A stretch of 64,000 nucleotides of DNA from contig CBDCTJ010000007.1 in NCBI GenBank assembly GCA_965222115.1, positions 2,240,001 through 2,304,000 on the forward strand. The letters are read 5' to 3'. The stretch is from Planctomycetota bacterium (GTDB lineage: Bacteria; Planctomycetota; PLA2; JAEUHO01). Below the pieces are notes generated by a model. That model was not told the origin of the DNA, did not search any database, and worked only from the letters and a program-made list of their open reading frames with translations. The translations under genes were made by a program, and so were the position numbers. Of the stretch, positions 1-64,000 are shown one piece after another (the stretch's first letter is position 1; each line of letters starts with the position of its first letter).

Positions 1-316
1 CCACCGTGTCGGCATAACGATCCAAATACTTGCGTATGGCGTCGATGGACAACGCGGGGCGTTTGGATGAACTGCGAACGTCTTTGGCGAGCAGCATGAC
101 CAACCCAGTAACGGCCATGGTGAACTGTTTGCGCGGCGTTCCGGAACTCTCGCGCATACTGGGAAGCGTGCGTTCGAGATAGCCCACGCCTTTCAACGCT
201 GATTCAATAGCACTTGCCTTTCGTTTGCCACGCTCCTTGGCGATGGATGTGCCAGCACTTACCGATAGTGCGATTGCAAGCGCCGTAGCCGTTGAGATCA
301 CTCTACGTCGTGTCAT
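1..316 (-). CDS. Secreted protein, N-terminal part only (runs off the window); possibly prenyltransferase/squalene-oxidase-repeat type
   Basis: ATG at 316 with GGGAG upstream. Reads MTRRRVISTATALAIALSVSAGTSIAKE (signal peptide) then AIESALKGVGYL, and stays open to the window edge. Confidence 0.6.
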   Translation of the reverse strand, partial: MTRRRVISTATALAIALSVSAGTSIAKERGKRKASAIESALKGVGYLERTLPSMRESSGTPRKQFTMAVTGLVMLLAKDVRSSSKRPALSIDAIRKYLDRYADTV

Positions 317-512
317 GGCGCGTCTCCCTGCGTTGTGACTCCCTACGCCTTCGTCCTCGTTTCGTTTGAACGTTTCTGAGCATTGAAATTTTCAGGATTC
401 GTCAAACACCGTCTGTTTGGCGGCGTATGAGGAAAGAAGGGTGCGGCTTTCTCCTGCGCATTGAGTTCGTCCTCATCACTTGTGCTCGTCCGTTCACGTC
501 GAGGGAGTCGCC

Positions 513-2516
513 ATGGTTCACGTTTCGATCTTCGCGAGCCCTCTTAGATTGTACTCGAACGGGTTTGTGAAAATCGCAGGGGTGGCCACGTTGCTCTGCA
601 TGTCTTCACTGTGTTGCTCACCGTGTTGCTGGTTACTGTCTGCGGCGAGCGCCTCTCCCCAAGCGGATGTGCCATCAGCGCGTCAAGTCATACACAGGCG
701 TTCGAAATCACTTCATGATGCGATTCTCGTTGCATGCGGTCACGCTGTAGGTGAACATAAGCGTCAGGGCGCGCTCATTGTGGATGTCACACCGCATGTT
801 CGCAAGCACGCGCACCTGATTCAGGAGGCATTACGCGCCTTGTCCGATGACGATCGCGGACCCAAGCGTTGGCGCGTTGCACGACTCGGCGGCTCGTTTT
901 CACCGGCGGTGCCGCCTCGATCCCTTGCGCCGTTGATTCCTCCACTGTTTCACGCAAAGACAACGGAGCGCAATACGTTTGAACTACTCGCCAACACGAT
1001 TAAGTCGCTCAAACGCCGCGACGTATCGGTGGTATTCATCGCCGATTGGCAATTTGAGGACGAGTACCGTTTGGAGCGATTCATCAAGTTGATGAGCGAT
1101 CGCCGCCACCGATTTGGTGTTGTGGGTTCCGAAGCTGGTTTTGGACGCGCGTGGAACGACGGCGTACTCGATGTCCGCGAGCGCTTGCACAATTTTGACG
1201 CGTTGAAAGGAAACCTCGGCAAAGGCGCGGACATGAAGGCGAAATCGCGCTACGACGCCACCATTGGCCGCGCGCCCTTTGGACCCGTAACCCGTGAGGC
1301 GCCCTGGCATGGGGGCGACACGGCCTATCCGCACATCCCGTATCGATATTCGGCTCAACTCTGGAAGACTGAGTTTTCGCCACGGGATCTTGAGTTTGAC
1401 AGCGGCGAGCACGAGCGATCGCGTCGCCGCGTGCGTTCCGAAGATATGGAAGACCTGCTGGAGCGACGCGGGCGAGGTCCCAATATCACGCGTGCCAGCA
1501 TGGGTCGTGCCGTCGCACTGCCATCCACTTTTGGTCCTTATGGCCTCATGCGCGCGGCCAGCATGCTCGGTGGAAAGTACGTTCTGTGGTCTTGGAATCC
1601 AACAGGCCGCAGTCCACTGGTCTATGACTTCAGTCGCTGCGATTTCTTCGAACCCGACTTGCGATCGCGCTCAGCCATTCGCGCCTCCATTACGCGCAAT
1701 GCGTTGTCACGCGCGCTCCTGAAAGCATGGCATCGCATCGCATCGAAATTCGACGCGGTCGCCGAACACACCCCGCCTCTCTCACAGGGAGCTGGGCCTG
1801 CTTCGATCGACTTGCTTGAGCGCTCGGCCACGCAGCTTCCAACGATGCTTCGTGGACCATCGGATGTGCGTGAACTCGTGCGACGCGCCACGCAATGGCA
1901 GCGGGCCACACGCGATGCACAGACGATATTGCGTACCGCCGTTACTCGTGCACGTGCCGACGCGAAGGGCCCGCGCCGCCTCCTTGCCGATGCCGAACTC
2001 GCTCTGCACACGCTGCACGTGATCGACTTTCAGTTGGGTGAGTCGTTAGCCGTCGCACGAAACATTCCTCGAGTTGCATGGAAGAAGGAGGGGACGCGTG
2101 TGGTCGTGTCACCACGCCCGTGGATTCTGCGCGGCGACGATCCGGAGAACATTGAGAAGGTGCACGGGGTGACGCCTCACCAAGAGGACCGAGCTGCCGA
2201 AATCGAGGCCGCTCGTGCGCGTCATTTGCGGCGTTACCGGGCCACACCGTTCGGCGTACAGGTCGCGGCGAACCCCGTCAACACCTACAGGCTGCGGGTT
2301 ATTGAGCCGCGCGAGTCGAAGGGCGAGCGCCGCTTCCCCGGTCGCGGCTTGGCCGAGTCCGACGGGAAGAAGCGGCCTCGAACGCCTCGGCCGCGCGCCC
2401 GTCCCGATGACACGGAGACGGAGCCATCGGAACCCGAGTCTGAGCCTGGACGTCCCGCGCCGCCACCTCGCGGTGGATCATCGGGCGGCGGCGGACCGCA
2501 GACGGGTGGGGGTTAG
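513..2516 (+). CDS. Hypothetical protein with Pro/Gly-rich C-terminal tail
   Basis: ORF of ~670 aa, GGGAG before ATG 513, hydrophobic N-terminus; no recognised family. Confidence 0.6.
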   Translation: MVHVSIFASPLRLYSNGFVKIAGVATLLCMSSLCCSPCCWLLSAASASPQADVPSARQVIHRRSKSLHDAILVACGHAVGEHKRQGALIVDVTPHVRKHAHLIQEALRALSDDDRGPKRWRVARLGGSFSPAVPPRSLAPLIPPLFHAKTTERNTFELLANTIKSLKRRDVSVVFIADWQFEDEYRLERFIKLMSDRRHRFGVVGSEAGFGRAWNDGVLDVRERLHNFDALKGNLGKGADMKAKSRYDATIGRAPFGPVTREAPWHGGDTAYPHIPYRYSAQLWKTEFSPRDLEFDSGEHERSRRRVRSEDMEDLLERRGRGPNITRASMGRAVALPSTFGPYGLMRAASMLGGKYVLWSWNPTGRSPLVYDFSRCDFFEPDLRSRSAIRASITRNALSRALLKAWHRIASKFDAVAEHTPPLSQGAGPASIDLLERSATQLPTMLRGPSDVRELVRRATQWQRATRDAQTILRTAVTRARADAKGPRRLLADAELALHTLHVIDFQLGESLAVARNIPRVAWKKEGTRVVVSPRPWILRGDDPENIEKVHGVTPHQEDRAAEIEAARARHLRRYRATPFGVQVAANPVNTYRLRVIEPRESKGERRFPGRGLAESDGKKRPRTPRPRARPDDTETEPSEPESEPGRPAPPPRGGSSGGGGPQTGGG

Positions 2517-2965
2517 ATTCGGTCTCGGCTGATTCGGTTGGCAACCTCGTTACCTATCTCTTGAGGGCCATTTGCTGCCCCTAGGCGACTTACGCCCACC
2601 GTTGCAACGCTCCGCGCCGCTGTGGATGCGCCTCGCAATAACCTGTGGTCCATTTCGTATAGGCATGGGTGTTGCAGATTGACGGTCCCGCTTCGCTTCG
2701 CGAAATCAACGTGACGCCCGTCCGCCCGTCCGCCCGTCCCGCGCCCATCCGAAGCCATTCGCATATGCGAAGGCATGGCATCGTGCAGGCATTGGTGCCG
2801 TCGTGCCGCGCGCATACCGTTGGCCGTTCGAGGACGCATAAGAGAAGCAGAGCCCAGGCATATCGAGCCCGGCGCGGCAACGCATCGGCGCACGTGTGTC
2901 AACCAAGGCCCCTGTGTCAGCCAAGACCGGTGCCCCGTTCGGGGTCCCGGCGTTTTGGAGAAGCT

Positions 2966-5470
2966 ATGGCGCGTTTGACCTACAAGGTCGACGACGAAGA
3001 ACGAGTCGTAGAACTTGACCCCAACAATGCGGTGCGCATTGGGCGCGATGAAGCCTGTACCATCCCGCTTCCCGATGTTCGCGGTGTCTCGCGGCGGCAC
3101 TGTCAAATCATGGCGCTTCCGCATCAAGGGCGAACGGTTTGGGAGTTGACCGATCTCGGCGCCACCAACAAGACCCACGTCAATGGCAAGCCCGCCGATC
3201 GAAAAGTGCTGTCAAGCGGCGACACCATTCAAGTGGGCGAGTGCGAGTTTGCATTTGCGGATGAAGAAGAAGAGAAGCAACTGCGCGAAGCCGGTAGCCA
3301 GGGCGTGTGTTATCTCGAATGGGTTACCGGCGGACAGAAGGGCGCGAAAGTTTGGCTCGACAAGCCCCGCGTGACGATGGGTCGTCGCGACTCGAGCACC
3401 ATTCCCCTTGATGACCGAATGGCCTCGGGTCACCACGCCGAAATCACCAAAGACCTCAACGGTTTCACGATTCGCGATATGGGTTCAACCAACGGCACGT
3501 TGGTCAACGGCGAACCCACGACCGAGGCTCCGCTCAATCACGGGACGCGTATTCGCATCGGCAACAGTCGCTTCGTTTTCAAAGACCCCTCCATGAAAGA
3601 CATCGAAGTCGAACTCTCGCAGTTCGATGATGACGACGGTTGGGGGATGATGGGCGACATCGATCTCACCAAGGCTCGTGGGTCGTATGGCGGATTGCTC
3701 GCCAGTCTGTTGCTATTGGGTCTGGTTGGAGCGGGTGCCTATTTCTTCTTGAACGCAAAGAAGAAGACCAACATCGCAGGCGTTACGGCCGACACGCTCG
3801 TCACCAATCACAACTTTGACGACGCCCAAAATTTGCTGTGGTCCGAAGAGGGCGGCGGAGATGACGTGGGCGTGGTGATACGTGGCAAGGGCAAGAAGGC
3901 CGCGCTGGTTGTGACCGGGAACTCCGCCGAGGACGAAGGAAGCGCAGCAAAATCACGTATCGTCGTGTATGACGAGTCGTTCGCCGCGCTCGATCAACCG
4001 CTTCATATTCAGGCCAAGTCTCGCAGCAGTGATCCCGCATCGGGCATGGTGGGTATTTGGCGCAGCGGTGCAGCGAGTGCCACCAGTCTCACGCGCACGA
4101 TCATGCTTCAGCCCACCGAAGGTGACACCGTTGATGTCGTTCTCTCGCGTCCGCCGTGGGCCGACTCGTTCACATTGGGTGTGCTGGTACAGCCCGATGC
4201 TTCCGTGACCATCGACAATGTGTTGGTGGACTACAATGCAGATCTAGACGCCAAGGCGATTGACATTGAGTGTGCTGGCGATCCCACGGCCCACGTCAAC
4301 AGTGACGGCACCATCGACATTCTCAATAGTGCAGTCGTCATGGCCGCCGGTTGTCAGCCCGTTGCGCAAGACGAACGCGGTGAACTGCTTACACGCTTCA
4401 TGGTTGACGGCGCGCCGTCGGCGTCGGGTGAGACGGTTTCGATTCGTGGAACATTGTCTAGCGGAGAATCGACGGTACCTGTCTCCATGAAGATTGCCTC
4501 CACGCCCGATGGACTTCAGATTTCGATCGAAGGCCAGGGCGCCAAGGCCGTTGGGCTTCGTACGCTTCAACCGCTTGCCAATCTCTCGGCGGGTGTACAC
4601 GTCCTCACAACATCGGGGCCGCGTACGTTGGGTGCTGAAGCGGGTTCGAAGGCCGAGCAGGTACGAAAGACGCTTGCGGGCGAGCCTAAGGCAACCGCGC
4701 AAAGCCCGGTTACGCTCGTGACGATTGCTTCATCGGCATCGGGCGATGAAGCACCCGCGCCCACCACGCTCTCCATCGCCGATACGCTCGACCCCTCCAT
4801 GTTGGCCATCACCAATGTGGCCTCGGGTGCATCGGCCACGTTGGATGTGGTGACCAACTACCGCGCGCAGGATGAAAAGGCGCGCACCGCCTATGATCAG
4901 GCCAAAGTCGTGCTGGCCAACAAACCCATCGTGGGCATCACGCAGATGCGAGCCGTCGCGCAAGAGTACCCGTTTGCCGAAGCGGTTCGCGACAGTGCGT
5001 TGAAGGACGCCGCCGACACCGAGAAGAAGGTGCGGCAGCAGGTTCAGGCGTTTCGCGAGTCGTTGCATCGCTTCCGCATCTTCCAAAGTGAAGAAGCGCT
5101 TACAGAGCTTACGACGCTACAGTCCGCGCTCGAATCGAGCGTTGAGGGATTGACGCCCGAGCAAGGGGCTGTGGTGGGCGAAGTCCACGATTTGCTGAAG
5201 GCCACCAACGAAGCAAAGGCCGAGCACTATCGCAAGAACGCGGGGCTCGAAATGAGTCGCCTCGAACGCTTCGCCAATGTGCTCAAGGGCACCGATGGCT
5301 ACAAACCTATGGCCGCCCTGCTCTTCCAGACCATCCAGTCGCGTTTCGCTGCACTGGGTGATGACGAGTCGTTTCGCGCGCGCATGGAAGCCGCAAAGGC
5401 CAGTTTGAAAGAGCTTACGGGTGACCCCAACGTAAACACGGCCCTGCCGCCACCCGTGGAGGGGAAGTAG
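2966..5470 (+). CDS. Double FHA-domain membrane protein with large extracytoplasmic region
   Basis: Two FHA signatures (IGRD..VSRRH..DLGATNKTHVNG; MGRR..ASGHH..DMGSTNGTLVNG), then a TM segment (GLLASLLLLGLVGAGAYFFL); GGAG before ATG 2966. Confidence 0.85.
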   Translation: MARLTYKVDDEERVVELDPNNAVRIGRDEACTIPLPDVRGVSRRHCQIMALPHQGRTVWELTDLGATNKTHVNGKPADRKVLSSGDTIQVGECEFAFADEEEEKQLREAGSQGVCYLEWVTGGQKGAKVWLDKPRVTMGRRDSSTIPLDDRMASGHHAEITKDLNGFTIRDMGSTNGTLVNGEPTTEAPLNHGTRIRIGNSRFVFKDPSMKDIEVELSQFDDDDGWGMMGDIDLTKARGSYGGLLASLLLLGLVGAGAYFFLNAKKKTNIAGVTADTLVTNHNFDDAQNLLWSEEGGGDDVGVVIRGKGKKAALVVTGNSAEDEGSAAKSRIVVYDESFAALDQPLHIQAKSRSSDPASGMVGIWRSGAASATSLTRTIMLQPTEGDTVDVVLSRPPWADSFTLGVLVQPDASVTIDNVLVDYNADLDAKAIDIECAGDPTAHVNSDGTIDILNSAVVMAAGCQPVAQDERGELLTRFMVDGAPSASGETVSIRGTLSSGESTVPVSMKIASTPDGLQISIEGQGAKAVGLRTLQPLANLSAGVHVLTTSGPRTLGAEAGSKAEQVRKTLAGEPKATAQSPVTLVTIASSASGDEAPAPTTLSIADTLDPSMLAITNVASGASATLDVVTNYRAQDEKARTAYDQAKVVLANKPIVGITQMRAVAQEYPFAEAVRDSALKDAADTEKKVRQQVQAFRESLHRFRIFQSEEALTELTTLQSALESSVEGLTPEQGAVVGEVHDLLKATNEAKAEHYRKNAGLEMSRLERFANVLKGTDGYKPMAALLFQTIQSRFAALGDDESFRARMEAAKASLKELTGDPNVNTALPPPVEGK

Positions 5471-5519
5471 ATGAACGTGTTCACGAACTCCCCCCGCATG
5501 ACAATCGAAGGAGTTGACC

Positions 5520-7448
5520 ATGGCATCTAGTGGACTGGGCGCCACCATCGGAAGCCACTCGCTTCGCGCCATCAAGATCAAGAAGAAGGGGCGCGGCGAC
5601 TCGTTTGTTGTCCAACGCGTGTTTTCCGATCGTGTCAACGATGAAACGCGCCGCGTTGCCGGGCGCGCGCTCGCAGCGCGCGGGATCAAGGGAATACCCG
5701 CTACGGTCGGACTCACGGGTCGCGACGTCATCATTCGCTACAGCCAGATTCCACCGGTTCCCGATTGGCGTCTGCAGACATTGATGAAATTTGAGGTCGA
5801 AGAAGTCAGCAGTCAGTCCGGTGGCGATGTCTCCGCGGACTATCGCAAGCTTGACCTGCCCGATCCCGAGGGCGAACGCGACGACGACACCGTGCTCGTG
5901 GCTCTCGCACGCAACCGGCATGTAGACACGCTCATCAAGTCGCTGGACACGGGCGGACTCAAATACGGCAATGGTGTGCCCAATAGCGTGGCGCTCTTCA
6001 ATGCCTTCGCCATCAACGCCACCTACACCGACAAAGAGACCACGCTGCTCGTCAATATTGGCGCCGACAACCTCGATATGGCGATTCAGCAGGGCGGCGA
6101 GTTGATCTTCGCGCGCAATGCAACGCCCGCGGGGCAGGCCTTTACCGAGGCCATTGAGCGTGCGTTTAGCACACCGACCAACAAAGCCGAGCGCATGAAG
6201 ACCAGCAAGGCGGATGTCACGCCGAAGAGCCAAGCAAAGTATCCCGATCCCGCGTCGGAGAAAATCGCCAACGCCATCATCGGTGTGGCGGGTCAACTCG
6301 CATCGCTGATTCAGTCCACGCTCATGATTGCGCGCGCTCAAACGCGCACGCCGGGCCTCACGGTGGATCGCGTCTTGCTCAGTGGGGGCGGCGCCTCGCT
6401 AAAGGGCATCGACCTCTACCTCAAGCAAGCCATGGGGATCGACGTCGAGCGCTTTGACCCCTTCGATTTGTGTGACCTGACGCAGCTTAGCGACGACGAA
6501 CAGGCCATGATTGAGAAGGCGCCGCACGAGTTTGTGATTCCACTCGGTCTGGCGCAGACCGATCTGTCGCCCGCCGCGTTCAATCTTTCCGTCATGCCGG
6601 CCGCGCTTAAGCGCAAGCGCGACTTTGCCACCAAAGGCATCTGGGTGGCGGCTGCGGGGCTGCTCGCGCTCGGTTCGCTCTATGTGCTCTACAAGAAGCG
6701 CAGTGATGCGTCGAAAGAGTACGCCTCGAAGATCAAGGGCATCGATCGGGAGGCGGGGGCGGCCAAGAGCGCAGATAAGAAAATGCGCAATGTGCTCAAA
6801 GCCGCGCAGCAGGAGAATGTCAAACATCGGTTGCTTGCTGAGCTGACGTCACCGGGCGCGTTGCTCACCAACGTCTTGGCCGAAGTCAAGGAGGGCATCG
6901 AGGCCGTGTCGCCCCACATCTACGTGGACGACGTTCGGCTTGAAGTCTCCAAGAAGACCAACATCTTTCCCTACTACGTCCCCACGGGCAATTCGCCGGC
7001 AAGCGGATTCACCCGCGCGTCGCGCAACTACTACAACACGCGCACGCCCAAGGTGCGGGTAACGGGTCGCATCTCGGGCGGTCAACGACCCGCGCGCCTC
7101 TACGAGCAATTCGTACAGCGCTGTTTGGCCAACCAACGGGGATTGACCGTTGAGACGTTTCAGCGCTACAAGCCCGGTCGCGGGCCCAAGCAGGATGGCA
7201 CGTTCAAACTCGATTTCACGTCGGGTGTGACGCTACTACCCACCGAGAAAGACGGTCGACGCATTACGTTGACCGACCTCAAGCTCGATGAAGCCGAAGA
7301 TCCAACGGCGATCTTGGGTCGCCGCATTGACGGCATATTGGAAAGCGTGCCGCTGAAAGAAATCAACGAAGACCAACGCAATCAGCTTGTGGCCGAGCTC
7401 AAAGAGAAAGCCAAGGCGAGCGCCAACGCATCCGCCAACAACAAGTAG
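5520..7448 (+). CDS. pilM: Type IV pilus assembly protein PilM (actin-like), fused to a PilN-like TM/periplasmic part
   Basis: GATIGSHSLRAI, LLVNIGADNLDMAI and VLLSGGGASLKG actin-fold motifs; PLGLA followed by the 'FNLSVMP' PilN-like motif and a TM helix; GAAGGAG RBS. Confidence 0.8.
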   Translation: MASSGLGATIGSHSLRAIKIKKKGRGDSFVVQRVFSDRVNDETRRVAGRALAARGIKGIPATVGLTGRDVIIRYSQIPPVPDWRLQTLMKFEVEEVSSQSGGDVSADYRKLDLPDPEGERDDDTVLVALARNRHVDTLIKSLDTGGLKYGNGVPNSVALFNAFAINATYTDKETTLLVNIGADNLDMAIQQGGELIFARNATPAGQAFTEAIERAFSTPTNKAERMKTSKADVTPKSQAKYPDPASEKIANAIIGVAGQLASLIQSTLMIARAQTRTPGLTVDRVLLSGGGASLKGIDLYLKQAMGIDVERFDPFDLCDLTQLSDDEQAMIEKAPHEFVIPLGLAQTDLSPAAFNLSVMPAALKRKRDFATKGIWVAAAGLLALGSLYVLYKKRSDASKEYASKIKGIDREAGAAKSADKKMRNVLKAAQQENVKHRLLAELTSPGALLTNVLAEVKEGIEAVSPHIYVDDVRLEVSKKTNIFPYYVPTGNSPASGFTRASRNYYNTRTPKVRVTGRISGGQRPARLYEQFVQRCLANQRGLTVETFQRYKPGRGPKQDGTFKLDFTSGVTLLPTEKDGRRITLTDLKLDEAEDPTAILGRRIDGILESVPLKEINEDQRNQLVAELKEKAKASANASANNK

Positions 7449-7547
7449 ACCGCTCGATTCGGCTACGCCGAGTCAAGACCGATCCACCGGAATCGCAACC
7501 AACCGAGAGTCAGCAACCCAAAGGCAGTAACCAAGAGGCAGTAACAC

Positions 7548-8507
7548 GTGGACGAACTCTGGCAACGCTACCGAACATTCTGGACGCCCGTGCTGATTGG
7601 CATCGGCATCTTCCTGGCAGGCTTGATTGCTGTGCACATCATCTCCGACGACCCGGAAGATGCGGCGCGTAGGGCGAAGAGCAAAGCGCGCAAGTTAAAG
7701 AAGATGCAAAAGCCCGATTCCAGGAAGATTACGGCGCTACGCAATCAGGCGGAGGTGCTCAAGAAGCAAAACGCTGAGTGGGGTCTGCGACTGGATCAGT
7801 CGGGGAGTGGCGGTAAGCGCATGATTGAGGCGGCTGCCGAGCAGTGCCTGCGTGCCGTTCATCTGCGGGGGGCCACGTCCGACGAAGCGGCGTCGCCGAC
7901 TACGCTTGCCGCGCGCTTTGATGACGATGAGTCCGCCGCGCGGCGCGCAATTCGAAAGTACGAAGAGTCTCTAACCGCCCATGTGGAACTGCTTCGCTCC
8001 GGCGATCCGAACGTGGCGTTTAGTCGCCTGCTCAGTGAAGTCTGGGGCACCTTGCGGGTGCGCGCCAACCGCGCCGACGTCGGCATCACCCCGTCGCTTG
8101 GATTCGGCGCGGTGAGTTCGGTTAACCGCGCCACCCTTCCGGCGCGTGCACTCACTCTTGCATTGGTTGCGCGCGTCGTGGATGTCGCGATTCGCCATCG
8201 TGTGCAGTCCGTGGATCACATTCGCATTGACCCCGTACTTCGCCCTGGCAACCCCGGCGACTTCATCATGGAGTGGCCGGTGGGCTTTTCCATCACCGGT
8301 CCGGGCCCGGCCATTATGAAGATCATCGACCATGTGACCGATCCGGCTCATCCGGTTCCCATCGTGGCGAACTCAGTGATTGCTTTGCCCAAGGGACGCC
8401 GCGCAGGTGCCCTCTCCGGCCTCGTTCAAGTCGACATCACACTGGCCAGCACCGTGGTGCGCCCGGATGTCAATCTCAATCTCTCAAAAGAAGATGAGGA
8501 CGCCTAA
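7548..8507 (+). CDS. PilO/GspM-like bitopic membrane protein
   Basis: N-terminal TM, coiled coil, C-terminal EWPVGFSITGP..IMKII ferredoxin-like pattern; directly after pilM. Confidence 0.5.
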   Translation: MDELWQRYRTFWTPVLIGIGIFLAGLIAVHIISDDPEDAARRAKSKARKLKKMQKPDSRKITALRNQAEVLKKQNAEWGLRLDQSGSGGKRMIEAAAEQCLRAVHLRGATSDEAASPTTLAARFDDDESAARRAIRKYEESLTAHVELLRSGDPNVAFSRLLSEVWGTLRVRANRADVGITPSLGFGAVSSVNRATLPARALTLALVARVVDVAIRHRVQSVDHIRIDPVLRPGNPGDFIMEWPVGFSITGPGPAIMKIIDHVTDPAHPVPIVANSVIALPKGRRAGALSGLVQVDITLASTVVRPDVNLNLSKEDEDA

Positions 8508-8509
8508 CC

Positions 8510-11500
8510 ATGGTTTCGCTTCATTCCACATTGGCGAGCGCGTTTGATGGCGTGTTGTTGACGCCCGTCTTTGCCGGTGCATTTACAACGTTCCTCTTGT
8601 TCGTAGCGCTCGGCATTGGCGCGTTGTTCTTTACGGCCGCACTAGACGGTTCCTTGGGCAAAGAGAAAGCGCTGTTGCTCTACGCGGGACTCGTATTGTT
8701 GCTTACCATGTTCGTCATCGGGCCGGCGGCAGCAAAGGGTGCCAAGAAGGGACGGGCGGGCGCCGAAGACAAGGTTCCTGCCTCGGAACTCGATCAGCAA
8801 GGAAATCCGTTTCATCGCGAGGTGCTTGGTCCCGATGTTGAGTTCGCCACCGAAAACGACAGCGGTGACGACTCACGCAACATCTTTCAGAAGTACTCCG
8901 ATACCCGCCCCTTAGCGCCCATCGCACTGGCCACCCCGCCGTGGCTAAAGCTCGACTTTCATCTGCCGCCCACCATTCCCGGACCGGCGCCCGGTGCTCG
9001 ACACGTGCTGCGCGGGCAACGACCCGGGCCATCAGCAAGTGAGGGCGAAGAAGGTGATGACGAAGACGGCGAGAGCATGCCCGAAGGGGATGGATCGCTA
9101 GGGGAGGTCCCCACGGCCAGCTTCACAACGTATGAGCCGCAACCTGCCGATGTTTACGATTGGGTTCTGCAGGGATCGAGACCGCAGTACATCTACATTC
9201 GCGCCATTAACGCGGGGTCAGGTTGGGTCGGCGAGGGGGCGCCCGGCTTTCGGGATCTCCTGTGGTCGTTGGCCAAGCCCAGTGGCTCAGATCGCGATCG
9301 TCTAAACGTGCGCTTCGCCGTCATTGGTGGGGAATCGGAAGCCGCAAAGCGACTTGCGCCCGAGGCCATCGTGAAGGCGCGCGGGTCCTCCGTGACCACG
9401 GCACGCGCCACCGACAAGCCGCGTTGGTTCTTGCGCCGCTCCGTGGACAATCTCTATCTCGCGGCCACGCGAAGCAATGGCATTACGGATCTCAGCGGTG
9501 CCACCGATGCAGGCGCGCTCACCCGTGCCGCGGAGGAGATGGCGAAGGTTGGCGCGACGGGCAAAGAGTTTGGCGAGGGGTGGCGACGCGCTGCCGAGTT
9601 GCTCGAAGCTGCATTGACCATTGCCGAGAAGTCCGGCAGTACCGCACAACAGACGGCGATACTTACCAATCTTCTCAAGGCCTACCGCGCCACCAACGAC
9701 GAGCAGTCCGAACTGCGCGTGCTTGCCAAATATGCCCGCACGAGTCCAACCGCTAGTGAAGCATGGTCGTCGATTGGCGACTTGTTCGTAACAGCCCTCA
9801 ATCTTCCCAAGGAAGCGCTCCCGTACTACGAGCGTGCTATTCAGCTCGACTCCCGAAATGCAAGGGCCATCATTGGACGCGGGCGCGCCCTCAGTCTCGC
9901 GGGGCGTTACGACGACGGTCTGGACGTGCTGCGAAACACACCCGGTGGCAATCCCGACGCCGAAGCCGCGCGGGCCATGGCGCAACTGCGTGTGGGCAAA
10001 CTCGATGAGGCAAAGTCCACCGCCGAGCGCGTTCTTTCGAGCAACGCCGACCATGCACAGGCGATGCTTGTGCGCGGTGCAGTGTTTTATGCAAAGGGTG
10101 AACTCGAAGCGGCGCTACCTGTGTTTCAGCAAGTCTTGGTCATGCCGAGTGCCCAGGCATGGCGCGCTATGGCGGCCTACAATTTGGGTCTTACTGCCAC
10201 GCGCATGAATCGCTTCGCTATGGCATCCGCTGCGTTCGATGCGGCCGACAAGGCGTTGCTCTTTGGGTCTCGTTCGGCGCTTTCGCCCGAGGAAACAGTG
10301 GCGCCCTCCCTGGGCCGTGCGTTTCTCGCCCTTGCCAAGGGGGATGAGGCCGACATAACAACGCAACTGGATTCGGCGCGCAATGAGGCGCCGCGCTCGG
10401 CTTATGTCGATCTCTTTGCCGCGCAGTACTTTGCTGGACAGCCCCTGTCACAAAGTGCCGCGGCGTTCCGCCATCTCACGGATGCATTTCGAAAGTCCAA
10501 GGGCTACGGCGAGATCGACGGCTGGATGGGCAAAGTATGTTCCGAGTTGGGTGTGCTCGAAGGCGCCGAGGGCGGTGGAGAGTCTCGCGCCGGCAACTTT
10601 GAACGCGCGGTGGCGTTCATGAAGCGCATTGCCGATCGGGAAGACAAGCGCGATCGCGATGCCTTTGCCATGCGTGTGCGCGAGGCCATGGTGCGCATCA
10701 ACCGCACCGATCTACCCCGACGTCGGCGCTATACTGAAGCGCTGGATGCTGTCAATATGGTGCTGAAGAAGAACCAACGCCGCGAAGAGCCGTCTGCGCT
10801 TGCGGTGCGCGCGTATTGCAACTACCAGTTGGCCGATTACGACCAATGCATTCGCGACTTTGACAATATTCTCTCCACCGTTCCTGCCGATGCCACCGAT
10901 TGGCGCCGTGCGTTTCGCGACTATGCCGAAGAACAGCGCGCGGCGGTCAACAAGTGGCGCTCGCTCGAAGTCAAGACAGTCACCTTTGATCAGGACCAAC
11001 TTCCGCGAGATCTCTGGCGCCCCGATGAGAGCGGCAGGGTGAAGATTCGCTCCGGCGATGGATGGCTACACTTCGTCGGGCAATCTTCGCGAGACGGATC
11101 GTTGGAGAAGCCGGTCGTTGCCGTCAACAACCCCACGTTGTTTGATAAGAACAGCTTTGTTGAGTTGGCGGTCGTCCTCAAGATTCCCAAGATGGACCGC
11201 AGCGCGGCCGTGAACAACGTCACCTTTGGCATTGAAGTCATGCGCGCGTCGAGGCGTGGTCGCAGCTCCAGCAGCAAGAGTATGGGCGGTATCGGCATCT
11301 TCTACGACAAGGGCCGTGTTGCTGCGCGCAGTGCGAAGGGCAGCGAAGATGCCTTCAAAGATGCGGTGATCCATCGGTTGCTTGACGACGGCGCCGAGGT
11401 GGATTGGCCGGATGGAAACGACGGTGAGGTGGAAGTGCGCTTTGTGCGCGAAGTCGACGAGAAGGGCACCATGGTGGTCTATATCGACGGCAAAGAATTT

Positions 11501-11629
11501 CACCGCGACGACATCTCAACCTTCAAGCGCTCCAATGGATCTGCGGCGTTGTGGATCGGGGGCTTCTCAACGCAAGCCCAAAAATTCGACATCCGCGTGG
11601 GCCAAATCCGCGTGATTCGTCGCCGATAG
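8510..11629 (+). CDS. Large TPR-repeat membrane-anchored protein
   Basis: Two N-terminal TMs, multiple TPRs (EALPYYERAIQLDSRNARAIIGRG; AAYNLGL), C-terminal beta-rich domain. Confidence 0.75.
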   Translation: MVSLHSTLASAFDGVLLTPVFAGAFTTFLLFVALGIGALFFTAALDGSLGKEKALLLYAGLVLLLTMFVIGPAAAKGAKKGRAGAEDKVPASELDQQGNPFHREVLGPDVEFATENDSGDDSRNIFQKYSDTRPLAPIALATPPWLKLDFHLPPTIPGPAPGARHVLRGQRPGPSASEGEEGDDEDGESMPEGDGSLGEVPTASFTTYEPQPADVYDWVLQGSRPQYIYIRAINAGSGWVGEGAPGFRDLLWSLAKPSGSDRDRLNVRFAVIGGESEAAKRLAPEAIVKARGSSVTTARATDKPRWFLRRSVDNLYLAATRSNGITDLSGATDAGALTRAAEEMAKVGATGKEFGEGWRRAAELLEAALTIAEKSGSTAQQTAILTNLLKAYRATNDEQSELRVLAKYARTSPTASEAWSSIGDLFVTALNLPKEALPYYERAIQLDSRNARAIIGRGRALSLAGRYDDGLDVLRNTPGGNPDAEAARAMAQLRVGKLDEAKSTAERVLSSNADHAQAMLVRGAVFYAKGELEAALPVFQQVLVMPSAQAWRAMAAYNLGLTATRMNRFAMASAAFDAADKALLFGSRSALSPEETVAPSLGRAFLALAKGDEADITTQLDSARNEAPRSAYVDLFAAQYFAGQPLSQSAAAFRHLTDAFRKSKGYGEIDGWMGKVCSELGVLEGAEGGGESRAGNFERAVAFMKRIADREDKRDRDAFAMRVREAMVRINRTDLPRRRRYTEALDAVNMVLKKNQRREEPSALAVRAYCNYQLADYDQCIRDFDNILSTVPADATDWRRAFRDYAEEQRAAVNKWRSLEVKTVTFDQDQLPRDLWRPDESGRVKIRSGDGWLHFVGQSSRDGSLEKPVVAVNNPTLFDKNSFVELAVVLKIPKMDRSAAVNNVTFGIEVMRASRRGRSSSSKSMGGIGIFYDKGRVAARSAKGSEDAFKDAVIHRLLDDGAEVDWPDGNDGEVEVRFVREVDEKGTMVVYIDGKEFHRDDISTFKRSNGSAALWIGGFSTQAQKFDIRVGQIRVIRRR

Positions 11630-11646
11630 AAATAGGTAGGTCGGTT

Positions 11647-12342
11647 ATGCAGCAACAAGCAACGAATGAGCAAGGCACGAACGGATGTCGTCCCGCGCGC
11701 GAAGCGGGATTTTCATTCATCGAGATCTTGGTCGTCATGGGCATCATTGCCGTGCTCACCGGCGGCGTGCTGGTGGTGGTCCAGATCATGGGCAAGAAAG
11801 GACCTCAGTTCGATACCCAGACTCGGATGCAGAATCTCGATGCGCTGATTCAGAAATTCAAAATGGACACGGGCACGCATCCGCCCAGCAAAGTCAGCAA
11901 GATTGGCTACATCGTTGGGAGCGAGAAGAAAGCCAAGGGCGAAAACCGCGTCAATGAGGGCATCGAGGCGCTCTACCAAGCACTCACCTGGGAGGGCATC
12001 AAGACAAACTACGACTTCAAGGAAGTTGAACTTGGCAACACCGACGATGACAAGTTGCGTAAAGCGGTGAACAAGCTGAATCAAGCCGAGCTGTATGAGA
12101 TCTTGGATGGCTATGGCAATCCGTTTGTCTACATCCCTAGTGAGGACTACGTGAAGGCCTTTGAAGGGGGCGTGCCCTATATATCGGTCAATGAAGAGGG
12201 TGAAGAAGACGAGCCTCTTGCCAAGCCCCACAAGCGCAGCGACGGCACCGGCTTTGTCAACCCCAGCAGCTATCAGCTCTACAGCATGGGCCCTGACGGC
12301 GAGCCCAATACCGAAGACGACATCGCACCCTGGAAGGAATAA
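11647..12342 (+). CDS. GspG-like major (pseudo)pilin
   Basis: GFSFIEILVVMGII N-methylation motif; DGYGNPFVY..YQLYSMGPDGEPNTEDDI GspG-type C-terminus. Confidence 0.85.
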   Translation: MQQQATNEQGTNGCRPAREAGFSFIEILVVMGIIAVLTGGVLVVVQIMGKKGPQFDTQTRMQNLDALIQKFKMDTGTHPPSKVSKIGYIVGSEKKAKGENRVNEGIEALYQALTWEGIKTNYDFKEVELGNTDDDKLRKAVNKLNQAELYEILDGYGNPFVYIPSEDYVKAFEGGVPYISVNEEGEEDEPLAKPHKRSDGTGFVNPSSYQLYSMGPDGEPNTEDDIAPWKE

Positions 12343-12347
12343 GTTTC

Positions 12348-13553
12348 CTGAAGCGACGCCCCGCCACCTTCCGATTCACTTCACACGCGCCTGCTGCCAG
12401 TCGCGAACGGGGATTTTCGTTTCTTGAGCTGCTGCTCGTCATGGCTGTCATGGCCATGTTGATGGGACTAGCGATTGGGCTCATTTCGCCCGCAGGCGCA
12501 ACGCTCATCAAACAGTCGCAATCCATCCTCGAAGAGACCGCGCGCAAATGTATAGGCGCCAGCGTTGGCAATCGACGCGCCGTATTTCAGCTGCGCCAAC
12601 TGGACGACGAACTCGGGTCCCCCTATCTCCAAGTGTCGGGCACCATTGCACAGACCGTGCTTACCCACAATTTCGAAACGCCCACCGAGGCCAGCTTGGG
12701 CACGATTGCCGAAATGGAAGGCACGGTAAAGAGCATCTCCGACGGCTACGTGGGCAACGCGGCACAGTTCGCGGGCGGGGGCGTGCTGCGATTTTCTGCC
12801 CAACCCAAGTTTGCCATGACCGAGGGCTTTGCACTCGACGTGTGGGTGCGACCCGAAGGCGGCAGCCAGGAGATGGATATTGTTGTGGGCGACTCAAGCT
12901 ATCGCCTCTCCTTGGTTCGCCCAGGCAAAGACGAGCGATACGACGTCAAGCTCTCACTCCTGCTACGGCCCGTGGGTGCCGACCCGCGCGAGACCGCAGC
13001 GCAGGAAGTTTCGTTTGCAACCAAGGACGCGCCGGTTCGCGTAAACGGTCGGTGGTCGCATATTGAAGTGGAATACGACGGTCGTGATGTGTCGCTGCGT
13101 GTCAATGGCATGGAGCGCATCACCACGGGGCGTAAGAAACGCACCGAGGGCAGCGTCCAACTTTCGGAGTTGCGTCGCATTGCCGTGCCCGAACTTGGCG
13201 CCGTGGCGCTTTCCATTTCCTCCACCCGGCGTCCGTTTACCGGCGCCATGGACATGTTGCAGTTGCGTGGCACATTTCGGTCACGTGAGTTGGAACGAAG
13301 GCTTGCACCGGAACTCACCATCATCTCGCCCACGTTGCCCGTGCGCGTTGTCTATGTAAACGGTCAAATGGACCCGACCTTGCACTCGGCGCCGGTTATT
13401 ATGCGTTTTCGCGACGAGAACGAGCCCGACGATCTCCCCTTGCGCCTCATACTTGGACCCTACGGCACGGTAGAGGCCGGCTTAGGCGATGCCGAAACGA
13501 GTTCACGCGCCAAGCCGCGCGTCTCGAGTTCGCGAAAGAAGGAGGGCTCGTAA
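12348..13553 (+). CDS. Minor (pseudo)pilin with LamG/ConA-like domain; probable non-canonical CTG start
   Basis: GFSFLELLLVMAVM at 12411 lies upstream of the first ATG (12441). LamG-like FALDVWVRP..WSHIEVEYDG..LRVNG. Confidence 0.75.
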   Translation: MKRRPATFRFTSHAPAASRERGFSFLELLLVMAVMAMLMGLAIGLISPAGATLIKQSQSILEETARKCIGASVGNRRAVFQLRQLDDELGSPYLQVSGTIAQTVLTHNFETPTEASLGTIAEMEGTVKSISDGYVGNAAQFAGGGVLRFSAQPKFAMTEGFALDVWVRPEGGSQEMDIVVGDSSYRLSLVRPGKDERYDVKLSLLLRPVGADPRETAAQEVSFATKDAPVRVNGRWSHIEVEYDGRDVSLRVNGMERITTGRKKRTEGSVQLSELRRIAVPELGAVALSISSTRRPFTGAMDMLQLRGTFRSRELERRLAPELTIISPTLPVRVVYVNGQMDPTLHSAPVIMRFRDENEPDDLPLRLILGPYGTVEAGLGDAETSSRAKPRVSSSRKKEGS

Positions 13554-14818
13554 TGGCGCTCCGACCGACCGCAATCAAGTCGTTTCGCGGTGATCGAACA
13601 CCTCACGGCTTCACCATGTTGGAGCTGTTGATCGCCATGTCGATCTTCACGGTGCTAGGCACCATGGCGATCTACTTCATGCGTAACAGCCTCGACATTT
13701 TCAATCAGGGCACGTCAGAGTTGGCCAAACTCGATCGCGCCGACATTGTCCTGCCCAAGATCGTGGACGACCTAGCGGGTCTCTATATCGGTGACGATTG
13801 GGATCCGCCCACGCCACCACCCGAAGAAGATGCGTTGCTGAATGCGGGCATGTCCAAACCGCCGCCACCACCCCCCAATGCGATTCGCTTCCGCTCTGGC
13901 TTTGTGAAGCTCACGGACGGCGTATTCAAGGACTATCCCTGCCCCTACTTCGCATTCATTCAGGCCACAGGTAGTGAGTGGCGCGACGCATCGCTGCGAC
14001 GTTCGGGTGAGACGATCGACGAAAAGGCACTCGACTACACGCCCACCACGCGCGAGAAATCCGATGGGTCTACCCAGTTCAAACCCATGGGCGGACTCAT
14101 GGAAGTTTGTTACATCGCGATTCCTCAGAGCGAATCGCAGTCGTCGTTGCTAACGCTCTATCGCGGCTTCCGTGCGCCCATTGGTAGTCCCAGCGGCTCG
14201 CTCCTCGATCCCGCCAACCTCGATACCACCGACAAGGTCAAAGCCGCATGCCGACCCATTGCCCGCGACCTTGTTCACTTTGGCGCGCTTTGGCGGCGCA
14301 GCTTTTCGACGTCGTGGGATCGTTTCCAGGGTGGAACCGGCAGCGAAACCGATCCCTATGTGGGCGAAGTGTGGGACTCCACGCGCGGGCTCGACCCCAA
14401 GTGGCAGTTCTTCCGTGGCAAGGACAGTGCGTCCGACAATAGCGACGACATTTTCCCGGCCTTTGTGCGCTTGGAGGTCACGCTTCAAGGTACGGGTCTC
14501 TTTGGGCAGGGCCGGGGCGAAACGCGAACCCTCGACGTCCTTAACACCGAGGATCGTGAACTTCGCGTGCATGATGTTGATTTTCTGATTCGTCCAGGCC
14601 CCGACAAGATTCGATACCTCAAGATCGGGTCCGAGTGGATGCGCTATCACGTGGACGACGTCGAGTACCAGGCGAAGAAAGTACGCGTTCACCGCGCCCA
14701 GCGCGGGACGTCGAAGTTTCTGCATAAGGAAGGTTCGTGGATTTACATCGGTAACCCGTTTACACGTGATATGCGGCTACCCGTTACGCGGGACCGATTT
14801 GTGGTGAAGAAACAATGA
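13553..14818 (+). CDS. Minor (pseudo)pilin, GspJ/PilW-like
   Basis: GFTMLELLIAMSIF motif; start overlaps the previous stop. Confidence 0.8.
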   Translation: MALRPTAIKSFRGDRTPHGFTMLELLIAMSIFTVLGTMAIYFMRNSLDIFNQGTSELAKLDRADIVLPKIVDDLAGLYIGDDWDPPTPPPEEDALLNAGMSKPPPPPPNAIRFRSGFVKLTDGVFKDYPCPYFAFIQATGSEWRDASLRRSGETIDEKALDYTPTTREKSDGSTQFKPMGGLMEVCYIAIPQSESQSSLLTLYRGFRAPIGSPSGSLLDPANLDTTDKVKAACRPIARDLVHFGALWRRSFSTSWDRFQGGTGSETDPYVGEVWDSTRGLDPKWQFFRGKDSASDNSDDIFPAFVRLEVTLQGTGLFGQGRGETRTLDVLNTEDRELRVHDVDFLIRPGPDKIRYLKIGSEWMRYHVDDVEYQAKKVRVHRAQRGTSKFLHKEGSWIYIGNPFTRDMRLPVTRDRFVVKKQ

Positions 14819-15279
14819 GCACGATGAGCGACACCACATTCCGCACGCCCACGCGCGCCGCGAGCGCCGACGGCTTCACGTTTATCGAAGTGTTGATGGC
14901 ACTGGGCATATTCATTGTGGGCAGCGTGGGCATTGTCGCGCTGTTCGCGCAGGGCGTAGACAGTCAGGTACGGCGACGCTTGAGTTCTAAGGCCGTACAG
15001 GTTCGCCCCGAAGTAGACACCATTGTGCAGGATGCAATTGACAAGTCGCGCCCTGGGGTTTCTCCGCCGCTCATCAAAGACAAACCACTCTCGGTACGGG
15101 GCTTTTCGCTCGACGTGCGGTGGCGACCCAATCCTTGGAACGAGTCGACGATGATCGCGTTTCCCACGCTGCTCTTCGAAGGCCGTCGTTTCGAAGCGCT
15201 ACCACCCATTATGGTGACCCGCTCCACACTGGATCCTTCGCTACTTACGCAACCGCCAGGCGGGGGAGGTGGCAACTGA
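14815..15279 (+). CDS. Minor (pseudo)pilin, GspI/PilV-like
   Basis: GFTFIEVLMALGIF motif; ATGA overlap. Confidence 0.8.
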   Translation: MSTMSDTTFRTPTRAASADGFTFIEVLMALGIFIVGSVGIVALFAQGVDSQVRRRLSSKAVQVRPEVDTIVQDAIDKSRPGVSPPLIKDKPLSVRGFSLDVRWRPNPWNESTMIAFPTLLFEGRRFEALPPIMVTRSTLDPSLLTQPPGGGGGN

Positions 15280-15496
15280 GTTACCCAGCCCACCATCTTA
15301 TTCGGTTGTTTGTAGCCGGTTCGCGGATCGAGACACGTTCTGTTGAAAAGCGGTGTGTCCCAGATCTGTTTTCTTCGGATACACCTAATAAGGATCGAGC
15401 CGGAGCTGTTCCGCTTGCGAACGTTCCTCAGTTTGTGAGCGCGAGTCAAGTTTGTGCTGTGATCGTTTCGATCGCTCCCGAAAGAAAGGTGATGTC

Positions 15497-17047
15497 ATGA
15501 CACCTGAAATGAACAACAAGCGCGCCCGAACGGTTGTGCCCGGTGATGGCTATGTTCTTGGAGATGGCTACGAGCCCGGCAACCGCCGAGTTCGTAGCGT
15601 GATGGTTGCCATCGCGACGCTCATGCTCCTGGGCACGATGTTTCTTCATACGGGCGATGCCTATTCGGACGTCGTGAGACTTCGCACCGGGGAGTCCATC
15701 AAGGGTCGTCTCCTGCAGTCGTCCAGCAATCCCGATGTGTTGGTCGTCGAGGACTTCCTCAGCGGCGCCATGCGTAAGCTCTCGTGGAGCGTCGTCTCGC
15801 CTGCCGACCGCGATCGTATCCAAGAAGACTGGGGCTGGAAAAACAAGAACAAGCGTGTGGTCAAGGCCCACATTGTTCGCCACCGCCTGAGCAATGGCGA
15901 CGTCGTGGAAGTCGAGGGACTCGTTGAGCAGGACGACGCGGCGGGCATCAAGATTCGATTTGATGGCCGCGTCGAGTTTATTCCCCGCGATCGCGTGGTG
16001 GGCGAAGTGATCGAAACCGAACTCGACCCGCGCGACATCTGGAGCCCTGATCAGCTCTACCAACGCTTCATGGATGAGTTGGCCAAGGAAGATGGCGTAG
16101 ATATCAACAACCTCAATTCGATTCAGCGATGGCGTTGCGCGGAAATGGCTGTTTGGATTGGCAAATTGAAAGAAGCGCTTGAACACTATGAAGCGTGCGC
16201 GGCCGACGAGGAATTCACACGGGCTGGCGTGGCCGCGGCGCGGGCCATCAATGTCAAAGCGTTGTTGGCCGATGCCGCAGCACTCTCGAAGCTGCGTCAA
16301 ATTGCGCGCACCATAAGCATCGACAAATTCGGTCGCGCAAAGACGATGATCGAAGCGTTCGCGGAAGAGCATCCCGAGTCGCGTAAGCCCGTTCTCGAGA
16401 AGCTTGAGAAGACCAAACAACGGCTTGAGACCGAGCGCCTGGAGTTCTTCCAGCGCATGGCCGCCAATCGTTTCGTCAAGATCGTCGAGAAGATGATCTC
16501 CGTGAAGACCCGAGATCGAGATTTGACGTTGAGCGATGCGACCAACTGGGCGCGCAAAGAGCTGGTTGATGAAGCATTCAAGGTTCTCGCGGCCAACATG
16601 TCAAAACATGACGAGGTAACGCCGGAACAGGCTCGCACGTTCTGGGACGGTCGTAAGAAACGTAGGAATTGGCACTCGGCAACCTATGGCGCCGGCACCT
16701 TTGTTGTGCGCCCCCCCAAGGTGAAGCAGCCCAAGCGACGGAGAAGTTCATCTCGTAAGCGCAAGAAGTCCAGCGGCCCGCGCGTGAAGATCGATATTCC
16801 CAAGCCACCTACCAAGGAACAGTTTTGGGAACGCGCCAAGGGCGCCGCGCGCTCGTCTTGGTTGATGGCATTTTTCGTTGAGAACTCCGATCTCTTTGAG
16901 ATTCATCCCAAGGAGCGATTGTCCAAGTGCCCGCTTTGTAACGGCGTAGGTCTACGGACAAAGTCCATGAGCAATGGCACCCAGATCCAACACCTGTGTG
17001 AGCGTTGTGCCGGCGCCCAAATGGATGTGCGCATTCGATTCCGCTAG
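15497..17047 (+). CDS. Hypothetical secreted protein with C-terminal CxxC...CxxC zinc finger
   Basis: Signal-like segment, DVVRLRTGESIKGRL, C-terminal CPLCNGVG..CERCAG (DnaJ-like Zn motif). Confidence 0.7.
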   Translation: MTPEMNNKRARTVVPGDGYVLGDGYEPGNRRVRSVMVAIATLMLLGTMFLHTGDAYSDVVRLRTGESIKGRLLQSSSNPDVLVVEDFLSGAMRKLSWSVVSPADRDRIQEDWGWKNKNKRVVKAHIVRHRLSNGDVVEVEGLVEQDDAAGIKIRFDGRVEFIPRDRVVGEVIETELDPRDIWSPDQLYQRFMDELAKEDGVDINNLNSIQRWRCAEMAVWIGKLKEALEHYEACAADEEFTRAGVAAARAINVKALLADAAALSKLRQIARTISIDKFGRAKTMIEAFAEEHPESRKPVLEKLEKTKQRLETERLEFFQRMAANRFVKIVEKMISVKTRDRDLTLSDATNWARKELVDEAFKVLAANMSKHDEVTPEQARTFWDGRKKRRNWHSATYGAGTFVVRPPKVKQPKRRRSSSRKRKKSSGPRVKIDIPKPPTKEQFWERAKGAARSSWLMAFFVENSDLFEIHPKERLSKCPLCNGVGLRTKSMSNGTQIQHLCERCAGAQMDVRIRFR

Positions 17048-17107
17048 CAGGAGCCTCCTCGACGCGCACTTCATGAATCGTCCTGGATAGCGTGGTACGC
17101 TGTATCG

Positions 17108-17749
17108 ATGCGTACGCCCATTCAATTGTTCGTGACGAGACTTCTGCTCGTGGGATTCCTCGCGGCGAGTTTGGTTGCGGGAAGTCCCGTTCATGCCGAA
17201 GACGCCGTTCGAATCCGCCCGCCATCGGTGGCCGATCTTGGGGACCTGGCCGAGCAAGTCATTAAGGTCACCAAGGACCTCGACGATCTCGTCAATCTGG
17301 CGGCCAAAGATCCTCGGGCCGTGCGCGTGGATATGTATATGGCCTACACGCCGAGCGTGATGAAGTCGCGAAAGGCAAAGGACGGGGCGGTATTCGCTGA
17401 AGAACTCGTCGAGATCATGGAAGACAAGGACGCCGAGTTTACCCTCCGTCGAAGTGCACGCGACGCGCTCTATCACGGCACGATGATTTCCCAAGACCCC
17501 GAACTCAGCGGTGACATCAAGAAGCGCAGTGGGACCAATCGTGGCTACTTCTATCGCACAAAGGTGGTTCCATTTCTCACGGATAAGCGTGATGCCCGGC
17601 TTCGTAAGCTCACTCAAGAACTACTGACCCGGGTGTTTGGCTCGATGCAACATGAACGTGCCATCGCCAAGTATGATCCGATCAAGGCCGGATCCAAGAC
17701 GTGGTCGCCCGCTCGCAAGGCGTGGGCGAAGCACTTGCTCAAGCGCTAA
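17108..17749 (+). CDS. Hypothetical secreted protein
   Basis: Signal peptide ending VHA-ED; co-oriented in the cluster. Confidence 0.65.
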   Translation: MRTPIQLFVTRLLLVGFLAASLVAGSPVHAEDAVRIRPPSVADLGDLAEQVIKVTKDLDDLVNLAAKDPRAVRVDMYMAYTPSVMKSRKAKDGAVFAEELVEIMEDKDAEFTLRRSARDALYHGTMISQDPELSGDIKKRSGTNRGYFYRTKVVPFLTDKRDARLRKLTQELLTRVFGSMQHERAIAKYDPIKAGSKTWSPARKAWAKHLLKR

Positions 17750-17761
17750 CGCGGACGTTAC

Positions 17762-18772
17762 ATGAAGGAAATCGGTACGAAACGCGCGTCGTGGCGTCTC
17801 AAAGTCGATCTCCGGGTACGCATCATTGCCCTCGTCGTTGCGTCGTTGACAGTTACGCCGCTCACAATGGGGGGGTGCGGCCGCGCCGATACGACACCTC
17901 CATCGCGTGAAGCCCAAGTCAGCCCCGTGTACGGCAGTGAGAGCGGCGAAGATGCGTTTGCACCGGTGGCAACACTGGATGGCAGGCCAATAAGCAAGGG
18001 GCAGTTGGCCGACTTCTGGTTTGAGCGTTATCCCGAAGAGTACGCCCGAACCGTACAGAGTTTTGTCGATCGCAAACTCATCTACCGAGAAGCCACGCGG
18101 CATGGGATGAAGGTGCCGCGTAGCGTGTTGGAACGCGCGGTTGCGAACGAGGTTGCGGCGCGGCGAAAGCAAATCGCTGCGCGCTACGGTCCACGGGCGC
18201 GCCTGGAAGACGAGGTGCGTCGCGCCTATGGCGTGGAACTCGCGGTGTGGACAAACAACATTTTGCGACGACGCATCTACGAACGGCTGCTACTGGAACG
18301 CGTCGTGCGTTTACAGACACGCAGCGCGCTTCGCGTTCATGCGCGTGTCATCGTGCTCCTGACCGAGGCGGATGCCCGGCGCGTGGCAGCCAAAATCCGG
18401 CGTGGCGCCGACTTTTCGTTGGTTGCTCTGCGCGAATCCAAAGATCCCACGGGAAAAGCGGGCGGGGACCTTCCGCCGATTGCCCGCGGAGATCTTGCCC
18501 ACCCTCAAGTTGAGTCGCGCCTGTTTGCGGCATCCCCCGGCGATCTCGTTGGGCCGCTTCGCGTTCTGGTCGAAGGTCGCCCTCAATTTCACCTCTACAA
18601 AGTGATTGCCCGGCACCCGCCGTGGTCGGGCGACTTGGCCGCGCTTGAAAGGGACCTAAGCGAGCAGCCCGTCCGGCCGGCCGAAGTGGATCGTTGGCGC
18701 GCGCGCCTGCATCGGGAGACGGGGCTCACACTGTTTCGCCCCGATGGAACGCGGTGGGTGCGCCCAAAGTAG
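17762..18772 (+). CDS. Parvulin/PpiC-type peptidylprolyl isomerase (PrsA/SurA-like lipoprotein)
   Basis: Lipobox MGGC; VHARVI..GADFSLVALRESKDPTGKAGGDL..FHLYKV rotamase motif. Confidence 0.8.
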   Translation: MKEIGTKRASWRLKVDLRVRIIALVVASLTVTPLTMGGCGRADTTPPSREAQVSPVYGSESGEDAFAPVATLDGRPISKGQLADFWFERYPEEYARTVQSFVDRKLIYREATRHGMKVPRSVLERAVANEVAARRKQIAARYGPRARLEDEVRRAYGVELAVWTNNILRRRIYERLLLERVVRLQTRSALRVHARVIVLLTEADARRVAAKIRRGADFSLVALRESKDPTGKAGGDLPPIARGDLAHPQVESRLFAASPGDLVGPLRVLVEGRPQFHLYKVIARHPPWSGDLAALERDLSEQPVRPAEVDRWRARLHRETGLTLFRPDGTRWVRPK

Positions 18773-19052
18773 GCGTGTTTATCTAGATGCGTCCATTGCG
18801 AGCCAATGCGTCCGATGATTCTAGGCGCTGTCTGAAAACTCCTCTACTACGCAATCCGATCCTCTCGCTGCGAGTCGCGTCCCTTCGAAATTGCCGTCCT
18901 CGACGTGAACAGACCACGCCTGCGGGCCAATTTCTTGGTCCATCGACTCTCGCATCGGTCTCGAATCGCTCGTCACGAGGCTTTTCAGACAGAGCCTAAG
19001 CTGGCGAACTTCTAGGTTCGTAACATTGAGTGGCACGGGTAGGCTACGTCGC

Positions 19053-19760
19053 ATGATTCAAGAGACGCCGGCGGCCGAGGAAGCTACGCAGACGATGAGT
19101 GACGCCCCTCCTGAGATTGAAGCAGGCAGCGAGTCGGGCAAGAAGCCCGTCGAGGCGTCATCGAAAGAGCCATCGAATAGAGCGAGCAAGGGGTCGAAGC
19201 GCAAGGCTGCCAAGGAAAAGCCGCCCAAGCCGCCAGCCCCGGAGTTGCTTGAAGGTGCCGTGGAGTCGCTCTTGCTTGCCACCGGCGATGTGATTCGGCT
19301 CTCCCGACTACGTGATGTCCTGGGGCTTCCGTCCGTGGCACCGGTCAAAGAAGCGCTTGAGGCCATTGAATCGCGTTGGCAGAAGGCCAACGTGGCCGTG
19401 CAATTGGAGTTTGTCGGCGGTGGTGTCCGCGCCGTTACGCGGCCCGAATTTGCCGAGTTCGTGGCGCGGCTCAGCAAGCGTCCGGCGCGGTCCGATTCGC
19501 TTACAAAGACCCAGCTTGAGACGCTCTCCATCGTTGCCTACAAGCAGCCGGTGCCTCGGGCTGAGGTGGAGCGCATTCGAGGCGTCCAGTGCGGCGAATC
19601 GTTGCGGGCTCTACTGGAGCGGCAGCTCATCAAGGTGGTAGGGCGAAGCGACCAGCCCGGACGTCCCATGCTCTACGGAACGACCCGGCGCTTTCTTACG
19701 AGCTTTGGCCTGTTTGACCTCAAGGACCTCCCGTCCGCCGCGGACCTCAAACGCTTGTAA
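19053..19760 (+). CDS. scpB: SMC segregation/condensation protein B
   Basis: LETLSIVAYKQPVPRAEVERIRGV..GRPMLYGTT..FL..FGL..LKDLP. Confidence 0.93.
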   Translation: MIQETPAAEEATQTMSDAPPEIEAGSESGKKPVEASSKEPSNRASKGSKRKAAKEKPPKPPAPELLEGAVESLLLATGDVIRLSRLRDVLGLPSVAPVKEALEAIESRWQKANVAVQLEFVGGGVRAVTRPEFAEFVARLSKRPARSDSLTKTQLETLSIVAYKQPVPRAEVERIRGVQCGESLRALLERQLIKVVGRSDQPGRPMLYGTTRRFLTSFGLFDLKDLPSAADLKRL

Positions 19761-19940
19761 TCTTCTGTCGGATTCGCATCCAGCGTCTGTCTCGGTGGAA
19801 TCGACCGGCGCGGGCGCCGTTTCTACGGGTGGAGACGCCGATTGGATGCTGGGATGGGGCCCGCTATCCTCTCGGGCTTGCCCCATGCCGGGGGCACGCG
19901 TCTCCCACGATGAGGGCAGGCGGCTGCTGGCGGAGATTCC

Positions 19941-22900
19941 ATGGCTAGTTTCAAGAAGACCTACAAGCGCTACGAGCGAGCCTTCCTCCTTGGATTGGTG
20001 TTCCTATTGCTTGCCACATTCTCCATCGGTGGCGCCATGTCGTGCGACCAGCAGACGGGGCCCGCGATGGAGGCCTACGCGGGTTCGTTCAACGTTCCGG
20101 GCGGCGGTGAAGCTGAAGTAGACGAAGACGACTGGAATCAGGCTTTTCTGAATGTGCGCGCATTGCAGGCGTCAACCGGCACGTTGACGGCCGAGTACGC
20201 CGACTTCTTTGATGGCCGTGATACGACCGATCTCCGACACGCGACATGGGTTCAACTTCTGGGCACCAAGCTTGGTAAGGCGGCAGGCTACAAGGCCGGT
20301 AAGAGCCAAGTCGATCAGGCGGTTCGCGATCTCGTTGGCGGTCGCTGGGCACGCCAATCGCAGCGCGTATTCGATGATCAGTCCTATAGCGACTTTCTTC
20401 GCAACCAAGTACGGATGACACAAAGTGAGTTTGAAGAACTCATGGGTGACGTCGTCGTGCGCGACCAGTTCATTACGCCGCTCATCGAGAGCGCCAAGTA
20501 TCAATTCGCCATGCCTGAAGTTTTTGAAGAGTGGAAGCACCAGCGCGAGCGCGTCAATCTCGAGTTCGTGTCGCTTCCCGCGGGACCCATGGAAGCGAGA
20601 GTTGCCAAGCAAGAGGCCACCCGCGAGACGATTCAAGAGGAAATCACCCGTCTCCGTGAGTTGTCGCTTGTGGCGCGCAACATTCGAACGGCGTCGGCGC
20701 AAATCGATTCAGCATTCAAGAAGAACGGCACGCTGCCCGCCGATTTCACGAAGCTGCGACCGGGATCCACGGTTCCCAAAGACCCGTGGGGCACCGAACT
20801 GGCGTACAAGGTGGACGGCGAATCCTACACGCTGCGATCCGCGGGTCCGGACAAGTCACTTGGCAATGAGGACGACGTTACGCTGATCGACCAGCGTGCC
20901 TTGCAGAGTTATGCGCGCATGCTTCGCGTTGGTAAGGCGCTACAGGCATGGAAACGCGTTAAAGACGCCTGGCCAGAGGACCTCGAGACGTTGAAAACGG
21001 CGCCCAATGCCGAAACCACCGCCCCGCTTCCCAAGACGGAGCCTCTTGTCGATGGGTGGAAGCGCGAACTCGTCTATGTGGCGCCCACGGGCGATAGCCC
21101 AGCAGTCGTTTCGTCGGTGGGCAACGACGGCGAAGCGGGCACGGACGATGACTATCGCCTTGAAGTTACCGACGATCCGCTTCACTTGGCCCCGTTTGGG
21201 CGCTACGCCTTCCGTTCCGACAGTAACGCGCCCAAGGGTGCCGTAGCCACTCCAAAGGACGGATGGGACCGGCCGTTTCGACTGTCGCTTGCGGATCCCG
21301 CGCGTTTGATGTGGGAAGTGCGAAGCGCCGGCGCCGACGGAACCTTTGACAATGACGATGATCTGACCACCCCCAACCAGGCCGAGATCGCGCGCTTCTA
21401 CGCCCAGCCCGATACACGGCGCCGGTTCCGTGAGCCCCTTCGACGCGAGTTCGAAGCGCTCTACGTGCATCTACCCAATCTAAGCGACGGCATTCTTGAG
21501 GTGCTCTGGAAGAAGTTCCCTGAGGCGCGCCCCGCCGATGAGGAGACGGTGTTCGAGCATTGGAAGAGCCACCGCGGTGGCGACGCGCTTTCGATCTACA
21601 ACGCCAAGGATCCAAAGGATGCCGAAGAAGGCCACGGCGCGGCGACGATGAAAGAGGTTGCGCCCGATACTCAAGTCAATCTGCGCCCTTCGCCCAGCGT
21701 GTTTCCCGATTTGGGCCATCGCAAGCCCGAAGAAACAGGTCCGAAGGATAACGAATCGAACGATGGCGAGTCTAAGGATGACGAGTCCGAGGATAAGAAA
21801 GACGACGAAAAGGACGCTACGGATCCCGATGAAGAACTCCGGAAAGAGTTCGTGGATAAGGGTTGGCGTGAAATCGTGATTCGCGAGATGTTTGTTGAGT
21901 CGTTGCTCAACGAGCTACTGAAGAAGCTTCAAGCAAACCAACGTGAGATTCGCGACTGGGACAAGAAGTACGGTTCGAAGTCGGGTGACGACACGTCCGA
22001 TGACAAGGAATCCGACAAGAAGTCCGGTGAGAATGGCGAGTCCAAGGACGAAAAGAAGGCACCACCCCCGCGCCCCAAAGAACTCACCATGGAAGGCCTC
22101 TTCGAGGACGACCTGAGAGATGCGGTCCCTACGCCGGAAGAAGAAGAAAAGGGCCACCGCTCGTTTACCTACTTCAAGACCACGGGCGGCGTCACGCGCG
22201 ATGAGTGGGAGGCGCTGCCCTTCCTTGGTGATCCGAATCTGAACATGACGCTTGGCACACTCAGCAGTGATGGGCAATACGCAAGTATTCCGCTTCAATT
22301 GCATAGCCGAACCACCAAGGCGCTCATTCGTCAGATCAAGCTTACGCCTGCCCACGATCCCAAGTTTGAGGACATCAAGAACAAAGTGTTTGAAGCCTTT
22401 GTGTCAAAGCGCGCACTTGACTATGCGTTCAAGGAACTTGGTAAGCTCAAGACTGCGATTCAAACGGCGGAAGATGAAGACGCCGAGAAGGGCGCCGAGA
22501 AGGCGCTCAAGGAATTCGCTGAGCGTGTTGGCGTTCCCTACTTCCGTGAGACAACGGGCATGTTTATTGGGGCCCGTCCGCCGCAGCAGACCGAACTTGA
22601 AGGCGAAGACGACGATCAAGACAAGAAGAAGCGGATCTACACCCCCGAGGAAAAGAAGATCCGTCGTCGGAACTTCATTTTGCGTACGGGCTACGCGACG
22701 GTGCGAAAGGGAACGTCCCAGCAAGACGAAATTGAAGCCGCACCCGGTACGTTTGGACGTCGCGTGTTGCGCGATGGCGGTGAAGATAGCACCAACAGTG
22801 CGTACCTCGTCCGTGTGAAAGAACGCCAGTTCCCCGATCCCGCGGAGTTCTCATCGCGCGATTACCTGATGGAGCTCTACCGCAAGGTGTATGGCACGCA

Positions 22901-23045
22901 GGGGCGCAACCAGCGCATCGCCCAGCGCGACGGTACGTTTTTCAAGAGCTTGCATCGTTACACGCAGGACTATCAGTGGCTCAAGTCCACCTTCGATGTG
23001 GAATTGGATGATGGCAAGGACCTGCTGGCCCCCAAAACGCGGTAG
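19941..23045 (+). CDS. PpiD/SurA-N-like membrane-anchored chaperone scaffold with three inserted GspG-like globular repeats
   Basis: N-terminal TM, FDDQSYSDFLRNQVRMTQSEFEE, ERVNLEFVSLP, P.FEDIKNKV; three D(P/G)W..S.G.D....DDD modules. Confidence 0.6.
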   Translation: MASFKKTYKRYERAFLLGLVFLLLATFSIGGAMSCDQQTGPAMEAYAGSFNVPGGGEAEVDEDDWNQAFLNVRALQASTGTLTAEYADFFDGRDTTDLRHATWVQLLGTKLGKAAGYKAGKSQVDQAVRDLVGGRWARQSQRVFDDQSYSDFLRNQVRMTQSEFEELMGDVVVRDQFITPLIESAKYQFAMPEVFEEWKHQRERVNLEFVSLPAGPMEARVAKQEATRETIQEEITRLRELSLVARNIRTASAQIDSAFKKNGTLPADFTKLRPGSTVPKDPWGTELAYKVDGESYTLRSAGPDKSLGNEDDVTLIDQRALQSYARMLRVGKALQAWKRVKDAWPEDLETLKTAPNAETTAPLPKTEPLVDGWKRELVYVAPTGDSPAVVSSVGNDGEAGTDDDYRLEVTDDPLHLAPFGRYAFRSDSNAPKGAVATPKDGWDRPFRLSLADPARLMWEVRSAGADGTFDNDDDLTTPNQAEIARFYAQPDTRRRFREPLRREFEALYVHLPNLSDGILEVLWKKFPEARPADEETVFEHWKSHRGGDALSIYNAKDPKDAEEGHGAATMKEVAPDTQVNLRPSPSVFPDLGHRKPEETGPKDNESNDGESKDDESEDKKDDEKDATDPDEELRKEFVDKGWREIVIREMFVESLLNELLKKLQANQREIRDWDKKYGSKSGDDTSDDKESDKKSGENGESKDEKKAPPPRPKELTMEGLFEDDLRDAVPTPEEEEKGHRSFTYFKTTGGVTRDEWEALPFLGDPNLNMTLGTLSSDGQYASIPLQLHSRTTKALIRQIKLTPAHDPKFEDIKNKVFEAFVSKRALDYAFKELGKLKTAIQTAEDEDAEKGAEKALKEFAERVGVPYFRETTGMFIGARPPQQTELEGEDDDQDKKKRIYTPEEKKIRRRNFILRTGYATVRKGTSQQDEIEAAPGTFGRRVLRDGGEDSTNSAYLVRVKERQFPDPAEFSSRDYLMELYRKVYGTQGRNQRIAQRDGTFFKSLHRYTQDYQWLKSTFDVELDDGKDLLAPKTR

Positions 23046-23099
23046 CGCATTCGGCGGTCAGCCCTGACGCTAACCCGGATTATTCATAAACAGTCCGGG

Positions 23100-23390
23100 C
23101 TAGGATTTGGGTAGCGCCTTGGGTACGGGATCGTACCCACCGCCGCCACCCGGACCCGGTCGGCAGCGTGTGAGCCGCCCGAACCCCATCGTTACGCCCC
23201 GCACAACGCCGTGACGCTCAACCGCTTCCTTCATGTATTCCGAACATGTGGGCGTAAAGCGACACGCGCTTGGTAGCAGTGGTGAGATCAGCACCTTGTA
23301 CATATGCAGTACGAGAACAACGACGCTCCTAAACGGGCGCGACCACCACAGCGGTGCCGGCGTGGATGCAGGCTGGGTCTCGTGAGTCAT
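23100..23390 (-). CDS. yidD: Membrane protein insertion efficiency factor
   Basis: YKVLISPLLPSACRFTPTCSEY..HG..G..R..RC.P..GGYDPVP. Confidence 0.93.
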   Translation of the reverse strand: MTHETQPASTPAPLWWSRPFRSVVVLVLHMYKVLISPLLPSACRFTPTCSEYMKEAVERHGVVRGVTMGFGRLTRCRPGPGGGGGYDPVPKALPKS

Positions 23391-23791
23391 TTCCCCTTCC
23401 TACGCGGACGGTGACGTGGGCGAGCCGGTTGCTTGGTGAGTGTGCGTTCCAAATCGTGTGCAATGCCTTCAAGGGTTGGCTTGACGAGACTCCGTTTCGG
23501 CGACACAAGGAAGTCGTAGGCACCCAGGCGATCTTGGCGATGGCGAAATGCTTCTCGTACCAACCGGCGAAATCGGTTTCGTTTCACCGCCGTGCCATAC
23601 GCACGGGGCGTCGCGCAACCCATGCGGGGATATCCAACCTCGTTTGCAAATCGCCGCACAACGACCTCTCGCCCGGGAAAAACATCGCCTCGGGTCGTCA
23701 CATTGTGAAAGGACGTCCGATGCCGCAACCGTGCACGTCGCTTGAAACGTCGTGACGGAGGCGGTTCTGGGGTGGCCGATGGATCACTCAC
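23387..23791 (-). CDS. rnpA: Ribonuclease P protein component
   Basis: RLRHRTSF..V..RG; GTAVKRNRFRRLVREAFR; overlaps the yidD start. Confidence 0.9.
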   Translation of the reverse strand: MSDPSATPEPPPSRRFKRRARLRHRTSFHNVTTRGDVFPGREVVVRRFANEVGYPRMGCATPRAYGTAVKRNRFRRLVREAFRHRQDRLGAYDFLVSPKRSLVKPTLEGIAHDLERTLTKQPARPRHRPRRKGK

Positions 23792-23858
23792 GGCGCGTGA
23801 GTATCCCCGCAATAGTGGCAAGGCACACGATTCCACGCCCGGCGGGTAAGATTCGGGC

Positions 23859-25001
23859 GTGACTCAGGGTTTTCTGTTTTACCGCCGTTTCCTTGTCCAC
23901 CTTCTTCCGGAGGGGGATTACGGACGCTATCTGGAGGCACTAGCGGAAGCGCTTCCGATTGAGGTCGTTGCCACAGATGCGGCGGGGCGCGTGATCGTGT
24001 GGAATGCGGCCATGGCGCGCGTTGCCGGCACGCGTGAGGACGCCATCGGAAAACACCTGCTCGACGCACTCCCGTGGCTTGCGTCCGATCCCAATTTGGA
24101 TTGGCGGCGCGCGCTCGACGACGTGCTCATGGGTGGACGACCGTATCGCTTGGCAAGGCATCCACTTGGTGCGCGGGTTGTGCGTGCCACGCTGGGCGCC
24201 ATGCGAGGTGAAGAAGACACGGTGCTCGGTGCCGCGCTCTCGCTCGAAGACATTACCCATGGGACGCGACAAGAAGAGCAAAAGCGTATGCGGGAACGCG
24301 TGGACGCGATTCACGATCTCGGTGCAAGCCTTGCCCATGAACTTCGCAATCCACTCAATGCACTCTCTCTTAATCTGCAACTCCTCCGTGAACAGATTCG
24401 CGATCCCAAGGCGATACCCGCCGACGTCGAAGCGCGCACGGATGGCATGATCGATGAAGTGTCACGCGTGGAGCGGCTCATCACGCATCTGTTGGAAGTC
24501 AGTCGCGGCGGGCCGCTTCGCAGGCGCAACATGAAGATCGATGGCATTGTCGCCGCCGTTGTGTCTCGACTCGAGGGCATGGTTCGGGCACACGATGTCC
24601 ATGTGCAAAAGTCGTTGGGCTCAGCGAGGATGTTGCGACTCGACGAGCAACGTGTCGATCGCGCCTTGCACAACTTGATCCAAAACGCGGTTCAAGCCGC
24701 CGCCGAAGGCGGTGGTCACGTATGGATTACCACGCGGGATGATCCGCATAGCACCGTGGTGGTTGTCGACGATGACGGTCCTGGAATTCGGCCGGAAGAT
24801 CGATCCGAAGTCTTCGTATTGTACTCAACCGGTAAACGCGGTGGCACGGGTTTGGGGCTACCGTTGGCGCGCGAGGACCTGCGACGTCACGGTGGCGAAG
24901 TCGAAGTCTTGTCGCGTCCCGGTGGGGGCGCACGATTTGTCGTGCATTTGCCGATGGACACTTCGGCCCTGGACACTTCGACCCAGGACTGGGAGGAGTA
25001 G
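23859..25001 (+). CDS. PAS-domain sensor histidine kinase
   Basis: PAS (DAAGRVIVWN), H-box LAHELRNPLN, N-box NLIQNA, DDGPGI, GTGLGL. Confidence 0.92.
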   Translation: MTQGFLFYRRFLVHLLPEGDYGRYLEALAEALPIEVVATDAAGRVIVWNAAMARVAGTREDAIGKHLLDALPWLASDPNLDWRRALDDVLMGGRPYRLARHPLGARVVRATLGAMRGEEDTVLGAALSLEDITHGTRQEEQKRMRERVDAIHDLGASLAHELRNPLNALSLNLQLLREQIRDPKAIPADVEARTDGMIDEVSRVERLITHLLEVSRGGPLRRRNMKIDGIVAAVVSRLEGMVRAHDVHVQKSLGSARMLRLDEQRVDRALHNLIQNAVQAAAEGGGHVWITTRDDPHSTVVVVDDDGPGIRPEDRSEVFVLYSTGKRGGTGLGLPLAREDLRRHGGEVEVLSRPGGGARFVVHLPMDTSALDTSTQDWEE

Positions 25002-25004
25002 CGC

Positions 25005-26405
25005 GTGCCACGCATGTTGATCATTGAGGATGAAGTCAATGCTCGCAAGGCTCTAGGAGAAGTATTCTCGACAGAGCATGAAGTCACCTTGGTCGAGGAT
25101 GCAGAAGCGGCGCAGGCGTTCTTGGATGGCGGCGCGCCGGATGTGGTCCTGACGGACGTGGTACTGCCCGGCGACGAAGACGGCCTCGACATTTTGCGAC
25201 GCGTGAAGCGCGACTACCCTTCGTGTCCGGTATTGGTCATGACCGCGTATGGCAGCGTGGGCAAAGCCGTTGACGCCATGCGTGATGGTGCCCACGATTT
25301 CCTTGAAAAGCCGTTGGACCTAAAGCGACTTCGTGCCGTCGTGGCCAGCGCACTCCGGTCGAGCAGCAATGCCCCTACAAGTGAACCGTATCGCAAGGAA
25401 ATCGCTGAGGCAGGCGTGCCGCCCGGATTCGTGGGAGAACACCCGCGCATCAAGGAAATCTTTCGCGTCGTCGCCAAGGCTGCACCAACTAACGCGACGG
25501 TGCTCATTGTGGGCGAGAGCGGAACTGGCAAGGAACTCGTCGCGCGCGCCATACATCACAGCAGTCCACGCACGAAGGGCCCCTACATCAAGGTCAACTG
25601 CGCTGCCTTGCCCGAGAGCTTGTTAGAAGGTGAGCTCTTTGGTCACGTGAAGGGGGCATTTACCGGCGCCATGGCCGATCGGGCGGGCCGCTTCGAAGCG
25701 GCCAGTGGCGGCACGTTGTTCTTGGATGAAGTGGGGGAGATTCCACCCCATACGCAAGTCAAACTTCTCCGCGTGCTGCAAACGCGTGAAGTGGAGCGAT
25801 TGGGCGAAAGCAAGTCGCGTGCGATTGACGTGCGCCTGGTTGCCGCAACAAACGCGGACCTCGACGCCATGGTGAAAAAGGGCACGCTGCGCGAAGACTT
25901 CTACTTTCGACTGAAAGTGATCACCGTGCGCATGCCGGCACTCCGTGAACGTCGCAGCGACATTCCCCTGCTGGTGAATCACTTTGTGTCGATGTATGGC
26001 GAGCGCCACGGGCGCGATGCGATGACGGTTTCCGATGGCGCGATGGACGTCATGACGTCGCATGATTGGCCCGGGAATGTTCGCGAACTCGAGAACACCA
26101 TTGAAGCGGCTGTCGTTTTGGCCGAACGCGAGACGATCACGCCCGATGTGTTGCCCGAAGAGATTGGTGGTGCCCAACGGGTTGAGGATCTACCGACGGG
26201 CGACGTCATCGTGATTCCCGCCGGCACGCCGCTTCCAGACGCCGAACGAACCGTGATTCTCGATACGCTTCGGCGTACCGGCGGCAACAAAACGGCGGCG
26301 GCGCGCATCTTGGGCATCGGCCTGCGCACGCTCTATCGAAAACTCGAACAGTACGAGCAGGATGGTGACACGGGCGCGTCCAAACGCGACGCATCAGCAG
26401 ATTAG
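25005..26405 (+). CDS. Sigma54-dependent response regulator (NtrC/AtoC family)
   Basis: REC domain, GESGTGKE, GAFTGA, FLDEVGE, WPGNVREL, Fis-type HTH. Confidence 0.95.
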   Translation: MPRMLIIEDEVNARKALGEVFSTEHEVTLVEDAEAAQAFLDGGAPDVVLTDVVLPGDEDGLDILRRVKRDYPSCPVLVMTAYGSVGKAVDAMRDGAHDFLEKPLDLKRLRAVVASALRSSSNAPTSEPYRKEIAEAGVPPGFVGEHPRIKEIFRVVAKAAPTNATVLIVGESGTGKELVARAIHHSSPRTKGPYIKVNCAALPESLLEGELFGHVKGAFTGAMADRAGRFEAASGGTLFLDEVGEIPPHTQVKLLRVLQTREVERLGESKSRAIDVRLVAATNADLDAMVKKGTLREDFYFRLKVITVRMPALRERRSDIPLLVNHFVSMYGERHGRDAMTVSDGAMDVMTSHDWPGNVRELENTIEAAVVLAERETITPDVLPEEIGGAQRVEDLPTGDVIVIPAGTPLPDAERTVILDTLRRTGGNKTAAARILGIGLRTLYRKLEQYEQDGDTGASKRDASAD

Positions 26406-26478
26406 TATTGTGGCGATGCTTACGACGCGAGTACACGCTATCGTGTTCACGTGGGCGTGACGGTCAAGGGAGCACGGA

Positions 26479-27510
26479 ATGAACTCGAACGCGAAGTGCG
26501 ATGGTTGTCACAAGATAGCAACCGGGCATAACCCCGTACGCATTCTCGGACTCGTGGCGCTTATCGCGATCGTCCACCTAGCGATTCGTGCGTGGGAGCC
26601 CTCTCCGGCACGGGCTGCACACGGTGGCCCACCGAGTTTCTCGACGGTCGTCCAGCAGGCCAACCCCAGCATTGCTCACGTCATCGTTCGTCTTCGCAAC
26701 GAACGTTCACGCAAGTCGCGTGACGATGCCGTGGGGGCCGGCTTTGTCGTGTCATCTGACGGACTTGTTCTCACCAGTCGACATGTCCTCAAAGGGGCGA
26801 AGCAAATTGTCGTTGACCTGCCAGGGCGCGAACCTCAACTGGCTCGCGTTGTTCGCGAAGATGAGGCCTCCGACCTCGCGCTGCTTCGCATCCCATTGCA
26901 AGGTCTCCGTCCCATTGCGATGGGTGATTCCCGCACCCTTCAGGTGGGCGACTGGGTGGTTGCCGCGGGCAGCCCCTACCATCTCAAGCGCTCGTGGAGC
27001 GTGGGCATTGTGAGTGCGTTGGGCCGTACAAACGTTGGGCGTGCTGGAAAGTCTGGTGTGCGTTTCATTCAGACCGACGCCGCCGCCAACCTTGGCAATA
27101 GTGGTGGGCCGCTGCTTGATGCCGATGGGCGCGTCGTTGGTGTCATGACTGCGATCCTCTCGAAATCAAGTGGCCATCAAGGCGTGGCACTGGCGACGCC
27201 CATCAACTATGCACAACGGTTTGTGGGTCGTTCTCTCGGCAGCGTTGTTCGTTCGGCGCCTCATGCCGATCTAGGCTTGAGCCTTCAATCAGTACGCGGC
27301 GGCGTCCTCGTTACCCGCGCGCCCTCAAACTTACGCGCCTACGCGGCTGGCATTCGGAGGGGCGACATTTTGGTCTCGGTTGATGGTCAGGCCGTGCGTC
27401 GGCCAGATGATGTTTATCGCGCTGTCATGATTCACCGCGGCGATGGACTCCTACAGGTCACGTTCCTACGAGATGGGGCCACAGCGGTGGTTTCTATTCC
27501 ACTTCGATAG
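26479..27510 (+). CDS. HtrA/DegS-like trypsin serine protease with one PDZ domain
   Basis: LTSRHV, DLAL, IQTDAAANLGNSGGPL triad motifs; PDZ AGIRRGDILVSVDG. Confidence 0.92.
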   Translation: MNSNAKCDGCHKIATGHNPVRILGLVALIAIVHLAIRAWEPSPARAAHGGPPSFSTVVQQANPSIAHVIVRLRNERSRKSRDDAVGAGFVVSSDGLVLTSRHVLKGAKQIVVDLPGREPQLARVVREDEASDLALLRIPLQGLRPIAMGDSRTLQVGDWVVAAGSPYHLKRSWSVGIVSALGRTNVGRAGKSGVRFIQTDAAANLGNSGGPLLDADGRVVGVMTAILSKSSGHQGVALATPINYAQRFVGRSLGSVVRSAPHADLGLSLQSVRGGVLVTRAPSNLRAYAAGIRRGDILVSVDGQAVRRPDDVYRAVMIHRGDGLLQVTFLRDGATAVVSIPLR

Positions 27511-27543
27511 CGTCTCGTCTTTTTTCTTCCTCTCGAGTTCTAC

Positions 27544-27856
27544 CTCACGCAGAGACGCGGAGTACGCAGAGGCGCAGAGGGCATATGTAGAGGAGCGTCT
27601 ACCGCAAGTGTGGTTGGTGTGGGTTGTGGATCGGGTACTGAAGAAGAGGAGGCAGAGGAAGAAGAGAGAGAAGAAGAAGAAGAAGAACGGCGTAAGCGTT
27701 GGGGCGGGGAGCGTCATGAATTTTACGTGCGGAACGTTGCTCGATCCCTACCAGATAGGATGTGCTCATCGCGCAATTGGATATCTCGATCCTAGTCCTG
27801 CCGCCAACGGGTACTTGTGCCCCCTGCGTCTCCATCGCTCTGCGCCCCTGCGTGAG
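27544..27856. repeat. REPIN-like element: imperfect inverted repeats around a purine-rich core
   Basis: CTCACGCAGAGACGCGGAG.. (27544) and ..CTCTGCGCCCCTGCGTGAG (27856) flank a GAAGAG-rich tract at 27640-27687. Confidence 0.65.
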
Positions 27857-27998
27857 ATCAAACACCACTGGTAACCACACTCGCGAACCGCACACCAAAA
27901 CGACAAGAACGCGCGCAGCTCATCGCCACGCGCGTTTCCGTTCACCTATACGAATCGGCAAGCCAGCTCGACGAATAGGCTTTGACTACAGGCTCAGA

Positions 27999-28604
27999 CT
28001 AATACGTGCGCAGCACGCCTCGTACGACGCCGCGGATTTCGAGCTTCTGCGGAGGACGCACGAAAATGGGATCCATGGTGCTATTGGCGGGCTGTAGACG
28101 GACGCTGCCGTCGGGTTCTCGGAAGAAACGCTTGAGCGTGGCCTCACCATCGACTACGGCTACAACGATTTCGCCATCGCGAGGTGCGGTGCAGCGTTCG
28201 ACCATGACCAAATCGCCATCGGTGATGTGATCATCGATCATGGAATGGCCAACGACGCGGAGCAAATAGCTCTCTTGGCCTGGCGCAATGGGCAACAGCT
28301 CTTCCATCGTGTAGGGGCGCGCGTCTTCCAGCGCCTCAATCGGTCGGCCCGCTGCGATGCGACCCAACAGTTTGACCGTGGGGTCAGGCAGGTAGTTGCG
28401 ATCGAGAATCTCGATTGAACGCGAGCGCTGTGGAAGTTTGCGAATGGCACCCTTCTTCACCAGCGCGGCCACGTGTTGATGAACCGTGACACGATGAACA
28501 CCTAGCGACTGCCCGATTTCTTCGAGCGTGGGGCTGGTGTGGTTCTCCCTCCGGTAATCCCGAATGAAGTTCATGATCTGCAGTTGCTTCGGCGTGTAGT
28601 TCAT
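27999..28604 (-). CDS. lexA: SOS repressor LexA
   Basis: wHTH (PTLEEIGQ..VHQHVAALVKKG), IAAG cleavage site, GHSM Ser and TLKR Lys; GGAGG RBS. Confidence 0.95.
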   Translation of the reverse strand: MNYTPKQLQIMNFIRDYRRENHTSPTLEEIGQSLGVHRVTVHQHVAALVKKGAIRKLPQRSRSIEILDRNYLPDPTVKLLGRIAAGRPIEALEDARPYTMEELLPIAPGQESYLLRVVGHSMIDDHITDGDLVMVERCTAPRDGEIVVAVVDGEATLKRFFREPDGSVRLQPANSTMDPIFVRPPQKLEIRGVVRGVLRTY

Positions 28605-29423
28605 GAAATCGCCCTCCCTCGGCCCCATGGGGGACAGACAGAAGCGCCCAGGCGTAATCGCGCTTCATCTGCTACATGTGGCCATGCGATATCACTTGCG
28701 CAATCATGCGGCTTCGTCGCGCCTACACGCGCATCAGCCGAGCGATCGCTCGTGCGTTGACTTAAAAATGGCTGACCGAAAATCGGTCGGCTTTGAAAAT
28801 CCTGCACCCTTCGAAGTCCCTGTTGCGCAGAGCACGCGAACAGGAAATCAAAGGGGCGAAAAACAGAGGGCATCCAAACGCGCATCGCAGTCGAGCCACT
28901 AGCGAGCCCTCGTGCGACGGGTTCCGGTTTGAACAAGACAGCTTCATGAGCAGCAAACCGCCCGACCAGCGGGAGCGTTTGAGAAGGGGCCTTCCTGCCC
29001 TCAACCCTCCGGAATAGCCCCATGACTTTTCCGAAACACCGACGTCCGAAAGCTGCACGTAAGACGTGTGCAAACGAAAACCGGCGGATGAAGGCAACCC
29101 TTCTGCAAACGTTCCAGTGGCCGTGCGGACTCCTACGAAGGCCGCCGTCCCTCAAGGAACTGGATCGGTTGGGCTTTCGGGCCACTTTGCCCTTTGTCTT
29201 TGAAGCATTTGTTTCTGGCCACGAAAACACTTCCGCAGGATGGAAGAAGGAGCACGACATACCTAACAATCCGAGTTCTATCAGTGAATTACATATACTA
29301 ACAACACCTTGAGCCCCGTGGGATCGCCCCTCGAAAAGCCCAGGAAATTCACACTTTTCCGACGCTCTTTCCTGTGTTTTTTCCGAAAATTCACCCCAAA
29401 TACGACCTCGATCGCGCGCAATT

Positions 29424-29498
29424 GGGTCGAATGGGGCCGGGTCGAATGGGGCCGGGTCGAATGGGGCCGGGTCGAATGGGGCCGGGTCGAATGGGGCC
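29424..29498. repeat. Tandem repeat, 15 bp x5 (GGGTCGAATGGGGCC)
   Basis: Read directly. Confidence 0.95.
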
Positions 29499-29559
29499 CG
29501 CGCCGCCGCGTGCACCTCCACGACTGAGCACCAATCCGTCACGGCTGAACACGAATCCG

Positions 29560-30045
29560 TCATGCCAACACCGCCAAGACGAGCAACACTGCCAGGCCCA
29601 ACGCGCCCGCAAACTCTCGCTCCCTCGCTTCAGCACGCCTCACATCACTCCGGCGTGTAGCGGGCTTCCGATCTCGACCCGATCCAGCATAGATTCCAGT
29701 AGTTGCGACAATCGACGCGCTGGGCTCGTCCTTCGCCTCTTCAAGCAGTCCTACCTCTCCCGGTAATGACGAGGTCTCTTCAAGCAGGGCCTCTTCAAGC
29801 GGGGTCTCTTCAAGCAGGGTCTCTTCAAGCAATGACGAGACGGTGCGACAAGTCGGTCTCGCCTGAAACTGAACAGCACGAAACTGAACAGCACGAAACT
29901 GAATCGCCCGGTGCCGAACCGAATGGTGCCGAACCGAATGGTGCCGAACCGAATGGTGCCGAACCGAATGGTGCCGAACCGAACGGCTGTCACACGCAGC
30001 TCGCAAGCACCGCAGCGACTTGGGGTGTTGAAGATCGAACTCCAT
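29560..30045 (-). CDS. Small repeat-containing protein with C-terminal hydrophobic anchor
   Basis: AAAGGAG RBS 6 nt before the ATG; upstream TTGCGT-N16-TAGTGT promoter-like motif; in-frame 15-bp repeats; ends GALGLAVLLVLAVLA. Confidence 0.5.
   Translation of the reverse strand: MEFDLQHPKSLRCLRAACDSRSVRHHSVRHHSVRHHSVRHHSVRHRAIQFRAVQFRAVQFQARPTCRTVSSLLEETLLEETPLEEALLEETSSLPGEVGLLEEAKDEPSASIVATTGIYAGSGRDRKPATRRSDVRRAEAREREFAGALGLAVLLVLAVLA
29773..29984. repeat. Three adjacent 15-bp tandem arrays (GGTCTCTTCAAGCAG x4; GAAACTGAACAGCAC x~2.6; GGTGCCGAACCGAAT x5)
   Basis: Read directly. Confidence 0.9.
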
Positions 30046-30156
30046 GGGTGGCTCCTTTGACTACGAAATACACACTAACCTTACAATCGCAGAACGCAAG
30101 TATTTGTTTCGGTTTTTTTCGCCGAGCTTGACTGTAGGGTCTGAAACGCCCATTAC

Positions 30157-32547
30157 TTGGGTCAACGACAGTCTGGAGGGCGCGTGCAAAGAGCAGGTTT
30201 CCGCCCTCGTCTTGCGATTCGGCCGTCGAGTGCGTTCCTGCCGGGACTCGCGCTTGTGTCGTTCATCCTGTGGGGTTGTGTGCGCTCGAGTTCGCGCGTC
30301 GTTGAGCATGGGGGGCCTCGAGGACATCCCCTCGATTCGATTGATGTGTCGGGCCGCGAGATGGCGCAAGTGCAGGCGGCTCGCGAGCGACTGCGGGCCC
30401 ACGACACGCGCGGTGCGTTGGATGCACTTGAGGCGCATCGGGGCCTCGATCCTCGCGAACCCGCACGCAGTTGGATGCTGGTTGCGATTTGGGCCGGGAC
30501 GAATCAGCGCCATGTCGCTGAGACGCGAGCTCGCGCCCTTACGCCAGGCCCCATTCGCGACACATTGATTGCGGTCGCATCGGAAGATCCAGCCGCGACA
30601 TTGGACGAATTGTCCGTTCGTGCAAGTGAGCCCCACCCGTGGCGAGACCTCGCCATTGCATTGCTCTACGCCAGTCGCGCTGAGCACGATCACGCTCGCC
30701 GTTTTGCAGATCGCACGCTTTCTCCCTCAGCACCGGCCTTTGTTGTGCACGCTGCGCACCGCGTGTTGGCGCGCGGGCATGCCTTGGATGGAAATCCGAA
30801 AGAGGCGCTGCGTCTCGCCCATCTCGTTTACAGTCAAGACCCAGGCGATACTCGCAATTGCCGCTTACTGGCGGAGCTCTATCGTCGTGGCGGGGATCTC
30901 GAAGCGGCCGTGCGGTATCAAGCGCTGGCCGTCTCTAGCGCGCCGCATCACGAACGGTACGCACGAAAGCTCGCCGAGTTGCTTCGTCGCTATCATGAAG
31001 TGCATGACGGAACGAAGCCCCTGCCCATGGCGCTTGACGTCAATCAACTTTTGCACGTCGCACCGCAAAATCCCGAGCTGCACACGGTTGCGGGCTACAT
31101 CGCACGTGCGCAGCGTCGTTTCATTGTTGCCGAACAACACTTTGAGCAAGCGTTAGCGCGCGGCGCGGTTCCCATACTTGCCGATCGCGATCTTCGTGAA
31201 TTGCACTTTCGTCACGGTCGCTTTGCCGACGGGTTGCGATTGCTTCAACAAGCGCTTCCGCCGGGAACGACAACCGACGTCCATAACATTGTGCGGCCTG
31301 CCTGGGACGCGCTCAATCAATCGGTTCACACTTCATCCGGTTCGCACAATGGAAGCGAGCGACACATTGCTTCATGCTTACTCGCGGTCGGCGCGCTTCG
31401 CGACGCGCGTGCTGTAGCTTCACGGGATCCGTCAAATGTTGATCTCGTAACCAAGATTTCAGCCCATTTGGCATTTGAGCGAAGTTTGCGGGCATTGACA
31501 GAAAGTGACTACCGCAATGCCATTGACGAAGCGCCCGTGCGCGCGTTGGACGAAATTCTGGCAAAGATCCCCGCGCTTATGTGTCGGCATTTGCCACCTG
31601 ACGACCGCTTGTCGCATGCTCAGGTTCGCGCCGGCCTCAACGATGTGCTGCTTATCGGATCGTGGCTCGATCATCGACCGAAGAGTTCGAGCCCATTGGT
31701 TCGTTACTTTCGTCGTTGGAATCGCTATTTGATTTTGGGGCAACGCCAAGGCAGTCCGGTGGAAGCGATTTCGTTTTCCATAGGCTCGATGGTGTGCAAT
31801 CAGAAGATCTGTTCCAACAGGCAGCGACAAGTACACCATGTAGTCGTTGGCTACGATCGTGATATGCGAAGTCTAGTGGCCGCGGACGGCGGCAACCTGG
31901 GCGGCGCGTGTCTACCCGACGGCGTTTGGCTCGATGCGGATGCCACCCGCGAAACGGAAGGTGAAATGCGCCGCGCCATGGTTCGCGATCCCTACGACGC
32001 ATTTGCGCTTTCTTCGACCCAGCCCACGCCTGTGACCAAGGCGCGGCAATTGACCTACCTCGGCGATGGTGGCAGCGCAGCCGACAAACTTGTAGCGCGA
32101 TATGTGGCGCGCAATCCGAGCAAGCCGTGGGGGAGTTTCTATACGTTGCGGGCCCACGAGTTTGGTCACATTGCCGACTTGCGTGCGCACTACCCACTCT
32201 TGGAAAAGTTGCCGGCCAATCTCGCGTTGTTCTTTCGCCACGGCGCAAGTCCCGTCGCCATTGAACGCGCACTGGAGCGACGCGCGCAATTGGGTGCCGT
32301 CATCGACGCGCCCGATCCGGATCTGGCGGTTGCCGAGATGTTGCAGGGCCTTCCCTTGACGGAGGATGAACCTGAAGTCCATGCGGGCGGCTACGCGGAC
32401 GGGCTGGCCGACATGGTGCGCTACATCGCTGCGCACCCGCGCGAATTCCCCCAGATTGATCGTCGGGCGCGAATCGTTGACCAGTTGCCAAAGCTCAGCA
32501 ACGCCGAGCTACAGCGTGTGGCGCGATGCGTGATTGGGCGCCGCTAA
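30157..32547 (+). CDS. TPR-containing putative lipoprotein with HEXXH zinc-metallopeptidase motif
   Basis: Lipobox-like LWGC, TPR-like helices, LRAHEFGH followed by a downstream E (ALERRA); start uncertain. Confidence 0.65.
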   Translation: MGQRQSGGRVQRAGFRPRLAIRPSSAFLPGLALVSFILWGCVRSSSRVVEHGGPRGHPLDSIDVSGREMAQVQAARERLRAHDTRGALDALEAHRGLDPREPARSWMLVAIWAGTNQRHVAETRARALTPGPIRDTLIAVASEDPAATLDELSVRASEPHPWRDLAIALLYASRAEHDHARRFADRTLSPSAPAFVVHAAHRVLARGHALDGNPKEALRLAHLVYSQDPGDTRNCRLLAELYRRGGDLEAAVRYQALAVSSAPHHERYARKLAELLRRYHEVHDGTKPLPMALDVNQLLHVAPQNPELHTVAGYIARAQRRFIVAEQHFEQALARGAVPILADRDLRELHFRHGRFADGLRLLQQALPPGTTTDVHNIVRPAWDALNQSVHTSSGSHNGSERHIASCLLAVGALRDARAVASRDPSNVDLVTKISAHLAFERSLRALTESDYRNAIDEAPVRALDEILAKIPALMCRHLPPDDRLSHAQVRAGLNDVLLIGSWLDHRPKSSSPLVRYFRRWNRYLILGQRQGSPVEAISFSIGSMVCNQKICSNRQRQVHHVVVGYDRDMRSLVAADGGNLGGACLPDGVWLDADATRETEGEMRRAMVRDPYDAFALSSTQPTPVTKARQLTYLGDGGSAADKLVARYVARNPSKPWGSFYTLRAHEFGHIADLRAHYPLLEKLPANLALFFRHGASPVAIERALERRAQLGAVIDAPDPDLAVAEMLQGLPLTEDEPEVHAGGYADGLADMVRYIAAHPREFPQIDRRARIVDQLPKLSNAELQRVARCVIGRR

Positions 32548-32643
32548 CCGCCCGACGCGACTCGACTCAGAGCCCCAAATATGCGCATGTAGAGCGTTAT
32601 GACAATAGGTTGCAATCGCGGCGCGGGGAATGACGATGCGGCC

Positions 32644-33264
32644 ATGAGTAAGTCAAAAGTCCACGTGGGCAGCGCGGTGCCCGATTTCGAAATTCCTGTC
32701 TACGACCCCAAGACCGGCGACTTCGGCACGTACTCGCTGGCGCAGGCCAAGGCCGACGGTCGCTGGACGATTCTCTTCTTCTACCCCGCCGACTTTACCT
32801 TTGTCTGAGCGACCGAGTTTTCTGCTCTGGCAGAGCAGCAAGATCGTTTCGATAAACTCGGCGCCAACTTGGTCACCGTCAGTTGTGACACAAAGTTCAC
32901 GCACCTGGCGTGGCGCACGGTAGAAGGCGAGCTGAGCAAGGTCAACTACATGATGGGCTCCGATCCCACCGGCAGGTTGGCTCGCAAGTTTGGCGTGTAC
33001 ATCAATAACGAAGGCATTCCCCTTCGCGGCACGTTCCTCATTTCGCCCGAAGGCACGTTGATGTTCTCCGAGGTCAACTTCTTGAACGTCGGCCGCAACG
33101 TAGACGAGCTAATGCGCAAGTTCAAAGCCAACATCTACGTGAGTAAGAAACCCGCTGAAGCTTGCCCCTCCACGTGGAAAGATGAAGGCGATGTCACCTT
33201 GTCGCCTTCCGCACGCATGGTTGGCAAAGTCAGCGAAGCGCTCAAGTCGGGTGGCAAGATGTAG
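32644..33264 (+). CDS. ahpC: Selenocysteine-containing peroxiredoxin (AhpC/Prx1-like)
   Basis: FFYPADFTFV-TGA-ATEF: the TGA (32806-32808) sits at the peroxidatic Cys position. The frame continues through RGTFLI, GRNVDE and EACP, and a SECIS-like hairpin follows the TGA. Confidence 0.9.
32809..32847 (+). promoter_or_regulatory. Bacterial SECIS element candidate
   Basis: CTGCTCT-GGC-AGAGCAG hairpin (32822-32838) with a G-led loop about 20 nt after the UGA. Confidence 0.8.
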
Positions 33265-33294
33265 CACACGATTAGCAATTGTTGAATTCGCGAT

Positions 33295-33328
33295 CGGGCT
33301 CTCACTGTTGCGGTGGGGGCCCGTTTTT
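33295..33328 (+). terminator. Rho-independent terminator
   Basis: CGGGCTCTCACTG-TTG-CGGTGGGGGCCCG followed by TTTTT, after the peroxiredoxin. Confidence 0.8.
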
Positions 33329-33347
33329 ATCGAAGTCGAATGCTTGT

Positions 33348-33380
33348 ACCCGTCACCCGTCACCCGTCACCCGTTACCCG
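33348..33380 (+). repeat. Heptamer array (CCCGTYA)n; other copies at 34449-34501, 35148-35173, 35918-35941, 40686-40704
   Basis: Read directly; all in the same orientation. Confidence 0.9.
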
Positions 33381-33497
33381 AGTCCCGTGAGCCTCCTCAC
33401 CCTGAGTGGACATCTCCCTAAATCCAGCTGTAGCTCTTTGCTTGTGACTGCGAATGAAATGCAGCACACGGCGTGTGCGCTGGTGATCGGTCGCTAC

Positions 33498-33530
33498 GAA
33501 ACGTGCGGATTTTGCCCATACACCGTATCC
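33498..33530 (+). repeat. ~33-bp dispersed motif GAAACGTGTGGATTTTGCCCGTACACCGTATC, copy 1 of 10. Other + copies at 36524, 37407, 40027, 41134, 42772, 44298; - copies at 58904, 59647, 59706.
   Basis: Aligned by eye; several copies extend ~60 bp upstream (..GGTGACCGAGCACTACGCCAT..). Confidence 0.85.
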
Positions 33531-33556
33531 CCAAGACCGGCCTGGTGTCCCGCGAG

Positions 33557-34306
33557 CTAGAAATCCACCGTCACGCCGACTCGTAGCGTTGCGTCGCCGT
33601 GGGTGCGCCGCAACGAAACATTGGGACGTACGCGGGTTCGAAGCCAGCGGTCGTGTTCCAGCTCGCCAAAGAACGTGCCGAAGAAGTTGCCTGCACCCCA
33701 GCCCACAAGCACATCCGAGGGGTAGTGCTTTCTGGCTGAGACTCTCAAGGCTCCCGTCGCGACCGGTAGAAGTGTTAGCGCACCATCGAGCCACGGGCGC
33801 ACGTCGCGCCGAACACGAGAACGTTTCAGTGCGTATCGAAGGGACGCGGCGCTCCACGCTGTGTGCGACGTGTGGCCGGAGTAAAAACTCAGGTGGTTCT
33901 CTCCATTTGGACGTCGTCGATGCCACAACGCCTTGAAGGGTCGATTGAGCGCCTCGTTTGCCACGCCTGTCGATACGGTGCCCACGAAGGGATCCCACGA
34001 TTGGTACCGCGCACTCTCAACGCCGGAAACGGTCAACGCTCCTAGAACCGATCCACGCAGCAACGCGTCGCTGGCCCGCTCGGCAGCGTCGGTATCACCG
34101 TCGGCAAACTCATCGGAGATATCGTGATCCAAGTCGGCTGCATCGATCGCGATCCCCGCGACAATCGGCGCCCAGGTTCGCCAGTCGGTCGCTGCCGTCT
34201 GCAGTGCTTTCGAGTGTGTCGGCGTCCACCCAGTCGATGAGCACCCGCCCAGCAACAACGCTGACCAGCCGACCCACCACACCATTCGCGTTCGCCCGTC
34301 AGGCAT
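33557..34306 (-). CDS. PAP2-family phosphatase, putative lipoprotein
   Basis: K......RRRP, SFYSGH, R....KHYPSDV motifs; lipobox LLGGC. Confidence 0.88.
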   Translation of the reverse strand: MPDGRTRMVWWVGWSALLLGGCSSTGWTPTHSKALQTAATDWRTWAPIVAGIAIDAADLDHDISDEFADGDTDAAERASDALLRGSVLGALTVSGVESARYQSWDPFVGTVSTGVANEALNRPFKALWHRRRPNGENHLSFYSGHTSHTAWSAASLRYALKRSRVRRDVRPWLDGALTLLPVATGALRVSARKHYPSDVLVGWGAGNFFGTFFGELEHDRWLRTRVRPNVSLRRTHGDATLRVGVTVDF

Positions 34307-34541
34307 GTTGGTATCTCGCCTCCCAACGCGCAGTGTACGAGTAAGCTACTGCGGCAGGGGGCCGTTGGCACGAATTTCGAATGCAGTGGTACAGCTTCCA
34401 TAAACAAGTAACGGGTGCAAATTTTCGTGGGTCATCCAGTAGCGCCCTCCCGTTCCCCGTCACCCGTCACCCGTTACCCGTACCCCGAAACCCGTTACCC
34501 GGTCTCAAGGTAGATCGCTCGATGAGCGATGCGTTCGGCGC

Positions 34542-34931
34542 TTAAGACGTGGACGGCCAAGGCTCGTCGAATCTTCGTTGAAGCACGAACAACATGGCGG
34601 CGGATCGCTCAAGGGTGCTCATGACGGCGGAGATTGCGGCCTCGCTGGCGAGTCCGAGTAGTAGCGCGTGATGTAGAGCTGCGATGGCCTCGGTGCATTC
34701 GGCGTGTGCGATGTCGTACGCTTTGCGCTTCTCGGCTGGCCGCCGCTTCGCCAAGCCCTCTGCGACATTGAGTGCCACGCTGGTACTTGCGCGCCTGAGT
34801 TGGTCGGCAAGTTTTGCGTGGCCACGAGGCCATGCGGCGCACAGGGCGTTGCATCCAAGCGCGGCAGCTTGCGAAGCACGGTAGACATCGAAGCGTTTTA
34901 GGTATTCGAGCGTAGAAGACGCGCTTGTCAT
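34542..34931 (-). CDS. Four-helix-bundle protein (23S rRNA IVS-like / Avd-like fold)
   Basis: FDVYR..LADQLRRASTSVALNVAEG..IAHAECTE signature; GGAG RBS. Confidence 0.85.
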   Translation of the reverse strand: MTSASSTLEYLKRFDVYRASQAAALGCNALCAAWPRGHAKLADQLRRASTSVALNVAEGLAKRRPAEKRKAYDIAHAECTEAIAALHHALLLGLASEAAISAVMSTLERSAAMLFVLQRRFDEPWPSTS

Positions 34932-35217
34932 GATGGAACTCCAGCGTGAAGGGATCGCAAGCCGCTTGCTCGCGTGTGCCCCTCGTTGAAAGAGCCGAAG
35001 GCGAAGGAGGGCACACGCGAGGGGGTCGTACAAACAAGGCCCCGCGTGATAGCGACAACCCGTTCTCATGCTGGAGTTCCATTACAAGCGGTGCCCGCGC
35101 GTACCGAACGCGCTGGTGCAACCGGCGGTGCTGTCCAAGGCCCTACCACCCGTTACCCGTCACCCGTTACCCGAACTCAAGGGTGATCATCCGAAGATCG
35201 ATTCGCGCCGCCTTAAC

Positions 35218-35325
35218 GTGGACGTGGACGTGGACGTGGACGTGGACGTGGACGTGGACGTGGACGTGGACGTGGACGTGGACGTGGACGTGGACGTGGA
35301 CGTGGACGTGGACGTGGACGTGGAC
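35218..35325 (+). repeat. Hexamer microsatellite (GTGGAC)x18; x4 at 35987-36010; single units at 34549 and 40750
   Basis: Read directly; each is preceded by TTAA. Confidence 0.95.
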
Positions 35326-35511
35326 GCGAATGGCAAGAACGCGCTAGTCGCATGCGTGCGACATTGGTAAGGTACCGAACTGATCGCTGTGTGACGTGAT
35401 TGCTCACTGGCAACACCCGCTTGGGAAGTGCTACGTGCATGCCCCTATTCGCCACAAGGGCGAGGGCACGCACTCGCATTCCCGCGGGTGTTTCCTCGTG
35501 GAGATTCTCGT

Positions 35512-35898
35512 ATGTCACACAGCAATCAGTTCTCGGTTACTTCCACCGCGGGTCGGCTTGAACGATTCGACGTGTATCGAATCGCACGGCGTGCCGCGGC
35601 TAGCACTCACAAACTCTGTGGATCGCTGCCTCGAGGCAACGCGGAGCTTGCAAGCCAAGCTCGACGAGCCTCGACAGCCGTCGTCCTTAACATTGCCGAG
35701 GGCATTGGACGTGCCGGGGCAGGCGCAAAGCACCGTTCGTTCTCCATCGCTCGCGGCGAATGTGTCGAGGCGTCGGCGGCGCTCGACCTCATGCAGGCGA
35801 TGGACATCCTCGCGAATGCGAGCGCTGCTCCAACGCTTCGCGACCTAGATCGCGCCCGCGCAATGTTGAATGCGCTCATTCGTCGCTGGAGGGAATGA
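35512..35898 (+). CDS. Four-helix-bundle protein (23S rRNA IVS-like / Avd-like fold), paralog 2
   Basis: FDVYR..LASQARRASTAVVLNIAEG.GR..FSIARGECVE; GGAG RBS. Confidence 0.87.
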   Translation: MSHSNQFSVTSTAGRLERFDVYRIARRAAASTHKLCGSLPRGNAELASQARRASTAVVLNIAEGIGRAGAGAKHRSFSIARGECVEASAALDLMQAMDILANASAAPTLRDLDRARAMLNALIRRWRE

Positions 35899-36007
35899 GG
35901 GGTGCGCATTCCAGGTTCCCGTCACCCGTTACCCGTAACCCTCATTCAAGGGCGGGCATCCAATGAATGATGCGCGCCGCCTTAACGTGGACGTGGACGT
36001 GGACGTG

Positions 36008-36402
36008 GACGTCGAGAGCAAATGGCTTTGCCATTTGCACGAGACCCTGAGTAAGCACCAGCGGATCTTTGATCCGCGCAGTGCGCATCGAAGGGTGGAC
36101 GTGAACGATCTGAGCCTTCCCTTTGCCGACTCGCAGACGACGCTCCACGTCAACTTCAACGGCCCCGGGGGGGGGCACGGGTCAATAGCCCAGTGTGAAG
36201 CGCAAGCGCAGCGGCGCGTAACGCTGGGTTTAGACGTCCCCAAAATTGGCCACCCTGAAAGGGTGGCGGAAACCCACGAACATCTACACGCGTAATCTCG
36301 CACAGACGATTCGTGATTTTCATGGCCCCGATTAGAGACGTGTTCGTCGTAAGTGGTTTGAACCCTCTCCCCACAACGCCCTCTCCCAGAGGGAGAGGGG
36401 GG
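36008..36402 (+). repeat. Modular palindromic repeat element, copy A
   Basis: GCAAATGGC-TTT-GCCATTTGC hairpin, GGCCCC hairpin, invariant 46-bp core 36184-36229, CCACCCT/AGGGTGG hairpin, CCCTCTCCC/GGGAGAGGG hairpin. Confidence 0.9.
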
Positions 36403-36658
36403 CTTTGACTTGGGAAAGACTGTGAGGCTAAGAGTTTGCGGCTCCCGTTGTCTTTTGGATTGCCTCAGCTGCGAACGAAACGCTGCGGACGGCGTGCGCG
36501 CTGGTGACTGAGCGCTGCTCCATGAAACGTGTGGATTTTGCCCGTACGCCGTATCTCGATACCTCCCCCAAAGCCCCATATTTCGGGATGCATCCAATGT
36601 CGCCCTGGAATGTGTCAAAAACTGATACAAAATCGCTCTCCAGTGAGATACTGAAGAA

Positions 36659-37003
36659 ATGGCCCACCGCGAATCAAGAAATGTCTCGTTGGCTCCGGCC
36701 CAAGATCAATTCGTAAAGGCGATGGTGGATGGGGGCCGCTTTCGTACCGCCAGTGAAGTTGTGCGCGAGGCGCTGCGTCTATTGGAAGAGCGGGAGCATC
36801 GCCGCTTGCTTGAGAAGTGGATCTACGAAGGCCTCACAACCAATGAAGAGGCGCGACTACCCGAAGCAATTAAGAAGCGCGCTCGTGAGCACTTCGAGGG
36901 CCTCTTGTCCGCGCCGCTCGCAGATGTTGAGTACGGCAACGTTGCCGAAGGTGCGTCCGCCATGGCAAAGCTACGATCCGAACTCGAATCGCAGTCGGAC
37001 TGA
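36659..37003 (+). CDS. parD: ParD-family (RHH) antitoxin
   Basis: NVSLAP..FVKAMVDGGRFRTASEVVREALRLLEERE. Confidence 0.88.
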   Translation: MAHRESRNVSLAPAQDQFVKAMVDGGRFRTASEVVREALRLLEEREHRRLLEKWIYEGLTTNEEARLPEAIKKRAREHFEGLLSAPLADVEYGNVAEGASAMAKLRSELESQSD

Positions 37004-37308
37004 GTTTCACGAGCTATCAACTAACCACCACAGCGGAAGAAGATCTACGCGTTGCTCTACAGTTTGTTGCCAAGCGAGACGGAGTCGACCGGGCACTCCG
37101 CGTGCACAACCGATTCCTCGAGACGTTTAGCGCCATCGCAGAAATGCCACGCATCGGGTACGTGCGACCGGGCTTGACAGGGAATCGCTTTCGTTGGTAC
37201 ACCGTATTCAAGTGGGTTGTGATCTACGACCCCGTGGGTTCACCCATCACGATTCTCCGAGTCTTGCACAGCGCTCAAGAACTAGACCGCATACTTGATG
37301 AAGACTAG
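37000..37308 (+). CDS. parE: ParE/RelE-family toxin lacking a canonical start codon
   Basis: In-frame SYQLTTTAEEDL..IAEMPRIG..R..VIYD..ITILRVLHSAQEL. Only CTG (37000) or ACG (37009) is available before the conserved N-terminus. Confidence 0.75.
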   Translation: MSFTSYQLTTTAEEDLRVALQFVAKRDGVDRALRVHNRFLETFSAIAEMPRIGYVRPGLTGNRFRWYTVFKWVVIYDPVGSPITILRVLHSAQELDRILDED

Positions 37309-37448
37309 ATGCAAGTGTGAGCTTTCTTGTCCCTGGTGGACACTCGACAATTATTCGCAAGTCAACGTCCGCGACGTTACTCGAATCGATCGCCGAACTT
37401 CTTCGCGAAACGTGTGGATTTTGCCCGTACACCGTATTCTCCATTCCC

Positions 37449-39851
37449 ATGAAGATCAATCGGACGCTTCGCGTGGCCATAGCCCTATTGTTTCTCGGGG
37501 CGTTGGGTTTCAGCTCGGCACATGGCAAAGACGTCGAAGTTTCAAAAGCCTGGGAACGCAACTGGAAACAGATTGAGCGTCATGACGTGCTTGAACTGGG
37601 CGGCATGAACACCAAGAAGGCCGCGCTTCGGGCGCTTCCGTTTTGGCTGGGGCAAACGGGGCTCATCGCACGCATGGATCGCGAGAAGCTTCGCTATGTC
37701 GTCACGGGCGTGACGAAGGGTTCACCGTCCGATGGGCTCATCAAAGAGGGCGATGTACTTGTGGGTGCAAATGGGAAGGCATTCGCGCGTCCAGAGAGTT
37801 ATCCCGAGTTCGTGGGTCCGCAAGTGGCACTCGGCAATGCGATGCTTGAGAGCTGGGGCAAGCACCAAGGGCAGTTCAAGCTCGACGTTGTGCGTGACGG
37901 CAAGCAGAAAGCCATCACCCTCACGCTTCCGGGTCGTGGCATGTTTGGGGCATCGTTTCCAGAAAAGGACGCGCTCGCCGACGCCATGATTTCGGCAGGC
38001 TGTTCGTTGCTTGTCGCTCGGCAGCTTCCGAGTGGTGCCTGGAGTACAGGCAAGAAGAAGGGTCGGAAGGCGCCCTCGTTCCACACAACATCCCTTGCGA
38101 CCCTCGCGCTTATGGCATCCGATGAGAAGCGTTGGCGTTCGGCGATTAAGCGTGCGGCGCACTGGCTGCGCGATCGCCCGCCGGCCAAACACTTTCTCTC
38201 ATGGCACTATCCCTACCTCGCCATTGTGTTGGGGGAGTACTACCTCCTGACCAAAGACAGCTCGGTGAAGCCGGTGTTTCAACGAGCCGCCGACCTCATG
38301 GTGGAAGGTCAGTTTGACTATTACGGCTCCGGACATTCGTCGTATACCGGCAACTATCGTGGCAATGGGATTTCTGTGTGTACGACTCACGTGCTGCTCG
38401 GATTGGCCTATGCCAAGCGGTGTGGCGCCAAGGTGCCCAGCGAAGTCTTGGGCAACACGATGGATCACATTGAACGCATCAGCCCGCACGGCGGCGTGCC
38501 TTACGTCATTTGGGGACGCACCGAGAAGGCCTTGAAGGAGCCGCCAACCACACCCAACAAGCGCAACGAACACGCCACGCGAACAGGAACGGCACTCATT
38601 GCGTTTCGAATGCTTGATGGTCATCCGGCCCATCAAAAGCGCATGAGTGACTTCCTCGCGCGCAATAGCGACTACATGGACAACGGCCATGCCACCGCCA
38701 ACACCCTCAGTTGGTTGTGGGGCTCTTGGGGGTTGGCGTGTGGCGATTCCAAAGGATTCGCCGATCACATGCGGCGGCGCGCGTGGTGGATTGCACTCAA
38801 GTGGCGACACGACGCGGGCACCATGTCGCAGCCCGCCGAGTGCGTGAACTTTCGCGGTTCCGATCATGCGCTCGGGCCCCACGCCGATGTTGCGTGTCAA
38901 GTCGCAGTGTTGGCCGCACCGCGTCGCACATTGCTCGCCACGGGTCGTGCGGATCGCAGCACCACAAGCGCGTCGGCTGATTCCAAGCGTCGCCTTGTTT
39001 CGCTCGCGCGTTGGGACCATCACCACGGACGGTTGCGTCGCCTTGATCTCATTCCTGCACTGATCAAGAAGAAGGTGCCATTGCTTGCGGACGTTCGAAA
39101 CGATCTTGCCGCATTAGATCCCGATAAGCCAAGTGAGTGGTCCAGGGGATACGAAAAGGTGGCCAAGCGGCTTCCGAAGTTGTGTCGTCAATTGCAGGCC
39201 GCTGCCAAGAACGAATATGACAAGCGCGCATGCGTTCTGCTCGCCACCGCGATTCGACCGAGCATCGACGTCAAACTCACACCCAAAGGCCTCCGCGTGC
39301 GCGGTCGCGTTGAGCAGATTCCCTTCGGCAGTGTGTCACTGCGACTCGTGTTTGATACAGGCGGGAAGGGCCGCGCTTCGGTTCGCAAGCTCCCCGCCAA
39401 CATCGAGGGCAATGCGAAAGGCGGACCGCTTGACCGGGCCAAGCACGAAGCGTTTAGGACCGTTCTCAAGCTCAAGGGCAAGGCGCCTACGCTGATCGAT
39501 TTGCCGGCGACATGTCATATGGAGTGGCAGGGTGTGACGCTCGCGTTTCCGGTGCGCATTCAACACGGAACCAACCCGCATCGCTTCGCCTTCGCCCATC
39601 GCCAACCCCTCATTCGCGTGCCGCTCAAGATCACGCAGTGGGGCAACGAGGGTGTGTTGCTCAGTGGCGGTCTTCGTGACCGTTTGACTTTGAGCTGCAA
39701 TCAAGTCGGCGCGCTCGATGGTGGCGCCTGGCGACTTCTCAAGCGCGAAGAACGCACCAAGAAGTTCCCGCCAAATTCAAAGGTCTGGTGTTCGCTCTAC
39801 GACTTGGGATTTCATCGTCCGTTTGTGCACCAGGTGCAGGCGTGGAAGTAG
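37449..39851 (+). CDS. Secreted PDZ + alpha/alpha-barrel protein (DUF6288-like)
   Basis: Signal peptide; LGQTGL..V..V.KGSPSDGLIKEGDVL.GANG PDZ; QLPSGAW, SWHY..IVLGEYYLLTKD. Confidence 0.7.
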   Translation: MKINRTLRVAIALLFLGALGFSSAHGKDVEVSKAWERNWKQIERHDVLELGGMNTKKAALRALPFWLGQTGLIARMDREKLRYVVTGVTKGSPSDGLIKEGDVLVGANGKAFARPESYPEFVGPQVALGNAMLESWGKHQGQFKLDVVRDGKQKAITLTLPGRGMFGASFPEKDALADAMISAGCSLLVARQLPSGAWSTGKKKGRKAPSFHTTSLATLALMASDEKRWRSAIKRAAHWLRDRPPAKHFLSWHYPYLAIVLGEYYLLTKDSSVKPVFQRAADLMVEGQFDYYGSGHSSYTGNYRGNGISVCTTHVLLGLAYAKRCGAKVPSEVLGNTMDHIERISPHGGVPYVIWGRTEKALKEPPTTPNKRNEHATRTGTALIAFRMLDGHPAHQKRMSDFLARNSDYMDNGHATANTLSWLWGSWGLACGDSKGFADHMRRRAWWIALKWRHDAGTMSQPAECVNFRGSDHALGPHADVACQVAVLAAPRRTLLATGRADRSTTSASADSKRRLVSLARWDHHHGRLRRLDLIPALIKKKVPLLADVRNDLAALDPDKPSEWSRGYEKVAKRLPKLCRQLQAAAKNEYDKRACVLLATAIRPSIDVKLTPKGLRVRGRVEQIPFGSVSLRLVFDTGGKGRASVRKLPANIEGNAKGGPLDRAKHEAFRTVLKLKGKAPTLIDLPATCHMEWQGVTLAFPVRIQHGTNPHRFAFAHRQPLIRVPLKITQWGNEGVLLSGGLRDRLTLSCNQVGALDGGAWRLLKREERTKKFPPNSKVWCSLYDLGFHRPFVHQVQAWK

Positions 39852-40101
39852 GGGCTACCTCGCGGGTACTCCCGCGGCATTCTCGAAGTTGGCCGCATGG
39901 GCTCACGGTCAACACTTAAATCGAGCTTCCTCGCGCATAGCGGGCGCCTTTCTGTACTTCGTTGAGCATCCTGCGTGTGACTGCAAGCAATGCGTTACAC
40001 GCGCCGGAGATCGGGCACTACGTCATGAAAAGTGTGGAATTTGTCCGTACACCGTATCTCTCCAAGTGGATCGCAGATCCACGTAGTGCGCACCGAAGGA
40101 C

Positions 40102-40605
40102 CTATTTACGGTTCGCGTCAAATCGACTGAACGCAAAGGCCTCAATTCGCCCTGCAAGCTCGGGCCGTCCGACTAGAACAACAATCCCTGGTACGTTGCT
40201 AACGTCCTGAAGCTCAGGATCAATCGCGCAGTCACGGAAGAACTCAAGCGCTTCTTCCAGGCTCTCGTCTGCATGCCACGTTGTCATCGTAAAACTTGGG
40301 CCCTGAGTCTCTCTAGTCTCACGCTCAACAAGAGTTTCATCCATAAGGTCGTGAAGCAGCTCGCAGTTTGGTCCCCATGTACAGAAGTATGCGAGTCCCT
40401 GCTCGATTGCCCGATCAGCGAACGAATTCCAAACTCGACATGCGTCTTCCGCAACGTCACGCCCGTCCATCACCATGAACAAGCTGAAGCGACGCCCTTC
40501 AATTGGCAAGTCCGTGGGCCAGTCGCAAAGGTCATCGAGCATAAGCAGCATGTACGGTCGACCCGTTGTACTTGAAGCGCTTGTGAGTTGTCGCTGGACC
40601 ATCAT
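40102..40605 (-). CDS. Hypothetical acidic protein
   Basis: Globular-looking core (GLAYFCTWGPNCELLHDLMDE..MTTWHADESLEEALEFF). The longer ORF start runs into the repeat and is rejected. Confidence 0.7.
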   Translation of the reverse strand: MMVQRQLTSASSTTGRPYMLLMLDDLCDWPTDLPIEGRRFSLFMVMDGRDVAEDACRVWNSFADRAIEQGLAYFCTWGPNCELLHDLMDETLVERETRETQGPSFTMTTWHADESLEEALEFFRDCAIDPELQDVSNVPGIVVLVGRPELAGRIEAFAFSRFDANRK

Positions 40606-40752
40606 GCTGGGCAGTGTAGCTAGAGTCGTGGCGTAGGGATCGCAAAGAAGTGCCGGGGTCGAGTTTGTGGTCTTGCGTGACTGCCCCCGTTCCCCGTTAC
40701 CCCGACTCAACGGTGAGTGTTCGGTGATCGATTCGAGCCACTTTAAGACGTG

Positions 40753-41167
40753 GACGTCGAGAGCAAATGGCTTTGCCATTTGCACGAGACCCTGAGTAAG
40801 CACCAGCGGATCTCTGATCCGCGCAGTGCGCATCGAAGGGTGGACATGAACGATCGAGCCTTCCCTTTGCCGACCCGCTGGCGATGCCCCACGTCAACTT
40901 CAACGGCCCCGAAGGGGCCACGGAACAATAGCCCAGTGTGAAGCGCAAGCGCAGCGGCGCGTAACGCTGGGTTTAGATATCCCCTAAAAAGAGCCCACCC
41001 TGAATGGGTGGTGGAAACGCACGAGCATCGGGAAGCGGAATCTCGCATAAGCGATTCGCGGTCTTCATGGTGGAGATTGGAAACGTGTTCGTTGGAAGTG
41101 GCAGTTGCGGATGGTGACCGAGCACTACGCCATGAATGTGTGCATTTTGCCCGTACACCGTATCTCC
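40753..41167 (+). repeat. Modular palindromic repeat element, copy B
   Basis: First ~100 bp nearly identical to copy A; core 40927-40972; ends in the 33-bp motif. Confidence 0.9.
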
Positions 41168-41246
41168 GTATCCCACGGGTGGGCGTAGCCGGTACGCAGG
41201 ATCTCTGAATCTGGTGGGAAGAAACACGGAAACGTCTCCCAGACCC

Positions 41247-41720
41247 TTAGTACCCCTTAGGGAGGAAGATGCTGGGCAGATCATTCTGGCTTGCCATTTC
41301 AACCAGCCCACTGGTCATTTCTGGACACACGTCATTGTCGCGTTTCGGATTTGACGACTTCACGGGCTCGGTTTTATGCAAACTATCAACGGTTCGTGTA
41401 TCGCCAGGTGTATCGCCCGATTTCATCCTTACGAATCTGGCGCCGATCCCAACAATGACCGCAGTACAGATCACTTGTAAGATCGGGAGCAGTGGGTACT
41501 GAATACCATCATGCTTCTTTAGAAATACCGCCGCTATGAGTCCAAGGCCTAGAATGGTACCGCCGATGGCCTGCACGATTTTGACGCGAGCGTTTGCAAG
41601 TATGCGAATGACTTCAGCGGCATCATCTTCTTTGACTTTTTGGATAAGTATGTGTTCAGCGTTCATACACCACTCGATTTCTTCTGCCCTTGTGATGTGA
41701 TCCAGAGTTCCGTGCGCCAA
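41247..41720 (-). CDS. Small 2-TM membrane protein (start uncertain, possibly 41666)
   Basis: Two hydrophobic segments, AIGGTILGLGLIAAVFL and LLPILQVICTAVIVGIGA; follows the MraZ-like gene. Confidence 0.5.
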   Translation of the reverse strand: MAHGTLDHITRAEEIEWCMNAEHILIQKVKEDDAAEVIRILANARVKIVQAIGGTILGLGLIAAVFLKKHDGIQYPLLPILQVICTAVIVGIGARFVRMKSGDTPGDTRTVDSLHKTEPVKSSNPKRDNDVCPEMTSGLVEMASQNDLPSIFLPKGY

Positions 41721-42148
41721 ATCTCAAGCCGATTACCAAATGCCATGACCACCGCGCCGTTGGGATGTGTCGGTACGGCGTCCAGCACGCGGGCCCATCG
41801 CGGCAACTGAATAGTTAGGCGATCAGACTCAATGTGCAATCGCACGGGTCCGAAGTATCGAGTGGTCAGACCGGGCACCGAGGCTGGCGGCACGTCGTCG
41901 TCGAATTCGATCTCGTCATCCTCTGCTTGCTGCCACGGGCTCGTATCGGTGCCGGGCGCGTAGAGCACGAGCTTTCCACTCATTGCGACCCAGGCGACGG
42001 CGTCTTCGCCCTTTTTGAGCTCGTTGATCCACCGGACTTGCCGCGCAAACTCCAGCGGGACGCGCACACGATTTTGAGGTTCAACCTTCCGAAATTCGTG
42101 GCGGTGGGCATCGCTCACATTAACTCCTGCCAGCAGCTTGAGGTCCAT
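41663..42148 (-). CDS. Divergent MraZ/AbrB-like DNA-binding protein
   Basis: HEFRKVEPQNRVRVP and TIQLP..AVVMAFGNRLEIW...W resemble the two MraZ half-domains. Confidence 0.5.
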   Translation of the reverse strand: MDLKLLAGVNVSDAHRHEFRKVEPQNRVRVPLEFARQVRWINELKKGEDAVAWVAMSGKLVLYAPGTDTSPWQQAEDDEIEFDDDVPPASVPGLTTRYFGPVRLHIESDRLTIQLPRWARVLDAVPTHPNGAVVMAFGNRLEIWRTELWITSQGQKKSSGV

Positions 42149-42816
42149 TGATCATACATGAAATGGGAGCACAAATGAGCCTATATAAGCCTTTATCAGC
42201 CCAGATTATCGAATATACAAGATGTAGAACTATAAGATCGGTTTACCTACAAGATGCAGATTCAGGATCCAGGCGGTGGCCTGTGTCTACGGTTCGAATC
42301 AGTGGCCTTATTGCGAAACTGGTGTTTCCGCAGGCGACAACTCTCGCGCTCGCTCTTATGGCACGTAAGTAGATACGGTCTGATAGCGAATTGGACCTGA
42401 GGATCAAGATGGGGAACTGGTGGGAAGTGACCCATTCCGTCAGTCTTGAGCTGCAGATATTGGGTGCACATCGCGTGGACCGCGACATGAAGCCGAAGTG
42501 CGTCACTATTGGGCCGTGCAGAGGTGCTTCTGGAAACGACTCATCCGCCGGTTTGCGAGACGCAGCAGCAGCCGTTCAACGTCTATTTGGACGAATCCCG
42601 CCTCCGAACTTCGGGCGAGTGAACCGCCTCAGGGTGCTTCGTCTTCGTAGTGAAGACGATGCGTTGGCGACACATGTCGACTGCGTTTGTACCACCTTCA
42701 TGGAGAGCGCTGCGTACCCGCAACGCTTGGGCAGCATATCCGCCTTCTGCACGCTCGAGTTTCCTAGCAATGAAAAATGCGGTTTTTGCCCGTACACCGT
42801 ATCCCTTTCTGCATCT

Positions 42817-43782
42817 TTATCTGCTTGCTGTTGCTACCCGCACCCTTTCGACGAACCATGTCAACGTGTCCATGAAGGCGTCGAATGCGGACTCCGTACC
42901 GAGAACGCGATAGTCGAACGAAGGTCGCCGTGCCAGCGCGTCCTCGGGGATGGGGCGTACGCCAGGGATCCGATTGACGCGCTGCCGAAGCTCTTCGCGC
43001 AGTGCTTCGTCGTCGAATGGTCGACGTCTGAGCAAGTGCTGGAACACGACTTCCACGGGCCCGGTTGAATAGAAAGCAAAGGGCCAGATGCTGTCCTTGC
43101 AGTTGTGCGGGTCGTCGGGAACGGGCCATGAAAGGAACATGCTTCGTCGGCCAAAGCTGACGGTTCCGCCATTCGCGCCGCACCAGTCTGCAATGGATCG
43201 CAGCACCGGGACGAACTGCGGTCCTGCATCGTTCTCCACGTGCTGCAGGTACTCGTCGAGAGTCTTGGTGTGCTCGGGCGCCTTGACGATGGCTTTCGCC
43301 GTCGCCTGCCAATCATTGGGCCGGCACACCACAGTGAACACGGGTGCGGGATTGGAGTCGCCGATACGAACAGCCGATACCTCGACGCCAAAGAAGTGGA
43401 CTGAGGCATCGGTGTGTTCGTTCAGCCAGTCCAACGCCGCGCGATGCTCCTCACGTAGCTGCGGCGTTATCCACACGACTGCCGACGCGCCGATGCCGGC
43501 TGCGTATGTAAGGCATTGCCCTAGGTGAGTGTGGTCGCTGGACGCCAGTTGGTTCTCGATAGCGATTCGCGCGCCGGTACCCGACTCTGCAAGGATGTCG
43601 AGGGAGAACGCACCGACCGACATCTCTTGCTCGACAAGCGTGAGCCCGCCCACATCGAGTGCATCACCCAGTCGGTCGAGGTGAGCGGCCAGCCAAGGGG
43701 TAAAGTCTCTCGCTTCGTCCGGCCAGATCGTTCGCAGATCAACCGGTGTGAGAGATCCAAGTCTTTGGGGATCAAAGGTCAC
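42817..43782 (-). CDS. DUF4268-like protein with PD-(D/E)xK (EndoNucS-like) N-terminal domain
   Basis: DLRTIWPDEARDFTPWL..E..VG.F.LDIL..IENQL..SDHTHLGQ..TYAAG. Confidence 0.8.
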   Translation of the reverse strand: MTFDPQRLGSLTPVDLRTIWPDEARDFTPWLAAHLDRLGDALDVGGLTLVEQEMSVGAFSLDILAESGTGARIAIENQLASSDHTHLGQCLTYAAGIGASAVVWITPQLREEHRAALDWLNEHTDASVHFFGVEVSAVRIGDSNPAPVFTVVCRPNDWQATAKAIVKAPEHTKTLDEYLQHVENDAGPQFVPVLRSIADWCGANGGTVSFGRRSMFLSWPVPDDPHNCKDSIWPFAFYSTGPVEVVFQHLLRRRPFDDEALREELRQRVNRIPGVRPIPEDALARRPSFDYRVLGTESAFDAFMDTLTWFVERVRVATASR

Positions 43783-44061
43783 GGTTGCTCTCCATACAAG
43801 CTTGAAGCGATGGCATGTAGCTTAAGCGGACCCATGCGAGAACTCGACTCACATAGACAGCAGCATGTGGATATTGGAGAAGCGTCCTTGGCCGGCCATA
43901 GTCCCACTGATTGACTGCTGCTCGCGACGCTCCACGATTCACGCAGCTTGAGGCCGAACGCAGCACGTGGAAATCGCGTTGATGACTTGTTCACGTTTCA
44001 ACGCTGTTACGTGAGACAGTCTAGGTCAAGTCTCTTCGCTACTCAGCGGGCGCTCCCCGTC

Positions 44062-44332
44062 GACGTCAATGGCCCCAAAGGGGCCACGGAACAATAGCCC
44101 AGTGTGAAGCGCAAGCGCAGCGGCGCGTAACGCTGGGTTTAGACGTCCCTTAAATGGGGCCACCCTGCAGGGGTGGTGGAAACGCGCGGACATGGGACGC
44201 GGCATTCTGCGTAAGCGATTCGTCGTCCTGATGGTGGCGATTGGAGACGTGTTCGTCGGAAGTGGTCGTTGCGGAAGGTGACCGAGCACTACGCCATGAA
44301 AAGTGTGCATTTTGCCCGGACACCGTTTCTCC
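44062..44332 (+). repeat. Modular palindromic repeat element, copy C
   Basis: Core 44093-44138; collinear with copy B through to the 33-bp motif. Confidence 0.9.
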
Positions 44333-44449
44333 GGTATCTCAGTGAATCTCAACCGCATCTCGCAAGACTTGTTGTCTGTATCAGTGAGTATGCTACCTAG
44401 CGTTGAATAGTCCAAGCAAATCGCTGAGGCGAATGAGAGTTGACCGACT

Positions 44450-46219
44450 ATGACTGCCCTGCCACCATCCCTTTACGGCTGTTTCTCCGACATCGATGAG
44501 AACGCATTGACGCTTTCGTTCATTGCGCTTTCCCATCGGATCGCAGCTGTCCTCGAACGATCCAATTTGAGTGGCGTTGAATTGCCAATCGTACAAGCCG
44601 AACATTTCGTCATTGGGCTCAGCTCCAGCAGATCATCTGGCAAGACTCGTTGGGGGCTGTACTTCGGGCCTCGTTGGACGATTGGAGCCACTGAGTTTCC
44701 AGATCGCGCCATGCTTTGCGCGGCATATCTGGACCATTGGGTATCGCGCTGCCGTGAATCTCAAGCACCTGTTCTGGTAGCTCGCTATGCAGATTCCGCA
44801 TGGGAGTTGCGTGGCGATGTAAAGGGAGCAAGAGTCGAAGTAGAAGTTGCGCACCGCGCTATATCGGCCTACTTGAAATGCGCACGTTCGCCCGAGCAGC
44901 CTTGGCAGCGAATTCGCAATTGTGAGCGAGCTCTTCAACTTGCAGTTTCACTCAGTGATGAGAAACTCGTTAGGCAAGCCCTCGATGCGATACTGGAAGT
45001 CGCTGGCCAATCTGCAGAGAGTGTTCCAGCCACCACAAACCGAGTGATCCGAACGTTGGTGGGATACCGCAAGAAGCTCGATCTTTCGGATCCACGAATC
45101 GAGGATCTTGCAGGCCAATTGGTCTCCAGCCTAGATGCCTTGGACTCGCCCATGCCGCCTGTCCCCAACTTTCCTCAACTGTGTAGCAATGTCAAGACCC
45201 TTCAGTCATACGAAGGCGCGCGCAATCGGCAAAGCGAAGCTGATGCTCATGTAGAGAGGCTCGCGGTAGGTGCAATGAGCATTGCGATTCATGTAGAACC
45301 TCCTTTGGCGGCGTCCTGGATTACTAACGCGATTGAATTGTGCACCAGCCCAAATCTGCGCGAAAGGCTGAATGAACTTCAGGTGGCTCTTGAGCAAGCC
45401 AATACCCTATCGATGGAGCACATGACTGAGTTCTCTACCCGCATGACGATCTCTCAGCAAGAACGTGCAGACTTTGAGCGCGACTTGGTGAAGGGGGGGC
45501 TTGTTCCCGCTGTGAGTCGCTGGCTGAGAATCTTCAGGCCGACAATGGACATGGCACGAGAGCGACTCAAGCAAGAGGCTACGCAGCACCCACTCTTGCA
45601 TCTGATTGAGACGAACGTCATGGACGGCAGACATGTCAGAGCGCGCGTTGGTGGAATCCTTGACGACGAAGTAGGGCAACTGGTTCACTCGCAGTCAGCG
45701 ACAATGGTATTTGAGGCGCCTTTCATGCGAATGGCCATGAATGCACTTCGTCGCGAGTTCAGCTTCGGAGCACACACGTTCGTAGCCTTGCTTCAGAACT
45801 CTGTGGCGTTTGACGGCCACAGGAGCACCATTTTCAATCTTGGGTTCGATCACTATGTCAGAGGGGATTATACTTCTGCAATTCACCTGTTAGTGCCTCA
45901 AGTCGAACACCTGTTCCGAGGTATACTCAAATCGTGCGGCGTGACGCGGAGCGTTCCTGCAGCGGATGGGAGTTACAAAGAACGGCAGCTCGGTGGCCTA
46001 CTCAAGCATACAGACATCAAGCGGCATGTGTCGGAAGACACACTCTGGTATACCGAATGTCTGCTGACGGATCCGCGTGGATGGAACCTCCGCAATAAGG
46101 TCTGTCACGCACTGATACCAGATAGCGAGTTCACGCGAACAGCTTGCGAGCGAGTGATCCACCTAACGATGTTGGTGGCGTTTGAGGCTCTGCCTAGTGG
46201 TAGCAGTGATGGCAAGTGA
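44450..46219 (+). CDS. DUF4209-like protein with C-terminal HEPN-like RxxxxH motif
   Basis: SAIHLLVPQVEH.FR..L..LL..LTDPRGWNLRNKVCH. Confidence 0.75.
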   Translation: MTALPPSLYGCFSDIDENALTLSFIALSHRIAAVLERSNLSGVELPIVQAEHFVIGLSSSRSSGKTRWGLYFGPRWTIGATEFPDRAMLCAAYLDHWVSRCRESQAPVLVARYADSAWELRGDVKGARVEVEVAHRAISAYLKCARSPEQPWQRIRNCERALQLAVSLSDEKLVRQALDAILEVAGQSAESVPATTNRVIRTLVGYRKKLDLSDPRIEDLAGQLVSSLDALDSPMPPVPNFPQLCSNVKTLQSYEGARNRQSEADAHVERLAVGAMSIAIHVEPPLAASWITNAIELCTSPNLRERLNELQVALEQANTLSMEHMTEFSTRMTISQQERADFERDLVKGGLVPAVSRWLRIFRPTMDMARERLKQEATQHPLLHLIETNVMDGRHVRARVGGILDDEVGQLVHSQSATMVFEAPFMRMAMNALRREFSFGAHTFVALLQNSVAFDGHRSTIFNLGFDHYVRGDYTSAIHLLVPQVEHLFRGILKSCGVTRSVPAADGSYKERQLGGLLKHTDIKRHVSEDTLWYTECLLTDPRGWNLRNKVCHALIPDSEFTRTACERVIHLTMLVAFEALPSGSSDGK

Positions 46220-46495
46220 GCATCCGCATCGCAATCGACATGGCCTACGAGGTCCGTGGCTCCAAGTCCGCGCGATCATCGATTCCGCCGCGAAGCGTAC
46301 TCCCCACAGTTGTGAGCTACTTGGTAGAAGGAACGAAGACAGGTTGGACGCGCAAGCTCATCGATGCGAGGATTTCTCCCTTCACGGCTAGTTGGTTGAG
46401 CCTGCAATCAAGGTAATGACTCAGCCACCACCGCATAGCTCCCATTCCACGCCCTCCGCGCTATCCTTTCTCCCCTGAGGTGAAGGAGTCCCCGC

Positions 46496-48832
46496 ATGAG
46501 CGCCAGTTTCTCTCAGACTGCCGCCTACATCTGGTCGCTGGCCGACCTCCTCCGCGGTGACTTCAAACAATCCCAGTACGGCCGCGTCATCCTCCCGTTC
46601 ACGATTCTTCGCCGGCTCGAATGCGTACTGGCGGACACAAAGGAACGCGTTCTCAAGGAAGTCGAGAAGCGCAAAGGACTGCCCGAAGACGCGCGTGAGA
46701 AGTTTCTTCTGAAGGCGGCGGGGGAGTCGTTCTTCAACACATCGCCGATGGATCTTTCAAAGCTCGGCAGCGCCGACATCAAGAGCAACTTAATTACCTA
46801 CGTGGAGAGTTTTTCGAAAGACGCCCGCGAGATCTTCGAACACTTCAAATTCAGCGACTTCGTCGAGCGGCTTGATGAGGCCAACTTGCTGTTCAAAGTA
46901 GTTCAGAAGGTTGCGACGACGGATCTGAGCCCTAAGAAGATCGACAACCACCACATGGGGCTCGTCTTTGAGGAGCTGATTCGGCGCTTTGCTGAGAGTT
47001 CCAACGAGACGGCCGGTGAGCACTTTACGCCGCGAGACATTGTGCGGCTGACGACTTCGCTAGTGTTTATGGAAGACAACGATGCCCTATCGGAGAAGGG
47101 GATCATTCGTACCATTTACGATCCCACTGCAGGGACGGGCGGGTTTCTTTCGGCGGGGATGGACTACGTGCACGAGCTCAATCCAAAGACGCTCATGCGG
47201 GCGTTTGGTCAGGAACTCAATCCCGAAAGTTACGCGATTTGCAAGGGAGATATGCTCATCAAGGGGCAGGAGGTAGGGCTCATCAAGTGGGGCAATACGC
47301 TCAGCGACGACCAACATGCGGGACAGAAGTTCGACTACATGCTCTCCAATCCTCCTTTTGGGGTGGACTGGAAGAAGGTCGAGGGGAAGGTCAAGGACGA
47401 GCACAGGCTCAAGGGCTTTGACGGTCGCTTTGGTCCCGGGCTGCCGCGCGTGAGCGATGGATCGCTGCTCTTCCTCATGCATCTGATTAGCAAGATGCGC
47501 GATTTCGATCCGAACGATAGCGACAAGAGCGGAGGGCGCATTGGCATCATTCTCAATGGATCGCCTCTGTTCACCGGTGGGGCTGGTAGTGGGGAGAGCG
47601 AAATTCGCCGCCATATTCTGGAGAGCGATCTGCTAGAGGCCATCGTGGCGCTGCCAACCGACATGTTTTACAACACCGGCATCGCGACTTATGTGTGGAT
47701 CTTGTCGAACAAGAAGGACAAGGAGCGTAAGGGCAAGGTTCAGCTAATCAATGCGGTGCACCTCTATAAGAAAATGCGCAAGAGCTTGGGATCGAAGCGC
47801 CAAGAACTGGGTGACGACGACATTGCGCTCATTACGAGGACGTTTGGCGCGTTTGAGCCCGTCGAGACGTACCGCCTTGACGAAGACGAGGACAAGTCGA
47901 ATAATAGCGGTCGTCCATCGAGGAAGAAGAAGAAAGAGAGACGCGTCTTTGGTTGCAAGATCTTCGATTCGCACGAGTTTGGGTATCGGCGAATCACGGT
48001 GGAGCGCCCCCTGAGGCTTTCGGCGCAGTTCACCGATGAGCGCATCGCAGAATTGCGTTTCGCAACGGGACGATTGAGCGCACCCATGCAGCGAATCTAT
48101 GAGCAGTACGGCGCCACATGGACCAAAGACGAGACCGGCGAAAGCTATGGCAGACTCGATGGCGTGGAGGACGAGGTGCGTGCCATGATTAAGGCCGACT
48201 TCAAGGAGCTGAAGGAGAAGCAGGTCAAGGAAGTGCTGGCCGCCAAGGCATGGTTGGCGCAGAGGGACTTGCTGGGCAAGGCCACGCGGCTTCAGTCGGT
48301 GATCGGTACCGAACAGTTCGACGATTTCAATGAGCTTGATGGTGTGCTCAAGGGAGCGCTCAAAGAGGCGTCTATCAAGCTGGAGGCGAAGGAGAAGAAG
48401 CAGCTCCTGAGTGCAATTACGTGGACCAATCCCGACGCGGAGCCCGTCGTCAAGAGGGTGCTCAAAACGAAGGCTGATTCCATGTACGGGGAGTTTGAGT
48501 ATCGCGGTCAGGTTGTTCAGTTTCAGCCAGATAGCAATCTTCGCGACAATGAGGATGTTCCGCTCACCGCTGAGACCGCGCGGGGCGTGAATGTGAATGC
48601 AGTGAATGAGACCTATTTCAACAAAGAAGTCGCACCGCACGTGAAGGACGCATGGATTGATGCCGGCAAGTGCGACGGGCGGGATGAGCAGATTGGGATT
48701 GTGGGCTATGAGATTCCGTTCAATCGTCACTTCTATCAGTACGAGCCGCCAAGGGACTTGAAGGAGATTGATGCGGACCTGGATGCGCTGAGTGCGAAGA
48801 TTATGGAGATGTTGCAGGAGGTGCGGGCTTGA
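46496..48832 (+). CDS. hsdM: Type I RM methyltransferase subunit
   Basis: [36 protein letters not shown]. Confidence 0.96.
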
Positions 48833-50151
48833 ATGGCCGCTACTTGCCCCATCCTGAGTATCAAGACACGGGCCTCAACTGGTTAGGTCCTATTCCAGCG
48901 TCCTGGAAGCTCAGGCGACTAGGGAGCTGTTTTAGGGAGCGAAGGACGAAAGTCAGCGATAAGGAATACGCCCCATTGTCTGTCACCATGCAAGGAGTGG
49001 TTCCGCAACTAGAGAACGCAGCGAAAACCAAAGATGGAGACAACCGAAAGCTGGTTCTAGAAGGAGACTTCGTGATTAACAGCCGGTCCGATCGGAAGGG
49101 TTCATCAGGCGTATCTCCGCGAGATGGCTCAGTTTCCCTGATTAGCATCGTCCTTGAGCCAAAGGAGATTCTCCCCTCGTTTGCGCATCACCTATTGAGA
49201 AGCCGCGCCTTTCAGCAGGAGTTTTATCGTTACGGAAAAGGTATAGTCGCAGATCTCTGGAGCACGAATTACTCGGCAATGAGGAACATTCTTATTCCAC
49301 TGGTGCCCGTAACCGAACAAGCCCAAATCGCTAAGTTCCTCGACTACGAGACGGCGAAGATTGATGCGCTGATTGCGAAACAGCAGCAACTCATTGCCTT
49401 GCTCAAAGAGAAACGTCAGGCCGTCATCAGCCATGCGGTCACCAAAGGCTTGAACCCCGACGCCCCCATGCGCGACTCCGGCGTCGCATGGTTGGGGGAG
49501 GTGCCAGCGCATTGGAGTGTGGCTCGACTGAAGCATCACGTTTGTCAGATAGTCGATGGCGCTCACTTTACGCCCACCTATGTTGAGGTTGGTGTGCCGT
49601 TTCTGAGAGTCACAGACATCCAGACGTTTCCAATCGACGAGTTATCAATCAAGCGAATCCCGCGTGTCGAGCATCGAGAACTTGTCAAGCGGTGCCGCCC
49701 GGAGCGCGGTGATCTACTGTTATCGAAAAATGGGACCATAGGCGTGCCTAGAGTAGTCGATTGGGACTGGGAATTCAGCATCTTTGTCAGCCTGTGCCTT
49801 ATCAAGCTCAAGACCACAGTTAATGTGCGGTTTGCTTACTACGTCTTCCTGACACACCAGATTCGAGAGCAGATTGTCGGCCTCACGAAGCAGAGCACGG
49901 TGGTCAATCTGCATTTGGATAAGATCCAGAATTTCTGGCTCGCTCTCCCCGAATACGAAGAGCAGGTAGCTATCGTCCAGTACTTGGACGAAGAGGTCGA
50001 ACTGTATGATTTGCAGATAAGGCGCAACTTCGACATGATTGAACTCCTCCAGGAACGCCGCACCGCCCTCGTCTCCGCCGCCGTCACCGGCAAAATCGAC
50101 GTACGCAAGTGGAAGCCCCCCGCATCCAAGTCCAAGGCGGAAGTCGCATGA
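48829..50151 (+). CDS. hsdS: Type I RM specificity subunit
   Basis: Two TRDs with EQ..I..LD conserved repeats, [22 protein letters not shown]. Confidence 0.95.
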
Positions 50152-53100
50152 ACGCCGACGCACGAGAAGCCGCGTTCCAGAACGACATCATCAACCAGAT
50201 GTGCGCTGCCGGTTGGGTGCCCGGCAAGCAAGATGGCTACGACCGAGAATCCGCCCTCTACTCCCAAGACTGCCTCGACTACGTCAAGACCACACAGCCC
50301 AAGACGTGGGAGAAGTACAAGAAGCTCTACCCGAACGATCCCGACAAGGCGTTCCTCACCAAACTCGCCGCGCAACTCGGTAAGGCCGATCCCCGCGCGT
50401 CCGACAAAAATCTCCGCACCTTCGGAACGCTCGGTGTGTTGCGCAAGGGACTGCGCGACAAATCGGCGTCGTTCAAGCTCTGCCAGTTCAAGCCCGAAGT
50501 CGGGCTCAATCCCGACACGCAGGCCATGTACAAGGGCAACATCCTGCGCGTGGTGCCCGAGCTGGTCTATAGCCCTTACGCAACGAACGAACACTTCGAA
50601 GCCACGGGGTTGAAGGCCAAGGCGTGGCGCATCGACCTCGTGCTCTTCCTCAATGGAATCCCCATTGTGACCATGGAGCTCAAGAGCGAGTTCAAGCAAG
50701 CGGTTGAGAACGCGAAGAAGCAGTACAAGCGCACGCGGCTTCCCAAAGACCCGGTGACCAGTAAGGCCGAGCCGTTGCTGACATTCAAGCGGGGTGCCCT
50801 CGTTCACTTCGCGGTGAGTCAGGCCGAGGCCTACATGACCACCAAGCTCGCGGGCAATGACACCTATTTTCTTCCCTTTAACAAGGGCACCAAGGATGGC
50901 GGCGCTGGCAACGATATCCCTGAAGACATTCATACCTACGCCACGGCATACCTCTGGAACGACGTGCTTGCTCCCGACAACATCCTTCAGATCATCGGGC
51001 GCTTCATTCACCTTGAGATCAAAGAGACTGAGGAATGGGGAGGGCGCAAGAAGAAGAAGGAGACCATGATCTTCCCTCGCTATCACCAGTGGGATCTGGT
51101 GACGCGCCTTATCGCGGCGAGCCGAGAAGAGGGTCCGGGCCATAAGTATCTTGCCCAGCACAGCGCGGGCTCGGGCAAGTCCAACTCGATTGCCTGGACC
51201 GCACACCAGCTTGCCTCGCTCCATGATGAGCAGGGCGAGAAGGTCTTTCATTCCGTAATTGTGGTGACCGATCGCACCGTTCTCGATGATCAGCTTCAAG
51301 ACACCATCTACCAGTTCGACCACGCCGATGGCGTTGTGGGGCGCATCAATCGTGAGGAGGGACAGGGTTCCAAGTCGGAGAAGCTCGCCAAGGCGCTTGA
51401 GGACAGTCAGCCGATTGTGATTGTGACTATACAGACCTTCCCACACGTCTTAGACGCGATTGAAAACAGTCTGACGCTCAAGAAGCGCTGCTACGCCATC
51501 ATTGCCGATGAGGCCCACTCTTCGCAGTCGGGCAGCACGGCCAGCAAGATGAAGGCGGTACTTACGAATGAAGCCGCTGACAACCCGGAGCTTGTGACAG
51601 GCGAGGACCTACTCAATGAGCGCGTCGCGTCGCGCCGGGCATCGCCCAACTTGAGCTACTACGCCTTTACCGCCACGCCCAAGAGCAAAACGATTGAGCT
51701 CTTTGGTCGTGTACCCAATCCGTCCGAGCCGCCGTCCGACACCAATAAGCCGCGCGCGTTCCATATCTATAGTATGCGCCAGGCCATTGAAGAGGGGTAC
51801 ATCCTCGACGTCCTCAAGAACTACACGAGCTACAAAGTGGCCTACAACCTTGCGCAGCGTATGGACAAGGCCGACACGGAGGTGGATGCCAAGAAGGCCA
51901 AAGTCAAGCTCGGTCAGTGGGTGCGCCTTCACGACTATAACATCTCTCAGAAGGTGCAGGTTATCGTCGAGCACTACCGAGAACATGTGATGGGACTCTT
52001 AAACGGTCGCGCCAAGGCGATGGTCGTGACGGGCTCTCGCAAAGAAGCGGTTCGCTACAAGCTTGAGTTCGACAAGTACGTCCAGAAGCGCAAGTACAGT
52101 CGATTGCGCGCGATGGTGGCATTTTCGGGCGAAGTGAAGTTTAGCGCCTCCGATCCCCATGCGGCGGGACTGGTGGGGGAAGCCTTTACCGAGACGGGCA
52201 TGAACCCGGGGCTCAAAGGCCGCGATATGCGCAAGGCGTTCGATACCGATGAGTATCACGTGATGATTGTGGCCAATAAGTTTCAGACCGGCTTTGATCA
52301 ACCCAAGCTCTGCGCCATGTACGTCGATAAGAAGCTGGGTGGTCTTGATTGCGTGCAGACGCTCTCGCGCCTCAACCGTACCTATCCGGGCAAGGTGACC
52401 TACGTCCTCGATTTTTTTAACGACCCCGAAGAGGTGCTGGCGGCGTTTCAGGAGTACTACGAGACCGCGGAATTGCTCGATGTCTCGGATCCCAATGTCA
52501 TTTGGGATCTTTTCGAGAAGCTGCGAAGTGCCCAGATCTTTCAATGGACTGAAGTTGTGCAGTTTACGGAGGTCTTTTTCATCAAGAGCAAGAGCAATGC
52601 GGCCATTATCAACGTGTGTCGGCCCGCCGTCGAGCGTTGGCAGGCGCGCTACCAACAGGCCTACGACAGCGTAGTGTTTCACAAGGGGCAGCTCGATCAG
52701 GCCAAGGCACGCGGCGACGCGACCGCCATAGCAAACGCCGAGTCCGACGTAAAGGACGCCCAGGAGCGACTCGACGCATTGGGCGTGTTCAAATCGGATC
52801 TCGTTTCGTTTACCCGATACTACGAGTTCATGTCGCAGATTGTTGACTACGAGAGCACCGACTTGGAGAGCCTCAGCCTCTACGCCCGTCATCTCGCCCC
52901 GTTGCTACGCGAGAAGACTCCCGATGACGATCCCATCGATTTGAGCTCGGTGCAGCTCAGTCACTACCGGCTCTCGTTTCTCAGGAAACAGGATCTCATG
53001 CTCGTTAAGGATGGTCCCACGGAAGGTCTTTCGCCGGCAGGGGATCTAGGCACGGGCAAGGGGCGAAGCAAGGAGGAAGAGTGGCTTTCGCAGATCATCA

Positions 53101-53399
53101 GTCGCTTGAATGAACTCTTCATCACCGACGGTCTCACCGACAGCGATCTCATCAACTACGCCAACACCATTCGCGACAAGATTAGCGAAAACAAGCGCGT
53201 CATGCACCAAATCGACAACAACTCACCTGAACAGGCGCTCCTCGGCGACTTCCCCGGCGCCCTCGACCAAGCCGTCATGAACAGCGGCGAGGCGCACGAG
53301 AATCAAATGATGCAGTACCTGGGCAGCAAGGAGATCCAGGCCAAGTTTCAGCGCATCGTATTCGATATGCTGCTGCGGAAGCGGGCGAGGGCGCCGTAA
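50148..53399 (+). CDS. hsdR: Type I RM restriction subunit
   Basis: IDLVLFLNGIP...ELK nuclease motif; HSAGSGKS, DEAH, FTATP, QTLSRLNR helicase motifs. Confidence 0.96.
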   Translation: MNADAREAAFQNDIINQMCAAGWVPGKQDGYDRESALYSQDCLDYVKTTQPKTWEKYKKLYPNDPDKAFLTKLAAQLGKADPRASDKNLRTFGTLGVLRKGLRDKSASFKLCQFKPEVGLNPDTQAMYKGNILRVVPELVYSPYATNEHFEATGLKAKAWRIDLVLFLNGIPIVTMELKSEFKQAVENAKKQYKRTRLPKDPVTSKAEPLLTFKRGALVHFAVSQAEAYMTTKLAGNDTYFLPFNKGTKDGGAGNDIPEDIHTYATAYLWNDVLAPDNILQIIGRFIHLEIKETEEWGGRKKKKETMIFPRYHQWDLVTRLIAASREEGPGHKYLAQHSAGSGKSNSIAWTAHQLASLHDEQGEKVFHSVIVVTDRTVLDDQLQDTIYQFDHADGVVGRINREEGQGSKSEKLAKALEDSQPIVIVTIQTFPHVLDAIENSLTLKKRCYAIIADEAHSSQSGSTASKMKAVLTNEAADNPELVTGEDLLNERVASRRASPNLSYYAFTATPKSKTIELFGRVPNPSEPPSDTNKPRAFHIYSMRQAIEEGYILDVLKNYTSYKVAYNLAQRMDKADTEVDAKKAKVKLGQWVRLHDYNISQKVQVIVEHYREHVMGLLNGRAKAMVVTGSRKEAVRYKLEFDKYVQKRKYSRLRAMVAFSGEVKFSASDPHAAGLVGEAFTETGMNPGLKGRDMRKAFDTDEYHVMIVANKFQTGFDQPKLCAMYVDKKLGGLDCVQTLSRLNRTYPGKVTYVLDFFNDPEEVLAAFQEYYETAELLDVSDPNVIWDLFEKLRSAQIFQWTEVVQFTEVFFIKSKSNAAIINVCRPAVERWQARYQQAYDSVVFHKGQLDQAKARGDATAIANAESDVKDAQERLDALGVFKSDLVSFTRYYEFMSQIVDYESTDLESLSLYARHLAPLLREKTPDDDPIDLSSVQLSHYRLSFLRKQDLMLVKDGPTEGLSPAGDLGTGKGRSKEEEWLSQIISRLNELFITDGLTDSDLINYANTIRDKISENKRVMHQIDNNSPEQALLGDFPGALDQAVMNSGEAHENQMMQYLGSKEIQAKFQRIVFDMLLRKRARAP

Positions 53400-53464
53400 C
53401 GGGAACGCCATTCGTTAGCTATCAGACGTTCTGTTCACTTGAGGCCAAGATGCCAGCTCGCACC

Positions 53465-54634
53465 TTACTCTGTGTCAACTATCGCCCAAACTAGAGTCTT
53501 GGGATTCATCTGCCCTGAAGGCGGACTTGATTGTAGTTGACCACGTTTTCTCAGCTCGGTCACACGCTTCCTTATCTCGCTCGAGCTAATGAGACCAAGA
53601 CGTTGCTCTCGCGACAATCGTTCGATGACACGCACGATAAGATCCTTCCTCATGATTCGATTCCGAGCCTGATCGAGAATCAAGTCATCGAGTCCTTCTG
53701 GTTTATGTCGGAGTGCTACCGTCGCCGTTGGCTCGAAGAGTGGGAGATCCGTCTTTGCTGCTTGGGCAAGAAACTCGTTGTGCCCCTTGCACATGGCGTC
53801 GTTCATCAACGTTAAGGCCACCCGGCTGCGGCTGGCAAACACGAGGAAGTACTTCGGGACCTTGTGTTTCCAGCCCCCATAAACTTCGAAGAAGCACACC
53901 TCTTTAAGAGTATCGCGAAGTCGTTTCGTAAGCTCAAGCACAATCGAGCCAGCCTGATGAATTCTATCATTGTCGTCTGAAACCAATGGGCGCCACCAGT
54001 TACCACCAACGGCTGCATCAAGTCGGGCAGCATTCGCGCCTTGTCCCTGCCACTCTTCATAGTCCTCGTCGTCCACGTCCTCTAAGTCAGCAGTCTCCAA
54101 CGCGAGCGCGGCGCGGGCTCTCCGCACAAAGGCATGTGCATTAAAATTTAGTAGAAGCTCGATGCTTTGCCTCTCACGGACGAGGTTTAGGATGGACGTG
54201 ATGGCAGCCCAATCGAGTCCCGCTATCGCGCATGGATCCAGGTACAAGAACGTGGTTCTGCCCTTGGCAAGCTCACGTATGCGGGGGACGGCATCCACGA
54301 ACTCAGACTGTTTGAATTCAGCAAAGTCAAACTTCTTCATCTCATCGTTGAGCGCAGCAGCCAAGATCGGATTGCGCTCCACCACCAGTAGTCTCGGGGT
54401 GGGCGTGACTCCCGAATTCTCGATCGACTCGGCGAGGATTACGGGCGAGCCAACCTCCCCCGACTTAAATCGTCCTGGGCCCGCAAAGCCATCGACGAGC
54501 AAGATCGGTTGCTTTACTGCGCGCGAAAGTATCTGGAGATACGGCGGAATGTACTCACGTAAGATCCGGTCCTTTTGCCGGGACCAAGGGCGCTTCTCCT
54601 TAAAGAAGTCAAGGGGGTCCACGCTCGGTACCAA
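53465..54634 (-). CDS. tcmP: Three-Cys-motif partner protein (TcmP-like, Rossmann MTase fold + C-terminal wHTH)
   Basis: WS..K..IL..Y, VDGFAGPG..GSP, FLYLDP, ELLLNF, YFLVFAS; directly downstream of the DUF5131 gene. Confidence 0.8.
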   Translation of the reverse strand: MVPSVDPLDFFKEKRPWSRQKDRILREYIPPYLQILSRAVKQPILLVDGFAGPGRFKSGEVGSPVILAESIENSGVTPTPRLLVVERNPILAAALNDEMKKFDFAEFKQSEFVDAVPRIRELAKGRTTFLYLDPCAIAGLDWAAITSILNLVRERQSIELLLNFNAHAFVRRARAALALETADLEDVDDEDYEEWQGQGANAARLDAAVGGNWWRPLVSDDNDRIHQAGSIVLELTKRLRDTLKEVCFFEVYGGWKHKVPKYFLVFASRSRVALTLMNDAMCKGHNEFLAQAAKTDLPLFEPTATVALRHKPEGLDDLILDQARNRIMRKDLIVRVIERLSREQRLGLISSSEIRKRVTELRKRGQLQSSPPSGQMNPKTLVWAIVDTE

Positions 54635-54636
54635 GC

Positions 54637-55386
54637 TCAGATTCCCTCTGCCAATACGACTGGGAACTCACTCCAATGCCTTCCGTCAAGCATCCGACCG
54701 TTGGCCTTGTTAAATCTCCCACCCCATTGCTTGAAGAAAAACGGAACTGAGGCGGATACGCATTGTTGCTGAATCTGTCGGACCCAATCAGGGCTCATGG
54801 GTCGTGACTTAGCCCCGGATTCACCTCCAACGATAACCCAGTCGATTCCATCTAGCGGGATGCCTCGGAGTTCTCCAAGCAGCGGCTCGATTGACAAAAA
54901 TCGCAGCGCGGCAGGAACTTCTCGAAGTTCGTGGACTCTGTCAATAACGTCCATTCGCTCGACGCTTGTGCCGAACCAGACATTTGGTCGCGGCGAGTGG
55001 AGCCAGTTGTTGGGAATCGCCGCACGAACTCTATGCGGTCGCTTCGTCAGCAAGAGCCAATCCAAGTTGGGCGTCTCTTGAATCAGATTCCACAATCGAA
55101 TCTGGTCTTCTTCCGGCGCCATTTCATCGAATACATCTGCCATCGAAGCGCAAAAGACTCGCCTACGCACGCCTGCAATCCCGGCGTCTCGGTTCCATCG
55201 CAAGGGCTTTGCCCAATGTGCATCTCCAAATCGGCGGCGATCGCCGCGCTTGCCCCAGACGTTGTGTCCGAACCGTTTCGCAAACACTTCGGCGTAGCAG
55301 TTCTCACAACCCGAGCTCACCTTGGCGCAACCCCACCAGGGATTGAACGTGTCGTCGGTCCATTCGATTGGGCTATCCTTGGCCAT
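54637..55386 (-). CDS. DUF5131 / phage Gp37-Gp68 family protein (three-Cys, radical-SAM-like)
   Basis: IEWTD.TFNPWWGC.KVS.GCENCYAE, SMADVF, LLTKRP, SIEPLLG, WVIVGGESG, FFFKQWGG. Confidence 0.92.
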   Translation of the reverse strand: MAKDSPIEWTDDTFNPWWGCAKVSSGCENCYAEVFAKRFGHNVWGKRGDRRRFGDAHWAKPLRWNRDAGIAGVRRRVFCASMADVFDEMAPEEDQIRLWNLIQETPNLDWLLLTKRPHRVRAAIPNNWLHSPRPNVWFGTSVERMDVIDRVHELREVPAALRFLSIEPLLGELRGIPLDGIDWVIVGGESGAKSRPMSPDWVRQIQQQCVSASVPFFFKQWGGRFNKANGRMLDGRHWSEFPVVLAEGI

Positions 55387-55656
55387 TACAAACAATATCC
55401 TAACATGATGGAATGACAACGTCCATCGAGGGTGGGCGAGTCTGTTGATGGAGGAGGTGTCTCTCGGTTTGACCTTGTGGATTGAGCGAATCAATCATCG
55501 TACTCCCCACATGCTTGTCAGCGCGACACCTCAAATTATGCCCATGTAATTGACGCTAGACGTTCGGCAGCACCGCGAGTTCGTAAATGTCTAATTCATG
55601 GTGCTTTACAGGCGTCAGGTTCGAAATCGCTTGGTATCTGAGCGCATTCTCAAAAC

Positions 55657-55702
55657 TGACTAGTTTACTTGTCAATACTTATGATGACCAGTAAACTAGT
55701 CA
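55657..55702 (+). promoter_or_regulatory. Sigma70-type promoter overlapped by a perfect 13-bp inverted repeat (operator candidate)
   Basis: TTGTCA(55669)-N17-TAAACT(55692); arms TGACTAGTTTACT / AGTAAACTAGTCA. Confidence 0.7.
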
Positions 55703-55704
55703 AT

Positions 55705-56883
55705 ATGCCTCGAAGCGACCTCCTCCAAATCGCTCGCGACTCGTCCTACTGGGACCGTGAACCACCACCATCGATCCCTCGTCGCGTCGATCTTCCGAGC
55801 GAGTTGCGTCCCGACTTGGCGTTGGTTGTTCAGGGGGTGAGGCGGTGCGGGAAATCGACGTTGTTGGGTCAGCTTGTGGAGCGTTACGCGTTGGATCGGC
55901 AGAGGTGCTTGTTCATGAACTTCGAGGATCCTCGTGTGGCGGGATCACTCGACTTCGAGCTCCTACAGAAGTTGGTTGATGAGTTTGAGGCCAGCTTGTG
56001 TGACCCCGCTGCGAGGAACGCACCCGTGGCGTACTTCTTTGATGAGATACAGCATGTGGATGGGTGGCAGCGATGGCTTCGTAGTCAGCTTGATCGGCCG
56101 AGCCATCGTCGCTTTGTTGTGACGGGTTCAAACGGGCGACTGCTTTCGGGGGAACTTGGGTCGAGTCTTACCGGTCGGCACCTTGCGGTTGAGTTGTTTC
56201 CATTTGATCTGGAAGAAGTTCGGCTCAAGGATCCCACGATGGGGGTAAGGGAGTACCTGCACGCTGGGGGCTTCCCCGCGCCGCTTGGCTCAGAGGATGG
56301 TGATCGCATTCGCCGGACGTATTTCAATGACATCGTGGAGCGCGATGTGCGTGAGCGTGTGTCGGCTCGATCGAGTGCTCCGCTTCGTAGGCTAGGGCAG
56401 ATGCTCTTTGAATCGGCGGGGTCTGAACTGAGCATGCGACGGATTGCGGCAGCGCTCGGGATAGCGCCGGATACGGCGTCTCTATATGTAGGGGCATTGG
56501 AGGATGCGTATCTTGTGTTCTCGTGCCCGTTCTTTGCTTGGTCTGAACGCAAGCGCTCGATTCGAAATAAGAAGTATTATCCCGTTGACACAGGACTCAG
56601 GCGGTGTGTGGTCACGCGAACGGGTAAGGACCTCGGAAAGATGCTCGAGTGTGCCACGTACTTGAAACTTCGGAGGACGACAAGAGACATCTACTACTGG
56701 CGTGGTCGAGGCGAGGTCGACTTCGTAGTCTTGGTCGATGGGGCGCCCACGCCCGTTCAAGTGAGTTGGGAGGGTCCTTCGGAGCGACACATGGCGGCGC
56801 TCGATGAGTTTTATGAGGCGCATCCGCAAGCGAACGAGGCGGTTACGGTCACAGGGGAGTCGTTTGAACTGCTAGTGGGATAA
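55705..56883 (+). CDS. AAA_14 ATPase with DUF4143 (wHTH + PD-(D/E)xK-like) domain
   Basis: GVRRCGKST, FFDEIQ, VTGS, LTGR, GGFP, K.Y..DTGL, EVDFV. Confidence 0.9.
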   Translation: MPRSDLLQIARDSSYWDREPPPSIPRRVDLPSELRPDLALVVQGVRRCGKSTLLGQLVERYALDRQRCLFMNFEDPRVAGSLDFELLQKLVDEFEASLCDPAARNAPVAYFFDEIQHVDGWQRWLRSQLDRPSHRRFVVTGSNGRLLSGELGSSLTGRHLAVELFPFDLEEVRLKDPTMGVREYLHAGGFPAPLGSEDGDRIRRTYFNDIVERDVRERVSARSSAPLRRLGQMLFESAGSELSMRRIAAALGIAPDTASLYVGALEDAYLVFSCPFFAWSERKRSIRNKKYYPVDTGLRRCVVTRTGKDLGKMLECATYLKLRRTTRDIYYWRGRGEVDFVVLVDGAPTPVQVSWEGPSERHMAALDEFYEAHPQANEAVTVTGESFELLVG

Positions 56884-56962
56884 CGATAGAGATGCCTATT
56901 CGAGCGCGTGTGTATTCACCCCCTAACGCACGTCTTGGGTCACACGCTTTCTGATAGAGTGC

Positions 56963-58900
56963 TTGCCCGTGAGAATTCCAATACAAATACTCTTGGTTGG
57001 CGCGCTTGTATTGGCAGTCCTCGCGATTCGTTTGTCATTACAGCCACCTCTACCACGCTATCCCGAATTTAGATCCGTAACCGAAACCGAGAAAGAGGCC
57101 ATTCGCGCGGCGTTTTCGTTTGAAGAAAAACGCCTCACATTTCAGAGCACGAAGACGGCAGAACAACTTGCGGCGTCCTTGGAGCGCTTTCGTCCCATCG
57201 CTGTACTTGCGGCGTATCAAGATGCGTTTGATCGACTCAGGGGATCAAGCGTAAAGGAGATGTCCGCGACGTTGCTGGATCACGATCGTATGCCGATTGG
57301 AACTTGGCTGTCGAGCAAGCGCGATAGCAATCTCAATACCGTGCTGATTCGTATCCTGACCAATGAAGACGAGGCGTTCCCCATTCGCGATTCTGCGGCG
57401 GTTGCCCTTTGCTGGGAGGGGAACGAATCGGCTCTCAACGACCTATCCGATTTCGTCCTCGACATGAATGCGAGCCCTGACGTGCGCACGCGTGTGCTTG
57501 GGCGATTGCATCGTATTCGCGTTCGGCCGCCCAAGGCGTTCGACGTGCTCCTCCAGTTGCCGTTTCGGAATCACGACTTCTATGCGGCAGCCATCTTGGC
57601 GGTGGTCGGGGCGTCGCAGGCGCCACGTCTTGTGGCCGAGGGGCTTCTGCATGTTGGCGCAGACGATGATCTTGGCCATGTACTGGCCCTGGCTTCGGAG
57701 GCTATCGCTGCGGATGACACGCGCGTTGTCGCACTTGCACGGGTTGCGCAACGGCGAATCGTCGATGCCTGGCTTGCTAGGGATCTAGGTGACGAGCCCT
57801 TGCCGACGTTTCCCATGGAGGCTCTCTCGGGCGCCGACGTACCTGAGGATGTATTGACACGTTTGAAGGATCGGACCTACTCATCGCGTGACGCACTCCA
57901 TGCGCTTGGCGCCGTGTTTACGCAGTGGATCAGTGATCATCCCCAGGTGTTGGATAGTGATTTCGAGCGTCGATGGACGCGGCACACGCGGAGCGAGACG
58001 TACGAGCTTGCGCGCAAGACGCTAAAGGACAGCCTGGAGGGCCCAGTACGGTATGAGCCCTTTGATGTAGCTGCGGCGCACATTGCGAGTGTGACGAACC
58101 ATGAGGACCATTGTCCTCGCGTGTTGAACGCATTTGATCGTCTCGCACTATTGTTAGCCAAAGATATAGAAGGGCTTCGCGAGCCGGACGCAATCCTTCG
58201 ACAAATGCATCGTCGGCTTCTGCCACAACGGATTCGGTATCGATCCGGTTATGAGATGGATCCAAGTTCGTTTCTCTACAACGTATTGCATGACCGAACT
58301 GGAAATTGTGTGGGGCTGACGTCGCTCTACGTGGCACTTGGCCAGCGTTTGAATCTTCCGCTCGTGGCCGTGAGTTCACCGAGGCACGTGCATTTGCGCT
58401 GGAAAGATGCGCATACGACACTGGACATCGAACTCACTGATCGAGGTCGGATTCTTGATCCCAGCGAGATTAGCGGCAAACCCACGCGCGAATTGTCGAT
58501 GCGGGCGCTCGTTTCGATCGCGTTGTCGAATCGTTCCATGAGCTATGCACTATCGGAGCGACTAGCGGATACGCCCATGCGAAGACGTATAGCGAAAGCA
58601 TCTGCGTTGCGCGCGCAGGCGTGGGATCCGAAAAATGGCGGCGGCTATCTTGCACAGGCGATTTGTGAAACGATTGAGAAGAATCATGAGCGCGCCATCG
58701 AATGCGTAGAGCACGCCATGGCCTTAATGCCCAATGAAGCAGAGCCACTTGGAGCGATGGGGCAGGTCTTGCTTGAGCGTGGAGACATAAAAGATGCGCA
58801 AGCATGGTTCGAACGCGCGCTTCGGATTGATCCGGAAAATGAAGTGGCGAAACGTGGCATTGAGCTGTGTCAGACTCGGGCCCAAAGCGGTTCGAGATGA
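56963..58900 (+). CDS. Transglutaminase-like (SirB1/Transglut_core2-type) protein with HEAT-like and TPR repeats
   Basis: GNCVGLTSLY..LG..L.LP..V..P.HV.LR..IE; C-terminal TPR; N-terminal TM. Confidence 0.75.
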   Translation: MPVRIPIQILLVGALVLAVLAIRLSLQPPLPRYPEFRSVTETEKEAIRAAFSFEEKRLTFQSTKTAEQLAASLERFRPIAVLAAYQDAFDRLRGSSVKEMSATLLDHDRMPIGTWLSSKRDSNLNTVLIRILTNEDEAFPIRDSAAVALCWEGNESALNDLSDFVLDMNASPDVRTRVLGRLHRIRVRPPKAFDVLLQLPFRNHDFYAAAILAVVGASQAPRLVAEGLLHVGADDDLGHVLALASEAIAADDTRVVALARVAQRRIVDAWLARDLGDEPLPTFPMEALSGADVPEDVLTRLKDRTYSSRDALHALGAVFTQWISDHPQVLDSDFERRWTRHTRSETYELARKTLKDSLEGPVRYEPFDVAAAHIASVTNHEDHCPRVLNAFDRLALLLAKDIEGLREPDAILRQMHRRLLPQRIRYRSGYEMDPSSFLYNVLHDRTGNCVGLTSLYVALGQRLNLPLVAVSSPRHVHLRWKDAHTTLDIELTDRGRILDPSEISGKPTRELSMRALVSIALSNRSMSYALSERLADTPMRRRIAKASALRAQAWDPKNGGGYLAQAICETIEKNHERAIECVEHAMALMPNEAEPLGAMGQVLLERGDIKDAQAWFERALRIDPENEVAKRGIELCQTRAQSGSR

Positions 58901-59020
58901 GTGGGATTCGGAGTATGCCCCAATTCCACACGTTTCGTTCGGTCGTGCTCGGCCACCAACGCGCACGCGATACGCAACGATTCGTTCGCGGCTCGCGGCA
59001 CGCCGGGCTATCATGCGTGC

Positions 59021-59275
59021 ATGACTGACCAGGACGTCATCGCACGAATCACGACCGATCCCGAGATCTTTGGGGGCAAGCCCATCGTGCGTGGACGGCG
59101 ACTCGCGGTCGAGCATGTGTTGTCGATGTTGGAGGCGGGTGACGACATCGAGACAATCCTCGAAGGCTATCCCTGGCTAGAGCGTGAAGACATCTTGGCA
59201 TGCATTGGCTACGCGCAACGGATCGTGGCCAATGAACGTATTGAACTCAGATCCGTCGATACCGGTACGGAGTGA
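59021..59275 (+). CDS. DUF433-family antitoxin
   Basis: RITTDPEIFGGKPIVRGRRLAVEHVL..L..G..IL.YP.L..EDI.ACI.YA. Confidence 0.92.
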   Translation: MTDQDVIARITTDPEIFGGKPIVRGRRLAVEHVLSMLEAGDDIETILEGYPWLEREDILACIGYAQRIVANERIELRSVDTGTE

Positions 59276-59304
59276 GGCTATTAGTAGACGCGTGCGTGTG
59301 GGGT
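59272..59304 (+). pseudogene. 5' stub of a DUF5615/PIN-like toxin truncated by the repeat element
   Basis: GTGA overlap with the DUF433 stop; MRLLVDACVWG then joins repeat copy D. Confidence 0.65.
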
Positions 59305-59620
59305 GAGGGTTTACGGGCACGAACGACAATCCAATGGTCTCGCCAGCCGCAAACGGCACTTCTGACGAACACGTTTCAAATCGCAGCAATGGAGAACACA
59401 AGACACTCATGCGCGATGCCGCTCGCAGATTTCTGTTCGTTTCCGCCACCCCTACAGGGTGGTTCCATTTTGGGGACGTCTATACCCAGCGTTACGCGCC
59501 GCTGCGCTTGCGCTTCACACTGGGCTATTGACCCGTGGCCCCTCCGGGGCCGTTGAAGTTGACGTGGAACGCCGTCTGCGAGTCGGTCAGTAAGAGGTTC
59601 TGACGCTGCGCGGGAGACCG
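59298..59620 (-). repeat. Modular palindromic repeat element, copy D (inverted)
   Basis: Core reverse complement at 59484-59529. Confidence 0.9.
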
Positions 59621-59847
59621 TATCGCGGAGACGAGGGCACGGTGGGGGATACGCAGTACGGACAAATTTCAAACGCTTCGCGGTATATGGACCTGGGAAG
59701 CGGTGGGATACGGAGTACGCCAAAATCCACACATCTCGTTCGGCCGTGCTCGGCCACCAACGCGCTCGCCATACGAAACGATTCATTTGCAGCCCGAGGC
59801 AATCAAGAGCTACGAAATCAAAGCGCGTTGTTGTCGCCAGCTCTGAA

Positions 59848-60198
59848 GCCCCCCTCTCCCTCTGGGAGAGGGGGGTTGGGGGGTGAGGGTTTACGCATAC
59901 GAACGACGATTCAGTGGTCTCGCCATCCGCAAACGGCACTTCCGACGAACACGTTTCAAACCGCAGCGATCGAAAACACATAACACTCATGCGCGATGCC
60001 GCTCGCTGATTTACGCTCGTTTCCGCCACCCCTACAGAGTGGTTCCATATAGGTACGCCGTAACCCAGCGTTACGCGCCGCTGCGCTTGCGCTTCACACT
60101 GGGCTATTGTCCCGTGGCCCCTCCGGGGCCGTTGATGTTGATGCGGAACGCCGTCGGCGAGTCGACTAGTAAGAGGTTCTCACGCTGCGTGGGAGCCA
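59848..60198 (-). repeat. Modular palindromic repeat element, copy E (inverted)
   Basis: Core reverse complement at 60063-60108; includes the CCCCTCTCCC/GGGAGAGGGG hairpin. Confidence 0.9.
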
Positions 60199-60275
60199 TA
60201 CGCGCGTGTTTGCCACTTGAGCTAAAGTAGTACTGACCGAACCCCCGTTGTTTGCTTCCGCGATCACGCTCCACA

Positions 60276-60809
60276 CTAAGCACACTCCCAATCAAACCAC
60301 GACAACGCCGAACACGCGGCGCAGCGCGCAATGAGAATGAACCAGGAATAGTAGTCCTGGCGTCTGGCAATCCGCGCAGGTTCCGTCAACTCTTCGTTGT
60401 TTCCCGAGTATTGAAACGCCACCGTGAAGCGAAACAGTTTACTGTTGCACGTTGGGCACGCGTGTTGATGCCAGCCTTCTTTGCCCATCGGCTGGTGGTC
60501 GTCCCAGTGACCGAACTCGCCGTCATATCCATCGCGACGGTGATCGAATTGAAAGTGTGGTGTGTCGTGCGAACCAATTGCGTAGGGGGGTACGAACTCC
60601 GTTGATTTTTCGTCATACGTGACCGTGCGGACCCAAAGCGGTAGAGGCGCGTCGGCGCGAACAGCGAACGTAGAGGTAAAGCTTCCATACTCCCTGTTTA
60701 CTTCTTCGAGTTCACGTGCCATCGCGGGCATGGCAACTCCCTTCACGCAGCGAGGCGGATTCTCACGCATGGTTCGAATGTAGGCGTCGTCCCGCGACTC
60801 AGATTTCAT
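60276..60809 (-). CDS. Hypothetical protein with CxxC pairs
   Basis: CPTC and CAAC motifs, FDHRRDGYDGEF; start uncertain. Confidence 0.55.
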   Translation of the reverse strand: MKSESRDDAYIRTMRENPPRCVKGVAMPAMARELEEVNREYGSFTSTFAVRADAPLPLWVRTVTYDEKSTEFVPPYAIGSHDTPHFQFDHRRDGYDGEFGHWDDHQPMGKEGWHQHACPTCNSKLFRFTVAFQYSGNNEELTEPARIARRQDYYSWFILIARCAACSALSWFDWECA

Positions 60810-61079
60810 GGAGGCACAGGTGAATATGAGGAACCCGACGAAGATACATGTGGCCACAACGGAATAGACGAAAGGACCCATGAAGCGATTCCAGACTTGG
60901 GACGGCACGAGGCGCTCGTGGCAGAGTGCCTCGTGCCGGATTCTATCCATAGAGAGACGGCGCCCTTCTATTCGATCCCATTCCCCGGAGAATCGCCGCG
61001 TAAGGGGCCGTGGCCACAATGCGTCGCCACGTACCCTAAATATTGAGACAGATCCCAGGGCCATGGCGTTTCTCTTGTA

Positions 61080-63029
61080 ATGAATGAACAAGCCCCCCTC
61101 GTAGTTGAACGACTTTTGGCTGAGCGACAGTGGTTGTGTGCGCTTGCGCGTTCTTTGGTACGTGATGAAAACGCCGCGGATGACCTGGAGCAGGATGCTT
61201 GGGTGGCATCGATGAAGAAGCCGCCGATTTCCGGTGCGTCACCGCGGGGTTGGTTGGCGACGGTGGTTCGCAATCGCGCACGGGACAACCACCGACGGAC
61301 TATGCGACGCGCAACGCGTGAGGCACGGGCGGCGCGACCGGAGGCACAGCGTTCAGCGGCAGAGTTGGCGGAGCAGGCGGATACGCAGCGGCGGGTGATT
61401 GAGGCGGTGTTGGCGCTAGAACAGCCGTACCGAACTACCGTGCTCATGCGCTACTTCGACGAACTTGACGTGCGGGAGATCGCCGCTCGCATGGACACGA
61501 CCCCTTCCACCGTTCGCACGCGCTTGTCGCGCGCCATGGCGCGACTGCGTGCGGCGCTTGGGCAAGCGTACGGCAACGACGTGGCATGGAAGCGCGCCCT
61601 CGTTCCGTTCTTAGCAACCGGCTCGTCGTCGCACGGTTCATCTATTCGTCGATCGGCGAACGAGGACAAGCGCGGACAGGCGACATCGTCCGGTGGACGG
61701 CTTGGCTTTGCGCTCGCGCTTGCGAGTCTGTTGGCGGTGGGGAGCGTTTTTTGGTGGGCGCCTTGGCAGTCCGACGTATCTGTGGAACGAGCGCCAACGA
61801 CTGCTAGCGCCTCGGCGGATGTGTCTCCACCTCGGCTCGAAGGCGGTGCTCGAGATAACTCTCTTGAGGCCTACGATGCGAATCGAAGCGAGGAATCGGC
61901 AGCTCGGGAGCGTGCGGGTCGAGAAGGAGGCGCGAAGCCACCCTCAAATACGAGCGCCCAGAAGTCCGGAGGTGTCATTCGAGTCGTCGTGCTTGATGGA
62001 CAGTCCAGTGTGGTCGAAGGCGCCGATGTGCTCCTAATTGATCGCAGCGACGCAAAGCATCCGATTCGAGGCGCTCTCTTGGGTCGTGCCACATCCGACG
62101 CGGAGGGACGCGCAACGTTTGAAGGCATTGCACCGAAGGGCAATCTTCATGTTCGTGCGGCCTATCAGGAAACGTCCGCGATTACGGGGGAGTTCGATGG
62201 CAGCCAGCCGCCTCGTGACCCGATACGCGTTGTTCTCGGACCGTCACGCGTCATCGCGGGTCGCGTGATCAATGACGACGGGCATGCGATTGCGGACGCC
62301 ACCGTATTCGTCCATGCGCGCTTTGAAGGCGCCATCATTGCCATTGCGATTCAGCCCACCGACGATTTGGGAGCGTTTCGAATTGCAGGGCTGCCTGAAT
62401 CGTTGCTCAACGTCGGCGAAGAGAAGCCCGCTTCCATCGAAGTGCGCGCCAAGGGCTATGGGGAGTGCTGGCACGAGCTGTCAAACACGAACGAAAACCT
62501 AGGCCAACTCACCCTCAAGCTATCGAAATCGCGCACCATTGAGGGCCGCATCGTCAATGAGCGTGGGCACCCCATTGCGGATGCGGGCTTGGAGTTTCCC
62601 GACTCGGTTGGTGGGACATCCACAAACAGCGAGGGCCGGTTTCGCGCCGGTCGATTGCCTCAACGCACCGTCAAGCTTCGTATCAATTCAACCCAGCATG
62701 CACCGCGCCTCATTGATGTGCCGTTCGAAGGGCAGTTCAAACGCAATCTGGGTGATATCGTCTTGCATCCCGGGAAACCGATCGCGGGTATCGTGCTCGA
62801 CAAAGACGGCAATCCCCTATCGGGCGCCCTAGTTGCCATCTCCAGCGATGCGGTGGATCAGATTGTCCGGCAGGGCGAGTCCGACGAGCACGGCCGCTTC
62901 CGGTTCGAGCACTTTGGTGAGGGGGAACACAAAATCTATCTGTTCACCGACAGCGGCGATAAGGCCACACGCACGGGCGTGAGTGCCGGGGAAGAGAACG
63001 TAGAGATTCGCTTAGGCGGCGGAAAGTAG
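61080..63029 (+). CDS. ECF sigma factor fused to a TM segment and carboxypeptidase-regulatory-like domains
   Basis: ADDLEQDAW, WLATVVRN (sigma2); EIAARM..TVRTRLSRA (sigma4); TM; repeated G.V.D..G.P..GA.V..TD..G.F beta-sandwiches. Confidence 0.88.
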   Translation: MNEQAPLVVERLLAERQWLCALARSLVRDENAADDLEQDAWVASMKKPPISGASPRGWLATVVRNRARDNHRRTMRRATREARAARPEAQRSAAELAEQADTQRRVIEAVLALEQPYRTTVLMRYFDELDVREIAARMDTTPSTVRTRLSRAMARLRAALGQAYGNDVAWKRALVPFLATGSSSHGSSIRRSANEDKRGQATSSGGRLGFALALASLLAVGSVFWWAPWQSDVSVERAPTTASASADVSPPRLEGGARDNSLEAYDANRSEESAARERAGREGGAKPPSNTSAQKSGGVIRVVVLDGQSSVVEGADVLLIDRSDAKHPIRGALLGRATSDAEGRATFEGIAPKGNLHVRAAYQETSAITGEFDGSQPPRDPIRVVLGPSRVIAGRVINDDGHAIADATVFVHARFEGAIIAIAIQPTDDLGAFRIAGLPESLLNVGEEKPASIEVRAKGYGECWHELSNTNENLGQLTLKLSKSRTIEGRIVNERGHPIADAGLEFPDSVGGTSTNSEGRFRAGRLPQRTVKLRINSTQHAPRLIDVPFEGQFKRNLGDIVLHPGKPIAGIVLDKDGNPLSGALVAISSDAVDQIVRQGESDEHGRFRFEHFGEGEHKIYLFTDSGDKATRTGVSAGEENVEIRLGGGK

Positions 63030-63143
63030 ACGTGAGGGTCTGCCACACGCGTTGTTTTCTAATTGCGCCCGATTTGCAGCCGCTCTTCAGTCCTCAAACA
63101 ACTCCCATGCACGAGCGAACGCCCGCCTCGCAGTCGAAATCAA

Positions 63144-63998
63144 TCACTTCTCAATCAACGTCGCTTTCAAAATCTTGTCACCCACGCGAATCTTGTCCAC
63201 AACATCCATGCCCGACGTGACCATGCCGTAGCATGTGTAGCGTTCGTTGAGGGGTGTGTACTCGGTGTGCATGAAGAACAACTGGCAGCCGCCGTCGTCT
63301 TTTTGGCTCTTGGGCATGCCGAGGGCGCCGCGGATATAGGGCAGGCGAGTAATTTCGTCGGGGATAGACCAACCGCCGTCGCCGGCGCCGTGGCCCAAGG
63401 GGTCGCCGCCTTGGATGACAAAGTTGGGGACCACGCGATGCCAGCGCGTGCCGTTGTAGAGGCCCGCGTGAGCTGCCAACACGATGTTTACAGCATGGAC
63501 GGGCGCGGCGTCTGCATCCAAAGCGACTTCGAATGCACCTTGCGAGGTCTCGAAGCGAATGCAGGCGTTGTCCGCAGGTATGGCGACGGCAATCTTCAAA
63601 ATCTCGGTTTCGTTCAACCACGCACCTTTGCCTTTGGTGACATCGACGCCGAAGATCGCCGACGTTGGTCGTGGAAGTCCTTTCCACTCGTTTACGGCGA
63701 GCCCACCGCCCTTGATCTCATTCGCCGCGTCCGGCTTGAGCGTTTTGATGCTCTTTGCTGCGGCACGTCGAATCCAAGCAGATTCGGGCGAACTTGCCGC
63801 CGCGCCCAGCCAATGGGTGAGCCGTTTCTTGAGTTCCTCGGGGCATGTCTTGTCTTGAATCAGCTCGCCTGCTGCTGCGGCAAACGATGCCCGCGAGATG
63901 TCGTGCTCATCGGCTGCACTGCCGGATGCTGACGACGTGGAAAAACTCTCCAGCAAATGCTCCACGGCGTGCCACGCACGAACCTTGCATGCGAGCGA
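63144..63998 (-). CDS. Cyclophilin-type PPIase with N-terminal helical (HEAT-like) region; 5' end outside the window
   Basis: YNGTRWHRVVPNFVIQGGDP.G.G.G, GALGM..DDGGCQLF, LNERYTCYG.V..GMDVVDKI. Confidence 0.9.
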   Translation of the reverse strand, partial: SLACKVRAWHAVEHLLESFSTSSASGSAADEHDISRASFAAAAGELIQDKTCPEELKKRLTHWLGAAASSPESAWIRRAAAKSIKTLKPDAANEIKGGGLAVNEWKGLPRPTSAIFGVDVTKGKGAWLNETEILKIAVAIPADNACIRFETSQGAFEVALDADAAPVHAVNIVLAAHAGLYNGTRWHRVVPNFVIQGGDPLGHGAGDGGWSIPDEITRLPYIRGALGMPKSQKDDGGCQLFFMHTEYTPLNERYTCYGMVTSGMDVVDKIRVGDKILKATLIEK

Positions 63999-64000
63999 GG

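Follow-up and report, generated by a model that had tools for sequence, protein, structure and literature searches.

The repeated DNA between 33 and 60 kb of the window, which is the whole 64,000-nt stretch of planctomycete DNA analysed here, is best explained, with a probability of roughly 0.55, by at least four separate lineage-specific repeat families that form BIME-like mosaics at the border of a rearranged plasticity zone, which is rich in defence genes and close to the replication terminus. According to this explanation, several unrelated intergenic repeat families would have accumulated at the plasticity zone and fused into mosaics, after which local copying of a block of ~0.65 kb (modules A to J) would have taken place five times or more, accompanied by losses between modules. 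One of the elements, F, and perhaps another, E1, may have spread as single-stranded hairpin DNA through the action of a RAYT-like enzyme in trans. The repeats would not capture genes but gather where insertions are tolerated, and the dispersed direct and inverted homologies would then make the intervening genes prone to deletion, duplication and inversion. The sequence-only reading of this DNA had proposed one modular repeat family acting as a platform for gene capture or shuffling. Copy numbers and distributions of the modules are different (27 hexamer arrays, 44 matches of F, 37 matches of E1 and 33 copies of J, counted in an assembly of 7 contigs that is 90% complete and in which repeats may be collapsed), and because the modules are separate families, a single capture platform is not supported.

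Among the modules are (CCCGTYA)n heptamer and (GTGGAC)n hexamer arrays, an invariant core of 46 nt, a ~33-bp motif and several hairpins, and the repeated DNA occupies positions 33344-33529, 34412-36563, 37406-37447, 40006-40061, 40685-41175, 44049-44341 and 58901-60195 (Table 1; the names A-B-C-D-E-F-G-H-I-J are labels given in this analysis). Shuffle controls for the core and the motif put both far above chance. The core is exact in 5/5 copies, with 0 expected (100 shuffles), and the ten copies of the motif reported earlier comprise seven strong ones on the + strand (0 expected) and three degenerate ones on the - strand at 58.9-59.8 kb. The order from A to J is retained in partial copies, the ends of which coincide with module borders; no module is present in positions 1-33343, no recombinase is found among the genes at 33-60 kb, and the window has no PF00589 match. 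The sequence-only reading was right about the conserved order, the ends at module borders, the module-free first 33 kb and the lack of a recombinase. Where it had modules bounding most genes or gene pairs and the whole restriction-modification block, the stretch of 44.4-58.9 kb contains no module and is only bracketed by them. Identity between composite copies is 68-88% over lengths of 217-429 nt and 91-98% in the D-E modules, and subfamily-specific paired substitutions are common to the five window copies and a copy at C7:2727k.

Table 1. Repeat modules and genes in the 33-60 kb part of the window.
Position	Strand	Feature
33349..33393	+	A: solo (CCCGTYA)n heptamer array, 3' of peroxiredoxin gene
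33448..33533	+	Repeat-derived part
33557..34306	-	PAP2-family gene
34442..34540	+	A heptamer array and B-like hairpin, downstream of type B 4HB gene
34542..34931	-	PF05635/TIGR02436 four-helix-bundle (4HB) gene, type B; 1 of 10 paralogs
35142..35330	+	A heptamers, B hairpin, C (GTGGAC)n of ~18 units; upstream of type A 4HB gene
35512..35898	+	PF05635/TIGR02436 4HB gene, type A; 1 of 8 paralogs
35911..36142	+	A, B, C (4 units), D hairpin (36011-36045), E (36046-142)
	+	E1 hairpin element: first ~50 nt of E (36046-142); dispersed
36143..36292	+	F: three-hairpin REP-like element; 46-nt core at 36184-36229
36293..36563	+	G, H hairpin (36361-410), I, J copy 2 (core 36529-36554); ParD follows after 105 nt
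36659..37308	+	Toxin-antitoxin pair ParD-ParE, flanked by J2 and J3
37409..37442	+	J copy 3; ~11 nt before likely ATG of DUF6288 gene
37447..39851	+	DUF6288 gene; start is ATG by eye, +/-1-2 nt; longest ORF from 37317
40006..40062	+	Repeat-derived part; J position shared with DUF7684 paralog
40102..40833	-	DUF7684 gene
40678..41168	+	Composite A-B-(one GTGGAC)-D-E-F-G-J5, without 4HB gene, H and I
41247..42148	-	Two overlapping ORFs, no family match
42774..42807	+	Part within the span of the J series
42817..43782	-	PDC-S11 candidate defence gene
44049..44333	+	Composite F-G-J7; left border of defence block
44450..58900	not assigned	Module-free defence block: PDC-S39/DUF4209; type I restriction-modification M, S, R; TcmP and DUF5131 (PDC-M30/M41); AAA_14-DUF4143 (PDC-S01); transglutaminase-TPR
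58901..59000	-	Inverted I-J copy; 19 nt from end of transglutaminase-TPR gene; right border of defence block
59021..59275	+	DUF433 gene between I and G, where other copies have the H hairpin
59297..59616	-	Inverted G-F-E' copy; F by model 59420-59569
59649..59801	-	Inverted degenerate J (59649-59674) and inverted J-I (59703-59801)
59877..60195	-	Second inverted G-F-E' copy; F by model 60000-60148; H hairpin before it, ~59850-59880

Synteny breaks off at the left edge of the region: 6/6 relatives keep the gene order up to the TPR gene (30280-32547) and continue with genes that this genome has on contig C3. One inversion across the terminus was considered as the cause of the break and rejected: in the relatives G013 and G001 the partner gene from C3:27.1 kb stands beside the genes of C7:2175-2179 kb. 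The stretch at 42.8-56.9 kb is a defence island, filled by defence families and lower in GC. The accessory nature of the genes, recognised from the letters alone, is supported by the ParDE pair, by four families of candidate defence genes and by the type I restriction-modification system. The same units recur in a zone of ~0.7 Mb around the terminus, of which this region is only the beginning.

Motif J, an unstructured site of 32 nt, occupies the downstream end of spacers. Its 33 genomic copies fold no better than shuffled sequences (mean z +0.1), and in 25/32 cases J is nearer to the downstream gene, whatever the strand of this gene (a hand tally based on our own crude gene calls). J forms co-oriented clusters at three loci with many small accessory genes: the window, C7:641-670 kb and C3:482-489 kb. 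The mosaic explanation leaves J and its arrays unaccounted for, which counts against it; the co-oriented arrays, one of them beside a decayed tyrosine recombinase, fit a junction site. J may be an att-type site of a site-specific system for cassette or island accretion, in which joining would take place at the 3' end of J and the recombinase would be decayed or would act in trans; we consider this unlikely, although a number of observations agree with it. Seven co-oriented copies are spaced at 0.9-3 kb in 33.5-44.3 kb, the GC of the segments between J copies varies from 0.54 to 0.61, and the clusters outside the window hold genes of CdiI, SUKH, GNAT, glyoxalase, DinB, ParE and DUF7684. The DUF7684 paralog at C7:653242-653670, 70% identical to that of the window, retains J in the same place, and J is 94% conserved, in comparison with 70% for the adjoining diverged genes. 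The tyrosine recombinase (C7:645.7-646.5 kb), which is frameshifted and 5'-truncated, starts right after J at C7:645786; it was examined with the IntI model TIGR02249 (19-27 bits against a cut-off of 265), and the genome has five other PF00589 matches. Against a junction role speak the lack of hairpin potential in J, its weak dyad symmetry (by eye), the absence of any partial core at the distal side of the genes that follow a solo J, the irregular spacing in the other two clusters (0.17-10 kb) and the absence of an intact recombinase beside any J array. Moreover, J is the common 3' end of several longer repeats in at least five upstream contexts, which also fits a repeat terminus. A more specific form of the junction idea is doubtful: J would mark the joints of an undescribed, non-integron stacking of accessory and defence genes by means of an unstructured asymmetric site, with genes in either orientation, arrays at three chromosomal places and a recombinase that has been lost or acts in trans, the candidates being the decayed tyrosine recombinase and an IS110 element that targets J.

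Integron-like capture is not supported. The attC R boxes are missing, as had been noticed earlier, and J has no hairpin, unlike attC. The search for IntI that had been suggested found no intact integron integrase beside the arrays, and co-oriented cassettes of one ORF and one site were not found, J-delimited segments holding 1-3 genes on both strands. A degenerate J pattern gave 0 matches each in genome and metagenome contigs, a search in which records of this genome itself were possibly left out. Four sequencing runs of one study (contigs, depth 2-6) contained joints such as 36558->37406 and 37432->40027, with sides of 25-33 nt that fall inside J; most likely, these are due to cross-mapping of J copies. 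Neither these reads nor the relatives, which are too distant, gave evidence of gene gain or loss coinciding with module borders. Other identities tried for J were rejected: a solo J as one of an attL/attR pair, because there is no partial core downstream, and a sigma-54 or ECF-type promoter, the spacings of which, compared by eye with consensus sequences, do not fit.

Element F, which holds the 46-bp core, is a structured REP-like element of 150 nt with three hairpins. It has 44 model matches on contigs C1, C3, C5 and C7, compensatory changes in 7/26 predicted pairs, and BLAST-found copies that are intergenic in 19/19 cases by our gene calls. The earlier suggestion to look for RAYT or IS200 TnpA genes flanked by the modules gave a positive result for this module: a Y1 (IS200-type) gene at C7:1411598-1412047, single-copy in the genome (one match at E up to 1e-10), is situated between F(+) at 1411440-585 and F(-) at 1412190-319. 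Y1 was found in 1/40 relatives searched, and a homolog in G038 likewise lies between inverted F copies (41.9 and 27.6 bits). Since the IS200-type gene is flanked by F, a trans-acting factor plausibly moves the 46-bp-core repeat. There is also a second, weak PF01797 match in a 373-aa frame. The Y1 protein passes the IS200 model NF033573 (66.6 bits, cut-off 55) and fails the RAYT model NF047646 (20.4 bits, cut-off 80). Close F pairs share a strand (e.g., C7:2182512/2182722 and C3:138250/138824), inverted doublets of the REPIN type were not found among the listed F matches, in both respects with the exception of the Y1-flanking copies, and F has no replication-strand bias (14/22). The failed RAYT model, the direct doublets and the lack of strand bias count against the mosaic explanation, as does the fact that F, E1 and the 4HB units were not seen to transpose.

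E1, a 50-nt hairpin element with 37 matches and compensatory changes in its hairpin, is a repeat family separate from F. Two IS110 elements use the third hairpin of F and J as specific landing sites. The first splits the F hairpin at the same loop position in 2/2 copies, and the hairpin is restored when the element is removed; the second is inside J in 2/3 copies. Natural targets are now defined for two RNA-guided IS110 elements. Targeting of F hairpins by group II introns was rejected, because three intron copies are ~55, 190 and 400 nt from an F-like copy and inside another repeat.

The D-E modules are so similar between copies, although neighbouring genes have dS of ~0.65, that function or gene conversion is indicated, and not passive accumulation. 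The modules could be host regulatory or RNA elements, such as terminators, insulators, mRNA-stabilising hairpins or small RNAs, maintained by selection and spread by duplication only, with no dedicated mobility. Besides the D-E identity, this would agree with the compensatory changes in F and E1, with stop codons in two frames at the start of E1 followed by its hairpin, with a hairpin in which the type A 4HB gene has its stop codon and with the intergenic location of every copy examined. In our opinion, it is nevertheless rather improbable. Rfam, searched with 30-64 kb, gave nothing at E up to 1. At the DNA level the families are lacking in 40 relatives, where the composite gave only short or low-complexity matches in four (that in L002 being coding), and the covariance model of F found nothing in 25/28 relatives and one marginal match each in 3/28; they are therefore young and lineage-specific. 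In particular, regulation accounts poorly for inverted F copies around a Y1 transposase gene in two genomes distant from each other.

Modules A-D, and often E1 too, are parts of the units of PF05635 four-helix-bundle genes. All 18 such genes of the genome are located at C7:2.27-2.85 Mb, around the terminus, and are polar with replication; those of the window score 57-64 bits with PF05635 and 56-67 bits with TIGR02436. A hexamer array is at most 341 nt away in 16/18 of the genes, while 25 of the 27 hexamer arrays are at C7:2.27-2.94 Mb and 19/27 are within 600 nt of a 4HB gene. Relative to the hexamer array, type A genes have the same strand and type B genes the opposite one, without exception (18/18), so the supposed independence of gene and repeat orientation fails for both 4HB genes of the window, and the heptamer and hexamer arrays, regarded earlier as borders of other genes, belong instead to the 4HB units. 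The paralogs are old and constrained (dS 0.64-0.70; dN/dS 0.06 in type A and 0.12 in type B), and the divergent 4HB pairs of G026 have ~40% identity to both types. In eight other planctomycete genomes, tandem repeats of 5-8 nt occur within 400 nt of 23/29 PF05635 loci (1.50 per kb, compared with 0.11 per kb in the remaining fetched flanks), and the flanks of relatives' loci pair better than shuffles in 7/10 folded (z -2.3 to -7.3). Inverted complementary arms were not found around the 4HB genes of this genome, where the arrays on both sides have the same strand; the units here are a variant of the IVS-like 4HB cassette with direct arrays as arms. Our literature search found no paper linking PF05635 or four-helix-bundle genes with short tandem repeats.

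It is hardly credible that the 4HB proteins bind these arrays, promote recombination between them and so drive the shuffling, as had been supposed: they match PF05635/TIGR02436 only, with no nuclease or recombinase domain or other sign of catalysis, non-4HB genes are not bounded by the arrays, paralog dS of ~0.65 means that there was no recent burst, and no reverse transcriptase is beside the 4HB genes, all seven RVT_1 matches being elsewhere (six of them in two length classes, read as group II intron types). In favour of this idea are the tight, directional linkage of genes and arrays, the strong purifying selection, the circle excision that direct arrays around a 4HB gene would permit, and the example of Avd, which binds nucleic acid. 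Avd of diversity-generating retroelements is assigned to the 4HB family in one account (PMC10053308).

Among known systems, integrons offer a tempting comparison, and the "new integron" reading has been split here into testable parts. CALIN are clusters of attC sites without an integrase, and here too co-oriented conserved sites separate small accessory genes, including toxin-antitoxin pairs, with no integrase nearby. In contrast, J is unstructured and asymmetric, the genes point both ways, some junctions have no site, and no integron integrase was found. The BOX elements of Streptococcus pneumoniae, of the modular type boxA-boxB(n)-boxC, resemble the mosaics in being intergenic, in the fixed order of their modules and in the varying number of internal units, but the sequences are unrelated, and some modules here are tied to a gene family and a transposase.

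Similarity is also found with the REP/BIME and REPIN-RAYT systems, as outlined by Bertels and Rainey (PMC3116915, PMC3337134) and Bertels et al. (PMC5581495). In both cases structured extragenic repeats are present in tens of copies, mosaics of several motifs keep a fixed order, a Y1 transposase gene present in single copy lies between inverted repeat copies, and repeat and transposase co-occur in the same genomes; F and J are targets of IS110 elements, as REPs are targets of IS621 (PMC11208160). The differences are that the F unit has ~150 nt and three hairpins, whereas REP is a palindrome of 20-40 nt, that F doublets are direct and REPIN doublets inverted, that the Y1 protein fits the IS200 model and not NCBI's RAYT model, and that the host phylum is Planctomycetota. 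F and Y1 are a candidate REP-RAYT-type pair in this phylum, with an unusually large repeat.

The 4HB units can be compared with the intervening sequences (IVS) of Coxiella burnetii 23S rRNA, described as carrying an S23p/PF05635 gene and having a 28-bp stem (PMC4990558). Both consist of a small PF05635 gene within a short, self-contained, repeat-bounded unit, and the inverted arms in other planctomycete genomes could form a stem of ~30 bp. Unlike the IVS, the units described here are situated between protein genes and not in rRNA, have direct flanking arrays with different heptamer and hexamer words, comprise two paralog types of fixed opposite orientation in 18 copies, and are all near the terminus and polar with replication. 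To the PF05635 gene cassettes, which are poorly understood, they add a variant that is present in high copy number, has direct arrays and is polar with replication.

Direct-repeat families span window positions 33344-33529, 34412-36563, 37406-37447, 40006-40061, 40685-41175, 44049-44341 and 58901-60195. Their modules are lettered A to J after the fullest copy (35142-36563), in which A consists of (CCCGTYA)n heptamers, C of (GTGGAC)n hexamers, B, D and H are hairpins, F is an element of about 150 nt with a 46-nt core, and J is a short motif. The repeats are real, as the 46-nt core occurs exactly five times and J seven times on the plus strand against zero expected for each; three more, degenerate copies of J lie on the minus strand. 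As the sequence-only reading had stated, none of modules A-J was found in positions 1-33343 and no recombinase gene between 33 and 60 kb. The restriction-modification block, said there to be bounded by modules, is indeed flanked, with F-G-J to its left and an inverted J-I to its right; the stretch of 44.4-58.9 kb itself is free of any module.

Composite copies are 68-88% identical to each other, and the interval from G to J is variable in every copy, containing H and I, nothing, I and a gene, or I and H. The one clear case in the window of a gene at a module border is the DUF433 gene: of the inverted pair of copies at 58.9-60.2 kb, one has this gene between I and G and the other has the H hairpin there. 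Paired substitutions that are absent from dispersed F copies are common to the five copies of the window and the one at 2727k of contig C7, to which the window belongs.

The assembly (4.55 Mb, seven contigs, 90% complete) includes the window as C7:2240001-2304000; GC skew places the origin at about C7:0.6 Mb and the terminus at about C7:2.78 Mb, so the repeat region sits approximately 0.5 Mb ahead of the terminus. Contig C6 (48 kb), with a GC content of 0.397 versus 0.55-0.59 in other contigs, may be foreign or a contaminant. Gene order is shared from about 15.5 kb of the window to the TPR gene (30280-32547) with six relatives of six genera, which beyond this gene carry genes found at C3:26.9 -> 0.2 kb in the present genome; the gene calls of window 32.6-80 kb have no match at that place in the six relatives. 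Synteny is thus lost where the repeat region begins, about 0.8 kb ahead of the first module. A single-inversion model of the break was tried and failed. Ortholog identity is just 35-80%, so breakpoints are not assignable to module borders. Just 5′ of the TPR gene there are three 15-nt tandem repeat arrays (29424-29498, 29770-29829 and 29916-29975), unrelated to modules A-J. The frame of a peroxiredoxin (AhpC/TSA, 32599-33264, plus strand) is unbroken provided that codon 70, an in-frame TGA, is translated; we take this codon to occupy the site of the peroxidatic Cys in the motif of the family, and the gene is a candidate selenocysteine peroxiredoxin. At 42.8-56.9 kb, where GC is reduced, PADLOC assigned the candidate defence families PDC-S11, PDC-S39, PDC-M30/M41 and PDC-S01 and a type I restriction-modification system. 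Together with the synteny break, these data indicate that the genes are accessory and largely defence-related.

Features of the defence region and of the surroundings of the Y1 transposase gene
Feature	Position	Strand	Basis or remark
TcmP (three-Cys-motif partner) + DUF5131 pair	window 53465-55494	-	matches PADLOC candidates PDC-M30/M41; adjoins type I restriction-modification system
F beside Y1_Tnp gene	C7:1411440-585	+	covariance model
Strong Y1_Tnp gene	C7:1411598-2047	-	
F beside Y1_Tnp gene	C7:1412190-319	-	covariance model
Weaker F near Y1_Tnp gene	C7:1412504-668	+	covariance model

Genome-wide, the modules behave differently. Hexamer arrays of at least three units number 27, with 25 in C7:2.27-2.94 Mb, i.e., in 15% of the genome. 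F is represented on four contigs by 19 copies according to BLAST and 44 covariance-model matches, E1 (the first 50 nt of E) by 37 matches with compensatory variants in its hairpin, and J, if 6 or fewer substitutions are allowed in 26 nt, by 33 copies, which are preceded by sequence of at least five kinds. Therefore, the conserved module order noticed earlier stands as one mosaic block copied several times in the window, not as a single repeat family.

Both kinds of array, heptamer and hexamer, are parts of the four-helix-bundle gene units; the two such genes of the window are PF05635/TIGR02436. All 18 PF05635 genes of the genome are intact and lie within C7:2,274,590-2,848,013; a hexamer array is found at most 341 nt from 16 of them, and such a gene at most 600 nt from 19/27 arrays. 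Type A (8 copies, 88-95% identical) is always on the strand of the array and type B (10 copies; 83-94% identity among themselves and about 42% with type A) on the opposite one, a rule kept by 18/18 genes. With dS of 0.64-0.70 and dN/dS of 0.06 (type A) and 0.12 (type B), the paralogs are, judging by these substitution rates, old and constrained; the D-E modules next to them keep 91-98% identity across copies and so are under constraint or have been homogenised. Array orientation is polar with respect to replication: in 25/27 arrays, or 15/17 clusters (p = 0.002), the leading strand is the G-rich one.

F folds into three hairpins with compensatory changes in 7/26 pairs. The check for a RAYT or IS200 TnpA gene flanked by modules was positive for F: the strong Y1_Tnp gene is surrounded by 3 of the 44 matches, including inverted copies (see the table). 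Its protein scores above the cut-off of the NCBI IS200 model and below that of the RAYT model. The gene is single-copy and has homologs in 1/40 relatives, G038, from another family, where one of three is flanked alike by elements matching the F model (41.9 and 27.6 bits). Of 28 same-family relatives, only three had any match to the model, in each case one marginal hit of 22.8-27.4 bits. A match of 51.6 bits is located at C7:2473263-2473407. We infer that F is mobilised by the Y1 enzyme.

One IS110 type (C7:2978.9-2980.5 kb, C7:364.6-365.6 kb) interrupts hairpin 3 of two diverged F copies, at an identical loop position in each. Removal of about 1.5 kb restores the hairpin in the complete copy; the other one, at 365 kb, departs from it after about 960 nt and seems to be truncated. 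A second type, with subterminal inverted repeats, has three copies (C7:2360-2362 kb, C7:507-509 kb, C3:484-486 kb), two inside J and the third beside a J-like word adjoining a hexamer array. REP sequences are described as known targets of IS110 elements (PMC11208160). A different short-repeat module houses three nearly identical group II introns (about 1.9 kb, RT frame 515 aa; C3:80.9-82.8 kb, C7:1003.7-1005.6 kb, C7:1984.5-1986.5 kb), with an F-like copy at a distance of 55-400 nt.

In our opinion, the most likely account, with a probability of about 0.55, is that several repeat families would have accumulated and been copied locally in a plastic, defence-rich zone, with a RAYT-like enzyme probably mobilising one of them, and that recombination between repeat copies would shuffle genes. 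A junction-site role of J is unlikely. J is about 32 nt long and asymmetric, folds no better than shuffles (mean z +0.1) and tends to the downstream end of spacers, being closer to the next than to the previous gene, regardless of gene strand, in 25/32 cases tallied by hand on our own crude gene calls (p = 0.002). Clusters outside the window (C7:641-670 kb, C3:482-489 kb) are surrounded by genes of CdiI, SUKH, GNAT, glyoxalase, DinB, ParE, DUF7684 and AAA_14; two DUF7684 paralogs (70% identical) each retain J (94% identical) at equal distance. A frameshifted tyrosine recombinase (C7:645686-646516), in three frames, truncated at the 5′ end and not specifically of the integron type, starts directly 3′ of one J copy, which is read in-frame within its first piece. 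No second partial site was found downstream of solo J copies, and J was not found in the two public collections searched. The single gene-capture platform proposed earlier was not borne out, as the module families differ in copy number and distribution.

The link between four-helix-bundle genes and arrays extends beyond this genome. In eight planctomycete genomes of other genera, tandem repeats with periods of 5-8 occur within 400 nt of the gene in 23/29 PF05635 loci, at 1.50 per kb versus 0.11 per kb elsewhere in the flanks. Arms are mutually reverse-complementary at loci of G038, G035, G001 and G013, and flanks pair better than shuffles in 7/10 folded loci (z from -2.3 to -7.3). At G038 C110:35921-38630, an inverted-heptamer-arm cassette and a Y1 transposase flanked by F-like elements are 2 kb apart, with a long heptamer array in between. 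Our literature search found no paper connecting PF05635 with short tandem repeats; such genes are reported to be lodged within cas loci (PMC3936711).

The inverted-arm loci are built like the ORF-bearing intervening sequence of 23S rRNA, whose loop, closed by a 28-bp stem, is described as holding the S23p gene (PMC4990558). The units of the present genome are a variant of this PF05635 cassette type, differing in direct arrays, two words (heptamer and hexamer) and high copy number. The layout of F and the Y1 gene corresponds to the RAYT-REP arrangement as described in PMC3116915 and PMC3337134, and differs in unit size, sequence model and doublets that are direct, not inverted; F is REP-like, with the Y1 protein as a candidate enzyme.
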